From Chiloscyllium plagiosum (taxonomy: Eukaryota), in the NCBI RefSeq assembly GCF_004010195.1, contig NC_057746.1, positions 26,618,070 through 26,682,069 on the forward strand: a stretch of 64,000 nt of DNA. Direction: 5' to 3'. Each line of letters starts with the position of its first letter. The first letter of the stretch is position 1. This document shows, piece after piece, positions 1-64,000 of this stretch. The position numbers and the translations under genes were made by a program. Below the pieces are notes generated by a model. It had not been told where the DNA came from. It saw only the letters and a list, made by a program, of their open reading frames with translations, and ran no database searches.

Positions 1-59
1 CTACGATGCCACTGAGTCTGAACTTTTAAGGAACATATCATAAAAGGAAACCGAGCCAC

Positions 60-500
60 GGGAGAAACTGCACAGAAGATTTACAGGATAATTGCAAAAT
101 GGGATGGGGGAGGTGAGTATAAATATCAGGAGGGAGTTGACAGGCTGGGTTAGTTTCTTTCTTTTGAAAAATCGAACGTAGTGGGGGTTGGCCTAACATG
201 ATTTTTAAACTTATGAAACGTTTTAATAGAAAAGATACGGGGACTATGTTCCCTCTTGTGAGGAAACACTGAACTAGAGCCTACAAATATAAAATATTGA
301 AAAAAATAATCTAACATGGAACTCAGAAATAAGTTCTTTACCAAAGTATGCCAAGAATTTAGAACCATGGGGCATGGTTGAAGCCAATACCATAGATGTC
401 AGACTCATGTGAGAGATGGGAATAGAGAGTTATGATGATATGGAAGAATTGCAGGAGACTCAAGTGGAGAGTAAACAATTGCATAGATTGTTTGGGTTGA
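60..500 (+). mobile_element. Highly decayed CR1 LINE 3' fragment
   Basis: Degenerate matches to CR1 ORF2 C-terminus/3' UTR wording seen in younger copies in this window (cagaagatttaca..., gacaggctgggt..., tttaaacttatga). Boundaries approximate. Confidence 0.45.
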
Positions 501-1235
501 TAACCTGCTTAAATGATGTTTATTCAATGTGTATTCCACCAAAAAGATACGTCATCATTACTTCAACATCGCAAGACACAACCTCCCTATCTAAGAGCAC
601 TTTAGCAGTACCTTTACATAGATTGTTCAAGAGAGCAGCTTGGTGTCACTTTCTCGTAGACAGTTAGTAGTGTGCAATACGTTTTAGTCCTGTCAGTCAT
701 GCTCACGTTCTGCCAGTCAACGAATTACAAATATGGCCTGAATATTAAGATGGGATTGAAAGGTAGATGGTTGGCTTCTGTGTAAATGTAATCATGATTC
801 ATGCTAGTAAAATGAATGTCAGAATGGGATGAACCTGGTTTAGCGTGTACATCGGTCAAGAAATCAGGAAGTAGTGCTTATCATTGAGATGCATTTTTTG
901 GGGGTGTGGGGAAAAGAGCAGAAACTAATGAGGGGCCAAGCTTCAGGGAATGATAGAGACAACACTGTGATAATACGGTGTTATAGGCAAAGGAATGTTG
1001 TCGGCAATTAGGCAGCTGAAGAGATGTCCCTTATCTTTCAGAGAAATAGATTCACCTGTTTTTCTTACAGAAGCGAGAGTCAGTGGTGGGAAAGATTGTT
1101 CAAATTGGTATGGAAAAAGAGATTATAGTGATTATTTATTTCTACAATGCTCCTATTGTGTAGCTCATTTCTAAAAAAGGAAAGCAGACTCTTTGAGAGT
1201 TTAATGGGGTATCTCGAAGTAATTAGGCAACCCAT

Positions 1236-1265
1236 TTATGTTCTGCATATTGGATCATATTTAAT
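1236..1265 (-). CDS. Candidate terminal exon of gene A (IKYDPICRT*), ITIM-like; one of several possible ends
   Basis: Minus-strand acceptor tcacttctttAG (AG at 1266-1267). Phase 0 matches the preceding micro-exon, reads ATT AAA TAT GAT CCA ATA TGC AGA ACA TAA. AATAAA on minus at 1135-1140. Acceptor is weak and competing phase-0 acceptors exist. Confidence 0.2.
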   Translation of the reverse strand: MKYDPICRT

Positions 1266-1399
1266 CTAAAGAAGTGACTATGGGCACCATGTGAAGTTAA
1301 TACTATCCAATTATAAACATTTCCACAAAACCAATTCATTGCAGAACCGAAACTTCCTGGTTCCAGAAAAATAATATCCCTTAGCTCTTGGTGTTCTCT

Positions 1400-1940
1400 C
1401 CAGAGGTACAGAGGCAGGAGGCGTGGAATGAAGTGGGGCGACCAGCAGGCTGAAGACCTTGGTGGAGTGGGGATAGCCAGTGGGCTGGAGTTCATGTCGA
1501 GTGGGGATGGCCAACAGGCTGGAGGCCCAGGGCAGAGCAGGAGCAGGACCAGGCAGCGACTGGAGGTGAGCAGAGTGGGAACGGCCAGGGGGCTGCAGGC
1601 CTGAGTAGAGAGGTTGGTTGTTGGACTGGGGACTGGTGTGGGTTAATGACTTGAGAGAGCCCGGGCAGACCCTTTATGGAAGCCCTCTGCACTCACCTAC
1701 TGAAAGATTGTAATGCTTATCTTTTTAATTTTATTCTAATTTTTCTAACCTACTATGAACAACTGTAAGCAATGCAACTTTTTGCTGTCTTTTTGCCTTT
1801 ATTTCTATTTTTTGTATCTGAGATCTATACCTAGGTACTTTATACCTAAGATGGTGCCATGTGAAGTTACACTGTAAATATTTCACTGTACCCCTGTACT
1901 TCCATACTTAAGTACATCTGACAATAAAGGATATTCTATT
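1400..1940 (+). repeat. Unclassified interspersed repeat, 3' end
   Basis: GC-rich block, then T-rich segment ending ttcactgtac...tacatctgacaataaaggatattctattc, resembling a non-LTR element 3' end. Family not determined. Confidence 0.3.
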
Positions 1941-3266
1941 CAAGGTAAATTTTCCCCTATCTGCTTGACCATCACTACAAAATTAAAAAGTCATGATAGC
2001 AAGGCCCTTATGGTTGAAGTCTACTGATTTAGTAACACACCATACCACTATTTTGACTGTCTTCAACACTTAGAAGCATAGAGATTTACAGCACAGATAT
2101 AGACACTTCTGTCCAACTGGTCCATCCCGACCAGATATCCTAAATTAATCTAGTCCAATTAGCCAGCACTTGGCCCATATCCCTATAAACCCTTTCTATT
2201 CATGTGCCCATCCAGATGCCTTTTAAATATTGTAATTGTACCAGCCTCCACCACTTCCTCTGGACGCTCATTCCATACACGCACCACTTTTTGTGTGAAA
2301 AAAAAAAGCCTCTTAGTTCCCTTTTAAATTTTTCTCCTGCTCTGAGTTGCCTTTCCAAAATACAGCACCTCACATTTATCTAAATAAAACTTCTCGGCCC
2401 ATTGGCTCACCTGATCAAGATCCCGTTGTACACTGAGGTAGCCTTTGATGTCCACTATACCTCCAATTTTTGTATAATCTGCAAATTTACTAACTATACC
2501 TCCTATGTTCACATCTAAATCATTTACATAAATGATGGTAAGCAGTAGACCCAGCACCGATGGCACACCAATGGTCATAGGCCTCCAATCTGAAAAGCAA
2601 CCCTCCTCCACCACGCTCTGTCTTCTACCTTCGAGCCAGTTCTGTATCCAAATGGCTAATTCTCCCTGTATTCTATTTGATCTAACCTTGCTAACCTGTC
2701 TACCATGAGGAACATTGATGAATAACTTACTGAAGTCCATTTAGATGATATTCATCCCTCTGCCCTCATATATCCTTTTCGTTACTTCATCAAAAACTCA
2801 CTGAAGCTAGTGAGACATAATTTCCCAAGCACAAAACCATGTTGACTATCTTTTATCAGTCCTTGCCTATCCAAATACATATCAATCCTGTCCCTCAGGA
2901 TTCTCTCCAACAACCTGCCCACCACTGATGTCAGGCGCACTCGTCTATAGTTCCGTGGCTTTTCCTTGCCACCTTCCTTAAATAGTGGCACCACATTAGC
3001 CAAACTCCAGTCTCTGGCACCACACCTGAGATGATTGGTGATACAAATATCTCACCAAGGGGCCGAGCAATCATTTCCCTAGCTTTCACACAGTTCAAGG
3101 GTACACCTGATCAGATCCTGGGGATTGATTTAACTTTATGTATGTTGAGACATCTAGCACCTCCTCCTCAGTTATATGGACATTTTTCAAGATCTCACCG
3201 TCTATTTCCCCACATTGTATATCTTCCATGTTCTTCTCCACAACTGGCATTCCTCCAATTTAGAAC

Positions 3267-3482
3267 GATTCGGAGATGCCGGTGTTGGACTGGGGTGTAC
3301 AAAGTTAAAAATCACACAACACCAGGTTCTAGTCCAACAGGTTTAATTGGAAGCACACTAGCTTTCAGAGCGACGCTCCTTCATCAGGTGATTGTCACCT
3401 GATGAAGGAGCGTCGCTCCGAAAGCTAGTGTGCTTCCAATTAAACCTGTTGGACTATAACCTGGTGTTGTGTGATTTTTAAC
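3267..3482. mobile_element. Penelope-like element remnant (family A), inverted-repeat structure
   Basis: 88-bp inverted arms 3304-3391 and 3395-3482 (2 mismatches). About 12-bp target duplication ccaatttagaac (3255-3266) / ccaatttaaaac (3482-3493). Inserted into the CR1. Confidence 0.8.
3396..3430 (+). ncRNA. Minimal hammerhead ribozyme motif (PLE family A)
   Basis: CAC-CUGAUGA-A-GGAGC(GUC)GCUCC-GAAA-GC-UA/GUG: catalytic-core boxes, stem II, 3-bp stem I and palindromic AGCU in place of stem III. Mirror copy on minus at 3356-3390. Confidence 0.55.
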
Positions 3483-4479
3483 CAATTTAAAACATTAGCT
3501 TTTAGATCCTGTCTATCCTTTTTCATCACTATTCTAAAACTAATAGAATTATGGTCGCTGGCTCCAAAGTCCTCTCCCACTGACACCTTAGTCACTTGTG
3601 CTGCTTTAGTTCCTAAGAGTAAGTCAACGTTTGCACCTTCTCTAGTAGATACATCCTCATACTGAAGCAGAAACTTTACTTGTCCAGACTTAACAAATTC
3701 CTCTCCATCTAAACTCTTGACACTATGGCAGTCCCAGTCTACATTGGAAAGTTAAAATTCGCTACTGTAACCAGCCTACTCCTCTTACAGATAACTGGGA
3801 TCTTCTTACAAATTAGTTTCTCAATTTCCCACTGGCTATTGGGAGGTCTGTAGTACAATCCCAATAAGGTGATTATCCCTTTCTTATTTCTCAACTCCAC
3901 TTAAATAACTTCCCTGGATGTATTCCCAGAAATATCATCCCTAATTACAGCTGTAATATTATCTCATATCAAAAACATTATACCCCTCCTCTCTTGCCAG
4001 CATTTCTATCCTTGCTGTAACCTTCGTATCCAGGAATATTAAGCTGCCAATCCTGTCCAACCCTGAGCCACGTCTCTGTGATTGATATGATATTCCAGTC
4101 CCTCTACACCAAATAGTTTTCTGGGGAGCATTATGGGTGCAGTGAGTCAATTTCCACTGGAAGTTACCAACCTTAAGTCTAAGAGAAGGAGAAAATGCAG
4201 CTCATTACGCTGGGCTACAGGTAATATGGGCCATAATACGAAGACAGCACGTCTCCTTAAACATTTACTAGTGCTTTTATTCGGACTTGTTTCATTTTAC
4301 TGGAATTCACTATCACTGTCATCGTTGTGTTAAGTGTATGTGACAGTTGAAAACATTTGCAAGCAGATTTAGCATATATGATAGTGAGGAGAAAAACTCC
4401 ATCGCTGGAGATGATCTTTGACAAATTACTGGAAGTTCATTGCACATACCAAAGCAGCTTAATATAAAAATGTTCTTAC

Positions 4480-4508
4480 TTGTGCTGTTTGCTCTAGGTT
4501 GGGAACTG
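4480..4508 (-). CDS. Gene A cytoplasmic micro-exon 3 ((A)VPNLEQTAQ), 29 nt
   Basis: ctctatttccacAG | CAGTTCCCAACCTAGAGCAAACAGCACAA | GTAAGA. Phase 1 to 0, compatible with the preceding exon. Confidence 0.55.
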
Positions 4509-4894
4509 CTGTGGAAATAGAGGTTTGAGATGTGTAAGTATCAGAGTTTTACTATGGAACACATGCACAAATACAGTGCTGCACACAAGAAAATACACAC
4601 TAGCACATACACACGCAAACACATGTGCCAGAAATGAAACCCAAGATCTCAGAAGAAGATAATGAGACGATGGCGAACTTATGGAAAGGTGAGCCAGAAG
4701 CAGACATCAGGATTTAAAGAAGAGTTGGATAATCTCCCAGTTGGAAAAGGAATTTGGGATTATCAGTTGTAAGATGTTTAGAAGAGTAGGTTAGATCCTC
4801 CATACATGTCACGTTATTGTTCGTAGAATGGGAGGTAGGACTATTGTTGTATTAACTCAGAATTCTTCACACGTTTGAATTTTATATCTTCAGC

Positions 4895-5195
4895 ACAGTA
4901 GCTCTGTGGTCAGCATTGCTGCCTCACAGTGCCAGGGACCCAGGTTCGAATCCCCTGTCTATGCTGAGTTTGCACATTCTCCCTATGTCTGCGTGGATTT
5001 CCTTTGGGTACAGTGATTTCCTCTGGGTACAGTGATTTCCTCCCACAGCCCAGTGATGTGATGGTTAGGTGGACTGGCCATGGGAAATGTAGGAATAGCG
5101 CAGGGAGTGGGTCTGGGTGGGACATTCTTCAGAGGGTCGGAGTGGACTCAATGGTCCAACTGGTCTGCTTCCACACTGCAGGGATTCTATTGTAC
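4895..5195 (+). mobile_element. HE1-type tRNA-derived SINE
   Basis: tggtcagcattgctgcctcacagtgccagggacccaggttcgaatcc head (B box), gagtttgcacattctccc body, CR1-like 3' tail. Confidence 0.8.
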
Positions 5196-5371
5196 ATGAA
5201 CATGCTAATACTCAGGCACATGCACAAAGACACAAGAGTTGCAACAAAAAGGTGAAAACAAATCCACTTAAAAAAATCTATAAATATATGTTAATTCTTA
5301 TTTTGTTTTATTAAGCAATAATGACAATTAGTGCAAAATACATCAAGTAAATGATATTTAGATTCACATAC

Positions 5372-5400
5372 CATACGTTGTATTGGTTGCACTGTTATCT
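5372..5400 (-). CDS. Gene A cytoplasmic micro-exon 2 ((R)DNSATNTTY), 29 nt
   Basis: gttttgcttattacAG | AGATAACAGTGCAACCAATACAACGTATG | GTATGT. Phase 2 to 1; 99-nt intron to the previous exon. Confidence 0.6.
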
Positions 5401-5499
5401 CTGTAATAAGCAAAACACTTGATATTTGAATTTAAAATTATGCAAATTATGATCTGAATAATCATCATCAAATCAATAATATAATTTAAGTCTGTGTAC

Positions 5500-5518
5500 C
5501 TTTTCAGCCTCAAGATTA
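5500..5518 (-). CDS. Gene A cytoplasmic micro-exon 1 ((V)ILRLK), 19 nt
   Basis: ctaatttatcttccAG | TAATCTTGAGGCTGAAAAG | GTACAC. Phase 1 to 2, in frame with the TM exon; gives a basic juxtamembrane stretch. Confidence 0.6.
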
Positions 5519-5639
5519 CTGGAAGATAAATTAGATAGTCATTAATTTAATTGTTTTAAATTCATTATTTTAAATGTTTTAAACTCATTACTTCGCAGAT
5601 GTGTTTCTTATTAACATACGGCTAAATGATCATGAACAC

Positions 5640-8600
5640 TCCTGAGAGAAGGCAAGGCTGTGGCCTTTAAGGATTGGATTCTGGGTAATCCAAGATGGAG
5701 GACAGGAAAAACTTCTGGCTGTAAAGCTGCTCCTTTTTTTGAGGTATTTTAGGTGTTGGAGGTGATTTCCTCGAATTCCAGGAACAGCAATTATTGTTTT
5801 GTATGCACATTGTTTTGGAACTTTGGAAAAAAAAGTCCAAACAACAGCAGATTTAAAAGGGAGAAGAGCAGACAAAGGAAGCACATGGTGAGGACAGTGC
5901 AGGAGAAAGAGAGAGAGAGAGAACCTGCACAGTTACTGCCTTTGCTGTTTTTGAATTTGTGTATCGCTAGACATCGGAGTGCATCTGGGAAAATTAACAA
6001 ACAGTGAAATTCACAACTAATATTGGAGGAACTGTTGGGTGAAGTTCACAGCACAGAATCAGATAAGTTAATTGTTGTTTTAAGTCTGTCCAAGAGAAAG
6101 ACTGTATTAGTGAGTACAGTGGGTTCTTTCTTGATTAATGTTTTTGGAGATAATCTCTTGATTAAACTTAAAATATAAGCCATTAATAAGCTATTAATTT
6201 AACCAGGGGCAGTGTTTGAAGAGAAATAAGATGGTGTTATTTTTTGGGTCTGTAGATTGTGAAGGAGCAAAAATGGCTTTTGCAGTGATATGTACTTCTT
6301 GTCAGATGTGGGAGTTTAAAGAGAGTTTAAGGGTTACTGTGGATTATATCTGCCATAAATGCTGTTGGATGTGAATCTTATCAGATCGAGTGGATCGGTT
6401 GGAGAGACAGATAGAAGCGATGAGGAATTTGCAACAGCAACAGTATGTGATGGATGGCAGTTATAGAAACGGGGGAAAGTCTCAGATACAGTCACATAGA
6501 TGGGTTAACTCCAGGAAGGGTAAGAGAGGTAGGCATCTAGTGCTGGAGTCTTTCGTGGATAAACCCATTTCAAACAGGTATGCTGTTTTGGAAAATGTAG
6601 GGGGTGATGGATTCACAGGGGAACGTAGCATGAACAGCCAATTGTCTGGTATTGAGACTGGCTCTAATTCAACAAGGAGTATGTCAGCTTCCAAGAGATC
6701 AATTGTGTTAGGGGATTCTGAAGACCGAGGTACAGACAGACGTTGCTGTGGCCAGCAGTGAAAAAGCAGAATGGTGTGTTGTTTCCCTGGTGCCAGGATC
6801 AAGGATGTCTCAGAGAGGGTGCAGAATGTTCTCACGGGGGAGAGGGGCCAGCAGGAGGTCATTGTCCACATTGGAACCAACGACATAGGAAGGACAAATG
6901 TTGAGATTCTGAAGGGAAATTACAGAGAGTTAGGCAGAAATATAAAAAGGAGGTCCTAAGGGTAGTAATATCTGGATTACTTCCAGTCCTACGAGCTAGT
7001 AAGGGCAGGAATAGGAGGATAGAGAAGATGAATGCATGGCTGAGGAGCTGGTTTACGGGAGGAGGATTCACATTTTTTGATCATTGGAATCTCTTTTGGG
7101 GTAGATGTGACCTGTACAAGAAGGGCGGATTGCACCTAAATTGGAAGGGGACTAATATATTGGCAGGGAAATTTGCGAGAACTGCTTGGGAGATTTAAAC
7201 TAGTAAGGTGGTTGGGGGGTGGGTGGCCCAGGGAGATAGTGAGGAAAGAGATCGATCTGAGACGGGTACAGCTGAGAACAGAAGTGAGTCAAACAGTCAG
7301 GGCGGGCAGGGACAAGGTAGGACTAATAAATTAAACTGCATTTATTTCAATGCAAGGGGTCTAACAGGGAAGGCAGATGAATTCAGAGCGTGGTTAGGAA
7401 CATGGGATTGGGATATCATAGCAATTACAGAAACATAGCTCAGGGATGGGCAGGACTGGCAGCTTATTGTTCCAGGATACAAATGCTACAGGAAGGATAG
7501 AAAGGGAGGCAAGAGAGGAGGGGGAGTGGCATTTTTGATAAGGGATACATTACTGCTATGCTAACGGAGGAAATTCCCGGAAATACATCCAGGGAAGTTA
7601 TTTGGGTGGAACTGAGGAATAAGAAAGGGATGATCACCTTATTGGTATTGTCTTATAGACCCCCCAATAGTCAGAGGGAAATTGAGAAACAAACTTGTAA
7701 GGAGATCTTAGCTATCTGTAAGAATAATAGGATAGTTATGGTAGGGGATTTTAACTTTCCAAACATCGACTGGTACTGCCATAGTGTTAAAGGTTTAGAT
7801 GGAGAGGAATTTGTTAAGTGTGTATAAAGACACTTTTCTGGTTCAGTGTGTGGATGTACCTACCAGAGAAGGTGCAAAACTTTACCTACTCTTGGGAAAT
7901 AAGGCAGAGCAGGTGACTGAGGTTTCAGTGGGGGAGCACTTTGGGGCCAGCGACCATAATTCTATTCATTTTAAAATAGTGATGGAAAAGGATAGACCAG
8001 ATCTAAAAGTTGAAGTTCTAAATTGGGGAAAGGTCAATTTTGACGGTAGTAGGCAAGAACTTTCGAAAGTTGATTGGGGGCAGGTGTTCGCAGGTAAAGG
8101 GACGGCTGGTAAATGGGAAGCCTTCAGAAATGAGATAACAAGAATCCAGAGAAAGTATATTCTTGTCAGGGAAGGCTGGTAGGTATAGGGAATGTTGAAT
8201 GACTAAAGAAATTGAGGGTTTGGTTAAGAAAAAGAAGCAAGCATATGTGAGGTATAGACAGGATAGATCGAGTGAATCCTTCGAAGTGTATGAAGGAAGT
8301 AGGAGTATAGTTAACCCCAGGACCTGATCAGGTGTAGCCTTGAACTCTGTGGGAAGCTAGAGAAGTGATTGATGGTCCTCTCGCTGAGATATTTGTCCAT
8401 CAATTGTCACAGGTGAGGTGCCGGAAGACTGGAGGTTGGCAAACGTGGTGCCAGTGTTTAAGAAGGGCGGTAAATGACAAGCCAGGAACTACAGACTGGT
8501 GAGCTGGACCTCAATGGTGGGCAGGTTGTTGGAGGGAGTCCTGAGGTAACAATGAAGATTGAGGAGGGCAGAGCAGTAGTTGTGATCTATATGGACTTCA

Positions 8601-9792
8601 GTAAGGCATTCGACTAGGTTCCCCATGGGAGACTGATTAGCAAGGTTAGATCTCATGGAATACAGGGAGAACTAGCCATTTGGATACAGAACTGGCTCAA
8701 AGGTAGAAGACGGAGAGTGGTGACGGAGGATTGTATTTCACACTGGAGGCCTGTGACCAGTGGAGTGCCACAAGGATCGGTGCTCGGTCCTCTACATTTT
8801 GTCATTTACATAAGTGATTTGGATGCAAGCATAAGAGGTACAGTTAGTAAGTTTGCAGATGACACCAAAATTGGAGGTGTAATTGAAGAGGGTTGCCTCA
8901 GATTACAACAGGATCTGGTCCAGATGGGCCAATGGGCTGAGAAGTGGCAGATGGGGTTTAATTCAGATAAATGCGAGATGCTGCACTTTGGGAAATCAAA
9001 CCTAAGCAGGACTTATACACTTAATGGTAAGGTCCTAGAGAGTGTTGCTGAACAAAGATACCTTGGAGTCGAGGTTCATATTTCCTTGAAAGTAGTGTCG
9101 CAGGTAGATAGGATAGTGAATAAGGCATTGGTATGCTTTCCTTTATTGGTCAGAGTATTGAATACAGGAGTTGGGAGGTCATGTTGCGGCTGTACAGGAC
9201 ATTGGTTAGGCCACTGTTGGAATATTATGTGCAATTCTGGTCTCCTTCATATCGGAAAGATGTTGTGAAACTTGAATGGGTTCAGAAAAGATTTACAAGG
9301 ATGTTGCCAGGGTTAGAGGATTTGAGCTACAGGGAGAGGCTGAACAGGCAGGGGCTGTTTTCCCTGGAGCGTTGGAGGCTGAGAAGTGACCTGTTCGAGG
9401 TTTACAAAATTATGAGGGACATGATAGGGTAATAGGCAAAGTCTTTTCTCTTTGGTCGGGGAGTCCAGAACTAGAGGGCATAGGTTTAGGGTGAGAGGGG
9501 AAAGATATAAAAGATTAGGGTGAGAGGGGAAAGATATAAAAGAGACCTAAGGGGCAACCTTTTCATGCAAAGGGTGGTACTTGTATGGAATGAGCTGCCA
9601 GAGGATGTGGTGGAGGCTGGTACAATTGCAACATTTAAGAGGCATTTGGATGGGTATATGAATAGGAAGGGTTTGGAGGGATATGGGCCGGGTGCTGGCA
9701 GGTGGGACTAGATTGGGTTGGAATATCTGGTCAGCATGGAGAGGTTGGACTGAAGGGTCTGTTTCCATGCTGTACATCTTTATGACTCTATG
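5640..9792 (+). mobile_element. Long CR1 LINE with 5' UTR, ORF1 (Cys motif plus SGNH esterase) and disrupted ORF2 (EN-RT)
   Basis: ORF1 from ~6273: CTSCQMWE...CHKC, VLGDS, CFPGA, VHIGTND. ORF2: CIYFNARGL, YRPPN, VGDFNFP, GVPQGSVLGP, FADDTK. 3' tail atgactctatg. Stops, frameshifts and two internal deletions. Confidence 0.92.
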
Positions 9793-10027
9793 GCTTATTC
9801 TGATGACCATTTACAAATGGAGCCCAACGATTATGTGGGTTGCGCTTCCTTAAATCATGACTGGAGAAACTACAGCTACGTAGTTGGATCAGAGAGGCAG
9901 GAATAGTACACTTTAAATTAGAGAAAATTGAGAAGAAACTTGAAAAGGTATCAAAAAAAGCGGCGATAGGACATTCTAGATTTGCAAAATATTTCTAACG
10001 TTGGAAGGAAAGAGTGACAGCACAGAT

Positions 10028-11797
10028 AGGGAGAGAGTAGGGCCTCTCAAAGATCAGCAAGGCTGACTTTGTGTGGAGATGGAGGAAATTGGAGAGACAC
10101 CAAACGAGTATTTTGCATCAGTATTTACTGTGGAAAAGGACATGGAAGATATAGAATGTAGGGAAATAGATGCTGACATCTTGAAAAATGTCTATATTAC
10201 AGAGGAGGAAATGCTGGATGTCTTGAAACACATAAAAATGGATAAGTCCCCAGAACCTGATCAGGTGTACCCTCGAACTCTGCCGGAATCTAGGGAAGTG
10301 ATTGTTGGGCCTCTTGCTGAGATATTTGTCTCATCAACAGTCACAGGTGACGTGCTAGAAGACTGGAGGTTGGTAAAGGTGGTGCCACAGTTTAAGAAAG
10401 GTGGTAAGGACAAGCCAGGGAGCTATAGACCAGTGAGCCTGACGTCAGGGGTGGGCAAATTGTTGGAGGGAATCCTGAGGGACAGGATGTACATGTATTT
10501 GGAAAGGCAAGGACTGATTCGGGATAGTCAACATGGCTTTATGCGTGGGAAATCATGTCTCACAAACTTGATTCAGTTTTTTTGAAGAAGTAACAAAGAG
10601 GATTGATGAGGGCAGAGCGGTAGATGTGCTCTATATGTACTTCAGTGAGACATTCGACAAGGTTCCCCATGGGACACTGGTGAGCAAGGTTAGATCTCAC
10701 AGAATACAGGGAGAACTAGCCATTTGGATACAGAACTAGCTCAAAGATAGAAGACGGAGAGTGGTGATGGACGGTTATTTTTCAGACTGGAGGCCTGTGA
10801 CCAGTGGAGTGCCACAAAGATCGGGTCCTTTACTTTTCATCATTTATGTTAATGATTTGGATGTGAGCATAAGAGGTATAGCTCGTACGTTTGCTGTTGA
10901 CACCAAAATTGGAGGTGTAGTGGACAGCGAAGAAGGTTACCTTAGATTACAATGGGATCTTGAACAGATAGGCCAATGGGCTAAGACGTGGTAGATAGAG
11001 TTTAATTCAGATAAATGTGAGGTGCTGCATTTTGGGAAAGCACATCTTAGCAGGACTTATACACTTCATGCTAAGGTCCTAGGGAGTGTTGCTGAACAAA
11101 GAGACCTTGGAATGCAGGTTCATAGCTCTTGAAAGTGGAGTCGCAGATAGATCGGATAGTGAAGAATGCGTTTGTTATCCTTTCCTTTATTGGTCAGATT
11201 ATTGAGTACAGGAGTTGGGAGGTCATGATGCGGCTGTACAAGACATTCGTTAGGCTGCTGTTGGAATATTGTGTGCAATTCTGGTCTCCTTCCGATCGGA
11301 AAGATGTTGTGAAACTTGAAAGGGTTCAGAAAAGATTTACAAGGATGTTGTCAGGGTTGGTGATTTTGATCTATACGAAGAGATGGAATAGGCTAAGGCT
11401 GTTTCTCCTGGAGAGTCGGAGGCTGAGGGGTGATCTTAAAGAGGTTTATAAAATCATGAGGGGCATGGATAGGGCAAATGGACAAAACTGTTTCCCTGGG
11501 GTGGGAGAGTTCAGAACTAGAGGACATATGTTTAGTGTGAGAGGAGATAGGTATAAAAGTGACGTAAGGGGCAACTTTTTTCACTCAGAGGGTGGTACAT
11601 GTATGGAATGAGATGCCAGAAGAAGTGGGGGAGGCTGGTACAATTGCAACATTTAAAAGGCATCTGCATGAGCATATGATTAGGAAGGGTTTGGAGGGAT
11701 ATAGGCCAAGTGCTGGCAGGTAGGAATGGATTGAGTTGGGAGCTCTGCTCGAAGGGTCTGTTTCTGTGCTGTACATCTCTATGACTCTATCGCTCTA
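10028..11797 (+). mobile_element. 5'-truncated CR1 LINE (RT)
   Basis: ORFs 10073-10585, 10761-10994, 11129-11611 (YRPVSLTS, SQHGF, GVPQ, LEYCVQFWSP); tail ctctatgactctat. Confidence 0.92.
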
Positions 11798-12153
11798 TTT
11801 AGGGTACTGGATAACAGAGCAAAGGTGGTATGAGGAGAAACCTTATTATGCAGCCAGATCACAGTTATATTCTGATATGCATTGTCTGAGAGCGCGCATT
11901 GTCTGAGGCTCAACTGAGGCATTCAAACGAGCATTGGATAATTATTTAGGTAGAAATAGTATGGTAGATACGAGGGAGAAGCAGTAGATTGGCACTAGAT
12001 AATGGAACTATTGCGGGCACGATGGGTTAAATGGTCTCATTCAATGCTGTAACAAGTTTGTGATTCTGTGATAGGGACCAGGGTAATTATCCAACACTAA
12101 GACAAAAGAATATTAGTTAAAAAGGTCCCAGCATGTTTGACAGAATTGCAAAC

Positions 12154-12273
12154 CTTTGTTTTGGTGGATAAGTCCAAACGTAAGAAACATTATAGCTATA
12201 ACCAGTAAGGTCACTGCACCTCCCAGTCCTAGGAATAAGTTGGTGTTCCCGCTATTTTTCTCCAACTCCTTGC
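12154..12273 (-). CDS. Gene A stalk/transmembrane exon, uncharged TM: (R)KELEKNSGNTNLFLGLGGAVTLLVIAIMFLTFGLIHQNK
   Basis: ttaaattcttatttcAG acceptor (12274-12275), 120 nt, phase 1-1, donor AAG|GTTTGC. 24-residue hydrophobic run with no K/R/D/E. In frame with the V exon; not in the ORF track. Confidence 0.8.
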
Positions 12274-12903
12274 CTGAAATAAGAATTTAAAATAAATATG
12301 TCAAAATCTTATTCTAAGTATATTGAGGAAAAACTGTTTTTGTGTTATAACAAATAGCATGATTGTAAAAACATATCAGTAATCTGAGGGTTGCATTTCT
12401 GTGGCGTCTTTCATGGTTTCAGGATGTCGCAAAGTGCTTTGCAATGAATAAACTGGTTTTGAAGTGCAGACACTTCTGGAATCCAGTAAACATGACAGAC
12501 AAGCTGCGCTTAGGAAGATTCCACAAACAGCAGTATGATAAATATTAGGTTAATTGGGCTTATATGTGACGTATGATGCTAGATACTAATGACCAGGCAC
12601 AGAAGCCAGCTCCCCTGCAATTACTCGAAATCAAGTCATGGAAACATCTGTATTTACTTGGGATGAGAGGCGAGAAAAAGAAACGGTCACTTGTGTGTAA
12701 CAACACTTCTAGATAAATACATAAAAAATAAATTGGTCTTCCATTCCAACTCATTTTAGATTTAGCTCTCTCCCCACCTCTCCCTAACCTTTCACTGTCG
12801 TCATTGCCCTTAACCATTATTCTGTTTTCAGCATTTCTGAGCTGATGTGTGCCCCAGAGGACCGCTTTTTAAATAGAAATGATTATTCTTAGTTGCCACT
12901 TAC

Positions 12904-13245
12904 GTTTCACTTCCAGTTTGGTTCCATTTCCATGTCTTTTCCCTGCTCCAAAGAAGTTTATATTACAGTAATAGGTGTCCGAGTCTTTCTCAATCAAGTC
13001 GGAGATATTAATGAAGATCCTTTTCTTAGCAAATGAATCACTGCCCGATTTCTGCAGCCGAGCTGTGTAAAAGGGACTATCATCCAATTTGTACTCATCC
13101 GATTTACCCCGCGTCCAGTAAGCTGCACCAACTGGAGATGAAGTTCCTTCAAAGTCTAAAACACAGTTCAGTGTGACAGACTCCCCCTCTGTTACAGTTA
13201 TAAAGGGAGGGAACTGGAAGACAGTGATATTCATCTTCGTACCCA
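12904..13245 (-). CDS. NCR3: Gene A V(J)-type Ig domain exon, NKp30/NCR3-family receptor
   Basis: ttttctttctaccAG...AAAC|GTAAGT, 342 nt, phase 1-1. B-strand Cys (VTLNC), C-strand Trp (GAAYW), DSDTYYC, and joined J-like GxGT (GAGKRHGNGTKLEVK), resembling NKp30 ...VLGLGVGTGNGTRLVV. Family-level call; orthology not established. Confidence 0.85.
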
Positions 13246-13877
13246 CTGGTAGAAAGAAAAGAGACCTTTATATTTACGTACGCACATGTATATATAAAAC
13301 AAATAGGAGGTGTTAGCAATTTAACATATATCCGCCGAAAGTGCATGAAATCTTCATCATATACAATACGGTCTGAACCACGAAGCCAGATGAACAGTTT
13401 GTTGTGCTATCCCGTTTCACTGCCTTATGATCTGAACCAAGAGTTCAAATCATAAAAATGCAACTGCTGATCCATTCTCACGATCCTCTATGCTGACCAT
13501 TTTTCTTTTTGATTATAATTGCTTTCTACTCATGTGGGACAACATTCACCCTTCGTTGCTCGGGGTCCTTGCTCTTAAAGAAATCGCAGCGACTTTCACA
13601 AAGCGGGACAAAAGTGAAGAGAGTTCTGTGCCGACCTGGGGACAGCGAAGCTCCGAATAAGTCAACGGTTTGATTCTGCTCAAATCGCTGACATGAAATC
13701 GCGTGCAATCTGACAACCGGTTGGCATGGACGAGTTGGTCCGAAGGGTCTGCTTCCGTGCTGTACATCACTATGAGTCTATCTGGAAACAAATTCAAGGC
13801 TGTGCAAGGTCGGTGAACATTTGCGCGAACACTCTCCCTTCTCTACTTTATTTTGATTAAGGTGTTCATATATTTAT

Positions 13878-14216
13878 GATGGGGAGGTGCCGGTGTTGGA
13901 CTCGGATGGACAAAGTTAAAGGTCACAACAACACCAGGTTACAGTCCGACAGGTTTACTTGGAAATACAAGGTTTTGGAGCGCTTCTCCTTTCTCAGGTA
14001 GCTAGTGGGGCAGGATCATAGGACACAGAATTTATAGCAAGCTATTTGTAGCTGGTGGGTCAGGATCATAGGACACTGAATTGATAGTTTGCTATAAATT
14101 ATGTGTCCTATGGTCTTGCCCCATTAGATACCTGACGAAAGAGCAGTGCTTCGAAAGCTTGTACTTCCAAATAAATCTATTGGACAACAACCTGGTGTTG
14201 TGTGATTTTTAACTTC
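13878..14216. mobile_element. Penelope-like element remnant (family A), inverted arms with internal tandem duplication
   Basis: Same terminal sequence as 3267-3482 (ggtgttggac...acaccaggtt / aacctggtgttgtgtgatttttaac); degenerate ctgacgaaagagcagtgcttcgaaagct core. Confidence 0.75.
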
Positions 14217-15417
14217 ATGTATTTAAGACGAGCAGGTGATTGCGTTCCCGATAGCTGGCGAGCCCTTAATCTGACAAAGCGGTTATCCTAGGAGATGTGA
14301 CAATGCACGCTGTACTGATATAACACTCTCCAGATCTCGTACTCAAGCACTACTGCTCCCTTACTATTGTTGTTGAAATGTCGAAGCGAGCTCTGAACTT
14401 CAAGGAAATGTAATTCAATTAGAAAACACACACAAGGTGCAGAGTGGTTTGCAAAGAGAAATCAAGACGGCGTTGTGATTTAGGGTAAACAGATCACGGG
14501 AGCAAGGCAATCAGAAGAAGAGCGGGGGCCAGAGTGGATATTAAATAGTGGGGAATACAAAATGAGTATGTTTCATTGGCGTAGGATCGAGTAAAGGGAT
14601 AGTATAGGAGGAACAGAAAGACGGAAGATTGGCAGAAGTTTTGATAAGGGTGAAAATAAGGGAACAAACGAAGTGAGGTGACTGCCACAAATAATGTCTG
14701 TAGTTTTGGGTTGCACCGACAGTGGGTGTTGGCCGGTTGGCGTTCAGGGGAGGTTGGGAGTTGTTAGTAACAACGTGTAAGACGAATAGCTTCGTCCGAC
14801 ATTGTGAAGGCCACTGTTAGAATGCAGATCCACCAGACGGCTGGAAAATGCTGACTTTGCCTGATCGATGATATCAGGTCAGGAGGCTAAGATTATGGGG
14901 AAGTTCAAGGACGATCAAACAGCGCTTGTGCTGAATCCACAATTGCTCAGATATTTAAGCAATCCCCAAGCAGCAATATCTAGACAACACCAAAGCCTGG
15001 GCGAATAATCCTGTAAACAACACAAATGTCAGCGAGGTGTACATCCCTCGAACAGTATGAAAGCAAACGATTACATCATAATTATTGCACGTGCTTGTTA
15101 ATTTAATAAAATCTATGAATTTACATGGCACCTCTTCACATCCTTGAATTATGCAATGTGCTTCAGAATTGAACCTTGCCTTTCAATTATTGTTGAGAAA
15201 TCTAACATGGACGTCAATTCCTGTCAGCAATGCTTCACCAATCGGCTTTAGCTCAATTAAAACATTCGCCAGAAATATCTATAACCCTTCGCCGTAATTT
15301 CGATGCGAAGTAGGACGAGATAATTAAACAGTCGGTCTCCCGTCAAAGTTCCAAGCGGGAGATAGGGAGATTCTGGCAGAAACTCCATCTCTGTGCGTCC
15401 CGACTTTAGGATATAAA

Positions 15418-15768
15418 TGCGGGAGCGGCACAGTTTAGGGCGGCACGGTGGGCTCAATGGTTAGCACTGCTGCCTCACGGCGCCAGGGACCCGGATTCGA
15501 TGGGGCGACTGTCTGTGTGGAGTTTGCACATTCTCCCCGTGTCTGTGTGGGTTTCCTACGGGTACTCCGGCTTCCTCCCACAATCCAAAGATGTGCAGGT
15601 TAGGGTGGATTGACCATGTTAAAGTGCCTAGCGTATTCAGGGATATGCAGGTTAGATGCATTCGTTAGGGGTAAATGTAGAGGAATAGTGTAGGACAATG
15701 GGTCTGGGAGGGTTACTCTTCGGAGGGTCGGTGTGGACCTGTTTCCACAGCGATTCTATGATTCTACG
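15418..15768 (+). mobile_element. HE1-type SINE
   Basis: gcggcacggtgggctcaatggttagcactgctgcctcacggcgccagggacccggattcga head; typical body; tail gattctatgattcta. Confidence 0.85.
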
Positions 15769-15941
15769 AATGTTTCACGTATCAGCCTTCTCTGAGTTGC
15801 AGGCGCTTGACGTTCGCGTTTCTGTGGACATTTCAACCAGTCCAGGTTCTTAGAACACCATTGGTTTGCCTAATATTTGCCAAGCAAAATAACAGTACTT
15901 TCAATTCTCGATTTGGAGCGGCAAATATCAGTGGAACTCAC

Positions 15942-15999
15942 CTGCGCTTCTCGGAAAGCTGATCGACAGCATTAGGACCAGCAGTTGTCGGAAAACCAT
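15942..15999 (-). CDS. Gene A signal-peptide exon MVFRQLLVLMLSISFPRSA
   Basis: agagcATGG start; 19 codons + G then GTGAGT donor (phase 1, matches V exon); hydrophobic core. Possible acceptor tttctctcgccttctAG at 16038-16039 upstream. Confidence 0.8.
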
Positions 16000-17159
16000 G
16001 CTCTCTGAATTTGTGAGGAGGTTGCAGATAAGTGAATCTAGAAGGCGAGAGAAACACATTATTAATCGTTCTCGAAGCGTGAATGGAATTATTTGTGGTC
16101 TCCACGTAGATCACACAGGATGTGCAATTCGTGGCTGCAACTGAATCGCGTCGCCTTTAAAGCCATCTCCTTTAGAGTTCTGGAATTGGAGATAAACATA
16201 TTGATGACAGTGTTCGATAAGTCGGAAACGCAGACCATGAAACAAGACAACTACCCACAGGTCTTGTAGGTGTGATATTATGTTTAGGTCGTGGAGAGTC
16301 CCTACCCGCCAGCTGCATATTTCTCCGTTACGATGGCCTTGATAATGCACAAAGGGGATGAAAGAAAGGACGGGTTCCCTTAAAGAGGGGACCAAAAGTT
16401 TCCATTCACCTAATCGTGGTCCTGTGATTCCAGCCACAATGGTAACCAAGACTCAGGGATGTGCAGGCCAGATGGATGGTAAATGCAATTTCCAGGGATA
16501 GTGTGGGGACTTGGCCTGGGTGGGTTGCACTTCAGAGGATCGGTGCAGATTCGATGGGCCGGATGACTTCTACCTACATTGTAGGAACTCTATGTTTCTA
16601 TGCAATGTTTACGGTTATTGCTATCGTCAACATTTAGCCAGCAGCCCAGGCCCTGAGCGAAGGTTTGCAGGTTATTGGCACCTGCGCTCAATGAGCTAAT
16701 CGGCGCGACAGTCAGCATTCATGACCCTTCATCAGGCGGTAGTGAACTCCCCCCACCACGCCGCCCTCAGGCGATCAAGGTTAGTGCTCTGGCATTGAAG
16801 GCGCCGCGTTTCGGGAGAAGCGTTGAACAGCGGATTGGTAGTTTGTTCAAAATGTCTGTCCGGCGGTGAAAGTGCTTTCCGCAGTCTTGCGAGGCGCTGC
16901 ATAATCCTTTGCGTTTACTTTAAACGTTCGATCACTTCGTTTCAAACTACAATCCGCAGGGAGTCACGTTGCTTGTTGATGTGTGTTGAGATTGAACGTA
17001 GATTTTATGCTGGTTATGCACATATTCTCCGAGATCAATTTAAACAATTAATGATCTTTATCTGCATGCGAATCATCCGTAGAGCCCAACCGTTCATGTT
17101 AGTTATATTTGTTAATCTAACTTGATTGAAAAGGACGGATGAATGACAAATGCAATTAA

Positions 17160-19922
17160 GGAAGGAATGTCTTACGAGGAAAGGCTGAGGGACTTGAGGC
17201 TGTTTTCGTTAGAGTGAAGAAGGTTGAGAGGTGACTTAATTGAGACATATAAAATAATCAGAGGGTTAGATAAGTTAGACAGTGAGACCCTTTTTCCTCG
17301 GATGGCAGTGGCTAGCAGGAGTGGACATAGCTTAAAATTGAGGAGTGACAGATATAGGACAGATGTTAGAGGTAATTTCTTTACTCAGAGAGGGTAGGGG
17401 CGTGGAACGCACTGCCGGCAACAGCAGTCAGCATGTGGATGTACCTACTAGAGAAGGTGCAAAACCTGACCTACTTTTGGGAAATAAGGCAGGGCAGGTG
17501 ACTGAGGTGTCAGTGGGGGAGCACTCTGGGACCATAGTTCTATTAGATTTAAAATAGTGATAGAAAAGGATGGACCAGATCTAAACGTTGAAGTTCTAAA
17601 TTGGAGAAAGACAAGATTTGACGGTATTAGGCAAGAACTTTTAAAAGCTGATTGGGGGCAGATGTTCGCAGGTAAAGGGATGGCTGGAAAATGGGAAGCC
17701 TTCAGAAATGAGATAACGAGAATCGAAAGGAAGTATATTCCTGTCAGGGTGAAAGTAAAGGGTGGTAGGTGTAGGGAATGCTGGATGACAGAAGAAATTT
17801 AGGGTTTGATTAAGAAAAAGAAGCAAGCATATGTAAGGTATAGATCGAGTGAATCCTTAGAAGGCAGTAGGAGTATACTTAAGAGGGAAATCAGAGGGCA
17901 AAAAAGGGGACATGAGAGGGCTTTGATAAATAGGGTTAAGGAGAATCTAAAGGGTTTTTACAAATACATTAAGGACAAAAGGGTAACTAGGGAGAGGATA
18001 GGGCCACTAAAAGGTCAGCAAGGTGGCCTTTGTGTGGAGCCGCCAGAAAATGGGGGAGATACTAAACGAGGGGTTTGCAACAGTATTTATTGTGGAAAAG
18101 GACATGTAAGATATAGAAAGTAGGCAAATAGATGGTGACACCTTGCAAAATGTCCAAATTACAGACGAGGAAGTGTTGGATGTCTTGAAGCGCATTAAGG
18201 TGGATAAATCTCCAGGACCTGATCAGGTGTAGCCTAGAAGTGATTGCTGGGCCTTTTGCTGAGATATTTGCATCATCGCTAGTCACAGGTGAGGTGCCAG
18301 AAGACTGGAGGTTGGCTAACGTGGTGCCACTGTTTAAGAAGGGTGGTAAGGACAAGCCAGAGAACTATAGACCAGTGAGCCTGACGTTGGTGAATGGCAA
18401 GTTGTTGGAGGGAATCCTAAGAGACAGCATGTACATGTATTTGGAAAGACAAGGACTGATGAGGGATAGTCAACATGGCTTTGTGCGTGGGAAATCATAT
18501 CTCAAAAGTTTGATTGAGTTTTTTTGAAAAAGTAACGAAGTGGATTGATGAGGGCAGAGCGGTAGATGTGATCTATATGGACTTCAGTAAGGCGTTTGAC
18601 AAGGTTCCTCATGGGAGACTGATTAGCCAGGTTAGATCTCACAGAAGACAGGGAGAACTAGCCATTTGGATACAGAACTGGCTCAAAGGTAGAAGACAGA
18701 GGGTAGTGGTGGAGAGTTGTTTTTCTGACTGGAGGAATGCGACCAATGGAGTGCCACAAAGATTGGTACTGGGTCCTCTACATTTTGTCATTTACTTAAA
18801 TGATTTGGATAAGAGCATGAGAGGTACAGTTAGTAAGTTTGCAGATGACACCAAAATTGGAGGTGTAGTGGACAGCGAAGAAGGTTACCTCAAATTACAA
18901 CAGGATCTTGACCAGATGGGCCAATGGGCAGAGAAGTGGCAGATGGAATTTAATTCAGATAAATGTGAGGTGCTGCATTTTGGGAAAGCAAATATTAGCA
19001 GGACTTATACACTTAACGGTAAGTTCCTAGAGAGTGTTGCCGAACAAAGAGACCTTGGAGTCCAGGTTCATAGCTCCTTGAAAGTGGAGTTGCAGGTAGA
19101 TAAAATAGTGAAGAAGGCGTTTGGTATGCTTTCTTTTATTGGTCAGAGTTTTGAGTACAGGAGTTGGGAGGTCATGATGCGGCTGTACAGGACATTGGTT
19201 AGGCCACTGTTGGAATATTATGTGCAATTCTGGTCTCCTTCACATCGGAAAGATGTTGTGAAACTTGAAAGCGTTCAGAAAAGATTTACAAGGATGTTGC
19301 CAAATTTGGAGGATTTGAGTTATAGGGAGAGGCGGGGACTGTTTTCCCTAGAGCGTCAGAGGCTGAGGGGTGACCTTATAGAGGTTTACAAAATTATGAG
19401 GGGCATGGATAGGGTAAGGAGACAAAGTCTTTTCCCTGGGGTCGGGGAGTCTAGAACTAGAGGGCATAGGTTTAGGGTGAGGGGGGAAAGACATAAAAGA
19501 GACGTACGAGGCAGCGTTTTCACACAGAGGGTGGTATGTTTATGGAATGAGCTGCCAGAGGAAGTGGTGGAGGCGAGTACAATTGCAACATTTAAGAGGC
19601 ATTTGGATGGGCATATGAATAGGAAGGATTTGGAGGGATATGGTGCCAGGTGCTGGCAGGTGGGACTAGATTGGGTTGGGATATCTGATTGGCATGGACG
19701 GGTTAGACTGAAGAGTCTGTTTCCATGCTGTACATCTCTATGACTCTATGATTGTATGAGTAGAAAAGTCACTAACTTTAAGGACACTTAAATGGTCATT
19801 GGTTAGGCATATGGGACGAGAATGGAATAGTGTAGGTTAGATGGGTTTCAGATTTGTTTCACAGTTCAGTGCAGCATCGAGGACTGAGGGGCCTGTACTG
19901 CGCTGTAATGTTCTATGTTCTA
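17160..19922 (+). mobile_element. CR1 3' fragment (second subfamily) split by a younger CR1 insertion
   Basis: 17160-17427 (gaggaaaggctgagg...gcgtggaacgcactgcc) resumes at ~19758-19922 and ends in a (ttctatg)n tail. Confidence 0.7.
17428..19755 (+). mobile_element. 5'-truncated CR1 LINE including a 409-aa open RT/C-terminal segment (18514-19743)
   Basis: YMDFSKAFDKVPH, FADDTKIGG, WQMEFN, LEYYVQFWSP motifs; upstream part frameshifted. Retroelement, not a host gene. Confidence 0.93.
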
Positions 19923-19924
19923 TT

Positions 19925-21860
19925 AGTGGTAAACTAGGGGATTGAGAATGTTTAAAACTTGACAAAAGATGACCAGAAAATGGAGAAAATAAACTTTTAG
20001 GGTATACTTGCAAGTAATATCAGGATGGTCAGGAAAACATTTCTTTAGATTTCTGATAGAAGCCAAACTGAACACGTCATTGACATAATAAACCTGGGGA
20101 AAGAATAATGAGGAACAAGGAAGTGGTGAGTGGGTTGAATGAAAAATAAACTTTGCATCAGGTCTTCACAGTGGAAGACACAAGCAGCACTCCACAATGA
20201 AGAACTATTTAAGGGGTAAAAGGATGAGAGGAAATACATCACCAGAGAAGAAAGTGCTAGGGCAATTAACCAGTCTTAAAGCAGATAAGATTCCCAGACA
20301 TGATGCAATGCACCTTAATATATTAAATGATCACACAACCCCAGGTGTTGTGTGATTTTTAACTTTTTCCACCATAGTCCAACACTGGCACCTCCAAATC
20401 ATATATTAAATGAAATAGCTAGAGAGATAATGGATGCACTGGTAATAAACTTACAGGAATCCTTAGATTCTGGAAACGTCTCAGAGATGGTAAAACTGTC
20501 AATGTAAAATCTATATTTAAAAATGGAAGGGCACAAAAAAATACCACATGGAACTGTACACCAGTTAGCCTAACGTCTGTGTTGTGAAAACCTCTAAAGT
20601 CAATGACAAAGTATGCAGTAGGATAGCATTTACAAATACATAACGCTGTCAAGCAGAGTCAGTATAGCTTAATGAAGGGAAAATCATGCCTGACAATTTT
20701 ACTGGAATTGTTTGATGAGGTATCATGCAGAATAGATAGAGGTGGTGCAGTGAGTGTAATATATTTGGATTTTCAGACGGCGATTGATAATATATTACAC
20801 ATTAGGGTAATAAGATAAGAACCTATGGTGCTCAAGATGGTCTATTAGCATGGACAGAGGTTCAGTAAATAATAGAAGGCAGAGTTGAGGTAAGGGGGGC
20901 ATTTTGGCATTGTGACCTGTTGTGAGCTAGTTGTGTGCCACAAGAATTATTGCTGGGACCACTGTTATTTACAATATATATTAGTGACTTGGATGAGGAA
21001 AGTGAATGTATTAGCGCTAATTTTGCGGATGACACAAAAATAGGTAGGAAGGCAAGTGGTGAGGATGACATAAAGAGTTTTCATAAGTATATAGAGATGT
21101 TAGGAGAGGGCAAAAACTGGGAAGATACAATGTAATGTGGGAAAATGTGAGATTTTGGCAGGTAGAACAGAGTAGGAGCTGAATATTACTTCAATGGAGA
21201 AACACTGTAGAGAGCTACTGAACAGAGACATTTGGGTATCCTCATCCATGAATCACAAAAAAACTAGCATCCAAATTCAGTGGGTATTGGGAAGGTAAAC
21301 AGAACGTCCATTTTTATTTCAAAGAGAATATAATATAAAAATAAAACGATATTAAAAAACAGCTAGAATTATGCAGAGTTATGGAAAAAATATACAGTAC
21401 TGGCATTGAAGGCAGCTCACATCAGGCTCACTAGACTGATACTTGGCCTGGAGGGATTAACTTTTGGGAAAAGGTGGTGTAGATTTGGTCTGTAATTGTT
21501 AGGAAAACATCTAAGAGTCCTAGGGGACTTGACAGGATAGACGCAGAAAAGTCATTTCCATTGTGAGTGAATCTAGGATAAGAGGGCATACTATCAGAAT
21601 AAGGAGTCGCACATTTAGACTAAGATGAGAAGGAATTGCTTTTTTTCAAGGGTAATGAATCTGCGAATTCTTAGCTGCAGAGGGCTGTTAACATTAGATT
21701 ATTAAGTATATTCAAGTGTGAGCTAGATTTTTAACCAGTAAGGGAATCGAAGTCTATGGAGAAAGCACAGGAAAATGGAGTTGAGGATTATCTGATGATC
21801 TTATAAACCGTTATCTCTTTGACATGCGGAGCCGACTCGATGGGATGAATGACCTACTTC
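19925..21860 (+). mobile_element. Old CR1 LINE fragment (with small PLE family A piece at ~20329-20400)
   Basis: ORF 20935-21135 LLGPLLFTIYISDLD...FADDTKIG plus decayed flanking ORF2 and 3' UTR. Confidence 0.75.
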
Positions 21861-22849
21861 AGCCGAGAGAGATTTATCTTTTCACTAAAGTCTCGTATAG
21901 TCTGGTGACCTTGGTGAGAAGTCTCCAGCTAAAAATAGATTCCCACTGAAACAAAGTCCGCCGAGCGCTTTACAGAGTTAGCTAATGTTAGCTATGTTGA
22001 TTGAACATAAGGATCTCACCTATAAGTTTTATTATTACCAGAAAGAGTAAAACAGTTCCTTTTTGTGTGTAATCGAAACAAAACACACGGTAAGAACGAG
22101 TCTATCTACAAATTTTCAGGAATAAAACTAATAGCGCATTTGATTAGTTTAATAATGAAATGAATATTTGGCTCAGTAGATTCTTTGGAAAGCAGTTAAG
22201 AAAATGTATCATAACCTGACTTTGTAATTCTGATTACGCTTCCTTGACAACTTGATCGGCAATTATAGACAATGTTCTCAATTCTCTGTTTACTGAACGT
22301 ATTTAAACCAATTTCGTGTTTGGAGAAACGTCCGTTGGTAATGTCAGTTGACCTGTAATCCAGTGTCATCCTCCAAGTAGTCCCATAGCAGTTTCGATTA
22401 TATCCATTGAACCTGGAAATATTTATAGAGTCAGTGATGGTGCAACCAATTGTTGTAAAGCAGAACCCTACCGGAATGACTGATATGTTAAGGGAGGCAA
22501 ATTATCTTAAATGTACTCTTAACTGCCATATAGGTAAGCTAGCAAAACATTTGGTTTCAGACCACTTAGGAATTGGAAATGCTTGTGAAAATATGTTCGC
22601 TTCTTGTTAAAATTAGCATTATAAGGGGACGGGACAGGCAAAAAGAAACTTAAGTAGAAAGAAACACAATTTATTTTTGAAGGGACATTTAATTCAGGCA
22701 TTAGCCTCATGCTTGGCTCTGAGATTTTAACGTACAGAATAAATACTTAGCATTACATCACGAATAGAGTGTTCAGTGTAATGCTGAATATGCATTTTGT
22801 GGTAGAAACTCTGAAGGACATCTAAAGTTGCATCTCAGATTAGTGAGAT

Positions 22850-24780
22850 AGAATATAGAACATAGAACAATACAGCACGGGAACAGGTCCATCAGCCAAC
22901 TATGCCTATGATGACCTTGATGCTATTAGAGTCATAGAGATGTACAGCATTGGAACAGACTCTTCCATTCAATGCATCCATGCTGATCAGATATCGCAAA
23001 CAAATGTTGTCCCCTTTGACCTATATCCTCTAAACCCTTCCTATTCTATACCCATCCAGATGACTTTTAATGTTACAATTTTACCAGCGTCCAACACTTC
23101 CTCTGGCAGCTCATTCCATACACGCACCACCTTCTGCTTGAAAACGCTGCCCCTTACGTCCCTTTTAAATCTTTCCCCCCTAAACTAATTCAATCTGCCT
23201 GCACATGGCTTGTATCCCCCGATTCACTTTGTCGATCTAATTTCCTCCCCTGGCAGTGCATTCCAGGCACCTCATACTCTTTTGTAAAAAATACTTTTCT
23301 CACACATCTCTTTTAAACGTTCTCCCTCTCACCTTAAACTTATGCCCCTAGTATTTGACGCTCGAAGAAAGATGTCGACTATCCACCCTATCCTTGTCTC
23401 ACTTAATTTAATACACTTCTGTTAGGGAACGCCTCAACTTTTGATGCGATAGTGAAAAAAAATCCAAGTTTGTCCAACTTTCCCTTATAACTAATACAAT
23501 CCAGTCCAGGTAACTGGTAAAATTATTGCACCATCTCCAAAGCCTCCACATCCTTCCTATAGTGTGTATAGAGTATACCAAATCCGTCTGACCAAAGTTA
23601 TATACAGATGCAACCTGACTTGCCAACCTTTATATACAATGGCCCAACCAATGAAGGTGAGAATGCTATTTGCCTTCCTTATCACTTTATCCACTTCTGT
23701 TGTCACCTTCAAGGAGCTCTGGACATGGGCCACAATATCCCTCTCCATATCAATGCTTCTGGGTGTCCTGCCACGTACGTAATCTTTCCACCTGCATTTG
23801 ACCTCCCAAAATTCATCACATCACGCTCGTTGAGATTAAATACTATCTGCCATTTCTCCATCCAATTTTTGAACTAAATCCATATCCTTCTGCATCCATT
23901 ACAATCCTTCATGACTAAACACAACTCTATCAATTCTTGCATCATCTGCAAGTTTAATAATCAGACTAAGGGCATTTCATTCAAATCATTTGTATATGGA
24001 TGTAGATTTGATCCCTGAGCTGGAAGGTTCATTTTCAGACATTTCGTCACCTTACTAGGTAATATCTTCAGTGAACCTCCAGACGACGCACTGCTGATGA
24101 TTCTTGCTTTCTATTTATATGTTTGGGTTTGTTTGGATTAGTGAAGGCATTTCCTGTGGTGATGTCATTTCCTGTTCTTTTTCACAGGGTGTGGTAAATG
24201 GGGTCCAAATCAATGTGTTTGGTGATAGAGTTCTAGTTGAAATTCTAGAAGCATGGCATTCCAACGCTATCAACAAACCCATTGACTCGGACCAGTAATT
24301 ATCAGCAGTGCCTCGTCCAGAGGCTCACTGAAGATGTTACCTAGTATGGTGATGAAACGTCTGAAAATGAATCTTCCAGCTCAACGAGCAAACCTACATC
24401 CAGACCCTCAACCTGAGTTACAAATCTTCCCAAAACTCGCTCATTTATATATACTACAAACAACAGAGGTCCCAGAACTGATCGTTGTGGAACACCACAG
24501 GTCACTTGTCTCCAGTCAGAAAAGTACCAGTCCAAACCTGTCTTCTATGACGAAGCCAATTTTGCATCAAACTTGCTTACTCACTATGCAACTCATGCAA
24601 ATTGATCTTCTGGACCAGCCTACCATGAGGAACCTTGACAAATGCTTTAGTCAAGTCCACGTATGCCTTATCTTCACTAATCATCTTCGCCACTTACTCA
24701 AAAAACTCAATCAAGTTAATGAAATACACCTCCCTGCATACAATCATGATGACTATGATCTCTGTTTCCAAAATGCTCCC
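22850..24780 (-). mobile_element. Nested CR1 fragments (minus)
   Basis: 3' tails atagaacatagaac at ~22850 and tagagtcatagag at ~22928; RT pieces such as 24341-24535 GVPQRSVLGPLLFVVYIN. Confidence 0.8.
23998..24440. mobile_element. Penelope-like element remnant (family C) with GIY-YIG C-terminal remnant and inverted ends
   Basis: Inverted ends (ggatgtagatttg...caaacctacatcc). Peptide EILEAWHSNAINKPID typical of PLE endonuclease C-termini. TSD tcatttgtatat (23986-23997) / tcatttatatat (24441-24452). Hammerhead motif 24325-24364. Confidence 0.75.
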
Positions 24781-25624
24781 TCACTGGAACTTCGATTAGC
24801 TAGTTAAGCTCATTCTGCACTGGAAGATCTGATATGGTCCTTTCCCTCATTGTACAATCTACTTGTTATTTCGAGAATCCATCTTGGATGAACCCAACAA
24901 ATTCTCGCTTATCTAAGCTCCAGGCATTGGGGCAGTGCCTGTGAACATTTGGGAAATAAAAATTGCCCACGAAACCAATCCTGTTGTTTTTACATTTTTT
25001 CGTGATTTGCTAACATATCTTTTCCTCTAATTTCCACTGCTGTTAGGGGGCCGAGTATGATCCGTTCGAGTGATGACAGCTTTCTTATCACTAACTTCTA
25101 CCAAGTTGCATGGTTGGATGAGTCCTGCAAGATGTCCTGGCAATACTGTTGTGACATTCTCCTTAATCAGCAATGCAATTCATCCATGCCTTTAAGATCC
25201 CTCTCTAACATGCCTGACATGTCTAGATTCTGAAACGTTTAACTGTGAGCCTTGCCCTCCTTTCAACTAGCCTTCTGTAATGGCTACCATATATATCAGA
25301 TGCATAAAGAATGAGACAACATCGTCATGGAATGAGATTGCAACAGACCTGCACTCACTGCGGTATGCAATATTAAGGGAATTTTAAAAAGTATAGCAAA
25401 TTTGCCTGCTATGTTTTAGAATAACGTAGGAAATGCTTTCTTTTAAAGTAAAACCAAAGATATTTGTGTTTTTGCTTGATGGAACTAGGGAATAGTACAG
25501 TTAAATAAAGTAATGTTAGGTCTTGTTATGAGATTAAAAACTAATTTACGATTAATTAGTTATATTTATGGTACAATCAAGTTTTGCGTTTGAATATTTC
25601 CAAATAACAAGACTATACATGTGA

Positions 25625-25810
25625 TCCTAGAATAAACTGGAAATGCTGGAGATATGAAGCACAAAAAACCAAAAATTGTTGAAAACTCAGCAGGTCTGGC
25701 AGTAGCCGTGAGAGAAAACAATGTTAATGTTTCGAGTTCATTGATCCTTGAAGAGATCAGGTGTTGCCAGATCTGCTGATTTTCTCCAGCATTTTCTATC
25801 TTTGTGGTTT
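25625..25810. mobile_element. Decayed PLE-type terminal remnant (family D)
   Basis: aaatgctgg...ctcagcaggtctggcag...gtttcgag with inverted tgccagatctgctga...ccagcattttc; related pieces at ~31745-31840, ~41100-41250, ~47670-47880. Confidence 0.55.
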
Positions 25811-25964
25811 TTTTTTGGTGTTATCAATTAATTTAATGACGTGGCTTCAGGAATAGACATTGTAAAGTATTATAATCAAACGTTGAAGTACTGAATGAGA
25901 CATTTTACTTGCAATTAAAGCAGCCAATGTGTTATTGATTTAATTCCAGATTTGAAGAACTTGA

Positions 25965-26570
25965 CTTTTTCTTTAAATTTATTCAGGGGATGTGGACTTT
26001 GCAGGCTGAGCCAACATTTATTTTCAAACCCTGGTTGGTCTTTAAAAGGTAGTGATGAGTTGCTTTCTTGTATTTCTGCAGGGGATTTGGTGTAGGTACA
26101 CCCACAATACTGTGAGATTGGGAGTTCCAAAATTCTATCCAGTAGTACTGAAGCAATGGCAAGCGGATTTGAAGGGAACTGACATGTGGTAGTGTTTCAT
26201 GTTCTTCTAGGTGCGAGTGGTCATGGGTTTCGAAAATACTGTCTAAGCAGCCTTGAATAATTTCTGCAGTTACTTCAACTGGGTTGTGGTAGCAGAGGGA
26301 ATTAATATTTGTGGCTTTGGGACCAATATTGCAAGTTGTTTTGTCTATGTGATGACAAGATACCTGCTAAGTGTTTTTGGAGCTGCTCTCATCGAAGAAA
26401 ATAAGGAAAGTCAGATTACATTCAGGTCATATGAGTTAAAGATAGTCAGCAGGCTTTGGGGAGTCAAGAAGTGAGTTGATAGCGTGCAGGGTTCCTACCT
26501 TCTGACCTTCTCTTGTAGCCACCATATCTGGTGGATCAGCTCAGTTTATAGACAATAGCAATCCCAAGGC
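25965..26570 (-). mobile_element. Decayed 3' fragment of the LINE family seen at 28655-32800
   Basis: ttattcaggggatgtggac...ccaacatttatt... and following text parallel 28655-29330; similar fragments at ~38850-39410, ~43490-44160, ~60850-61190. Confidence 0.55.
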
Positions 26571-27470
26571 TGATACTTACAAAAATATCTTCGTATGTTA
26601 CCGGGTTAACTTTTGTAACGGGCCTTGCTCCTAGAGGGAAATATAACACCAATTAACACAAAGGAACACCTTGCTGATTGATGTAGACCAATAGGATTCT
26701 AGCATAGGTGTGAAGAAGATCCATCTCTAGGGCAGCCACATACAAAGTTGATCCGTTTCTCCATTAAAATTTCTAAAATTCCACGGAAGCAAGACGAATA
26801 GATTAACTTTGCTTGATAATTGAGTGTTAATACCTGGGTGCATGCTCGATATTTACCTCTTTGCTAGGTCAAGAGAACAGTATTTCTTGCATGGGTAGAT
26901 AATTAGAACTCCATATGGGATTGCAGAAGCCATGCCTAGAACTCTATACGCTGACATATGTTTGCATTACATTACCTCTCTTATTAATTTAACCCAATGT
27001 TTAGCATTTCCATAGTTAAGAGTTAGCAACTTTGTCTTGTGCATGGAGTTATATTCAGATCATGCCACACAGATTTCATTCTCTAAGGCACTTTACAACT
27101 TCAGTGAACCAGCAGACACTGATTTGACCTGATTGGTGAAAGAACTGTCGACGTGAAGAAAGCATTTTTTAACACAGATCATGGTTAAGTCATGGAAAGC
27201 ATTGCGAATAAGTGTGGTTGAGGCAGGTTTTCAAAAGCGAGATAAACAAGTAACTGAACACAGATCTATGGGAAACAAGTAAGATTGTTTGTATTTCTCT
27301 TTTATGAAATTGGAGCAAACATGATGGGTTGAACCGTCTTCTTATGTGTTCTAACCATTCGTTGGTTATATAACTTACATTAGTGAACAAAATGGCTCAT
27401 TCGACAATCACATAATCTCGTTATCACCACTAACTATTTTTAACTTTTAAAAGTCCCATGGTTAAGTCCC

Positions 27471-28235
27471 ATGGAGTTCAATGTAGCTAAGTGTGAGGTG
27501 ATTCACTTTGGTAAGAGTAACAAAAAGATGGGGTACTGGGCTAATGGTCGGATACTTGGTAGTGTGGATGAGCAGAGGGATCTTGGTGTCCATGTACACA
27601 GATCTTTGAAAGTTGCCACCCAGGTAAATAGTGCGGTGAAGAAGGCATATGGCGTACTAGCTTTTATTGGTAGAGGAATTGAGTTCCGGAGTACTGAGGT
27701 CATGTTGCAGTTGTATAAGACTCTGGTGCGGCCGCATCTGGAGTATTGTGTGCAGTTTTGGTCGCTATACTATAGGAAGGATGTGGAGGCACTGGAACGG
27801 GTGCAGAGGAGGTTTACCAGGATGTTGCCTGATATGGTAGAAAGATCGTATGAGGAAAGGCTGAGGCACTTGGGGTTGTTTTCATTGGAGAAAAGAAGGT
27901 TTAGGGGTGACTTGATAGAGGTATACAAGATGATTAAGGTTTAGATAGGGTCGACAGTGAGAATCTTTTTCCACGTATGGAGTCAGCTATTTCAAGGGGG
28001 CATAGCTTTAAATTAAGGGAGGGGCAGGTTCTTTACTCAGCGAGTCGTGAGTTCGTGGAATGCCCTGCCAGTAGCAGTGGTGGACTCTCCCTCATTATGG
28101 GCATTTAAGCGGGCATTGGATAGGCATATGGAGGATAGTGGGCTAGTGTAGGTTAGGTGGGCTTGGATCGGCGCAGCATCGAGGGCCGAAGGGCCTGTAC
28201 TGCGCTGTATTCTTCTATGTTCTATGTTCTATGTT
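27471..28235 (+). mobile_element. Young CR1 3' fragment
   Basis: Open 157-aa frame MEFNVAKCEVIHFG...LEYCVQFWS...RGDLIEVYK; (ttctatg)n tail at ~28211-28234. Confidence 0.9.
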
Positions 28236-29461
28236 ATTAATCAAATCTAACGAATATTCATTTTGTAGCACAGAATTTTGAATATTGTTGAAAAAAGACA
28301 CATTGTGTTGAAGCTTTTGATCTTGCACTCATCAGCAGAACCCTGTCCAAAAAAAGGAGCAAATTCTGCAGCAACACTGAGAGACTTGAACTTAGGTCAT
28401 TCATCTAGGACTTTAGCTCATGACCCAAGAATATAGCTGCCATGCTACCCACAATTGAGAGTAATGAAGAAAACCTGCCATCTCTCTCCCAGTGGTCCAT
28501 GAGGATTACTACATTTTATTTTGCCACATTTTCATTATTCTTAGTTTGGCATATTGAACATTTTGATTAAAAAAAACCTACGTATGATATCTCATTGATC
28601 TAGCCATCTACAACACATAGAGCTACGTGCACTCAATCTGTTCTTAACTGTCTGTTTATTCATTTGTATGTGTCACTGGCTGGGCCAGCATTTATTTCCT
28701 ATCCCTAGTTGCCCTTGGGAAAGTGGCATTGAGCTATCTTCTTGAACCACTGTGGTCCACTTGCTGTGGGTTGACCCATAACACCATTAGGGAGGAAATC
28801 CCAGGATTTTGACCCAGCAACAGTGAAGGAACGCTGATATATTTCCAAGTCATGATAGTGAGTAGCTTGGAGGGGAACTGGACGGTGGTGATGCTCCCAT
28901 ACATTGGCTGCCCTTGTCCTTCTAAATGGAAGTGGTCATTGGTTTAGAAAATGATGTCTGAGGATCTTTGGTGAATTTCTGCAGTGCACCTGGGAGATCG
29001 TTCACACTGCTGCTATTGAGCGTTGGTGGTGGAGAAAGTGGATGATTGTGGATGCAGTGGTAATCACGTGGGCTGCTTCATGCTGGATAATGTCAAGCTT
29101 CCTGGGTGTTGCTGGAGCTGTCTTCATCCAGGCAAACGGGGAGTATTTCATCACACTCCAGACTTATGCCTTGCAGATGGTGGACAGGCTTTGGGCAGTG
29201 AAGAGATGAGTTACTCCCCACAGCAATCTTCGCCTCTGACCAGCTCATGTTACCACTGTGTTTATTTGGTGAGTCCAGTTGAGTTTCTGGTATGATGACT
29301 CCCAGGATGTTGACATTAAGGGATTTAGTGATGGTAACACAATTGAATGTCAAGAGGCGGTTGTTAGATTGTCACTTACGGTGGTAGTAATAGCCTGGCA
29401 TTTGTATATTACTTTCCACTTGTGAGCCCAAGCCGAAGTAGCCCAGTTCTTATTGCATTTT

Positions 29462-30590
29462 AACATGAAGATGGCCTCAACGGGACTTTGGGTTCATGTC
29501 ACACTACAGTTGACCCCACTGCACTACACATTCTCTCACACACATGTATACAAGTGCTTGGATGCACCCATACGTGCACGCGAGCACGGTGGCACAGTGG
29601 TTAGCACTGCTGCCTCACAGCACCAGAGACCTGGGTTCAATTCCCGCCTCAGGCGACTGACTGTGTGGACATTCTCCCCGTGTCTGCGTGGGTTTCCTCC
29701 GGGTGCTCCGGTTTCCTCCCACCGTCTAAAGATGTGCAGGTCAGGTGAATTGGCCATGCTAAATTGCCCATAGTGTTCGGTAAGGGGTAAATGTAGGGGT
29801 ATGGGTGGGTTGTGCTTCGGCGGGTTGGTGTGGACTTGTTGGGCCGAAGGGCCTGTTTCCACACTGTAATCTAATCTAATCTAAAAACAACATATACATA
29901 CACACAGACACACACTCCTATAGACCCATACACTCACACAGGCACTCTCTTATACACAAGTTCTCTCTCATATGCACACACCCACACATGCACCCTCTCA
30001 CAGACTTATTCGCCTTTACACTTATATTCACACTCACAAACATGCGCGCACACACATCTTCTCACAGTCCCCCACCCCATACACACACACACCCGCATGC
30101 ATATACATGCATATAAGTTTGTGGGGTGAATTTGAACTTGCAGAATTACATTTTATTTTGCTCTAAAACTACATGAATTCATGTAAGGTTCTGTAGATCC
30201 CTTTTTTTTAGAAATAGAATCAGTCTGAACATTGGGGCACAGACAGCCTCACACAGGACGCTTCACACCTTCAATGCATTATCTGAGCTAACATGGCACC
30301 TATTGTTAAAATTCACTTGAGAATTTAACTTTATAAAATAAGTTTTGGGATTTACATATGAAAGAACTGAAACCAACATGTTCATTCTAAAATATGGGAC
30401 GCTTAATAAAAAATCCATATCTGTTTCAATGCATAATTTCAGTTGCAACACACTGTAAATTGTTTGCTCTAAATTCTGTGTCTTATGATCTTATACTCCA
30501 CCTGATGAATGAACAGTGTTCCGAAAGCTAAGGCTTCCAAATAAATCTGTTGGACTATAACCTGGTATTGTGTGATTTCTAACCTTGGTC
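29462..30590 (+). mobile_element. Longer Penelope-like fragment (family A) with (CA)-rich tract
   Basis: Begins ...atgaagatggcctcaacgggactttggg, includes CA-rich 29890-30110, ends cacctgatgaatgaacagtgttccgaaagct...ctataacctggtattgtgtgatttctaac like other family A ends. Confidence 0.7.
29583..29885 (+). mobile_element. HE1-type SINE, near full length
   Basis: gcacggtggcacagtggttagcactgctgcctcacagcaccagagacctgggttcaattcc (A/B boxes); tail (taatc)n. Confidence 0.9.
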
Positions 30591-33500
30591 AAATGCAGCC
30601 TTGATGTCAATGACTGTTGCTCTCACTTCACCTCCAGAATTCTACTCTTTTGTCCATGTTTGAACCAAGGCTTCAATAAGGTCAGGAATTGAGTGGTCCT
30701 GGCAGAACCTAAATTGGGCGTGACTGAGCAGTTTATTGCAGAGCAGGTGCTGCTTGATAGCATTATTGATGACAACTCCCATTACATCGTTGATGAATCG
30801 TACACTGATGGGGCAGTAGTTGGTTCAGTGGGATTTATCCCGTTTTTTATTTGCACGATATACATGGGGAATTTTTCACATTGTTTTATAGATGCCATTT
30901 TGTAACTGAACTGAAACAGATTGGCTATGGGAGCAGAAAGTTGTGAAGCACAATTGTATTGCTGGAAGGTTGTCAAGGCTCATAGTCTTTGCAGCATATA
31001 ATATTTTCAATCGTTTCTCGGTGTCCGGTGGAGTGAATCATATTAACTGAAGACTGGTACCTGTAAAGTTGGGGCCACTGGAGGAGAAAGAGATAAATCA
31101 TCCACTCAACACTTCTGGCTGAAGATTGCTGCAAAATCTTCGGCTTTATCTTTTGCACTGATGTGCTTGGCTCTTCCAGCATTAAGGATGGAGCTATTTG
31201 TGGAGCCTCCTCCTCCAGTGAATTGTTTAATTGTCCACCACCATTCACGACTAGATATGACAGGACAGCAATGTTTACATCTGATCCATTGGTTGTGGGA
31301 TCACTTAGAGCTATCTATCGCTTGCTGCTTCTGCTGTTGTTTGGCACGCAGGAAGTCCTGCTTCGTGCCTTCACAAGGTTGACACCTCATCTTCAGGTAA
31401 GCCTGGTGCTGCTCATAGCATGTCATCCTACATTCTCCATTGGACCAGAGTTGATCCTCTGGCTTGATGGTAATGGTTGAGTGGGGGATATGCCGGGCCA
31501 TGAGGTTACAGATTGTGCTCCAGTGCAATTCTGCTGTTGTTGATGGCCCACAGTATCTCACTGATGCCCATTGTTGAGCTGATAGATCTGTTTGAAGTCT
31601 GTCCCACTTTGCATAGTGATAATACCACGCAACATGATCGAGATTATTGTCAACGCGAAGGCAGGACTTTGCGGTGGTCATTCTTACCAATGCTGTGATG
31701 GACAAATGCACTTGCTGCTGGCAAATTGGTAAGGATGAGGTCAACCAAAAGAGAAAATACTGGAAAACCTCAGCAGGTCTGGCAGCATCTGCAAGGAGAG
31801 AAAAGAGCTGACGTTTCGAGTCTAACTGACCCTTTGTCAAAGGATGTGATCAAGTATCTTTTTCCATCTTGTACTTTCCCTCACCACCTGCTGCAGACTT
31901 AACCTACAGCTATATCCTTCAGCAACCGACCAGCTCGATCAGTAATGCTCTGCCACTGGTAGTTGATTTTAAAATACACCACCCAGAGTAGATTTTGTGC
32001 CTTTGCCACTGTCAGTGTTTTTTCCAAGCGTAGTTCAACATGGAGAAGTACCAATTTATCACCTGAGGGAGGATGGTACGTGGTAATCAGCAGGTGGTTT
32101 CTTTGCCCGTGTTTAACCTGAAGCCACGAGACTTCATGGATTCTGGAGTCAATGTTGAGGAGTGCAAAGTCGACTCCCTGTCAACTGTATACCATGTGCC
32201 GCCACCTCTGCTGGGTCTGTCCTGCCGGTGGGGCAGGATATCTCCAGTGATGGTGATGGTGGTGTCTAGGACATTGTCTATAGGGTGTGGTTCTAAGAGT
32301 ATGACTATGTTAGTTTGTTGCTTGAGTAGTCTGTGAGACAGCTCTCCCGATTTTGGCACTAGCCCCAGATGTTAGTGAGGAAAATGCGTAGGGTCGACTG
32401 GACTGTTTCTGCCGTTGTCTTTTACAGCGCATAGGTTGATGTCAGGTGATCCATCTAGTTTCGTTTCTTTGAGACTTTATAACGTATGGTACAACTGAAT
32501 GGCTGATTAGGCCAATTTAGAGGGCTATTGAGAGTCAACCACATTGCTGTGGAACTGGAGTTGCGTGTAGCCCAGACCAGGTGAAGATGACAGATTTCCT
32601 TCCCTGATGGACATTAGTGAATCAGATGGATTTTCCCAAGACAAATAATAATGTTTTCATGGTCATCAGTAGATTCTTAAGTACAGATTTTAAAATCAGA
32701 ATACAAATTTCACTATGTGCCATGGTAAATTTCGAACTCAGGTCCCTAGAACATGAGTTGCATTTCTAGATTAATAGTCTCGTGATAATACCACCGTTCT
32801 ACACTTTTAAGTGCCTTTACTGTCAACATGCAACTGAACAGATCCGTCAGAATTTGCCAGCACTCGTCACTGAAGGGCACAAGAGGGCGCTGCTGCACGT
32901 GACACCGATGTTCCAAACCCCTGGAACAAAGTGGTTTCGTCTACTCTGCCCTTCTACAGGTTTCGCCAGCCACAACTTTATCGATGCACACTTAATTCCC
33001 GTTGTACCTAACGGTTCCTCTCAGAATTCCCGTTCTTCCCACCAGAACTAGGAATTGGTGATGTCAATGTCTGAAATTTCATATGCAATCAACGATTGAT
33101 GGTGTTCCAGCCAGAAACAAGTAAAGATTAGAAAGATTGAACAGCAAATAAAGATAAATTTCAAAAATTGTTTCTGTTTTTATGGGTTTGGTTATGGTTT
33201 ATGATTTGCTTTCAAGGGAGACAGAAGTTTAAAGGCCAAACATTATCTGGATGTGGTGGGATTTTGTGTCTTGATCAGTCGGTGTGATATATTTGTTCTT
33301 TCAGCATCAACGTGCATCCTGCCAGTGTGGATGGATTTAATTCTTTCTGAGAATCTACAATTAGATCTGCAGTAATGAATTATTGACGTGAACAAATACC
33401 ATACTTTAAGAACCATTTTGGCGCTGTTATACAGTAAGGTGCCTTTTCTCAAATCACGTTACATTTCATTTACAGTGGGTTGCTGAATGGAAAGCACTGA

Positions 33501-36479
33501 AATCTTGTCAGCATACTTCTATGCATTGATTACAATGTGTTCACAAAATGTGCATGATCTGTAACTTTGTGAAAAAAGCTTAAAATGTTGCCTGAAAGCT
33601 AACATGAGAGATGAACTAGGACCAGAAACAGGCTACAAACTCCTCAAGCCCGTCCTGCCATTTAACAAGGGCATAGCTGATGTGCCGTAGGCATCAAATC
33701 CTCTTTTGTGCAGTTTGTCAGAGCTATCATAACTATTATAGATCTTCTTGTTGTTCTACCCCCTCTACCCATAATCTATTGCATGATAGTGATGGTCCAA
33801 TCAAGTTTTTGCATACGTCTTCACGATTGAATTGAAATGCTACTGTTGTTCAGTTCTCCATTTCACATGCTAATTGGTTCACAGCTACAACCCTTGTATA
33901 CGTGTGCATGCATGGTGGTTAGATTATTTCATGCGTGTCTGTAATTAAATGAAACCAAGTCTGTTGAAGGTGTCATTGCTGAGCACGATGGTTATTTTCG
34001 GATCAACGTTCTTATTTATAGTACTGCTCGCGACGTCTGCAAAATTTGCCCATTGCGTGCATTCGCTCAACCCACTTAATAATTGGAAAATAACGAACAG
34101 TATGAACCCAATTCTACAATTACAAACATAATTTCCCCCCCTGCTCAGTTACCCTAATTCAGAAAACTAGAATTTTGCCCTACAGACGTCAAATTTGGTG
34201 ACTGACGCTGTTTGTCTTGGAAAGCGGTGTCAGACTTTCTGCTTGAATTCCTGGAACAGAGAGGATTGATAGTACAGAATTATTCGCTAGGATATGTCAG
34301 AGCCACGCTGTGAATCAAAGCTAGGTTTCAGTACAGCTGGAATTCTCTACTCCTCTTCTTAGGTCACTAGGAAACCAGTTGTATTTTTAGAACTGATTCA
34401 TAGTCACTTTCGCCAGTATTGTATTTTTCCTTACAATTTCCTCACGTGCACTATTTGCTTTGGCGGTGAGGTGACTTGCAATTGTAAGTAACGTTAATGC
34501 AGGTTTTGGATTACTAGCCCAGCAAGTTAACTATTTCATAACTGTGGGCCCGCTAACATGATCTGAATTAATGTTATGTTCACAGCAAGTAGAAACCTTT
34601 TATTTAGTATTGACTTTTCTAAAAAAAAAGTTGTGAACAGCACTTCCTGACGCTTGAGACCTTAACTGAAACCTTAAATTCAGTACACACACGCAATCTC
34701 TTTCTGGAAAGCAATGGACAAATTATGACGCTGCTTATGTATCAGTTTGAGACGTCCTAACATAAAGGCCGCCGGGTACCCTCAGCGAATTGTTGCAGCA
34801 TGCCGAGGAAAAGCTGTGATTCCTTGGATTTCATAATAACAGAAGTCTTTGTAACTCAAGTAGAGGTATCTCTAAGTTGTTCTGCACTTCACTGTCACTG
34901 GTTGAGTCTAACACGTCCCAATAAACTGAAAGTTGTATCCATATTTGGTGCATTCTTTTCCCTTAAATGTTAGAATATCAAGTCTTGTCCTTGTAAAACT
35001 ACCAAATTGCAACCACATAGAAAAAAAAAGATTCCTGCACGAAATAACATATTTTCCAACACATGTCTCTTTTCGCCTGATTATTCGCACTCATTGCCTT
35101 TTTTTTTCCAGGCGGCAATTTGAGTTCAGCCTTTGGACATTTTAAATTCTATTTTAGAACTAAGAATCAACCTAAAAAAGAACGTTAACGATTTAGATAG
35201 GGTTTTCCTGGACTGAAGCCCAGGCAGGGTTTCACTGTCAATGCATACACTGCGTAGCCGTTTGAGACTGCGAGTAAATCGAATATTTGAATGGTTTGCC
35301 GCATCTTTTTTCACCGTGTGCACAAGTGTCTCCTTTGTCGACTTGGAGGCAATAGCTGTTTCACAGCTGGTTAGCTTGGCTGTTAAAACAAACACTTCTG
35401 TGACCTTTACAGCGTTGCAAGAAAACGAGACTCGTAGGTAAAAATAATTGCGAGGCCACTATTCTTATGCAGCCGCCACAAGGTTATGCACGTTTTATTT
35501 CATCAGATATATCAGTTTATGGGTTTTCCGTCGACAGACCTGGGATGCAAATCGGTCGGGTCTACATCCAACTCAGTTTGCGTCTGATGTGAAACCAGGA
35601 GTGGCTCTCATTGTTTTCCAGCTTGGTGGATTCACCAGCCCGTGATGGGTGGGTAAGTGAGATACTTCTGCTGAAATGATCGGTAAACCATTTAGGAATG
35701 GGTTTATTGACTGGCTCAGCTAAGAGGACAGCGGCTGAAGGGAACATGGGTGAGTGGGGCGAATGCGGATTTTCTGGAGTACTTGGAGACATGCTCAAAG
35801 AGTAACATTAGAAAGAGCAGTAAAACCTCCGAGCTGTCTCTCAGGCACCCGTTGGCAGGTAAAGCTCGCGACAAAGTGACGGCGCCGCGGCAGAACTACC
35901 CAACTAAACTCCAGAGGAGTAAGTGGCAACTGAGATTTCATGTAATCCCGTTAGGATTCTGAAAAACAAAACTAAGGCTCCACTTCAATTTGTTACCCGG
36001 CTCTAGACAGGCGGAAAGGCCGTGAGAGAAGCTGCCCAATGTCCATTCGATTAGATGGAAAATATCGCTGCAATTGAACGATGCAGTGGAACAAGTTCAC
36101 GTTTTATTGGTCCAAATATTCGCCACTTCTTTGATTCCTTTCTTTTGTATCCCGAGCGAATACTAGCTTAATTCAATTTATTTACCAAGGGTCACACGGG
36201 CAATCAGAGCTCACTCCTGTTCTTCGGAAAGCACTACTGTTTTTGCCCAATTGTAAAATGTACTGTAACATTCGGGCCCAGAAACCAGCGGTGAACTCAC
36301 TATGTGTGAAAAGCCAGTTTCTCAATGGGACAGCCTTCTGGTTATGCACATTTTAACTGCTGTTGTTACACAATTGTCGGGGGAATTGAATGAACAGATA
36401 AGATGAATATATTCATAAAATGACGATACTCTTTTATTTCAGGATTTTTAGCCATATCGAGGAAGTCTTAGGGCACCGA

Positions 36480-38050
36480 GGAAAGCCATTCGGCCCATTG
36501 CACCTGCAGCGGCTGCTCAAATGAGCATCATTATCGATTGCCAATCTGTTGCCTTCTCAATACGCTAATACTTTGCATTTATCCAAATAATCAGCTCGTC
36601 CTCTCTTGAATGACTCAATTGAACCTGCCTCCATTGTGTGTTCCGGTTGCAAAGTCGTCAACCTAACTACTCACTGAGTGAAAACATCTTTTCCCCTGTA
36701 TTACTCTGACTTCTTTCGCAAATCACTTTAAGTCGGTGTCCTTCTGTTCTCGATCCTTTTCCAAGCGGGAACAGTTCCTTACTATCTACTCTATCCAGGC
36801 CGCTCCCCATTTTGAAAACCATTATCAGATCTTTCTTTAGTTTCTTCTCTCCAAGGAGAATACTCCTGATCTGCAGTGAACCTTGTAAATGGACCCTGCT
36901 GCCACAATGCATCAGTGACGAAAAGACTGATTATTGAAGGTGGTGTCTTGCGTGTCAAACAAATAGGTTTTTCCCATGTTGCCGAGCTCTTTGAATACTG
37001 TTAGAGCTGCACTTATCCAGTTACGGCACGGTGGTTAGCACTGCTGCCTCAGGCGACCGACTGTGTGGAGTTTGCACATTCTCCCCATGTCCGCGTGGGT
37101 TTCCTCCCGGTGCTCCGGTTTCCTTCCACAGTCCAAAAATGTGCAGGTCAGGTAAATTGGCCATGCTAAATTGCCCGTAGTGTTAGGTGAAGGGGTAAAT
37201 GTAGGGGGGTGGGTTGCGGGTCGGTGTGGACTTGTTGGGCCGATGGGCCTGTTTCCACACTGTAAATAACAACAGAAGTTCCTCATCCCAGGAACCATTG
37301 ATGTAAATTGCTTCTACCCTCTCTCCAATGCGTTCACATTCTTCCTATAGTGAGACGCCCAGAATTGTACACAATACGCCAGCTGACGTCTAGCAAGTAT
37401 TTTACATGAGGCCATCATCCCATCTGGCTCTTGCATTCTATTTCCTGTTAATAAAGTCGAGGAAAGTTTTGCTTTACTGTCTGTTCTTTCCAACTGATCT
37501 GATATCTTCAATGATCTGTGCACGTAAACACCCAAGTCCCTCTGCTCCTGCACCCTTTCAGAATTTCACCCCCTATTTGTACAATGTATTTCAATGTTCT
37601 TCCTACCAATATGTGGCATTTGACATTTTGCTGCACCCAAACCCATCTACATTCAATTGACCCTCTCCACCAACTTGTCTATGTTATTTTACAGTTCATC
37701 ACGCTCCTTCTCATAGTTTCTAATTCTTGTAAGTGTCATGTCATCTGCAAACTTAGAAATTGCCCTCCCCACTCCAAGATTTGGCTCATTTATACAAACG
37801 AGGAAAAGTAGAGGTTTCAATACCAGTCCCTGGGACTTCCATTACAAACTGTCCTCCAGCCCGAAAAAAAATCCCATTGCTTTCTGTTTCTTATCACCCA
37901 GTCATTTTTTAAAATCCACATTGGCATTGACCGTTTTATTCCATGACCTATAAACTTCCTCAAATATTTGTATGTGGCATTACATCAAACGTCTTCTCAC
38001 ACACTACATTAACAGCATCACCCTTACCGAGACTTTATGTTACCTCTTAA
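36480..38050 (-). mobile_element. Old CR1 fragment, interrupted by a 153-bp duplicated segment and an HE1 SINE (37024-37265, +)
   Basis: Minus ORFs 37314-37553 (EQRDLGVYVHRSLK, YCVQFW) and 36667-36912 (DLIMVFK, GHRLKV). Confidence 0.75.
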
Positions 38051-39511
38051 AATAAGCGAGCTAAATACGAATACATGCTGGCCAAATGGTCTAAAAATTT
38101 AATAACTAGTTAGTTACAATTCCACTAAAAACTTTGAATAAGGAAAATTCTAAACTGCTTTCAACATGATGATATATTTGGCATGGGGGTTTCAAAAGCA
38201 AATATAAAAAGGAACGAGAGTTCCTGTCAATCTGGAGGTTCAAGGAGATTGGTGGAGTTGATGGACTGATGATCTTTCCTTGCTCCATTTGTTTTGGTTG
38301 TTTGAATTCTGGATTTATTTGTGGCCAACGTTAAGCCAGTGATCAATATAGTTTCTTAACATTTAAATTTAGTTTGAGTCTATGTTAGTAAGACTGAGTT
38401 CTTGATTTGTCCTTTTAGTGCCTAAACAAAGTATATTTTGATTCGACGTCCCCAGGTGTCACACGCTGCTGAAAATTGATTTTAGATCAGTGACAAGACA
38501 AACTGGCGGAAGAGGCCCAGATTATTTCCAATAAATTATTAATTAATGAATTCGTTCGGCAAATCACTGCAATGCCAAATTATTGTAGCCGTGTTTGCTT
38601 TTTTTGACAGGGTGAACTGAAAGATATCATCCCTTTCAGACTTGTAGTGCCAAAAACAGTAAGGTAGATAGTTTTACTCTCTTTTAACTTTCTAAGTGAG
38701 AAATATATTTTTAAAAAGCCGTAAAGATAGCCGGAATCAAATATTAATTATGAAAAAGTCAAACACATGTTTGACGAATCTAGAATAAAATAGGGAATGA
38801 ATAAAGAGAAGAGTATTATGTTATAAGTCATTTTATGCTCTCATTGGATGTAGGCGATGCCTGCAAGTTTGGTATGGCATTTGTTGCTCATCATTAACTG
38901 TCCTTGAGAAGGTAGTGGTCAGCCCTTCCTTGAACTGTTGTCATCAGTTATGATGTAGTTTTGCTTACAGTACTGTGTGTGAGGGTTTCCAGGATTTCAT
39001 TCCAATGATAGCAAAGGAACAATGACATAATTCTAAACCAGCGTGTTACATCCTTGGAGAGGAACCTGTGTGATGGTGGTGGCGCTCATATGGATCTACT
39101 GTCTTTGTCCTTCTAGATGGTGATCACAGTGTTGCGATATACTGCCAAAGAAGGCCTGGTGAGAAACTGCAGTGAACCTTGCACATGGACCCTGCTACCA
39201 CTATGCATCAGTGATGAAAAGACTGAATATTGAAGGTGGTGTCTTGCGTGTCAAACAAGTAGGTTTTTCATGTGGTGCCGAGCTCTTTGAATACTGTTGG
39301 AGCTGCACTTATCCAATTAATTGGATGGCATAGCATCAGACTACTGAACTGTGCCATGTAGATGGTGGACAGATTTTTGGGAATCAAAATTTGAGTGAAT
39401 TGCCTCTTTTATTCCTTATCCAGTCATGGATGTGGGCGTGGACGCCAGTTATTTATTAATTCATAACTTATTTTTGGAGTGTCTGACATGTTGGTGAAGC
39501 TACAGTATTTA

Positions 39512-40535
39512 CATAGAATCATACAGTCATAGAAATGTACAGCACAGAATAGACCCTTTGGTCCAACTTGTCCATGACGGCCAGATATCTTAAATTAACT
39601 TAGTCCCATTTGGCAGCGTTTGGCTCCTATCCCTCTAAACCCTTCATATTCATATATCCATCCATTGCCTTTTAAATATTGCAATTGTACCAGCCTCCAT
39701 CACTTCCTCTGGCAGCTCATTCCATACATGCATTACACTCTGCATCAGCCTGCCCATTAGGACACTTTTCAATCTTTCACTTCTCACCTTAAACTTACGC
39801 CCTTTATTTTCGGACTCCCCCACCCCAGAGAAAAGACCTTGTCTACTTACCCTCTCCATTCACTTCATCATTTTCTAAACTTCTATAAGGCCGCTCCTCA
39901 GCCTCCAACGCTCCAGGATAAATAGCCCAGCCTACTTAGCCTCTCCATATAGCTCAAACCCTCAATCTTGGCAACATTTTGTAAATATTTTCTGAACCCT
40001 TTCAAGTTTCACTACATCCTTCCTAAAGCAGGGAGACCAGTACTGTATACAATATTTCAAAAATGGCCTCACCAATGTGCTGTGCAGCCGCAACATGACT
40101 ACCCAACTTCCATATTCAATGCACTGACTAATAAGGGCAAGTATACCAAACATCTTCTTCACTGTCCTGTCGACCTGGAACTCCACTTTCTAGGAACTAT
40201 GAACGTGCACTCCAAGGTCTCTTTGTTCAGCAACACTCCTCGGGATCTTAGCATTAAGGGAATAAGTCTTGCTCAGATTTGCCTTTCCAAAATGCAACAC
40301 CTCGCATTTATCTAAATTAAACTCCATTTGCCACTCCTTAGCCGATTGGCCCATCTGATCAAGATCCCACTTTGAGGCAACTTTCTTCACTGTCCACTAC
40401 ACCTCCTATTTTGGTGTCATCTGTAAACTTACTAACCATACCTCCTATGTTCATATCCAAATCATTTATATTATAAGATGGAAAGCAGTGGACCCAGCAC
40501 CAATCCTTGTGACCCACTGCTGATCACAGGTCTGG
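39512..40535 (-). mobile_element. CR1 3' fragment
   Basis: ORFs 39650-39859, 39962-40186, 40190-40390 (WQMEFNLDKCEVLHFG); tail catagaatcatacagtcatag. Confidence 0.88.
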
Positions 40536-41964
40536 TTGCTTTAGTTAAGTATCCAGTCAATGTAAATCCCCACAATGTTGACAGTGGGTTGGTTCAGTGA
40601 ACGTCATGCCATTGACTGCCAAAACTAGATGACAAATTTCTCCTTGATGCTGGGACGAACGTTAAATGCTACTTTTCAGCCAAGCCTGAACGTTGCATTT
40701 ATTTCGATGTGTAAAAAGAACAGGAAAGGGATGTTACAGTATAGAATGATTGCCAAACCTACTATGGCCACGATACTCGCCTCATAAGCCAGTGATTGTG
40801 CATTTAAGTCCCCCCTTTGAGGAGGTGTAAGATTTCAGTGCTAGCTACAACTGCATGGGGTATAAATTTCGTCTCTCTGTCTGGATGTTGTCAGTCCCAT
40901 TCCCAGCGGCTCGAGCACAGCCACTTTAGGTGTTACTTTGTGTGTTACTTTCACTGGTAAAGTGTAACCAGAAATAGTTCCACTTATGAGATGATGAACA
41001 AAAATTCCTGCCTGCTTTTGCAGCCGCAGGTCATTTGAGCTGAGGTGCTTTATTGCAATAATCCGGAGTTCTATGTTCTATAATAGCAATACGATAATCA
41101 GTGACAAAATACTGCTGGAGAACGTAGCAGTTCTGATTCTTCTTCAGAAGAGTCAATGGGACCCAACATGTTAACTTTATTTCTCTCTCCACAGCTGCTA
41201 CCAAACGCTTTCAATTTAAATTCAGATCTCCAAAACCTGCTGCGTTCATTTTATTTCTTTGCAATGTCATCGCCAATATTTATCCTTCCAGCAGCTTCTC
41301 TGGACAATAAATTATCTGGTCATCATTACATTGCTGTTGGTGGATGGTCTTTGTGCACAAGTTGGCACAATCCACATTTTTAACGGACATTCTCTTCAAT
41401 AAGTGGCTGAAAAGTGAGATGGACCATCTTGACGTCCTGCAACAGTACCAGAAAATGCTTTCTTTTTAACTCCAAAACAGTTAGGGAATTCTAATTTGTA
41501 TATTTGAAAATGTATTAATGCATAATTTATCGATCATAGGTGGGAGAGGGATGTAGCAACGCTGAAATATTAAAAAAAACTTGAGAACTTTGACAACAGA
41601 AGCCATTTTTGTTTCAGAATATAATTTCGAGAGCGATTATATCAGTGATAAATTTTAACTCCTTATTTTACAAAAGCAGATCTTTTTTAAAAAAAAGAGG
41701 ATCTGGCCATACTGATGTTATAACGTATCATCACATGAATTATACTCTTTTTTTGTGTTTTCCTAAATTCCTTTCAGATCATTCATAAACAACTGCAGGT
41801 AATATACCAGGTAGCTGAAAGCGTTAAATGTAGAAATAGATGTCCTAAGTGGCTAACAGTGACATAACTCATCATTGTGATAGTTCTTTTTACTTTCCCT
41901 TCTTCACGTACAGCGGATGTAATCCCCAATGGATGGAGGCTGGTTGTTCGTCCGATGAATCATA

Positions 41965-42230
41965 TAGATTAGATAACCCACAGTGTGGGACCAGGCCCTT
42001 CGGCCCGAGAAGTCCACACCGACCATCCAAAGAATAACCCAGGCAGACCCATTTCCCTGTGAATGACGCATCTAGCACTAGGGCCACTTTATCACAGCTA
42101 ATTCACCTAGCCTACACATTTTTGGATTGTGGGAGGAAACCCACGTAGACATTCACCCAAAGCTGGGTTCGAATCTGGGGCCCTGGCGCTGGGAGGCAGC
42201 AGTGCTAACTACTGAGCCACCGTGCCACCA
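41965..42230 (-). mobile_element. HE1-type SINE
   Basis: Reverse of head: gcagcagtgctaactactgagccaccgtgcc; tail tagattaga. Confidence 0.8.
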
Positions 42231-42834
42231 CAGCCTTTGTTGAATAACTTAAAAATAGTTTTAGATAAAAATTGGGCACCAGTTAAATGAAACGCAATTG
42301 CTTACTGCTTCTAACGGATTTAAAGTTGTGAGGCCCGGTGCTTACAATGGACAGAAATGATAGCATTCTGCACAGGTCCATAATCCTGCAATTTTACACC
42401 AATGGAATCGCAGTACTTTTTGGAAAAAAATGTTCTTTTCAATGTATAGAGTGAAATAGTATTTGTGTGCATTGCTCCCTCTTTCAATGTATTGCACTCT
42501 TTGAAAGTCTTTACAGCGAGAAATTTTACCAACTTATCACCTCAATTTCTTAGTACAATGTTGACGAGACCAGTCATCCGCACTGACGACATAGAAATGC
42601 AAACACTCCTATCTGGTTTACCTACGAATATCTTAAAGGCTTTTAAAACCCTCTATTCAATCAGTAACAGAAAATTGGACTTTATTACTCCATTAAGGTT
42701 CATTTTAGCCTATGATACTCAAAACTATTTTAATATAAGCAGGCACAGGATAAACACATCTGCATGCCACCATATAAAAGTCAGCAAGCATAATTCTTTG
42801 ACGCCTTATTCACTGAGTAGCCTCCATGAATTCA

Positions 42835-43090
42835 ATTTAGACCCTTCACCCCAAGTCCATACCGACCCTCCAAAGAGTAATGCACCCAGACGCATTCCCC
42901 TAACTATTGCACCTAACACAATGGGCAATTTAGCATGATGAATTCACCTCAGCTGCCTAACTTTGGATTGTGGGAGGAAGAGGCGAGGGATGTGTAAACT
43001 CCACGCAGACATCCACCCGAGACGGAATTCAAACCCGGGACCCTAGTACCGTGAAGTAGTAGTACTAACCACTGATCCACCACGCTGTCC
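42835..43090 (-). mobile_element. HE1-type SINE, decayed
   Basis: caagtccataccgaccctccaaagagtaa...ctaaccactgatccaccacgctg. Confidence 0.7.
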
Positions 43091-43993
43091 TTACCATAGC
43101 TATGGCAAAAGATAAGATAACGGGCTTTTAGTTTCTTGCTTTGTGTGTCACCTCCTTTAAAATAAAGGAGTATTATTTCGTGATTTCTAATTTAATGGAT
43201 CATGTTCCGACACTGGAGAATTTTAGAAAGTCACAACTAATACATGAACAACGCTACTAAATAATGCTACCAAATGTTAAGATTGTTGGATGGAGTTCAT
43301 GAATATCCTGGAACTTCTCATTCTGCAACTCCAACAAGTTCCTCTGTACCTCTCTCACTGTGATTTTAACCTTGAGTTTATTCTCTCTTTGTTTTCGTGG
43401 TTCACAGTTATTTCTGGGCTATGGCTAATACTCTGAAGTGATGAGTGAAGTAGCATAACGGTATCTATCTTTGATTTGAAATAGGTGATCCTATAACGCT
43501 AGTAGAGAGAGTGTTCCAGAATTTTACCCCAGAGACACTAAAACAAAACTGCAATATTTTTCCAAGTTAGAATGCTGAGTGACTTGGAGGGGAACTTGCA
43601 GATGGTGGAGTTTCCATGCACATGCTGCTCTTATCTATCCATTGGCCGTGGGTCGCAGAACGTGTTATTTAGGGAGCCTTGCTGAATTTCTGACTTGCAT
43701 TTCTAAAAATGGTACATAATGCTGCTATTGTAGGTCAATGAAGTGAATGTAGATGTGATGCCAATCAAATAAACAATTTCAAATTGAATAGTGTTAACCT
43801 CCTTCAGTGTCATTAGAGTTATTCTCTTTCAGGCAAGTATGGAAAACATTTCTGAATTGTGCCTTGGAGTTAGAGGAATAGATTTGAAGTGACATGAGGC
43901 GAGCTTTTCACCGCAGAATGCCAGTTGCCTGACCTGCTTTAGCAGTCACAATATTTATATAGCGAATTCTGTTTAGTCTCTGAATAATAGTAA

Positions 43994-44124
43994 TTCCTGA
44001 TGAAGGGCTTTTGCCCGAAACGTCGATTGTACTGCTTCTCGGATGCTGCCTGAACTGCTGTGCTCTTCCAGCATCACTCTAATCTAGACTCTGCTTTCCA
44101 GCAGCTGCAGTCTTTGTTTTTACC
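43994..44124 (+). mobile_element. PLE family B terminal fragment with hammerhead motif
   Basis: ttcCTGATGAagggcttttgcccGAAAcGTCga; perfect 9-bp TSD taatagtaa (43985-43993 / 44125-44133). Confidence 0.75.
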
Positions 44125-47100
44125 TAATAGTAACACTTTGACTGCTGGTAACTGTTCAGTGATGATAACATCGTGTATCATGCATCATGTACCTTCTCTT
44201 AGTTAATTCACGAACAATTATGTCAATGGCTTTTTTTAAGACTCGGTGATTTCTACAGTTTGTGCCCTACAAACGGGTAACAATATTTCATATGAAGTTG
44301 AATATTATGAAATTGGCAAACTGTGATCTTCAAAATAAAGCTTACCCAAACCCAAAATGTTGTGTGCATATACTACAACAAGGTACATTTGACGTGCCTT
44401 CTGGCTGATGTTAACCATTCTTCCTCAGATTTTTATAACAGGTTGACATCTGTCTGACGTTGCCTTTCTCTTTGTCTCTGTGTTAATTTCTGTATGAAAT
44501 CTGGTTGAATTTAAATCTATGTTTGAATTTTCTGGTTCGCAATAAATCTATCTCAATGGTTTCATGAAAGTTTTCTGTAACAGCAATCTTTCAACAATAT
44601 GAAAAACGATATGAGGTTTGGGGATTTGTTTGAGAGAAAACAGGGTTAAGGGTATTTTATAAATGTGGTGACTTTGAATATAAAATATGTTGATTTTGGC
44701 AAAGAAAAATTAGCCTCTAATAATCTTAACTAGGATTAGGTATCACATTGTCACATTCAGAGATCACATGGTTAACACTGCTAGATCTGGAGACAGGGAG
44801 AAGTTTATAAGTAGTTGAGTTTTGAGAGCTGGTTAGGTAACTGGATGGGAAGTGACGGTGATGACGTTTGACAGCTTTGTCAGACAATTATTACTGCTTG
44901 CAAATATTTTACTTCTGGTTATTATCCTCTGTTAAAATATGTTATTGATTTTTACGTAAAATTAAACAGTTTCCTTCGTGATCTTTTAATCGTACATTCT
45001 TTCGATTTGAGCTTCAGAAATCAATTAAATTTGATCCATTCTGTGAACAGAATATATTTATTGACAGCTTTATTAATTGTTATGGGCAATCATTTCTTGG
45101 CACAATTACATCAACTTTCGGGTGATTATGACTTGAAATTATGATATTAAAAATATTCTGAGTTATGTATGTGTCTTGCGTACTTCTTCCAAAAGAAGTG
45201 TGTTATTTAATTTTTTTCTTCTCTCTGCCGAAAGCTGCTGTCTCATACCCAGAATATTTGCAGACATTTGGCTTAAGCCTTCCAATATGAATATGTGGAA
45301 GTCTTAACGAATTGCATTACTTCTATTTTGACAAGTGCGTTGTATTTACTTTGGCTTTTTCATGAAAATAAGCAATCAAATATCTGAACAATGACATTGC
45401 AACTGGCCGAAACATGCACATGTTCCACTTAAAAAAAATTATCCAATTCAGCTCCAATTCATTGAAATACATAATTTATCAAGATTCGGAGAGCACCAGC
45501 GAAATTATTCTAATATTAATAGCATGGCGAATAGAGATGAAAATCTAGTTTGCGTAACTACAATCTATGTAAATCATTGGTAGCAGGCACGAGTGTGAGA
45601 GTTAGATATCCTCATGCAACTGATCATCGTTTCGAAATATAAAGCAATGGGTACGCTTATATGTTAGCACACTTTCTTGTGTGGATCTATTTTTGTGTGT
45701 GTGGCTCTGTGCGTGTATGATCTCTGGATTATGAAGTGATGCTTATCTGGATTAGTAGAAGTATGTATGAACTCTTTAGAGAATGCTTCACTTTCGAAAG
45801 TTCTCTGACAGCTAAGACTAGAAATAGAAAGACAGCTGGTGTAACTTAACCATCTTATTCCCGAAATATGCCACGGTTCAAAGTGAATTATCATTTAATA
45901 TACATGCAGCAAATGCTCATTTAGTCATCGGACTGAGAGAATCTTCAGCATTCGGTTGTGATTTCATAATAGCATAAATTGTACAGAACGCTTGCTTAAC
46001 CTGCGATAGTAACATTTTATTATTTGCTACATAAGGCTTCATCAGAATGATTCCTAGGAAGTTAGGAATAAGCAAAGATAGGACCGTTTAGACTGCACTC
46101 ACTGGACTTGAATGAGACGAGGAATGCATTGCACTGCATAGAACTGAGAGAGACTGGGTGCTCAGGTAAAGATTTTCCTGTCTGGTCTTCGAAAAAAGGT
46201 GTTAAGGTTTCATAATATGGGACAGACCATTTGGATCTGTTACGAAATGGGTGTTGAACTGATAGAATTCTTTGGCACATAAAACTCTTGAGGATAAATT
46301 ACTGATCATACTCAAGGAAGAAATAGATACCTTTCTAGTCTTCAGTGGTGTCAAAGGCTATGAGGAGAGCGTGCAGGTACCGCACTGAAATAGAGAATCA
46401 CCTTATGTTTAAATTGAATGGTGGAGAAGGATTGATGGACCGAATAGTCTATTCTAGCTTCGTGTTTCAACAATTCAATATTAACAAATGGGAATGAATG
46501 AATGTTATTATGTATTCAGCTTCCTCGTAATACAAAGAAATCTCTGGCACCGGTCACGCCTTGATGTAGAAGCTGTGAAGTTTGAATAAAATGCAGTTCG
46601 TTGATTCTTCGAACAAAATTAAAGTGGTGTTATTTTCACCAGACCTCCTCTGGCTATTAATGGGGACCGTAGAGGGTGTAAACAGATAACTGGCAAAATA
46701 TTTTATAAATGCATGAAACCAACTTTCTCATTTTGCAGATTTGGCATTAATATGTGATGAGTCACAGAACAATTGCTGCCCCACAGAATAGGAAGGTCTA
46801 TTTTCATCATTTCCGGCTTTAGTTTAGCTAAAAATCAGATTGGAAACATAAGATGTTTCAAGTATTTCGAATATTTCAAGTCAATAAATTGTCCCGAACT
46901 ATAATGATGAAGATTGCCCTTAAATCACATTGAATAAGATTCTTGAAAAGAATTTTAAGAAGTTTTGAATTGGAAGAATAGTTTGGAAATCTTTATGTTA
47001 GATCCCATACTACATGGTACTTGATTTGCAGTGATTTCTCAATTCACACTTTCATTCAATTAGAACGAATACACTTTGCTGAGAATAGTGAAGGATGTCT

Positions 47101-47939
47101 GCTATAAGAAGGAAAATGTAGCAAACCAAAGCATTTGAAGGAAAGCTTGAACAACGAGGGAGGAGTTGGTGAGAGACAAGTTAACTCATGACCAGTATTG
47201 ATTTACACTGATAATCGAAACACAAATTCGATAGGTTTATTCAGTGAAGTTACATTTTGGGATCCAGTATTTGAATATTTAGGAAAATATTCTGATGTGA
47301 GTTAGTTTATTTGGAAAGTATAGTTTGAAACTAGGCCTATGGTTTAAATCTTTTCACAGTTGGGGTGCTCATTGTCTCATGTAGCGGTCTGATGTACATT
47401 AATGAACAGACATAGATAACAATGATTGGTCAAAAGTCCATCTTTACTGTGTCATGAGACAGGTAGAATTGCAGAAGTCGGATTACAAGGTCCTTTTGTC
47501 CAACAAATCCAAAATTCTTCCCATGCCCTGATAACTCACTGAAATGACCCTTGGTAATTTCGGTATGTTGTGTACCCTGTACACATCAGTTGAGGCTTTC
47601 TTGAATTCTCAAATGAAGCTGATATGAAGTTGGATGTTGAACCAAAGTGTCTGTGAAATAAAGTGCAATACTGTAGATGCTGGAAATCTGAAATAAAAAA
47701 CAGAAAATGCTGGTCTGACAGTACCTAGAGAGAGAGAAACAATGCTAATATTTAATGCTTACTGTTGAAAGTGAAAATTCTGAAGAAGGATCGTACCCGA
47801 CTCCAAACATTAAGTTTCTTTCCCTTTCCCCAGATGCTACCAAATGGGCTGAGTATCTCCAGCATTTTCTGCCTCTATTACCTCAGATTCTTCATTCTCT
47901 ATTACAGTTTCACCAATAATTTAATTGATATGTATTATT

Positions 47940-48145
47940 AAAGGAGAAAGTGAGGTCTGCAGATGCTGGAGATCAGAGCTGAAAATGTGTTGCTGGAAAA
48001 GCGCAGCAGGTCAGGCAGCATCCAGGGAACAGGAGAATCGACGTTTCGGGCATTCCTGAAGAAGGGCGTATGCCCGAAACGTCGATTCTCCTGTTCCCTG
48101 GATGCTGCCTGACCTGCTGCGCTTTTCCAGCAACACATTTTCAGC
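47940..48145. mobile_element. PLE family B inverted-repeat remnant
   Basis: 76-bp inverted arms 47978-48053 and 48070-48145; core CTGAAGAagggcgtatgcccGAAAcGTC at 48056-48083; approximate TSD atgtattattaaag / acgtattaataaag. Confidence 0.8.
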
Positions 48146-48753
48146 ACGTATTAATAAAGCCTATTATGTTTTCCTTACTAATACTCCAACGTGAATTCAA
48201 CACGGAGAACATAGTCATTCCACAAGCTGTAGATAGATATACAATATGCATCGCTATCTTGCTAAGAAAGAATCTTATCCTTTTTATCGGGTTCAGTGCT
48301 GCAGCTTTGTAGGAACATTGAACTGAGGTTCGGGAATAGGGCGTTCAGTCTTTTGAGCAGGCTCCACTATTCAGTAAAATCAAGACTGATCTCGCTGTAA
48401 TCTCAGCTCTACTGTGTCCCTTGCCCCAGATAGCCATTGACTGCTTTGCCCATCAAAAATCCATTTAGCGCAACTTTGTGTACAACCTCCACTACTTCCT
48501 GGGGAAGAGAATTCCAAAGACGAAGAACACTGAGAGTAAAAAGACGTTATCTTCATCTTTGTCTTATGTAGAAGACTCTTGTTTTTAATCTGTGTCCCCT
48601 GGTTCTAGAGTATATTGCAGGAATAACCGTTATTTTAATCATTACTAATTCTCTCCTTTTCCTTGTCCTGATGTCTATGTTGGTCAACTCAAAAGTAACA
48701 TTTATCTGTGGAGTGGTGTCTAATGTACAAATATATAACAGTAAATACATTAC

Positions 48754-49368
48754 GTCATGGACCAGACTAAACTTGCTCAAAATATATGAAGAAGGTACAC
48801 TAAGCCATAACGTTTCTTATTTGGATGTTGTGCATAAGGCATTGTGTTCTGGATGTAATTCAATTGATCAACCTGCCAGGTATGAAACAAAACACATTTT
48901 ATTCATACACTGCAATTAACACACAAAATAAAAACAAAAGAAAATAATTGGTTTCACAGTAACTCTATCAAAATGCTTAACAAAATACTAAACTATTCAT
49001 TAACTTTTTCTGATATAGCAACATCCCATAAGCACACTCCTTGCCAAAGACAAATTAAGCAAAATAGATTGTCTCACATGTAATTCGAGCAGCAGGAAGA
49101 GAACACCATCTTTTATCTGTAACAGAGAGAGGAATAACTTTCCAGTTTCAAGATCCAAGGAACTGCTACAGGTAGAAACAAAAACTCTTGGTTCTTTGTG
49201 AACTTGACCCCACCCACTCAGGCTACTTCTGTTGTTATGACTTAACATAAAAGGTCTCACAATCTGTTTACTTTATTGGTTTTGGTGTAGTGCTTGCCGC
49301 CTCTGTCTCAACTTTTCTTCATAGAAGCAAAAGACAAAATATACCTCTTAAAGCCACAGTATATCGCA
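48754..49368 (-). mobile_element. Possible solo LTR
   Basis: About 600-bp block with minus-strand AATAAA (ttttatt ~48897) and LTR-like composition. No TSD or clean TG...CA found. Confidence 0.25.
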
Positions 49369-49628
49369 GGTTCTACAGTAACGCATTATTGACATGCAAA
49401 ATACACTGCATCACCAACTGCTAATGTACCTTTACAAATTTTTTTTTTAAAAAGCCCATGCTGAAGGCAATAATACATTTCCTTTTCTGCACCAGTGCTG
49501 TCTGTGCATGTGGTTTTATCAATTAAAAACCAATAAGTAATTCATTGGTGAAGTCAACAGGCAAGGAGTTGACAGTTTTCAACTTAAACGCCATTGTAAC
49601 TAATTCTTCCTGCAGTTTATTTTTATCG

Positions 49629-49689
49629 ATGATGATTTTAATTTGGCAATTTATGACGATGCAGCTCATTTTCTTTCCACTAATTGTTG
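49629..49689 (+). CDS. Gene B signal-peptide exon MMILIWQFMTMQLIFFPLIV
   Basis: 20 codons + G then GTGAGT donor (phase 1, matches V exon); hydrophobic; F-P at the same distance from the donor as in the gene A leader. Acceptor-like ctaattcttcctgcAG at 49614-49615. Confidence 0.7.
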
Positions 49690-51004
49690 GTGAGTGAACT
49701 TATATTATTCGTTATTATGTACAACTCTTTATCTAGCAGTTGATGCCTTGTGATGTTCTATTGTATTTAGACAAGTAGTTAGTACGTAATGCCCTAGTTA
49801 ACTATAATCACTGTTATTTTATTTGAGTGCATAATTTATATATTTGGCATTTAATTGAATAATGAGAATACAATTAACATTTTGAAAATGTTTCAGTTTA
49901 AAACCAGCGAATATACCAGCTAAAACGTTTCATCAGAAGCTATCTTATTCGCATTTTTATGCACCATAAGCTTGCTTTATAAAATGTAAAAGAGTTTTGT
50001 CTTTAATTTACTTGCGTCTTGAAAAAAAGGTATAATCGTTTTGCTTTGAACCATTTTGTTCTGTGCTCAACGTACTGGTTTTCCATTCTTTTTGTTGACA
50101 TTTGGTTTGAAATGGCTTTGTTCATGTGCAATTAAATATAAATATAAAAGGATAAGATAGGCGAATAAATGTCTGGATTGATAGTGCAGGGGGTGGGATT
50201 TATATTCGAGGGCAGACTCTCAGTTTAACGGCGCCTGTGCTAGCCAAATTGAATCAGGACACATTGTGGAGGCAGGCCACACGGTCGATCGACTCTGCAC
50301 CGACATTCCCAAGTGCATCCCACTCAGATCAAATCCGCTACCCCCGTGCTTCCTATGACTAACCCACTTCGCTTCCATTCTGGGATGAAACAGGAACAAT
50401 CGACGAAGGTCCACGGAGACATCAGGAGAATTTGCAAACCCTACACAGACAGTTGCTCAAGGCTGGAATCGAACGCGGCTCCCTGTTGTTGTGAGGGAAC
50501 AGTGCTCACCATTGAACCACCACGTTGCTCCGAAAAAAAAACTATGTCCTCAACGGGTGTTTTTCCAATATTGTTGTAGTGACAGTTGGTGGTGTTCGCG
50601 GTGGAGTTTCATAAAAGAAGAAAGAAATTGAGTCTAAATCAATTTTAGTGTAGCACATGAATATATGGCACACAGTGAAGAAGTGTGAATTGTAATCTTG
50701 TGGATATAATATAAACATGGTCTGAAGAAGGGCACAGTTGGGTGTCAAATATTTCTAGTTAGAATGTGTTCAGAAAGTGAAGAAAGGAAATAAATAAAAG
50801 GAGAAGGGTTAGCATTGGTAAACATTGTGGTGTTGCAGAAAGTCAAGTTGCAGAGGGTACAAAGTCGATTTTACTAGAAAAAAGGAACAGAAATAGCATA
50901 GCTGCATGACTCATAATTTGTACAGCACAAACCTGGAAGGAGCAAGTAGAAGAACATACCTGTAAGAGCATTGCAGCAAAATGGAAGCATTATAGAGGGG
51001 AAAT

Positions 51005-51675
51005 GATTAGATTCCCTACAGCGTGGAAACAGGCCCTTCGAACCAAAAACATCAAAGGAACAGGAGAATCGACGTTTCGGGCATAAGCCCTTCTTCAGGA
51101 GCTCTCCTGCTCCTTTGATGCTGCCTGACCTGCTGCGCTTTTCCAGCAACACATTTTTAAGCTCTGATCTCCAGCATCTGCAGTCCTCACTTTCTCCTTC
51201 GAACCAACAAGTCCAAAGAGTAGGAAATGTGTTGCTGGAAAAGCGCAGCAGGTCAGGCAGCATCCAGGGAACAGGAGAATCGACGTTTCGGGCATAAGCC
51301 CTTCTTCGGGCTTATGCCCGAAACCTCGATTCTCCTGTTCCCTGGATGCTGCCTGACCTGCTGCGCTTTTCCAGCAACACATTTCCAGCTCTGATCTCCA
51401 GCATCTGCAGACCTCACTTTCTCCTCAAGTCTAAAGAGTAACCCACACAGACTAATTTCTCTCTGACTAATGCACCTAACGCTATGGGCAATTTAACAGG
51501 GCCAATTCACCTGGACTGCACACCTTTGGACTGTGGGAGGAAACCAGAACACACGGAGGAAACACACGCAGACACAGGGAGAATGTGCAAACTCCACACA
51601 GACAGTCGCCCGAGGCAAGAATCGAAACTTGCACCCTGGTGCTGTGAGGCAGCAGTGCCAGCCACCGTGCCACCC
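51005..51675 (-). mobile_element. HE1-type SINE carrying two PLE family B insertions (51047-51196 and 51223-51425)
   Basis: SINE tail attagattccctacag, head gccaccgtgcc; TSDs cttcgaaccaa (51036-51046 / 51197-51207) and caagtc[c/t]aaagagta (51208-51222 / 51426-51440). Confidence 0.85.
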
Positions 51676-53310
51676 TCAAGAAACTTGCTCGCCTGTTTGA
51701 AAATGTAACAAAAACTTGATAAAAGATAACACTGTTAATGTGATGTATATGGAATCCAAGAAAGGTTTTGATATCGTGTCATGCAACACACTTACGAGGA
51801 AATCATCAGGTGATGATGTGTTGGTGGCATCATTGTGCAAAATTGGTTTAAAGACAGGAATAAGAGAGTAATTGTCAATAGATACTTTTGGGGCAGGAGG
51901 GAGGTTTGTAGTGGCGTTCCCCAGGTCCTGTTATTGGATCCCTTGCTTTCCTTGATATATATTAATGATATATTTCTTGGTGTGTAGGATACTTTCAAAG
52001 TTTTCAGATAACACAAAACTTAGAAAATTGTAAACTGTGCGAAAGATGTTTCAGAAAGTTAAAAGGATAGCGACAAATTGATGGAGTGGGCAGATATGTG
52101 GATGATCAGTTTCAGTGCATGGAAAACTTACGTGACACATTTTGGTAGGATAACAATGAAATGCAATATAAAACAGAGGGCATAATTCTAAGATGGGGTG
52201 AAGGTGTGATGGCAGAAAGACCTGGGTGCATACGCGCATAAATCATTGAAGGGGCGGGATAGACAGAGAGAGAGAGAGAGAAAACAGTAAGCAAAGCATA
52301 ATGTATCCTCAACTGTTTTAGATTAGATTCCTAACAGTATGGAAACAGGCCCTTCAGCCTAACCAGTCCACACCCTCCGAAGAGTTAACCACCCAGATCT
52401 ATTTCCCTCTTACTAATGCACCTAACGCTATTGGCAATTTAACATGGCTAATTCACCTGGACTGCACACCTTTGGACTGCGGGAGGAAACCGGAGCACCC
52501 AGAGGAAACCCATGCAGACACGGGGAGAATGTGCAAACTCCACACAGACTGTCGCCCGAGGCCAGAATCGAACCTGGGACCGTGAGGCAGAAGTGCCAAC
52601 CACTGAGCCACCGTACCACCCTCAAGTAACTTGCTCGACTTTTTGAAAAGTTAACATAAAGGCTTGATAAAGGGTAACACCGTTAATGTGATGCATATGG
52701 AATCCAAGAAGGTTTTGATACCGTGTCATGCAACAGAGAGTGTAAGAGCAAGGAGGTGATGCTGAAATTGTACAAGACACTTGTCAGACTTCAGAAGGAG
52801 GATTGTATGCAGTTCTAGGCAGAATTATCAGAAGGATCTAAATGTTTCAGAAAATGTTTACAGGTATGTTTCCAGGAATGCAGACATTCACTTATGAGGA
52901 AAGAATTAAAAATATAGGACCGTTTCCTTGAAGAGAAGGAGACTAAGAGAGAACTGATAGAGGTTTCAAACTCACGAGCAGATTGGATAGAGCAGATAGT
53001 GAGAATGCGTTCCAGTTTATAAACGGACCAAGAGCAAAAGGACATAGATTTGGCATGGTCTGCAAAAGAAGTGAGGGTGTTGTAAACCACAACCTTTCCA
53101 CTCAGTGTATAGTTAGGGCAGATGGTGGAGGTAGGTACAATTGAGTCATTGAGCAGAGCATTGGATGATGAGTTGGATTAAAAAAAAATAAGCTGAAAAT
53201 GTATGGGGAGAAAACCCCAAGAGGTTGTATGTTGGCAATGATGCTCAACTAACATGTCTGTGCAGTCACAATTGACGAATGGCCTTCTTCTGCACTTTAC
53301 AATTGTGTTA
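51676..53310 (+). mobile_element. Old CR1 RT/3' fragment interrupted by an HE1 SINE copy (52318-52622, -)
   Basis: Decayed gtggcgttccccagg...ttggatccc, ttttcagataacacaaaact (FADDTK-like), tgtacaagacacttgtcagac, 3' UTR. Confidence 0.7.
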
Positions 53311-53977
53311 TACTCCAGAAGGTCCCGTGCCTCGGAGACCAACTAGGTTAGGCCACTCTCTGGTAGTTACTTTTAAAAAAAGTTAACTGACCCATCCAGC
53401 TTTGAAATCCAACGATTAAACCTAATATATATCTGTATACCCTACACCTCTCACCATGATACATAACTTGGAAGCATTGCAAACCGTGCTAAGTATTGTG
53501 TAAAAGGACATTGACAACTTGTTGGAGTGACTAGCTGTTTATTGCAGAGAAGTGTGAGATAATACACGGAGAGATAGTATAAAATCAAGTTTACCATTCA
53601 AAGACGTCTGCAATAGCAGAGAACTCTGGATGTGTACCGTATGTGTATAAAATATTACACTTATCGGACAGGTGCATAGCACAGTCAATAACGCATATTT
53701 TGTCTCAGAGCTGATTGATCGGAGATGTGTATAGGAACAAGGGTTTAATGTTAACAAGGTACAATCCAGCTTTATTTCATTCTCAGACTAGAACAAATTA
53801 ATCGTGAAAGTTCTTTTTTTGTTTACTTGTCAGCAATTTATCCCCCAGTTTTCTTGGCTCACTAGTAATATCCCAGTGTATAGTATGATAATTGAATTCT
53901 CCACTTTCACTCGTCCTTTGCTCTCCCATTTTCTGCAACCAGCTTGTAAATTCACTCACAACAATTAGTTATGTTGA

Positions 53978-54250
53978 TCGGATTCCCCTACAGTATGGAA
54001 ACAGGCACCTTAGGCCAACAAGTCCACACCGACCCTCCAAAGAGTAACCCACCCTCTTACTAAATGCACCTAATACTATAAGTGATTTCGCTTAGCCAGT
54101 TCCCCTGACCTGCACATCTTTGGACAGTGGGAGAAAACGCACAGAGAGAATATGCAACCTCCAAGCAGATAGTTGCCCGATGCTGGAATCGAACCTTGGC
54201 CCTTGTTGCTGTGAGGTAGTAGTGCTAACCACTAAGCCACAGTACGGCAG
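53978..54250 (-). mobile_element. HE1-type SINE
   Basis: gattcccctacagtatggaaacagg...gtgctaaccactaagccac. Confidence 0.8.
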
Positions 54251-55464
54251 AAAAACTGCATCAGAAGTTTTGTGATGCAGTGGTAGCGTCCCTTTCTGAG
54301 GTGTCAGTCCCACTCCAGCGTATGAATGCCTCGATAGTACGTTCATAACATTAGCAAAACAGGTTAGTGAAAGACGGCGAATCTCCTCCTAAGCCATGCT
54401 TGTTGAAGGGTGATGTCCTTCAAGCTGCAGCTTCTATGACAGGCTGGCCACTTCCTGGAGAAAAAAAAGCGATGAAAATACCCATAAATATGGACTTTAT
54501 CAAGCCCAGTTGTTATTATATAAAGGAACAGCTCAAAGTCAAATATAGCAACTTAATTCTAAGAAAGTGGATTTCGTCTTTGTCTCCTCAGTATACCCCA
54601 TCCCTACTCATACTATACATCATTACGTTCATCCTTCATTTTTCTACTTCTCCTACCTTTTAGACAACTTTCTAGCCACGGATATCAGGCTTTCAGTCGT
54701 CGTCCTGTTGAGGAAAGGCCTGTATTCTTGGCATTATAATATAGTTCCACCCGCCAACGTCTGTCTGCAGAACATCGAACTTACTTGCATGTGCATTTCG
54801 AACACGGTCCCCAAAACCATATTGCACTTCCTCGGATTTCTCTGCTTCCTGATCCTCAACCATTAAACAAAATTCTCTTTAGCCCTCCGTTCAATAGTTT
54901 CCCATTTCTAGTTTTCCATGTTTATGCAATCCAGATTCCCACCTCTCCTGCTATATCAGTTAAATTCAAGTGGCAAATTCTTGCTTCTTGTGGGAGCTAT
55001 ATATTTGTAGCGGATTTTACAAATGTGGGCCATTGTTTGTCAATTGAGGGGCTCCGTTTGCGAAATGTAGCAAGAACATTCTCAAATTGCTCGAAAATGT
55101 TACGAATTAGAAAATAACCATCCAGAGACAAGAGATAATAGAAAAATGAATACCATTTAATTCAGTATCAGAGGTAACCTATTTGCATTTACATTTAATT
55201 TTGGTTCAGAAGAGTAGACAGAGAGATGGTACAACACAACCAGTATGTAACTTGCTTAACTTTTCCAGAGCATGACTGGTTTGCGAACGACTTTTTAAAA
55301 AGTACTTCTTTGCGCCTGTTTGGCTATTCAGTATCTGCTGCTCTGTTCATTTTCTACATACTTATATGATGTAACATGATATTTACAGTTACCACCGAAA
55401 ATTGTATGATAGCAGCAGAGAGGAATGGAATTCATCATTTATCATGTTATTATTTTTCTATTAG

Positions 55465-55806
55465 TGGGTACGAAGATGAACGTCACTGTCTTCCAGTTCC
55501 CTCCATTAATAACTGCAACAGAGGGGCAGTCGGTGACGCTGAACTGTGCCTTGGATTTTGAAGGAACTCTATCTCTGATTGGTGCAGCTTATTGGACACG
55601 GGGTAATCTGGATGGGTACAAATTGGATAATAGCCCCTTTTATGAAGCTCGGCTGCAGACATCAGACAGTGATTCATTTGCCAACAGCAGGATCTTCATT
55701 AATATCTCCGACTTGATTGAGAAAGACTCGGACACTTATTACTGTCATATAATTGTACTTGGAGCAGGGAAAAGACATGGAAATGGCACCAAACTGGAGG
55801 TGAAGC
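55465..55806 (+). CDS. NCR3: Gene B V(J)-type Ig domain exon, NKp30/NCR3-family receptor
   Basis: tatttttctattAG...AAGC|GTAAGT, 342 nt, phase 1-1. VTLNC, IGAAYW, DSDTYYC, IIVLGAGKRHGNGTKLEVK, closely matching NKp30 IGSVTW / VEVLGLGVGTGNGTRLVV. Family-level call. Confidence 0.88.
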
Positions 55807-56229
55807 GTAAGTAATAAATAGACACAGTGCTTTGCAAATGAAAACTGCTCGAATTTACAGATGCAAGATTGATTTGATCCGGTTTTCTCAGTTTTAATTA
55901 CCTTACCACTCATTTAGCGGATTCTCTTAAAATAATGCAGCCAATTGACGTCTTTCGCACTTAGCACTGGACGGCATGACCAATGGAGGGAAATAGATGC
56001 GGTAAAATGAGACTATTCAATACTACCTTAACAAAACGCTAAAATCTGTCCTAAATTGTTGTCAATAAGTGCATGCCGCCATCTAACCAGGTGCAATAAT
56101 TTTATACGTGAATGACATGCATTAGAGTTGAATGATATGACGTATAATTTAAAGTGTTTCGTTATTAAGCCTGTTCCTACATGATAGTTAAATTTGAAAC
56201 TATATAAGCACGCCGAGAAAGTTCAGCGG

Positions 56230-57375
56230 GGAGGACTGTTTCGTAAAGTTAGATCACATGGGAGCCAGGGAGTGCTAGCCAATTGGATTAATATAAAATT
56301 GGATTGACGGTAGAAGACAGACGGTGGTCGTACAGGGTAATTTTTGGATTAGAGGCTTGTAACCAGCGATTGATTTTTGGTCTGGAAGCCGGCAACCAGT
56401 GGTGTTCTGTCGGGATCAGTGCTGGGTCCATTGTTGCTTTCCTTTCAAATAAACAATTTGGATGAAAATATAGGATGCATAGCTGGAAAGTTTGCGGATG
56501 CTGCTGCAATTGGTGATACATTGAACAGGGAAGAAGGTTATCCAATAGTACAGCAGGATCATGATCAGCTGGGCTAATGAACTTAGGTGTGGCAGATAGA
56601 GTTTAATTTAAATGTAAGGCATGGACTTTTGGTAAAACTAACCAGGGCAGGACTTCAACAGTTAATGGTAGGGCCCTTGGATGTGTTGTTGATCAGAGAG
56701 ACCAAGTGGTTCAGGTCCTTGAAAGTCACAGTTAGATAGGATGGCTTCCCTCATTGGTCATTGAATATTTATAGTTGGGATTTCAAGTTGCGACTGTACA
56801 GGATATTGGTGAGGCCACTTTTGGACTACTGTGTACAGTTCCACTCGCCTGCCATAGGAAGGATACTATGAAATTGTAAAAGCGTGGAGAAATGATTTGC
56901 AAGGATGCTACCCGGACTGGAGGGTTTGGGCTACAAGGAGAAGCTGGATAGGCCATGACATTTTACCTTGCAACGTAGGAGGTTGAGGGGTGATGTTAGA
57001 GATTTATAAAATCATGAAGACGTGAAAAATGTAAATTGAAAAGCTGTTCTCCCGGGGTGGGGGAAGGGGGTGGTGGAGGGAGGAGGGAGGTGTGGGTGTG
57101 TTCAAATCTAGATAGCATAGGTTTAGGGTGAGGGGGAAAATGTAAAAGGGACCTACTTGACTACTGCTTCGCACAGAGGGTGGTACATATATGAGGAGTG
57201 AACTGCCAGAGGAAGTGCTAGACGGAGATATATTTACAATATTGAAATGACATTTGGACAGGTACAAGAATAGGACATATTTAGAGGGATATGGGCGAAA
57301 CGTAGGCAAATGGAATTACTTGAAATTGGGAATCGAATTGGACCAAAGGGTCTGTGTTCATGCTCTATGACACTA
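56230..57375 (+). mobile_element. CR1 RT/3' fragment in gene B intron
   Basis: ORF 56377-56577 SGVLSGSVLGPLL...KFADA; decayed 3' UTR to ~57375. Confidence 0.8.
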
Positions 57376-58041
57376 ATAATCATATAAGGAAATCGATTTA
57401 CTTCAAGAAGTATAGCAAGTAAATGAAGCTTAATGTTTACTATTACATATCATTTCTCATTTTCTTTTGTCTGCCAAATATTTCATGAAGCAACTTAATA
57501 TATTTAAAGCTTTTCTAAATGCATGGTTCACAGAGCTGAGTATTGTCGAGCAAAATGTGAATAATGTGGCTATCGCTGAGGACTGACTTGGGTGAACATT
57601 TAATTCCCGACTCAGAGTGATATCAACATAATTGCTCGAAGGAAGTTGACTGAGATTTCTATCGTGGAAACAAGTTCTGTTGAGGTTGCACACTGGAAAA
57701 TTGTGAAATTATGAATGCAATTAAATCCAACTGAGATTCTAGAAATAATGCAATTCAAGAAACAAACGTAGTTTCAGAAATATCAGTTTGTTGCAATATG
57801 CGTCTGTCAATGCGTTCATGAAATGATCAAGTAACCATTCATCTATTTTTTAGTGAATGGAAGGGGCTGACATTTGAGAATCCATGTACAAGAAAGATGA
57901 TATAAGTTGGATACCACTCAAAGTACTTTTATTCATATGACGAGGACTAGAATATTTTACAACTCTGTATATAATACTCATTTTTGACCCTAACTATTAA
58001 ACTGGTAGAAATGAAATGGTTCTTGTGTTTAATCATTTCAG

Positions 58042-58170
58042 GAAGGATAAACATATCAAATTGCGTAGGACTCAAGACTGCTTTATCATTTGTACTTCGA
58101 ACAACAATAATCTTGCTGGTTTTTGTACTCGTTATTATACTAATTTGCAAACTGGAATACAAACGCAATG
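58042..58170 (+). CDS. Gene B stalk/transmembrane exon with Cys and TM Arg: (R)RINISNCVGLKTALSFVLRTTIILLVFVLVIILICKLEYKRN
   Basis: gtttaatcatttcAG acceptor, 129 nt, phase 1-1, AATG|GTAAGT donor. Arg in the N-terminal part of the hydrophobic segment, as in NKp30 (VLLLRAGF). Confidence 0.85.
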
Positions 58171-58374
58171 GTAAGTATCATTACAAATGCAACTAAACAC
58201 CTAAATTTCAATTCGTGGTGTCATGGTTTATTAAATTGGTGCAGCTTGGTCAGGTGCAATATCAATACTCTGTTGTGTCGCTGATAATGGTTTCTATGAG
58301 TTTTCCCATGACTGTTGTAAGACTGACTAAACTGAAGTGTGTACCTCTTTACCCCCATGCTTTGTGTTAAACAG

Positions 58375-58454
58375 GACAGAACATTTACAAACATCTAAGT
58401 TCTTTTAACTTTATTTTGGATGGAACTACAAGATATCTCTTCATTGTGCTTTAA
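58375..58454 (+). CDS. Gene B candidate cytoplasmic exon (G)QNIYKHLSSFNFILDGTTRYLFIVL*
   Basis: Acceptor cctctttacccccatgctttgtgttaaacAG with ctgactaa branch-like sequence upstream; phase 1. Alternatives: intron read-through (GKYHYKCN*) or acceptor at 58713-58714 (G*). Confidence 0.4.
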
Positions 58455-58884
58455 TTGTGCTATCTCTGGAAATTAGAAACGAACAGATCTGGAAAGTTGC
58501 TATGAACAAATGTTGACACCATCAATTGGAAAGAACCAGCGGTTTTTGGCCAATCGAAGTATAAGGAATTATTTAAGTATATTTTTGGTCTTATAGTGCA
58601 AAGTATGAAGTAGTTGTACTTGTAATATTATGAAAAGTTGTGATTTTAATTTAGTACTTTTGGAACTGCATCATTCAAATTTATTATTTTTCTTTCTTTG
58701 CAATTTGTTTATAGGATGAAATAGTCAAGCGTTGTGAAGTGGATTCTATTTTCCATTGCAAAATATGTTCCATAACCTTCTGAACGCATTGGAAATAGTA
58801 GATCAGGCAAAAACTGACCTTTCAACCAAACTACTTACTATCAATGGGCCTTTAATAGGTATGACTTTTGGCTCGGCGGAAGTG

Positions 58885-59085
58885 GGTACAGAAGATGCTG
58901 GAGATTAGAGTCAAGATTAGACTGGAAAAGCACAGCAGGTCAGGCAGCTTCGAGGAGCAGGAAAACCGACGTTTCAGACAAAATCCCATCATCATGATTT
59001 TTTTTTTGCCCGAAGCGTAGATTTTCCTGCTCCTCCGATGCTGCCTGACCTGCTGTGCTTTTACAGCACTACTCTAATCATGACT
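58885..59085. mobile_element. PLE family B inverted-repeat remnant, decayed
   Basis: gatgctggagattagag...gaaaagcacagcaggtcaggcagc / gctgcctgacctgctgtgctttt inverted pair. Confidence 0.7.
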
Positions 59086-61699
59086 TTCATCTATACCTTT
59101 TAAAATTTTCAAAATCCTGTTTTATCCCTTATTACCAAAACTAAGTCAAGTATGTTGCAGAGAATCACTGCATGATTTGAAATTACGAAAGTTGTGCCAA
59201 GTTTCATTCTTGCTTTTAAAAAAATTGTTAAAAACTAATCACATTCTCACTTTTTAGCCTTTAACTGCTGGCTCATGTGCTGTCATGTTATGCATATGAT
59301 GTCATAACTTAATGTTTCCAAAGCTGACTAAAGAAGATACAGCCAATCGACAAGGAGATAATAATGTATCCCTTTGTAATCTGTGATTGTTTCTGCAATC
59401 GAACATTAAGACTTTGTTGGCTTGATAGAAAGAACAGACGTCAACTTTCCTTGTTTAAATGTAAAATACACCGAGTGATTTCGAGGCCATGACGTGATAA
59501 AAACCAAAGGAAAACAAACTTCAAAAGAGTAAAAGGCGCCTGGAGTATGATTGAATACTAGTTATTGAACGGACCCTCCCATAGTTTTCTCTTGTGATCC
59601 TACCTGGAACGGTCAGATGTGATCTGAGACGTGATCAGTTTCTTATGTAGGCGTGTGGTCTTTGAGGGAATTTCCCTCTTTGATGGGATGGGCTGTTGCT
59701 AAGAATTTGTCATTCATATTTGCTCCTACAACAATCTGCTCACTAGGGCGTTTGGGAAGACGGTTAAGCATTGATCGTAGCTGATGCTAAGCCTAACTTT
59801 GCAGTTTCGATTCATTAATTACATTTAAACGTCTCCAGTTGCTGTGGTGGGATTTGAATCCTGCGCCCCTTAAGTATTATCTGTATTATTACTGTAGGTG
59901 ACAAAGCCACCACACCATCATTATCCGGTGGTGCCAGGGTTGAAATAATGATTGCAACAACATTTCAAATTTGCCAAGGGAACCCCGAATTTCCTTTTTC
60001 TCAATGCCGTATCTAATCATTAATGTGAACTATATCTTTTGTAATACTTGAGATGCTTTTGGTATTACGAACACGACGTCATGAATTACAACCTTAAACT
60101 ATAATACAAATCTTCTTATGTGATTAAAGTATGCACGGTAATTCTGAGCCATTTAACTGAATATTATTAATTTAACTGTTGAAAAAAGTCTCCAGGTAAC
60201 CAGTTGATTTTTCTTTGACATAAAAGAATGATGTATACAAAACCAAAACGTTCTGATTTCACAACAGTTTCGCATTGTACAGCCACATTTAACGCAGGGA
60301 AACAAACTATAATGATGCGCAACATATTAATGAGTCAAAACCGATGCCTATCCAAAGGACAGATGACAAAGAGCTTCTTCGGGTAGGCTTCAAGCAGAAT
60401 CTTCAAGGAGGAATGCTGACACAATTTGTGGCGGGAATGTTAAGTTTCGATCTTGCAAGCTGCAGGTATTGCTACCAACTGTAGGAGGAAGGACGTATAA
60501 TAACCAAGCGGCTAGTGATAGAAACTTGTAGAACATTTCAATAGGCCGGCTGCAGTTGAAACAAGATGATTGCAACTTTATAATTAAGGTAATGTTCATA
60601 CCAGGGTTGCACATTTCTTACACAATCTCTCCATCCGAATGTTACATGAAATTCACCTTCCCATGTCTCCCCTAATCAGCAAAAGTAACGCGGCCTTTGA
60701 GTGATGAAATAATTTAAAACAATGAAACTTTAGTGATCTGCGAGTCTTCTCGTTCTTTTGTTTCGGCGCTCCAGCTTTGATAAACGCTTTCGAACGAACG
60801 TACATTTAGGTGAGTGCAAAAATCGAGCAGATTATTGTTCCTCCTAGTTTGGCTTCTGATCGATGATAATCCACCGGATGTCGATAGCAGGGATTCATTA
60901 GTAGCAAGGCCGTTGCATGTCCAGCAGCGATTCTATCTTGTTGGTGACAGTCATTGCTTTGTCCTTGTGTGGCCTGAGCGTCCCTTTTTGTTTGTTGGAC
61001 CAAACCTTGGTATTTTCCAGGTCGCCCTACATTTGCGCGTGGTCTACTCAGTAGCTGAGGAATCATGAGTAGTGCTGAACTATGATGCTGAATGAACATC
61101 TCCACTTCTGACTTTGTGATGGAGGCACGGTAATTGTTCAAGAAGCTGAAGGTGGATGGACGGGAGACGCTACATTGAGGAGCTTAATGGTCCTTTTGGT
61201 GCAACCACTAAGGCACGAGGCCTGAACTCAAATCTCGCATGTTTCAGAGGTATTTAATAACATACACGAACAGATTGATCAAATGAAATACAACGAGGAG
61301 TTTGTGTTCTTGCGGCACAGTGACAGGGTCCCTACCGCTGAGCCAGAAAGCCTAAATCCATTGTTCCACCTGTTTGAGATGCATTCAATGAGGCCTCCGG
61401 AAAATTCGATAGAAAATACCGACATATTTATCACTCTATCCAAAAAATAGCCACCAGCGCCATCTGGTGACATTACATGCTATATTCACAGACACAGCAG
61501 TATTTTGATAAGGCGTCATAGGCAATCCATTGATGTACTCGAACTAGAAATTCAAGGGCTTTAAGATCATAGAAATACTGCAGAGTTGAAGAAGAGCACT
61601 CGAGCAATGGCATTCACACGTGTTCTCCGCACGAGCGTTTCATTTTTTTTCTTTCCGGTTTTCTGTCGTTAACCTTTCATTGTTTCATTTCAAATCTCT

Positions 61700-62460
61700 G
61701 CAGATCTGTCACATCCAATCTTGAATGGTGGTCGACAATTGTACAAATCATTGGAGGAAGAGCCTTCAAATATGTCTCAATTCTCAATTATAGAAAGGTC
61801 CAACTCACCAGTGCAATAGGTATATCTGAAACAATCGTAAACATCTTCAGCCATATGTGCTGATTGGATGATCCAACTGGGTCTCCTCCAGTGGCCCCCA
61901 GCATCGCAGATGTCAGTGTTCACTTAGATTTACTCCATACGACATCAAGAAACGTTTGGAGACATTGGGCACTGCAAAGATTATGGACCCCGACGAAATT
62001 CCATAATAGTACAGATGACTTGTGCTTTAGAACATGTTACTCTCCTAGCCAATCTGCAGCAGTGCAGGTATTACACTGACTCTACCCAACAATGTCGAAA
62101 ATTGCCCAGATTATGTCATGTACACGAAAAGCAGGACACATCCAACTGAGTCAATTTACTGCCCCACTACCCTCCTCCCAACCATTAGAAAAGAGATGGA
62201 AGGTGTCATTAACAGTGCCATCACGGATCACTTACTTAGCAACAACCATCTCACTGATGCCCAGTTTGAATTCCACTAGGGTCACTGAGCTCCCGACCTC
62301 ATTACAACCTTGGGTCAACCATGGAAAAAAGAACTGAATTCCAGAGATCAAGTGAGAGTGACAACCCTTTACATCATGGCCGTATTTGACTTGATCAAGG
62401 AGCCAGAGCAAACTGAAATTTATGGCACCCATGAGGTAAACTCTCTGCTGGTTGGTAGAT
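61700..62460 (+). mobile_element. Fragment of the LINE family seen at 28655-32800 (RT N-terminal part)
   Basis: Reverse-complement similarity to ~30600-31250 (atcttcagcca...ggatgatcca, aaattgcccag, ctcactgatgcccagtttg). Confidence 0.65.
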
Positions 62461-62462
62461 GG

Positions 62463-64000
62463 TTAGAACATAGAACATAGAAAAGTACAGCACAGAACAG
62501 GCCCTTCGGCCCACGATGTTGTGTCGAGGATTATTCCTAGTCTAAAATAAAATAACCGAACATATGCACCCCTCAATTCACTGCTGTCCATGTGCATGTC
62601 TAGCAGGCGCTGGTATTCACAACTCTCTGCATAAAGAACCTACCTCTGTGCCTTCCTTCTATTATCTTAAAACAATGACCCCTCATGCCAGTCAATCCTG
62701 CCCTAGGGAAAAGTCTCTGGCTATTGATTCTATCCAAGACTATCATTACCTTGGATACCTCGATTAGGTCACCTCTCTTCCTCCTTCTCTCCAGAGAGAA
62801 AAGTCTGAGCTTAGTCAACCTCTCTTCATAAGACAAACTCTCAACTCCAGGCAGCATCCTGGTAAACCTTCTTTGCATCCTTTCCAAATTCTCTGTATCT
62901 TTCCTATAATATTCGGACCAGAACTGAACACAATATTCCAAGTGTGATCTCACGAGAGTCTTGTAGAGCTGCAGCAAAACCTTGCTGCTCTTAAACTCGA
63001 TCCCCCTGTTAATGAAAGGCAATACACCATATGCTTTCTTCACAACCCTGTCCACTTGGGTGGAAAATTTGAGGGATCTATGCACTTGAACGTTAAGATC
63101 CCTCTGTTGTTCCACGCTGCCAAGAAACTTGTCTTTAATCCTATATCCAGCATTCAAGTTCGACCTTCCAAAATGCACCATTTCGCATTTATCCAGGTTG
63201 AACTCCATCTGCTATTTCTCAGCCCAGCTCTGCAACCAGTCTGCATTGCGCTACAGACTGCAATAGCCCTCGATACTATCAATGGCACCTCCAAACTTTG
63301 TATCCACGGCAAATTTACTAACCCACACATCAACCTCCTCATCCAAGTCATTTACAAAACCTACAAACAGCAGAGATCCAAAAACAAAGCCCTGCGGAGC
63401 ACCACTCACCACTGACATTCAGGCAGAATACTTTCCATCTACAACCACTCTCTGCCTTCTGTCGGCCAACCAATTCCGAATCCAGACAGCCAAATCCTTC
63501 TGTATCCCATACCTCCCGACATTTCGAATGAGCCTACCATGGGGAACCTTATCAAAAGCCTTGCTGAAGTCCATATACACCACATCCACTGCACGACCTT
63601 CATTGACCTGTTCCCGTCACCTCCTGAACAAACTCAATAAGGTTAGTTAGGCACGACCTGCCCCTCACGCAGCCATGCTGACTGCATTTAATTACCCTAT
63701 GCTTATCCACAAAGTCATAGATCCTATCCCTCAGAATTCTTTCCAAAACCTTGCTGACCACAGACATAAGACTGACTGCTCTGTAATTGCCAGGGATTTC
63801 CTTATTCCCCCTTCTTGAAAAGAGGAACAACATTCACCTCTTTCTAATCCTCCGATACAACTCCCATTGAGAGTGAAGAAGCAAAGATCTTCGCCATCAG
63901 CTTAGCAACTTCCATTCTCGTTTCCTGGAGCAACCTAGGAAAAATCTGGTCTGGCTCTGGGGACTTATCAATCCTAATGTTTGTCAAAATTCCCAGCACA
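62463..64000 (-). mobile_element. CR1 LINE RT/3' part, runs off the window
   Basis: Minus ORFs 62600-63208 (MEFNLDKC...LEYCVQFWS) and 63600-63833 (NYRAVSL, SQHG); tail tagaacatagaacatag at ~62464. Confidence 0.92.

What the first reader, a model, noticed from the sequence alone, without database searches (positions are those of the whole stretch)
4480..58454. Head-to-head paired NKp30/NCR3-like receptors: near-identical ectodomains, opposite signalling modules
Seen in sequence: two divergently transcribed leader-V-TM genes, with start codons at 15999 (-) and 49629 (+). Their V domains differ at 21 of 115 residues by hand count. Gene B has an Arg in its TM (ALSFVLRTTIILLVF) and a short tail. 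Gene A has a fully uncharged TM (LFLGLGGAVTLLVIAIMFLTFGLI) and a longer multi-exon tail containing Tyr. Established: mammalian NKp30 is a single activating receptor whose TM Arg couples to CD3zeta/FcRgamma, sharks have an expanded NCR3 family, and paired families such as KIR, LILR, PILR and Siglec-11/16 combine similar ectodomains with opposite signalling. Inference: this is an activating/non-activating (possibly inhibitory) receptor pair built on the NKp30 scaffold. I do not know of this pairing having been described.
Basis: partly seen in the sequence, partly recalled or inferred. Interest (0 to 1): 0.85.

Follow-up and report, generated by a model that had tools for sequence, protein, structure and literature searches.

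The report
Paired shark NKp30-like receptor genes
A bamboo shark carries two neighbouring NKp30-like immune receptor genes with nearly the same outer domain; one is a known brake-type gene, and the other looks like an unannotated trigger-type partner that still lacks transcript proof.

Summary
Both start codons, both V exons (21 of 115 residues differ), both TM strings and the divergent orientation are as stated.

The window is Chiloscyllium plagiosum. Gene A is the annotated LOC122541531: every in-window exon that tblastn aligned is 100% identical to it. It is 77% identical in the V domain to nurse shark NCR3 QTT61901.1. Its TM is uncharged. The RefSeq tail carries an ITIM (IHYAKV) and an ITSM (TEYATI), but that last coding part lies left of the window. 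So A is an already known inhibitory-type NCR3.

Gene B is the new part. Its V exon is intact, has good splice sites, and is 97% identical to a C. punctatum V-only model. Against A it gives dN/dS 0.28, and it is not evolving faster than A. An in-phase Arg-TM exon 2.2 kb downstream scores best of all such candidates in the window.

B has no transcript evidence, no full-length annotation, and an unproven leader.

Verdict: a probable inhibitory/activating pair, and a new member of known kinds. First readers of this scan noted other NCR3-like genes in this genome (unchecked). I could not read the key paper (Kinlein 2021).

The parts
15942..15999 (-). Gene A leader exon (coding part), Met at 15999; an in-frame upstream ATG lies at 16059
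   Evidence: sequence; 9/9 donor. tblastn of P0005 residues 1-19 and P0158 residues 32-65 lands here.
12904..13245 (-). Gene A V exon (VJ-type V-set domain, J-like GNGTKLEV)
   Evidence: 100% identical to P0158 residues 66-181.
12154..12273 (-). Gene A stalk/TM exon, uncharged TM
   Evidence: Matches P0158 and is 68% identical to P0005.
5500..5518 (-). Gene A cytoplasmic micro-exon (VILRLK), 19 nt
   Evidence: AG/GT borders. ILRLKR hit. Order fits P0158.
5372..5400 (-). Gene A cytoplasmic micro-exon (RDNSATNTTY), 29 nt
4480..4508 (-). Gene A cytoplasmic micro-exon (AVPNLEQTAQ), 29 nt. The rest of the tail (41 residues with ITIM and ITSM) is not in the window.
   Evidence: No tblastn match in the window for the last 41 residues of P0158.
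24583..24684 (-). First coding exon of the RefSeq model of gene A, derived from a LINE reverse-transcriptase fragment (probably 5' UTR or a model artefact)
   Evidence: P0158 residues 1-34 match here at 97%, and match other LINE copies at 40-48%.
49629..49689 (+). Gene B candidate leader exon (unproven)
   Evidence: It is the only candidate on this strand within 25 kb upstream of V-B that has a 7/9 donor. It is not similar to leader A.
55465..55806 (+). Gene B V exon (VJ-type V-set domain)
   Evidence: 97% identical to C. punctatum chiPu_0012136.
58042..58170 (+). Gene B predicted stalk/TM exon with Arg in the TM (LSFVLRTTIILLVFVLVIILI), a stalk Cys and an NIS site
   Evidence: Phase 1 in and out, donor 8/9, best hydrophobicity in the window. 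No transcript evidence.
58375..58454 (+). Gene B candidate tail exon (speculative). The alternative is read-through of the TM-exon donor, giving GKYHYKCN, a stop at 58194-58196 and ATTAAA at 58230.

Best explanation
The window holds two divergently oriented members of the shark NCR3 (NKp30) family.

Gene A (minus strand, 15999 down past the left edge of the window) is the annotated C. plagiosum gene LOC122541531 and an orthologue of nurse shark NCR3. It has a leader, a VJ-type V domain, a short stalk, an uncharged TM, and a tail built from micro-exons. In the RefSeq protein that tail ends with an ITIM (IHYAKV) and an ITSM (TEYATI). By analogy with other ITIM/ITSM receptors, ligand binding would lead to tyrosine phosphorylation and recruitment of SHP-1/2, damping the cell (inferred).

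Gene B (plus strand, V exon 55465-55806) has a V domain 81% identical to A's. It most likely splices to the exon at 58042-58170, which encodes a stalk with a Cys and a TM with an Arg in its outer third, followed by a short tail. Such a receptor would pair through the Arg with an Asp-bearing ITAM adaptor (CD3zeta or FcRgamma type) and activate the cell (inferred).

Together they would form an inhibitory/activating pair that sees the same or similar ligands. Shown here: the exons, their phases, the homology, the ITIM/ITSM of A's annotated protein, and selection on both V exons. Inferred: expression and splicing of B, adaptor coupling, shared ligand, and opposite signalling.
For: Family:
- Pfam V-set for both V exons.
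- NKp30 is the top PDB hit for V-B (6e-9) and for the clade profile.
- In one search the closest of 159 hits is nurse shark NCR3 (77% identity; name). Many further hits are named NCR3-like.

Gene A:
- All tblastn-aligned in-window exons are 100% identical to P0158, and the exon order is the same as in P0005.
- Uncharged TM, ITIM and ITSM.
- Tyr motifs of the YAKV / EYATI type recur in Mustelus, Scyliorhinus and nurse shark.

Gene B:
- Open V exon with AG/GT borders.
- Present and 97% identical in C. punctatum.
- dN 0.10, dS 0.35, ratio 0.28 against A, with 20 synonymous differences spread along the exon.
- B carries fewer derived residues than A (4 v 9, 8 undecided; p 0.27), so there is no sign of decay.
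- The TM exon is in phase and is the best of about 8 in-phase hydrophobic candidates in 128 kb.
- K/R-TM short-tail NCR3-like proteins exist in other fishes (4 of 16 examined), so this architecture is natural for the family.
- The role of the TM Arg in human NKp30 is stated in PMC5371597 (passage seen).
Against: - No RNA support for B. Across 55301-61300, X6 laid no reads at all, X5's 66 partly fitting reads lay only on repeats, and the contigs of X7 covered only repeats; none touched the V or TM exon. Only 2% and 6% of the single-cell runs were read, and their tissue is unknown, so this is weak evidence.
- No C. plagiosum protein containing V-B appeared in the two searches that would have admitted it (73-233 aa; 131-416 aa). 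The C. punctatum model is the V exon alone.
- TM-B has no detectable homologue in the window. Its likeness to other NCR3-like TMs is marginal (shuffle p 0.01-0.39).
- Leader B is unlike leader A and could be a chance ORF.
- Introns of A and B are unrelated, so B may be a copied V exon in a foreign setting.
- The ITIM/ITSM of A is taken from the RefSeq model.
Confidence: 0.5

Rival explanations
1. Gene B is not a working gene. Its V exon is an orphan copy, a relic of a duplication or an exon-sized conversion product, kept open by chance or by past conversion from A. The Arg-TM exon and the leader are fortuitous ORFs in AT-rich DNA. Only gene A, the inhibitory NCR3, is functional, and there is no pair.
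For: - No RNA reads on B.
- No full-length annotation in two species.
- Likeness between A and B stops within about 10 nt of the V exon ends.
- Leader-like ORFs are common enough to arise by chance.
- In-phase hydrophobic ORFs occur about once per 20 kb of strand.
- TM-B has no clear homologue.
Against: - V-B is open with intact splice sites in C. plagiosum. The protein is 97% identical in C. punctatum (3 of 112 residues differ), the same rate as A's orthologue pair (97.3% over the V domain).
- dN/dS is 0.28.
- B is not more derived than A.
- TM-B is the single best candidate in the window on both hydrophobicity and donor score, and it sits on the right strand, in the right phase, 2.2 kb downstream.
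Confidence: 0.3
2. Gene B is expressed but is not a simple adaptor-coupled activator. It may use another downstream exon, be secreted as a V-only decoy, or carry its own tyrosine motifs: the candidate tail exon 58375-58454 reads YKHL-x12-YLFI, with TRYLFI fitting the ITSM pattern. The pair would then not be 'opposite' in the classical sense.
For: - The donor after the TM exon is strong (8/9), so a further exon is plausible.
- The candidate tail has two YxxL/I motifs.
- Scyliorhinus X2 isoforms of the A type skip the TM exon altogether, which shows splice variety in this family.
- Heterodontus P0154 combines an Arg in the TM with an ITIM.
Against: - The tail exon has only a moderate polypyrimidine tract, and its AT-rich hydrophobic reading cannot be told from chance.
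- Read-through gives a short tail with a nearby ATTAAA, as in the short-tailed Polypterus and Acipenser NCR3-like proteins.
Confidence: 0.15

Closest known systems
Nurse shark NCR3 family (Kinlein et al. 2021, Immunogenetics 73:333; QTT61901.1 = P0005)
   Same: - Gene A is its orthologue: 77% identity in V, and the same exon order of leader, V, uncharged TM, micro-exon tail and terminal Tyr motif.
- B's V is 76% identical to it.
   Different: - No deposited nurse shark protein with this V type and a charged TM turned up (7 significant of 496 candidates, and only P0005 from nurse shark).
- I could not read the paper, so I cannot say whether it describes activating subtypes or pairs. What I know of its content is recalled from the abstract.
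Mammalian NKp30 (NCR3)
   Same: - Single VJ-type V domain, and best PDB match.
- Gene B's predicted TM has an Arg in the outer third, as human NKp30 has for CD3zeta/FcRgamma pairing (PMC5371597, passage seen).
- NCR3 lies next to AIF1 in mammals (PMC1654159, passages seen). A first-reader note places AIF1 near this cluster (s1-885861, unchecked).
   Different: - Mammals have one activating gene. Here gene A is ITIM/ITSM-type with an uncharged TM.
- The V-domain match to human NKp30 is modest (E about 1e-11 with the profile).
Paired receptor families (KIR, LILR, PILR, SIRP alpha/beta, Siglec-11/16)
   Same: - Linked genes with near-identical ectodomains: one with ITIMs, one with a charged TM and a short tail.
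- A hint of exon-limited conversion: the shared derived residues are mosaic.
   Different: - Different scaffold: a single VJ V domain, said to be MHC-linked.
- The activating partner is only predicted.
- What I say of these families is recalled knowledge, not tested here. SIRP alpha/beta V domains are the next-best PDB family after NKp30 and one antibody fusion chain.
Teleost NITRs (novel immune-type receptors)
   Same: VJ-type V domains on receptors that come in ITIM and charged-TM forms (recalled). NKp30 and NITR are listed together among joined-VJ IgSF members in PMC11599192 (passage seen).
   Different: None of the 20 representative hits whose names I looked up was called NITR; most were NCR3-like. 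Membership was not tested further.

Membership tests
NCR3 / NKp30 family | Single V-set Ig domain encoded by one exon, with a germline-joined J-like motif (GxGTxLxV) | tested here: met
   Both exons are Pfam V-set. GNGTKLEV sits at the exon end in both. The motif definition is from PMC11599192 (passage seen).
NCR3 / NKp30 family | Closest relatives by sequence are NCR3 proteins | tested here: met
   - Clade profile: the four top PDB sequences are NKp30, about 1000-fold better than the next hit.
- V-B alone: NKp30 is on top.
- V-A alone: NKp30 ranks 15th, behind shark VNARs.
- The nearest public protein is nurse shark NCR3.
NCR3 / NKp30 family | Linkage to the MHC class III region beside AIF1 | not tested
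   No AIF1 was found in the window. The only lead is first-reader note s1-885861 (an NCR3-like gene next to AIF1, left of the window). The mammalian gene order is from PMC1654159.
NCR3 / NKp30 family | TM arginine that couples to CD3zeta/FcRgamma (the mammalian form) | tested here: inconclusive
   - Gene A: no charged residue in the TM, so not met.
- Gene B: Arg present in a predicted exon.
- Coupling itself cannot be tested with these tools.
NCR3 / NKp30 family | Binds a B7H6-type ligand | not testable with these tools
Paired inhibitory/activating receptors | Linked genes with highly similar ectodomains | tested here: met
   81% amino-acid and 86.5% DNA identity over the V exon, with leaders 33.6 kb apart in divergent orientation.
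Paired inhibitory/activating receptors | One partner has an uncharged TM and an ITIM/ITSM tail | tested here: met
   P0158 (= gene A) carries IHYAKV and TEYATI. The exon bearing them is outside the window.
Paired inhibitory/activating receptors | The other partner has a charged TM, a short tail without ITIM, and is expressed | tested here: inconclusive
   The exon is predicted and statistically favoured. There were no RNA reads and there is no annotation.
Paired inhibitory/activating receptors | Opposite signalling on a shared ligand | not testable with these tools
   Needs binding and signalling assays.

The most novel reading that the evidence does not exclude
Gene B is a working, adaptor-coupled activating twin of an inhibitory NCR3, kept alongside it since before the bamboo shark / nurse shark split, with its ligand-binding loops (FG region) kept in step with A by exon-limited gene conversion. 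That would make NKp30, the one NK receptor traceable across jawed vertebrates, a paired-receptor system in sharks. The mammalian activating NKp30 would then be the surviving half of an ancient inhibitory/activating pair.
Probability: 0.3. Interest if true: 0.6.

Novelty: new member of a known kind. Interest (0 to 1): 0.42.

Why it matters
NKp30 is recalled as the NK receptor with the deepest traceable orthology, and in mammals it is purely activating. This locus, together with the public models examined here, shows that in sharks the commonest form is inhibitory: 10 of 16 NCR3-like proteins carry an ITIM or ITSM. If gene B is real, an activating copy with almost the same ligand-binding domain sits beside the inhibitory one.

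That gives a concrete pair for asking whether paired-receptor evolution (a pathogen or ligand arms race, decoy-driven activating copies) already operated on this scaffold in cartilaginous fish. It also bears on which half of the pair mammals kept.

The practical gain is modest. There is one unannotated candidate gene to add to the bamboo shark annotation, and one RefSeq model (LOC122541531) whose N-terminus looks wrong because it begins in a LINE-derived exon.

Tried and rejected
- **RNA evidence.** The look-up of sequencing runs found no RNA holder. The four holders (X1-X4, 55-60% of words) behave as DNA. Read laying on 55301-61300 gave no reads on gene B's exons in X5, X6 or X7, and RNA reads only on a high-copy hairpin repeat near 58.9-59.1 kb. 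This is uninformative rather than negative.
- **More copies of the exons in the window.** There are only two V exons, no A-like TM near B, and no B-like TM near A.
- **Homology of TM-B to TMs of 8 NCR3-like proteins.** Local alignment scores had shuffle p of 0.01-0.39, which is not convincing for hydrophobic segments.
- **A leader for B homologous to A's.** None was found.
- **Rest of A's tail inside the window.** It is absent. Two weak matches, at 28530-28568 (-) and at 3-38 (-), lack splice acceptors or significance and were dropped. The AG-preceded ORF near 1170 (-), read by eye in the phase left by exon 6, stops after one codon, so I do not follow note s1-884011's 'possible ITIM terminal exon' there.
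- **Tree of 14 V domains.** The A pair and the B pair each group (the B pair at 97/96), but their order relative to nurse shark and Heterodontus is unresolved. I left out multi-V proteins and tetrapod hits.
- **Rfam on the whole window.** 0 matches.
- **Literature.** Searches found no open paper that describes activating/inhibitory NCR3 pairs in cartilaginous fish. 'Chiloscyllium' + 'NCR3' gave 0 papers. The two key papers (Kinlein 2021; Flajnik 2012) are not held. Supplements were not consulted. So 'not described' is not established.
- **Not used.** The third homologous-protein search, because the TM-B ORF of 73 aa would only admit proteins of 40-128 aa.


Full report
**What is there**

The window is shark DNA; typical shark SINE and LINE copies fill most of it. 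Two V-set exons stand out: 12904-13245 on the minus strand (gene A) and 55465-55806 on the plus strand (gene B). Each is 342 nt with an AG acceptor and a GTAAGT donor, enters and leaves in phase 1, and ends in the J-like motif GNGTKLEV. They differ at 46 of 342 bases and 21 of 113 whole codons, and the two split codons agree.

**Species and gene A**

A search with V-B found C. punctatum proteins at 97% (chiPu_0012136, V exon only) and 82% (chiPu_0012135). A search with the nurse shark protein P0005 found P0158, 'uncharacterized protein LOC122541531 [Chiloscyllium plagiosum]'.

P0158 matches the window at 100% over the V exon, and over the TM exon apart from the split-codon edge. It also matches over the leader and the three micro-exons (borders read). 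The window is therefore C. plagiosum, and gene A is an annotated gene.

Its nearest representative among 1.84 billion proteins is P0005 (77% identity, E 1.6e-48). P0005 is QTT61901.1, 'natural cytotoxicity triggering receptor 3 [Ginglymostoma cirratum]'. I take it to belong to the MT914154-914161 nurse shark NCR3 set cited in PMC12227049 (passage seen); that link is my inference.

The exon order of A is:
- leader 15942-15999
- V 12904-13245
- stalk/TM 12154-12273
- micro-exons 5500-5518, 5372-5400 and 4480-4508

The last 41 residues of P0158 (…IHYAKV…TEYATIH) have no match in the window, so the gene runs over the left edge. A regex scan finds one ITIM (IHYAKV) and one ITSM (TEYATI) in P0158 and no charged residue in its TM.

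The RefSeq model begins with 34 residues from a LINE reverse-transcriptase fragment at 24583-24684. The nurse shark protein starts at the Met that corresponds to 15999, which I take as the true start.

**Family**

Both V exons are V-set. V-B alone hits human NKp30 first in the PDB (6e-9). V-A alone hits shark VNARs first and NKp30 at rank 15 (1.3e-5). A profile of nine V sequences of this clade puts the four NKp30 sequences first (2.3e-11 to 6.6e-11). Next comes an antibody fusion chain at 2.5e-8, then SIRP beta/alpha.

Of the 20 representative hits whose names I looked up, 10 are called NCR3 or NCR3-like. They come from sharks, rays, Polypterus, sturgeon, lungfish and a frog. Membership in the NCR3 family is well supported by sequence. 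Linkage to AIF1 rests only on an unchecked first-reader note.

**Gene B**

- **V exon.** It is intact. Against A it gives dN 0.10, dS 0.35 and a ratio of 0.28, with 20 synonymous differences spread along the exon, so it is not a fresh copy.
- **Rate of change.** Polarised with six outgroup sequences, 9 of the 21 differences are derived in A, 4 are derived in B and 8 are undecided (p 0.27). B is not decaying faster than A.
- **TM exon.** The exon 58042-58170 lies 2.2 kb downstream. It has an AG acceptor, is in phase 1 at both ends, and has an 8/9 donor. It encodes a stalk with NIS and a Cys, a 21-residue hydrophobic core of mean hydropathy 2.9-3.0 with an Arg near its outer end, and a basic stop-transfer stretch. 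In a scan of both strands for in-phase, open, hydrophobic 90-180 nt exons there were about 8 loci. This one has the highest hydropathy and the best donor, and the real TM-A exon was recovered as a control. I estimate that a chance exon of this quality in the few kb after V-B has odds of a few percent.
- **Tail.** It is open. Read-through gives GKYHYKCN, a stop, and ATTAAA at 58230. Splicing to 58375 gives 26 residues with YKHL-x12-YLFI. I cannot choose between the two.
- **Leader.** The leader at 49629 is the only candidate on the right strand within 25 kb that has a good donor. But such ORFs occur at 5 loci per 128 kb of strand, and it is unlike leader A.

**Evidence against B**

- No RNA run holds the stretch.
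- X6 laid no reads at all, X5 (2% read; X6 6% read) only 66 partly fitting reads on repeats, and X7's contigs covered only repeats; nothing lay on V-B or TM-B. X1 is DNA and covers all of it.
- No C. plagiosum protein with V-B came up in the length ranges 73-233 aa (4 significant of 7 candidates) or 131-416 aa (7 significant of 496).
- DNA likeness between the two genes stops within about 10 nt of the V exon ends. 200-nt flanks score like shuffles.
- TM-B has no convincing homologue.

**History**

The tree of 14 V domains groups the two species' B copies (97/96) and places the two A copies together, but it does not resolve A, B, nurse shark and Heterodontus. The shared derived residues are mosaic. 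Three (positions 17, 38, 57) join A with nurse shark, three (97, 103, 106, the FG region) join A with B, and none joins B with nurse shark. This hints at a duplication older than the bamboo shark / nurse shark split, with later conversion of the 3' part of the exon. Three against three is too few to decide.

**Context in the family**

Of 16 NCR3-like proteins examined:
- 10 have at least one canonical ITIM or ITSM.
- 2 more have long tails with near-motifs.
- 4 (Heterodontus P0018, Hemitrygon P0071, Polypterus P0031, Acipenser P0046) have K or R in the TM, tails of 8-31 residues and no ITIM.

Both signalling types therefore already exist in public models of this family. Inhibitory-type NCR3 is not new, and gene A itself is known. 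What I did not find in any search is a description of a linked pair with near-identical ectodomains. The two papers most likely to hold it could not be read.

**Verdict**

The most likely reading (about 0.5) is an inhibitory NCR3 (certain as a gene, inhibitory by motif) beside a probable Arg-TM activating twin. The main rival (about 0.3) is that B is an orphan V exon. This is a new member of known kinds (NCR3 family; paired receptors) and of moderate interest.

Other genomes' loci and a fold comparison could therefore not be used.

Noticed in passing
window 24583-24684 (-): The RefSeq model of LOC122541531 (P0158) opens with 34 residues from a LINE reverse-transcriptase fragment spliced to about 16044. 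The N-terminus of the model is probably wrong. The nurse shark protein starts at the Met matching 15999.
   Followed up: partly
window ~58880-59075, with relatives near 47.9-48.2 and 50.9-51.5 kb: A hairpin (inverted-repeat) element of very high copy number. Summed contig depth is 592,636 in DNA run X1 and 34,232 in X7. It accounts for most of the few single-cell RNA reads that were laid. No Rfam match.
   Followed up: partly
window 48609-48740 (+): An in-phase, open, hydrophobic ORF with fair splice signals, 0.9 kb upstream of the candidate leader of gene B. I took it as a chance hit of the null scan.
   Followed up: no
P0003 and P0161 (Scyliorhinus canicula LOC119976539 and LOC119976781, X2 isoforms): Two close paralogues of the gene A type whose X2 isoforms join the V exon directly to the cytoplasmic micro-exons, skipping the TM exon, while keeping the ITIMs. 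A TM-less form with ITIMs is odd.
   Followed up: no
window 12904-13245 v 55465-55806 and their flanks: The exons are 86.5% identical but the flanking introns are unalignable, although dS is only 0.35. Together with the mosaic shared derived residues, this suggests exon-limited conversion.
   Followed up: partly
window 55613 (V-B exon) in DNA run X1: A T>C difference in another data set of the same species falls on a third codon position (GAT>GAC, Asp by my own count). No difference was seen in the TM-B exon. About 17 differences and small indels lie in the 2.2 kb intron.
   Followed up: no

What the first reader, a model, noticed from the sequence alone, without database searches (positions are those of the whole stretch)
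12904..55806. Similarity between the two genes stops at the V-exon boundaries: exon-restricted concerted evolution
The V exons are both 342 nt, with no indels and 46 differences by hand count (about 86% identity). They include a 47-nt identical run (AGGATCTTCATT...TCGGACAC). The flanking introns diverge immediately (ttctttctaccag vs tttttctattag; gtaagtggcaac vs gtaagtaataaa), and the leader and TM exons are not alignable. A whole-gene duplication young enough to leave this modest synonymous divergence should leave alignable introns. Inference: the ligand-binding exon was homogenised by gene conversion or exon shuffling between older paralogues, which the inverted orientation could favour.
Basis: partly seen in the sequence, partly recalled or inferred. 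Interest (0 to 1): 0.7.

Follow-up and report, generated by a model that had tools for sequence, protein, structure and literature searches.

The report
Shark NKp30 pair shares binding exon
Two facing bamboo-shark genes for NKp30-type immune receptors, one predicted to inhibit and one predicted to activate, are 87% alike in their binding-domain exon only, likely because that exon was copied between them long ago, a process already known from frog and mammal receptor pairs.

Summary
Both genes belong to the shark NCR3/NKp30 family. Gene A has an uncharged membrane segment and ITIM- plus ITSM-type motifs (predicted inhibitory). Gene B has an NKp30-type membrane arginine (predicted activating; tail and expression not shown). 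A whole-gene duplication at the age of the V exons is unlikely: A's membrane exon keeps 18-30 of 39 residues across four other sharks but shares 8 of 36 with B, and a family duplicate at dS 0.16 keeps 82-86% alike introns. Best reading: old, probably piecemeal, exon-limited gene conversion between paired receptors (0.6). Exchange is not ongoing: dS is 0.33, about 7-10 times the divergence between related species, and A and B form stable clades. A second V-only pair with the same predicted opposite signals lies on the same contig. The mechanism is published for Xenopus CEACAM and mammalian pairs. I found no paper on it for shark NCR3, but the key shark paper was unreadable. This scan noted similar NKp30-family pairs in other shark genomes.

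The parts
15942..15999 (-). Gene A leader exon (19 codons, phase 1)
   Evidence: GT donor; matches residues 47-65 of RefSeq XP_043534294.1
12904..13245 (-). Gene A V exon, germline-joined VJ-type Ig V domain (GNGT motif)
   Evidence: AG/GT bounded, open frame; Pfam V-set; model's top fold match NKp30, tied with PILR
12154..12273 (-). Gene A stalk/TM exon, no charged residue in the membrane span
   Evidence: 30/39 identical to nurse shark NCR3 QTT61901.1
5500..5518 (-). Gene A first cytoplasmic micro-exon (19 nt)
   Evidence: AG/GT; exon chain equals the RefSeq model from residue 47 on
5372..5400 (-). Gene A second cytoplasmic micro-exon (29 nt)
4480..4508 (-). Gene A third cytoplasmic micro-exon (29 nt). 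The last exon, with IHYAKV (ITIM consensus) and TEYATI (ITSM consensus), lies about 1.7 kb left of the window, from G000:C37:26616339
49632..49689 (+). Gene B leader exon (second in-frame ATG at 49629); predicted, no RNA support
   Evidence: its MQLIFF stretch resembles the leaders of the downstream genes C and D
55465..55806 (+). Gene B V exon, 86.5% identical to A's V exon
   Evidence: orthologue GCC33666.1 in C. punctatum 97%
55689..55735 (+). 47-nt run identical to A 13021-12975
   Evidence: P = 0.03; also one shared 47-nt contig in organism B
58042..58170 (+). Gene B stalk/TM exon with Arg (codon 58098-58100, FVLR) at the start of the hydrophobic span; predicted, no RNA support
   Evidence: single match in the genome search; cytoplasmic exon not identified

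Best explanation
A and B are two head-to-head shark NCR3/NKp30-family genes, predicted to be an inhibitory and an activating receptor, whose V exon was likely made alike by gene conversion between older paralogues. Shown: exon structures, V-limited similarity, A's ITIM/ITSM-type tail, B's membrane arginine, and the age mismatch between exons. Inferred: the inverted genes (42 kb between V exons) paired by looping; exchange ended at the splice sites because the introns were already too diverged to pair; A-type was the donor, since B's V falls among A-type V domains; exchange came in at least two pieces, the 3' half after the split from the nurse shark lineage; it has been rare or absent since; and selection kept it because B gains a ligand-binding site like that of the inhibitory A.
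For: Exon clocks disagree. V: A-B 92/113, against A-nurse 87/113, A-horn 78/113, A-Mustelus 68/113, A-Heptranchias 52/85. TM exon: A-B 8/36, against 30, 20, 21 and 18 of 39 for the same four sharks. Leader: A-B 5/19, A-nurse 13/19. Controls: the tandem V duplicate L009/L011 (dS 0.16) keeps 82% and 86% alike introns; genes C and D keep flanks at 67% and 74%; simulated introns at d = 0.33 were detected 39 of 40 and 40 of 40 times. Mosaic: residues 1-60 group A with nurse (88/93; A+B clade p-AU 0.045), residues 61-113 group A with B (73/90; A+nurse p-AU 0.057). B's leader region matches C and D (2 and 1 of 300 shuffles) but not A (163 of 300). Replicate: L006 (uncharged TM, Tyr-motif tail) and L007 (TM Arg) are 80% alike over 362 nt of V only. 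Precedent: Xenopus ceacam301/303, conversion 'exactly restricted to the exon', opposite orientation (PMC5112662, passages).
Against: No B-type gene was found outside Chiloscyllium in three homologue searches and one representative search, so an older B scaffold is inferred, not seen. The whole-V tree supports A+B only at 67/77 and does not reject A+nurse (p-AU 0.28). The split point for the mosaic test was chosen after seeing the site patterns, and both p-values are marginal. dS rests on 80 silent sites; at d = 0.45 simulated introns were found in 30 and 23 of 40 and at 0.6 in 2 and 1 of 40, so the intron argument weakens if the true distance is higher. The V domains differ at 21 residues, many in loops and the F-G region, so a shared ligand is not assured. 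B's tail is unidentified and B's splicing is unshown.
Confidence: 0.6

Rival explanations
1. Exon shuffling or chimeric duplication. A copy of A's V exon, with little flank or with flank later lost, was inserted into or recombined behind another gene's leader and in front of an activating TM exon. One event, no conversion.
For: It predicts the same exon-clock mismatch. B has no orthologue outside Chiloscyllium in the searches. The cluster gains and loses V exons: genes C and D show leader, TM and Tyr-motif exons but no V exon, and one gene has a tandem V duplicate. Unchecked scan notes describe such routes in other sharks.
Against: A DNA-level copy should carry intron flank; similarity stops within about 10 and 6 nt of both splice sites. 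No displaced old V exon was found in B's span. One copying event does not explain two halves with different trees (marginal).
Confidence: 0.24
2. Ordinary inverted whole-gene duplication of A, followed by fast change of leader, TM and introns while V was held back.
For: The genes are neighbours with the same phase-1 exon plan. The dS interval is wide and detection fails near d = 0.6. B's TM exon scores slightly above shuffles against four A-type TM exons (p 0.00-0.02). Masked intron 1 was borderline (2 of 60 shuffles).
Against: TM identity A-B (8/36, p 0.09) is far below that of A to Heptranchias (18/39), and the exon lengths differ (120 vs 129 nt). None of the four masked non-coding comparisons aligns clearly, whereas both in-family duplicates do. 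B's leader is closer to C/D than to A.
Confidence: 0.11
3. Very old paralogues whose V exons stayed alike through purifying selection alone.
For: dN/dS is 0.30; the E-F region is conserved in all A-type sharks.
Against: Silent sites are only 27% different, far from saturation. A's own orthologues in other sharks are less like A than B is.
Confidence: 0.05

Closest known systems
Xenopus tropicalis ceacam301/ceacam303 paired receptors (PMC5112662; abstract start and passages seen)
   Same: Similarity restricted to the ligand-binding V-type exon plus splice consensus, poorly conserved introns, opposite orientation, ITIM/ITSM partner versus activating partner.
   Different: There the event is recent, with almost no silent differences; here dS is 0.33. 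The activating frog gene has its own ITAM-like motif, whereas B has a TM Arg. Different family.
Merohomogenization of paired opposing receptors: KLRC/NKG2, KLRI, KLRB, Ly49, PIR (Fossum et al. 2011, PMC3210942; abstract, outline and part 1 of the Discussion seen)
   Same: Homogenisation limited to the ligand-binding exons, with opposite signalling parts kept.
   Different: That paper proves it by cross-species orthology of both signalling parts; here only A's signalling part has orthologues in hand.
SIGLEC11/SIGLEC16 (PMC5701461; abstract and passages seen)
   Same: Head-to-head inhibitory and adaptor-coupled genes with conversion over the V-set exon.
   Different: The converted tract there is about 2 kb and includes upstream DNA; the genes are about 9 kb apart and conversions recur in each primate lineage.
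Shark NCR3 family, nurse shark QTT61901.1 (Kinlein et al. 2021; title seen in a reference list; text not held, content not seen)
   Same: Gene A is 73-74% identical to QTT61901.1 over leader, V, TM and tail.
   Different: The nurse protein keeps only the distal Tyr motif. No nurse shark protein with B's TM exon was found.
Human NKp30/NCR3 (PMC6514059, passages)
   Same: Single V domain; TM arginine that binds CD3zeta/FcRgamma, as predicted for B; top structural match 6yjp_A, Z 15.2, rmsd 2.3, 108 aligned.
   Different: Human NKp30 has no ITIM-bearing twin (recalled). The fold match is tied with PILRA and PILR (Z 14.8, 14.7). B7-H6 binding is untested here.

Membership tests
Shark NCR3/NKp30 family | Single germline-joined VJ-type V exon with GxGT motif | tested here: met
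   One 342-nt exon ending GNGTKLEVK in both genes; Pfam V-set
Shark NCR3/NKp30 family | Closest named relatives are NCR3 | tested here: met
   Nurse shark NCR3 QTT61901.1, 78% in V and 73% full length; horn shark and Heptranchias NCR3-like
Shark NCR3/NKp30 family | Linked to the MHC | tested here: met
   29 of 50 MHC class I matches lie on the same contig C37; the nearest is about 9.6 Mb away, so this is chromosome-level linkage only
Shark NCR3/NKp30 family | NKp30-like fold distinguishable from other V domains | tested here: inconclusive
   NKp30 ranks first but is tied with PILR within 1 Z unit; by sequence, antibodies and VNARs score as well
Shark NCR3/NKp30 family | Binds B7-H6 | not testable with these tools
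   No binding assay available
Paired opposing receptors | One partner with ITIM/ITSM and uncharged TM | tested here: met
   A: IHYAKV and TEYATI, matching the consensus given in PMC5112662; both motifs present in Mustelus, catshark and Heptranchias, distal one only in nurse and horn shark
Paired opposing receptors | Other partner with a charged TM residue | tested here: met
   B: FVLR at the start of the TM span, as in NCR3-named proteins of bichir, sturgeon, a frog and a newt
Paired opposing receptors | Activating partner lacks an inhibitory tail | tested here: inconclusive
   0 of 8 candidate acceptors in 58200-64000 give a Tyr motif, and the nearest gives Gly-stop. A Tyr-motif exon 25 kb downstream follows another gene's leader and TM, but without RNA it cannot be excluded for B
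Paired opposing receptors | Co-expression and shared ligand | not testable with these tools
   No usable RNA cover was obtained; no binding data
Merohomogenization (concerted evolution of ligand-binding exons) | Similarity confined to the ligand-binding exon | tested here: met
Merohomogenization (concerted evolution of ligand-binding exons) | Both signalling parts predate the speciation after which V exons cluster by species | tested here: inconclusive
   A's signalling part is old; no B orthologue outside Chiloscyllium; A+B clade 67/77 for whole V, 73/90 for the 3' half
Merohomogenization (concerted evolution of ligand-binding exons) | Recent, species-specific homogenisation tracts | tested here: not met
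   A and B clades are stable within Chiloscyllium; A-B differences are 46 and 52 nt against 5-11 between orthologues; only one site (codon 41) is shared species-wise

The most novel reading that the evidence does not exclude
The shark NKp30 family repeatedly builds inhibitory/activating pairs by exon-precise overwriting of the V exon. Two independent pairs on this MHC chromosome (A/B, L006/L007) and a V exon rewritten in two steps would make NKp30 ancestrally part of a paired-receptor system, whose inhibitory arm mammals lack, and would extend ligand-domain homogenisation to cartilaginous fish.
Probability: 0.4. Interest if true: 0.62.

Novelty: new member of a known kind. Interest (0 to 1): 0.42.

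Why it matters
NKp30 is described as an activating receptor in mammals (PMC6514059). Matched inhibitory and activating forms in a shark, made alike by exon-limited exchange, would show that this known way of building paired receptors also operates in cartilaginous fish and in this family. It gives a small, testable pair: two ectodomains that differ at 21 residues, to be tested against shark B7-H6 or pathogen ligands. The mechanism itself is not new.

Tried and rejected
Expression: no RNA holder was listed for B. A single-cell RNA run, about 2% read, covered only repeats in 55100-59100. This is no evidence either way. The 47-nt run as a recent conversion tract: rejected (P = 0.03; present in organism B too, broken in organism C). 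Codon 41, the same letter in both paralogues within each of two species: organism C carries the split state, and flanking differences leave at most a 13-nt tract, so it is inconclusive. Dead old V exon inside B: none found by profile or tblastn. Decayed V exon at about 35590-35934: DNA hint only, no protein signal. Homologue of B's TM exon: best E 0.075 among 161 proteins; only itself in the genome. BLAST hit upstream of L006/L007: a repeat-like stretch, not leader homology. No complex prediction was run, since no shark B7-H6 sequence was in hand. Literature: 8 full-text searches found no paper on conversion or paired receptors in shark NCR3. Kinlein 2021, Flajnik 2012 and Ohta 2015 are not held, so their text and supplements may bear on novelty. 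PMC10751288, PMC12227049, PMC12272517 and PMC11599192 were seen as passages only and did not address this pair. Sequence and place look-ups in earlier scan findings gave nothing.
Full report
Observation. The two exons lie at 13245-12904 (minus, gene A) and 55465-55806 (plus, gene B). Both are 342 nt, with 46 differences, no indels and a longest identical run of 47 nt. Nei-Gojobori values are dS 0.33 (21.5 of 80 sites) and dN 0.10. The self-BLAST hit covers 358 nt and stops about 10 nt into the upstream and 6 nt into the downstream intron, which is splice consensus. After repeat masking, five of the six other region pairs did not beat shuffles; intron 1 was borderline at 2 of 60 (B's leader and both TM coordinates were one base off there and were corrected). 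With stricter scoring the best flank matches were 40 and 9 nt. The 47-nt run is weak evidence alone (P = 0.03).

What the genes are. A's V exon is 100% identical to RefSeq XP_043534294.1 of Chiloscyllium plagiosum and 78% to nurse shark NCR3 QTT61901.1. Six exons in the window plus a last exon 1.7 kb to its left reproduce that model from residue 47. The product has an uncharged TM segment and a tail with IHYAKV and TEYATI, which fit the ITIM and ITSM consensus. B has a predicted leader (49632-49689), the V exon, and a 129-nt TM exon (58042-58170) in one open frame. Its TM span opens with FVLR. An arginine at this place is how human NKp30 binds CD3zeta/FcRgamma (PMC6514059), and NCR3-named proteins from bichir, sturgeon, a frog and a newt show the same pattern. 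B's tail is unresolved: none of 8 candidate acceptors in the rest of the window yields a Tyr motif. The V model (pLDDT 89) matches NKp30 best, tied with PILR. MHC class I genes share the contig (29 of 50 matches). The genes point away from each other.

Is the V exon really younger than the rest? Yes, on three tests. First, exon clocks. B's V is closer to A (92/113) than A's orthologues in nurse (87), horn shark (78), Mustelus (68) and Heptranchias (52/85) are. A's TM exon keeps 30, 20, 21 and 18 of 39 residues in those four sharks but shares 8 of 36 with B. The leader test is weaker: A-nurse 13/19, A-B 5/19, but only 4-6 of 19 for the more distant sharks. Second, in-family controls: the tandem V duplicate L009/L011 at dS 0.16 has 82% and 86% alike introns, and the downstream genes C and D align at 67% and 74% around leader and TM. 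Third, simulation: introns evolved to d = 0.33 were detected in 39 and 40 of 40 trials, at 0.45 in 30 and 23, at 0.6 in 2 and 1. The intron argument is therefore good but depends on dS; the TM argument does not.

How old, and how often? Contigs from two related organisms differ from this genome by about 3-5% around B's exons and introns. A-B differences are 46 nt here and 52 nt in organism B, against 5-11 nt between orthologues (organism C's B exon was only partly visible because the table was cut). A and B each form a well-supported clade. So there is no ongoing homogenisation. For whole V, the best tree has A+B together at low support (67/77) and A+nurse is not rejected (p-AU 0.28). Polarised sites separate by position: three join A with nurse at residues 17, 38 and 55, five join A with B from residue 64 on, and one joins B with nurse. 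Split at residue 60, the halves give different trees (p-AU 0.045 and 0.057). The split was chosen after seeing the sites, so this is suggestive only. It fits an older whole-exon transfer followed by a later 3' exchange after the nurse shark split.

Replicate. On the same contig, L006 (C37 17.62 Mb, plus) and L007 (18.61 Mb, minus) are 80% alike over 362 nt of V only, dS 0.44, with unalignable flanks. L006 has an uncharged TM and a tail exon with VQYAEI and MVYAKV. L007 has a candidate TM with WCVR next to an assembly gap. Its case is weaker: at this distance intron detection is partial, and L006 is closer to its nurse orthologue (84/109) than to L007 (81/109).

Mechanism. Most likely (0.6), conversion between inverted, already diverged paralogues overwrote B's V exon with A-type sequence. 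Tracts would end at the splice sites because that is where pairing homology ended. Selection would keep the product if an activating receptor gained from seeing what the inhibitory one sees. Since then 21 residues have diverged, many in the loops at residues 35-38 and 47-50 and in the F-G region at 94-98, as was described for frog CEACAM pairs. The main rival (0.24) is a one-off shuffling or chimeric duplication; the cluster does gain and lose V exons. Whole-gene duplication (0.11) and selection alone (0.05) fit poorly.

Known and new. The phenomenon is published as merohomogenization (PMC3210942), and the exon-exact, opposite-orientation form is published for Xenopus ceacam301/303 (PMC5112662). 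Eight searches found no report for shark NCR3, but the main shark NCR3 paper could not be read. Unchecked scan notes record similar NKp30-family pairs in other shark genomes; I reached the paired-receptor reading before seeing them. Verdict: real feature, new member of a known kind, interest 0.42.

Noticed in passing
G000:C37:17621840-17630821 (+) and 18605758-18598100 (-); loci L006, L007: Second pair in the family with V-only similarity (80%, dS 0.44): an uncharged-TM, Tyr-motif gene and a candidate Arg-TM gene about 1 Mb apart, inverted. The last 95 nt around L007's V donor are tandemly duplicated (99%).
   Followed up: partly
G000:C37:26687143-26725800 (+), 5-44 kb right of the window: Two related genes (C, D) with leader, uncharged TM and Tyr-motif exons, similar to Heptranchias XP_067830066.1, but no V exon found between leader and TM. 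They may be decayed or V-less inhibitory genes.
   Followed up: partly
window 35590-35934 (+): Weak DNA likeness to the V exon (top of 368 windows) ending in a 15/16 match to A's donor site at about the right spacing; no protein-level signal. Possibly a very decayed V exon, possibly chance.
   Followed up: partly
G000:C37:17663950-17655185 (-); L009, L011: RefSeq XP_043533794.1 ('SIRP-beta-1-like') is a two-V NCR3-family gene from a tandem exon duplication, with an Arg TM. A horn shark relative (XP_067865381.1) has a similar TM exon start but no Arg and a long tail, suggesting a switch of signalling type.
   Followed up: partly
window 24553-24684 (-): The first 34 or so residues of RefSeq model XP_043534294.1 come from a LINE reverse-transcriptase fragment; the real start is likely the ATG at 15999.
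   Followed up: partly
window 12904-13245, organism C contig: All 9 listed differences from this genome in A's V exon change an amino acid; a hint of positive selection, too few sites to be significant.
   Followed up: no
G000:C37:26781115-26781409 (+): Broken V-like exon between the L004 and L005 genes.
   Followed up: no
window 17000-49000: The space between the genes is mostly LINE/SINE-like repeats; the open frames of 150 codons or more look repeat-derived or unassigned, and no further intact family exon was found.
   Followed up: partly
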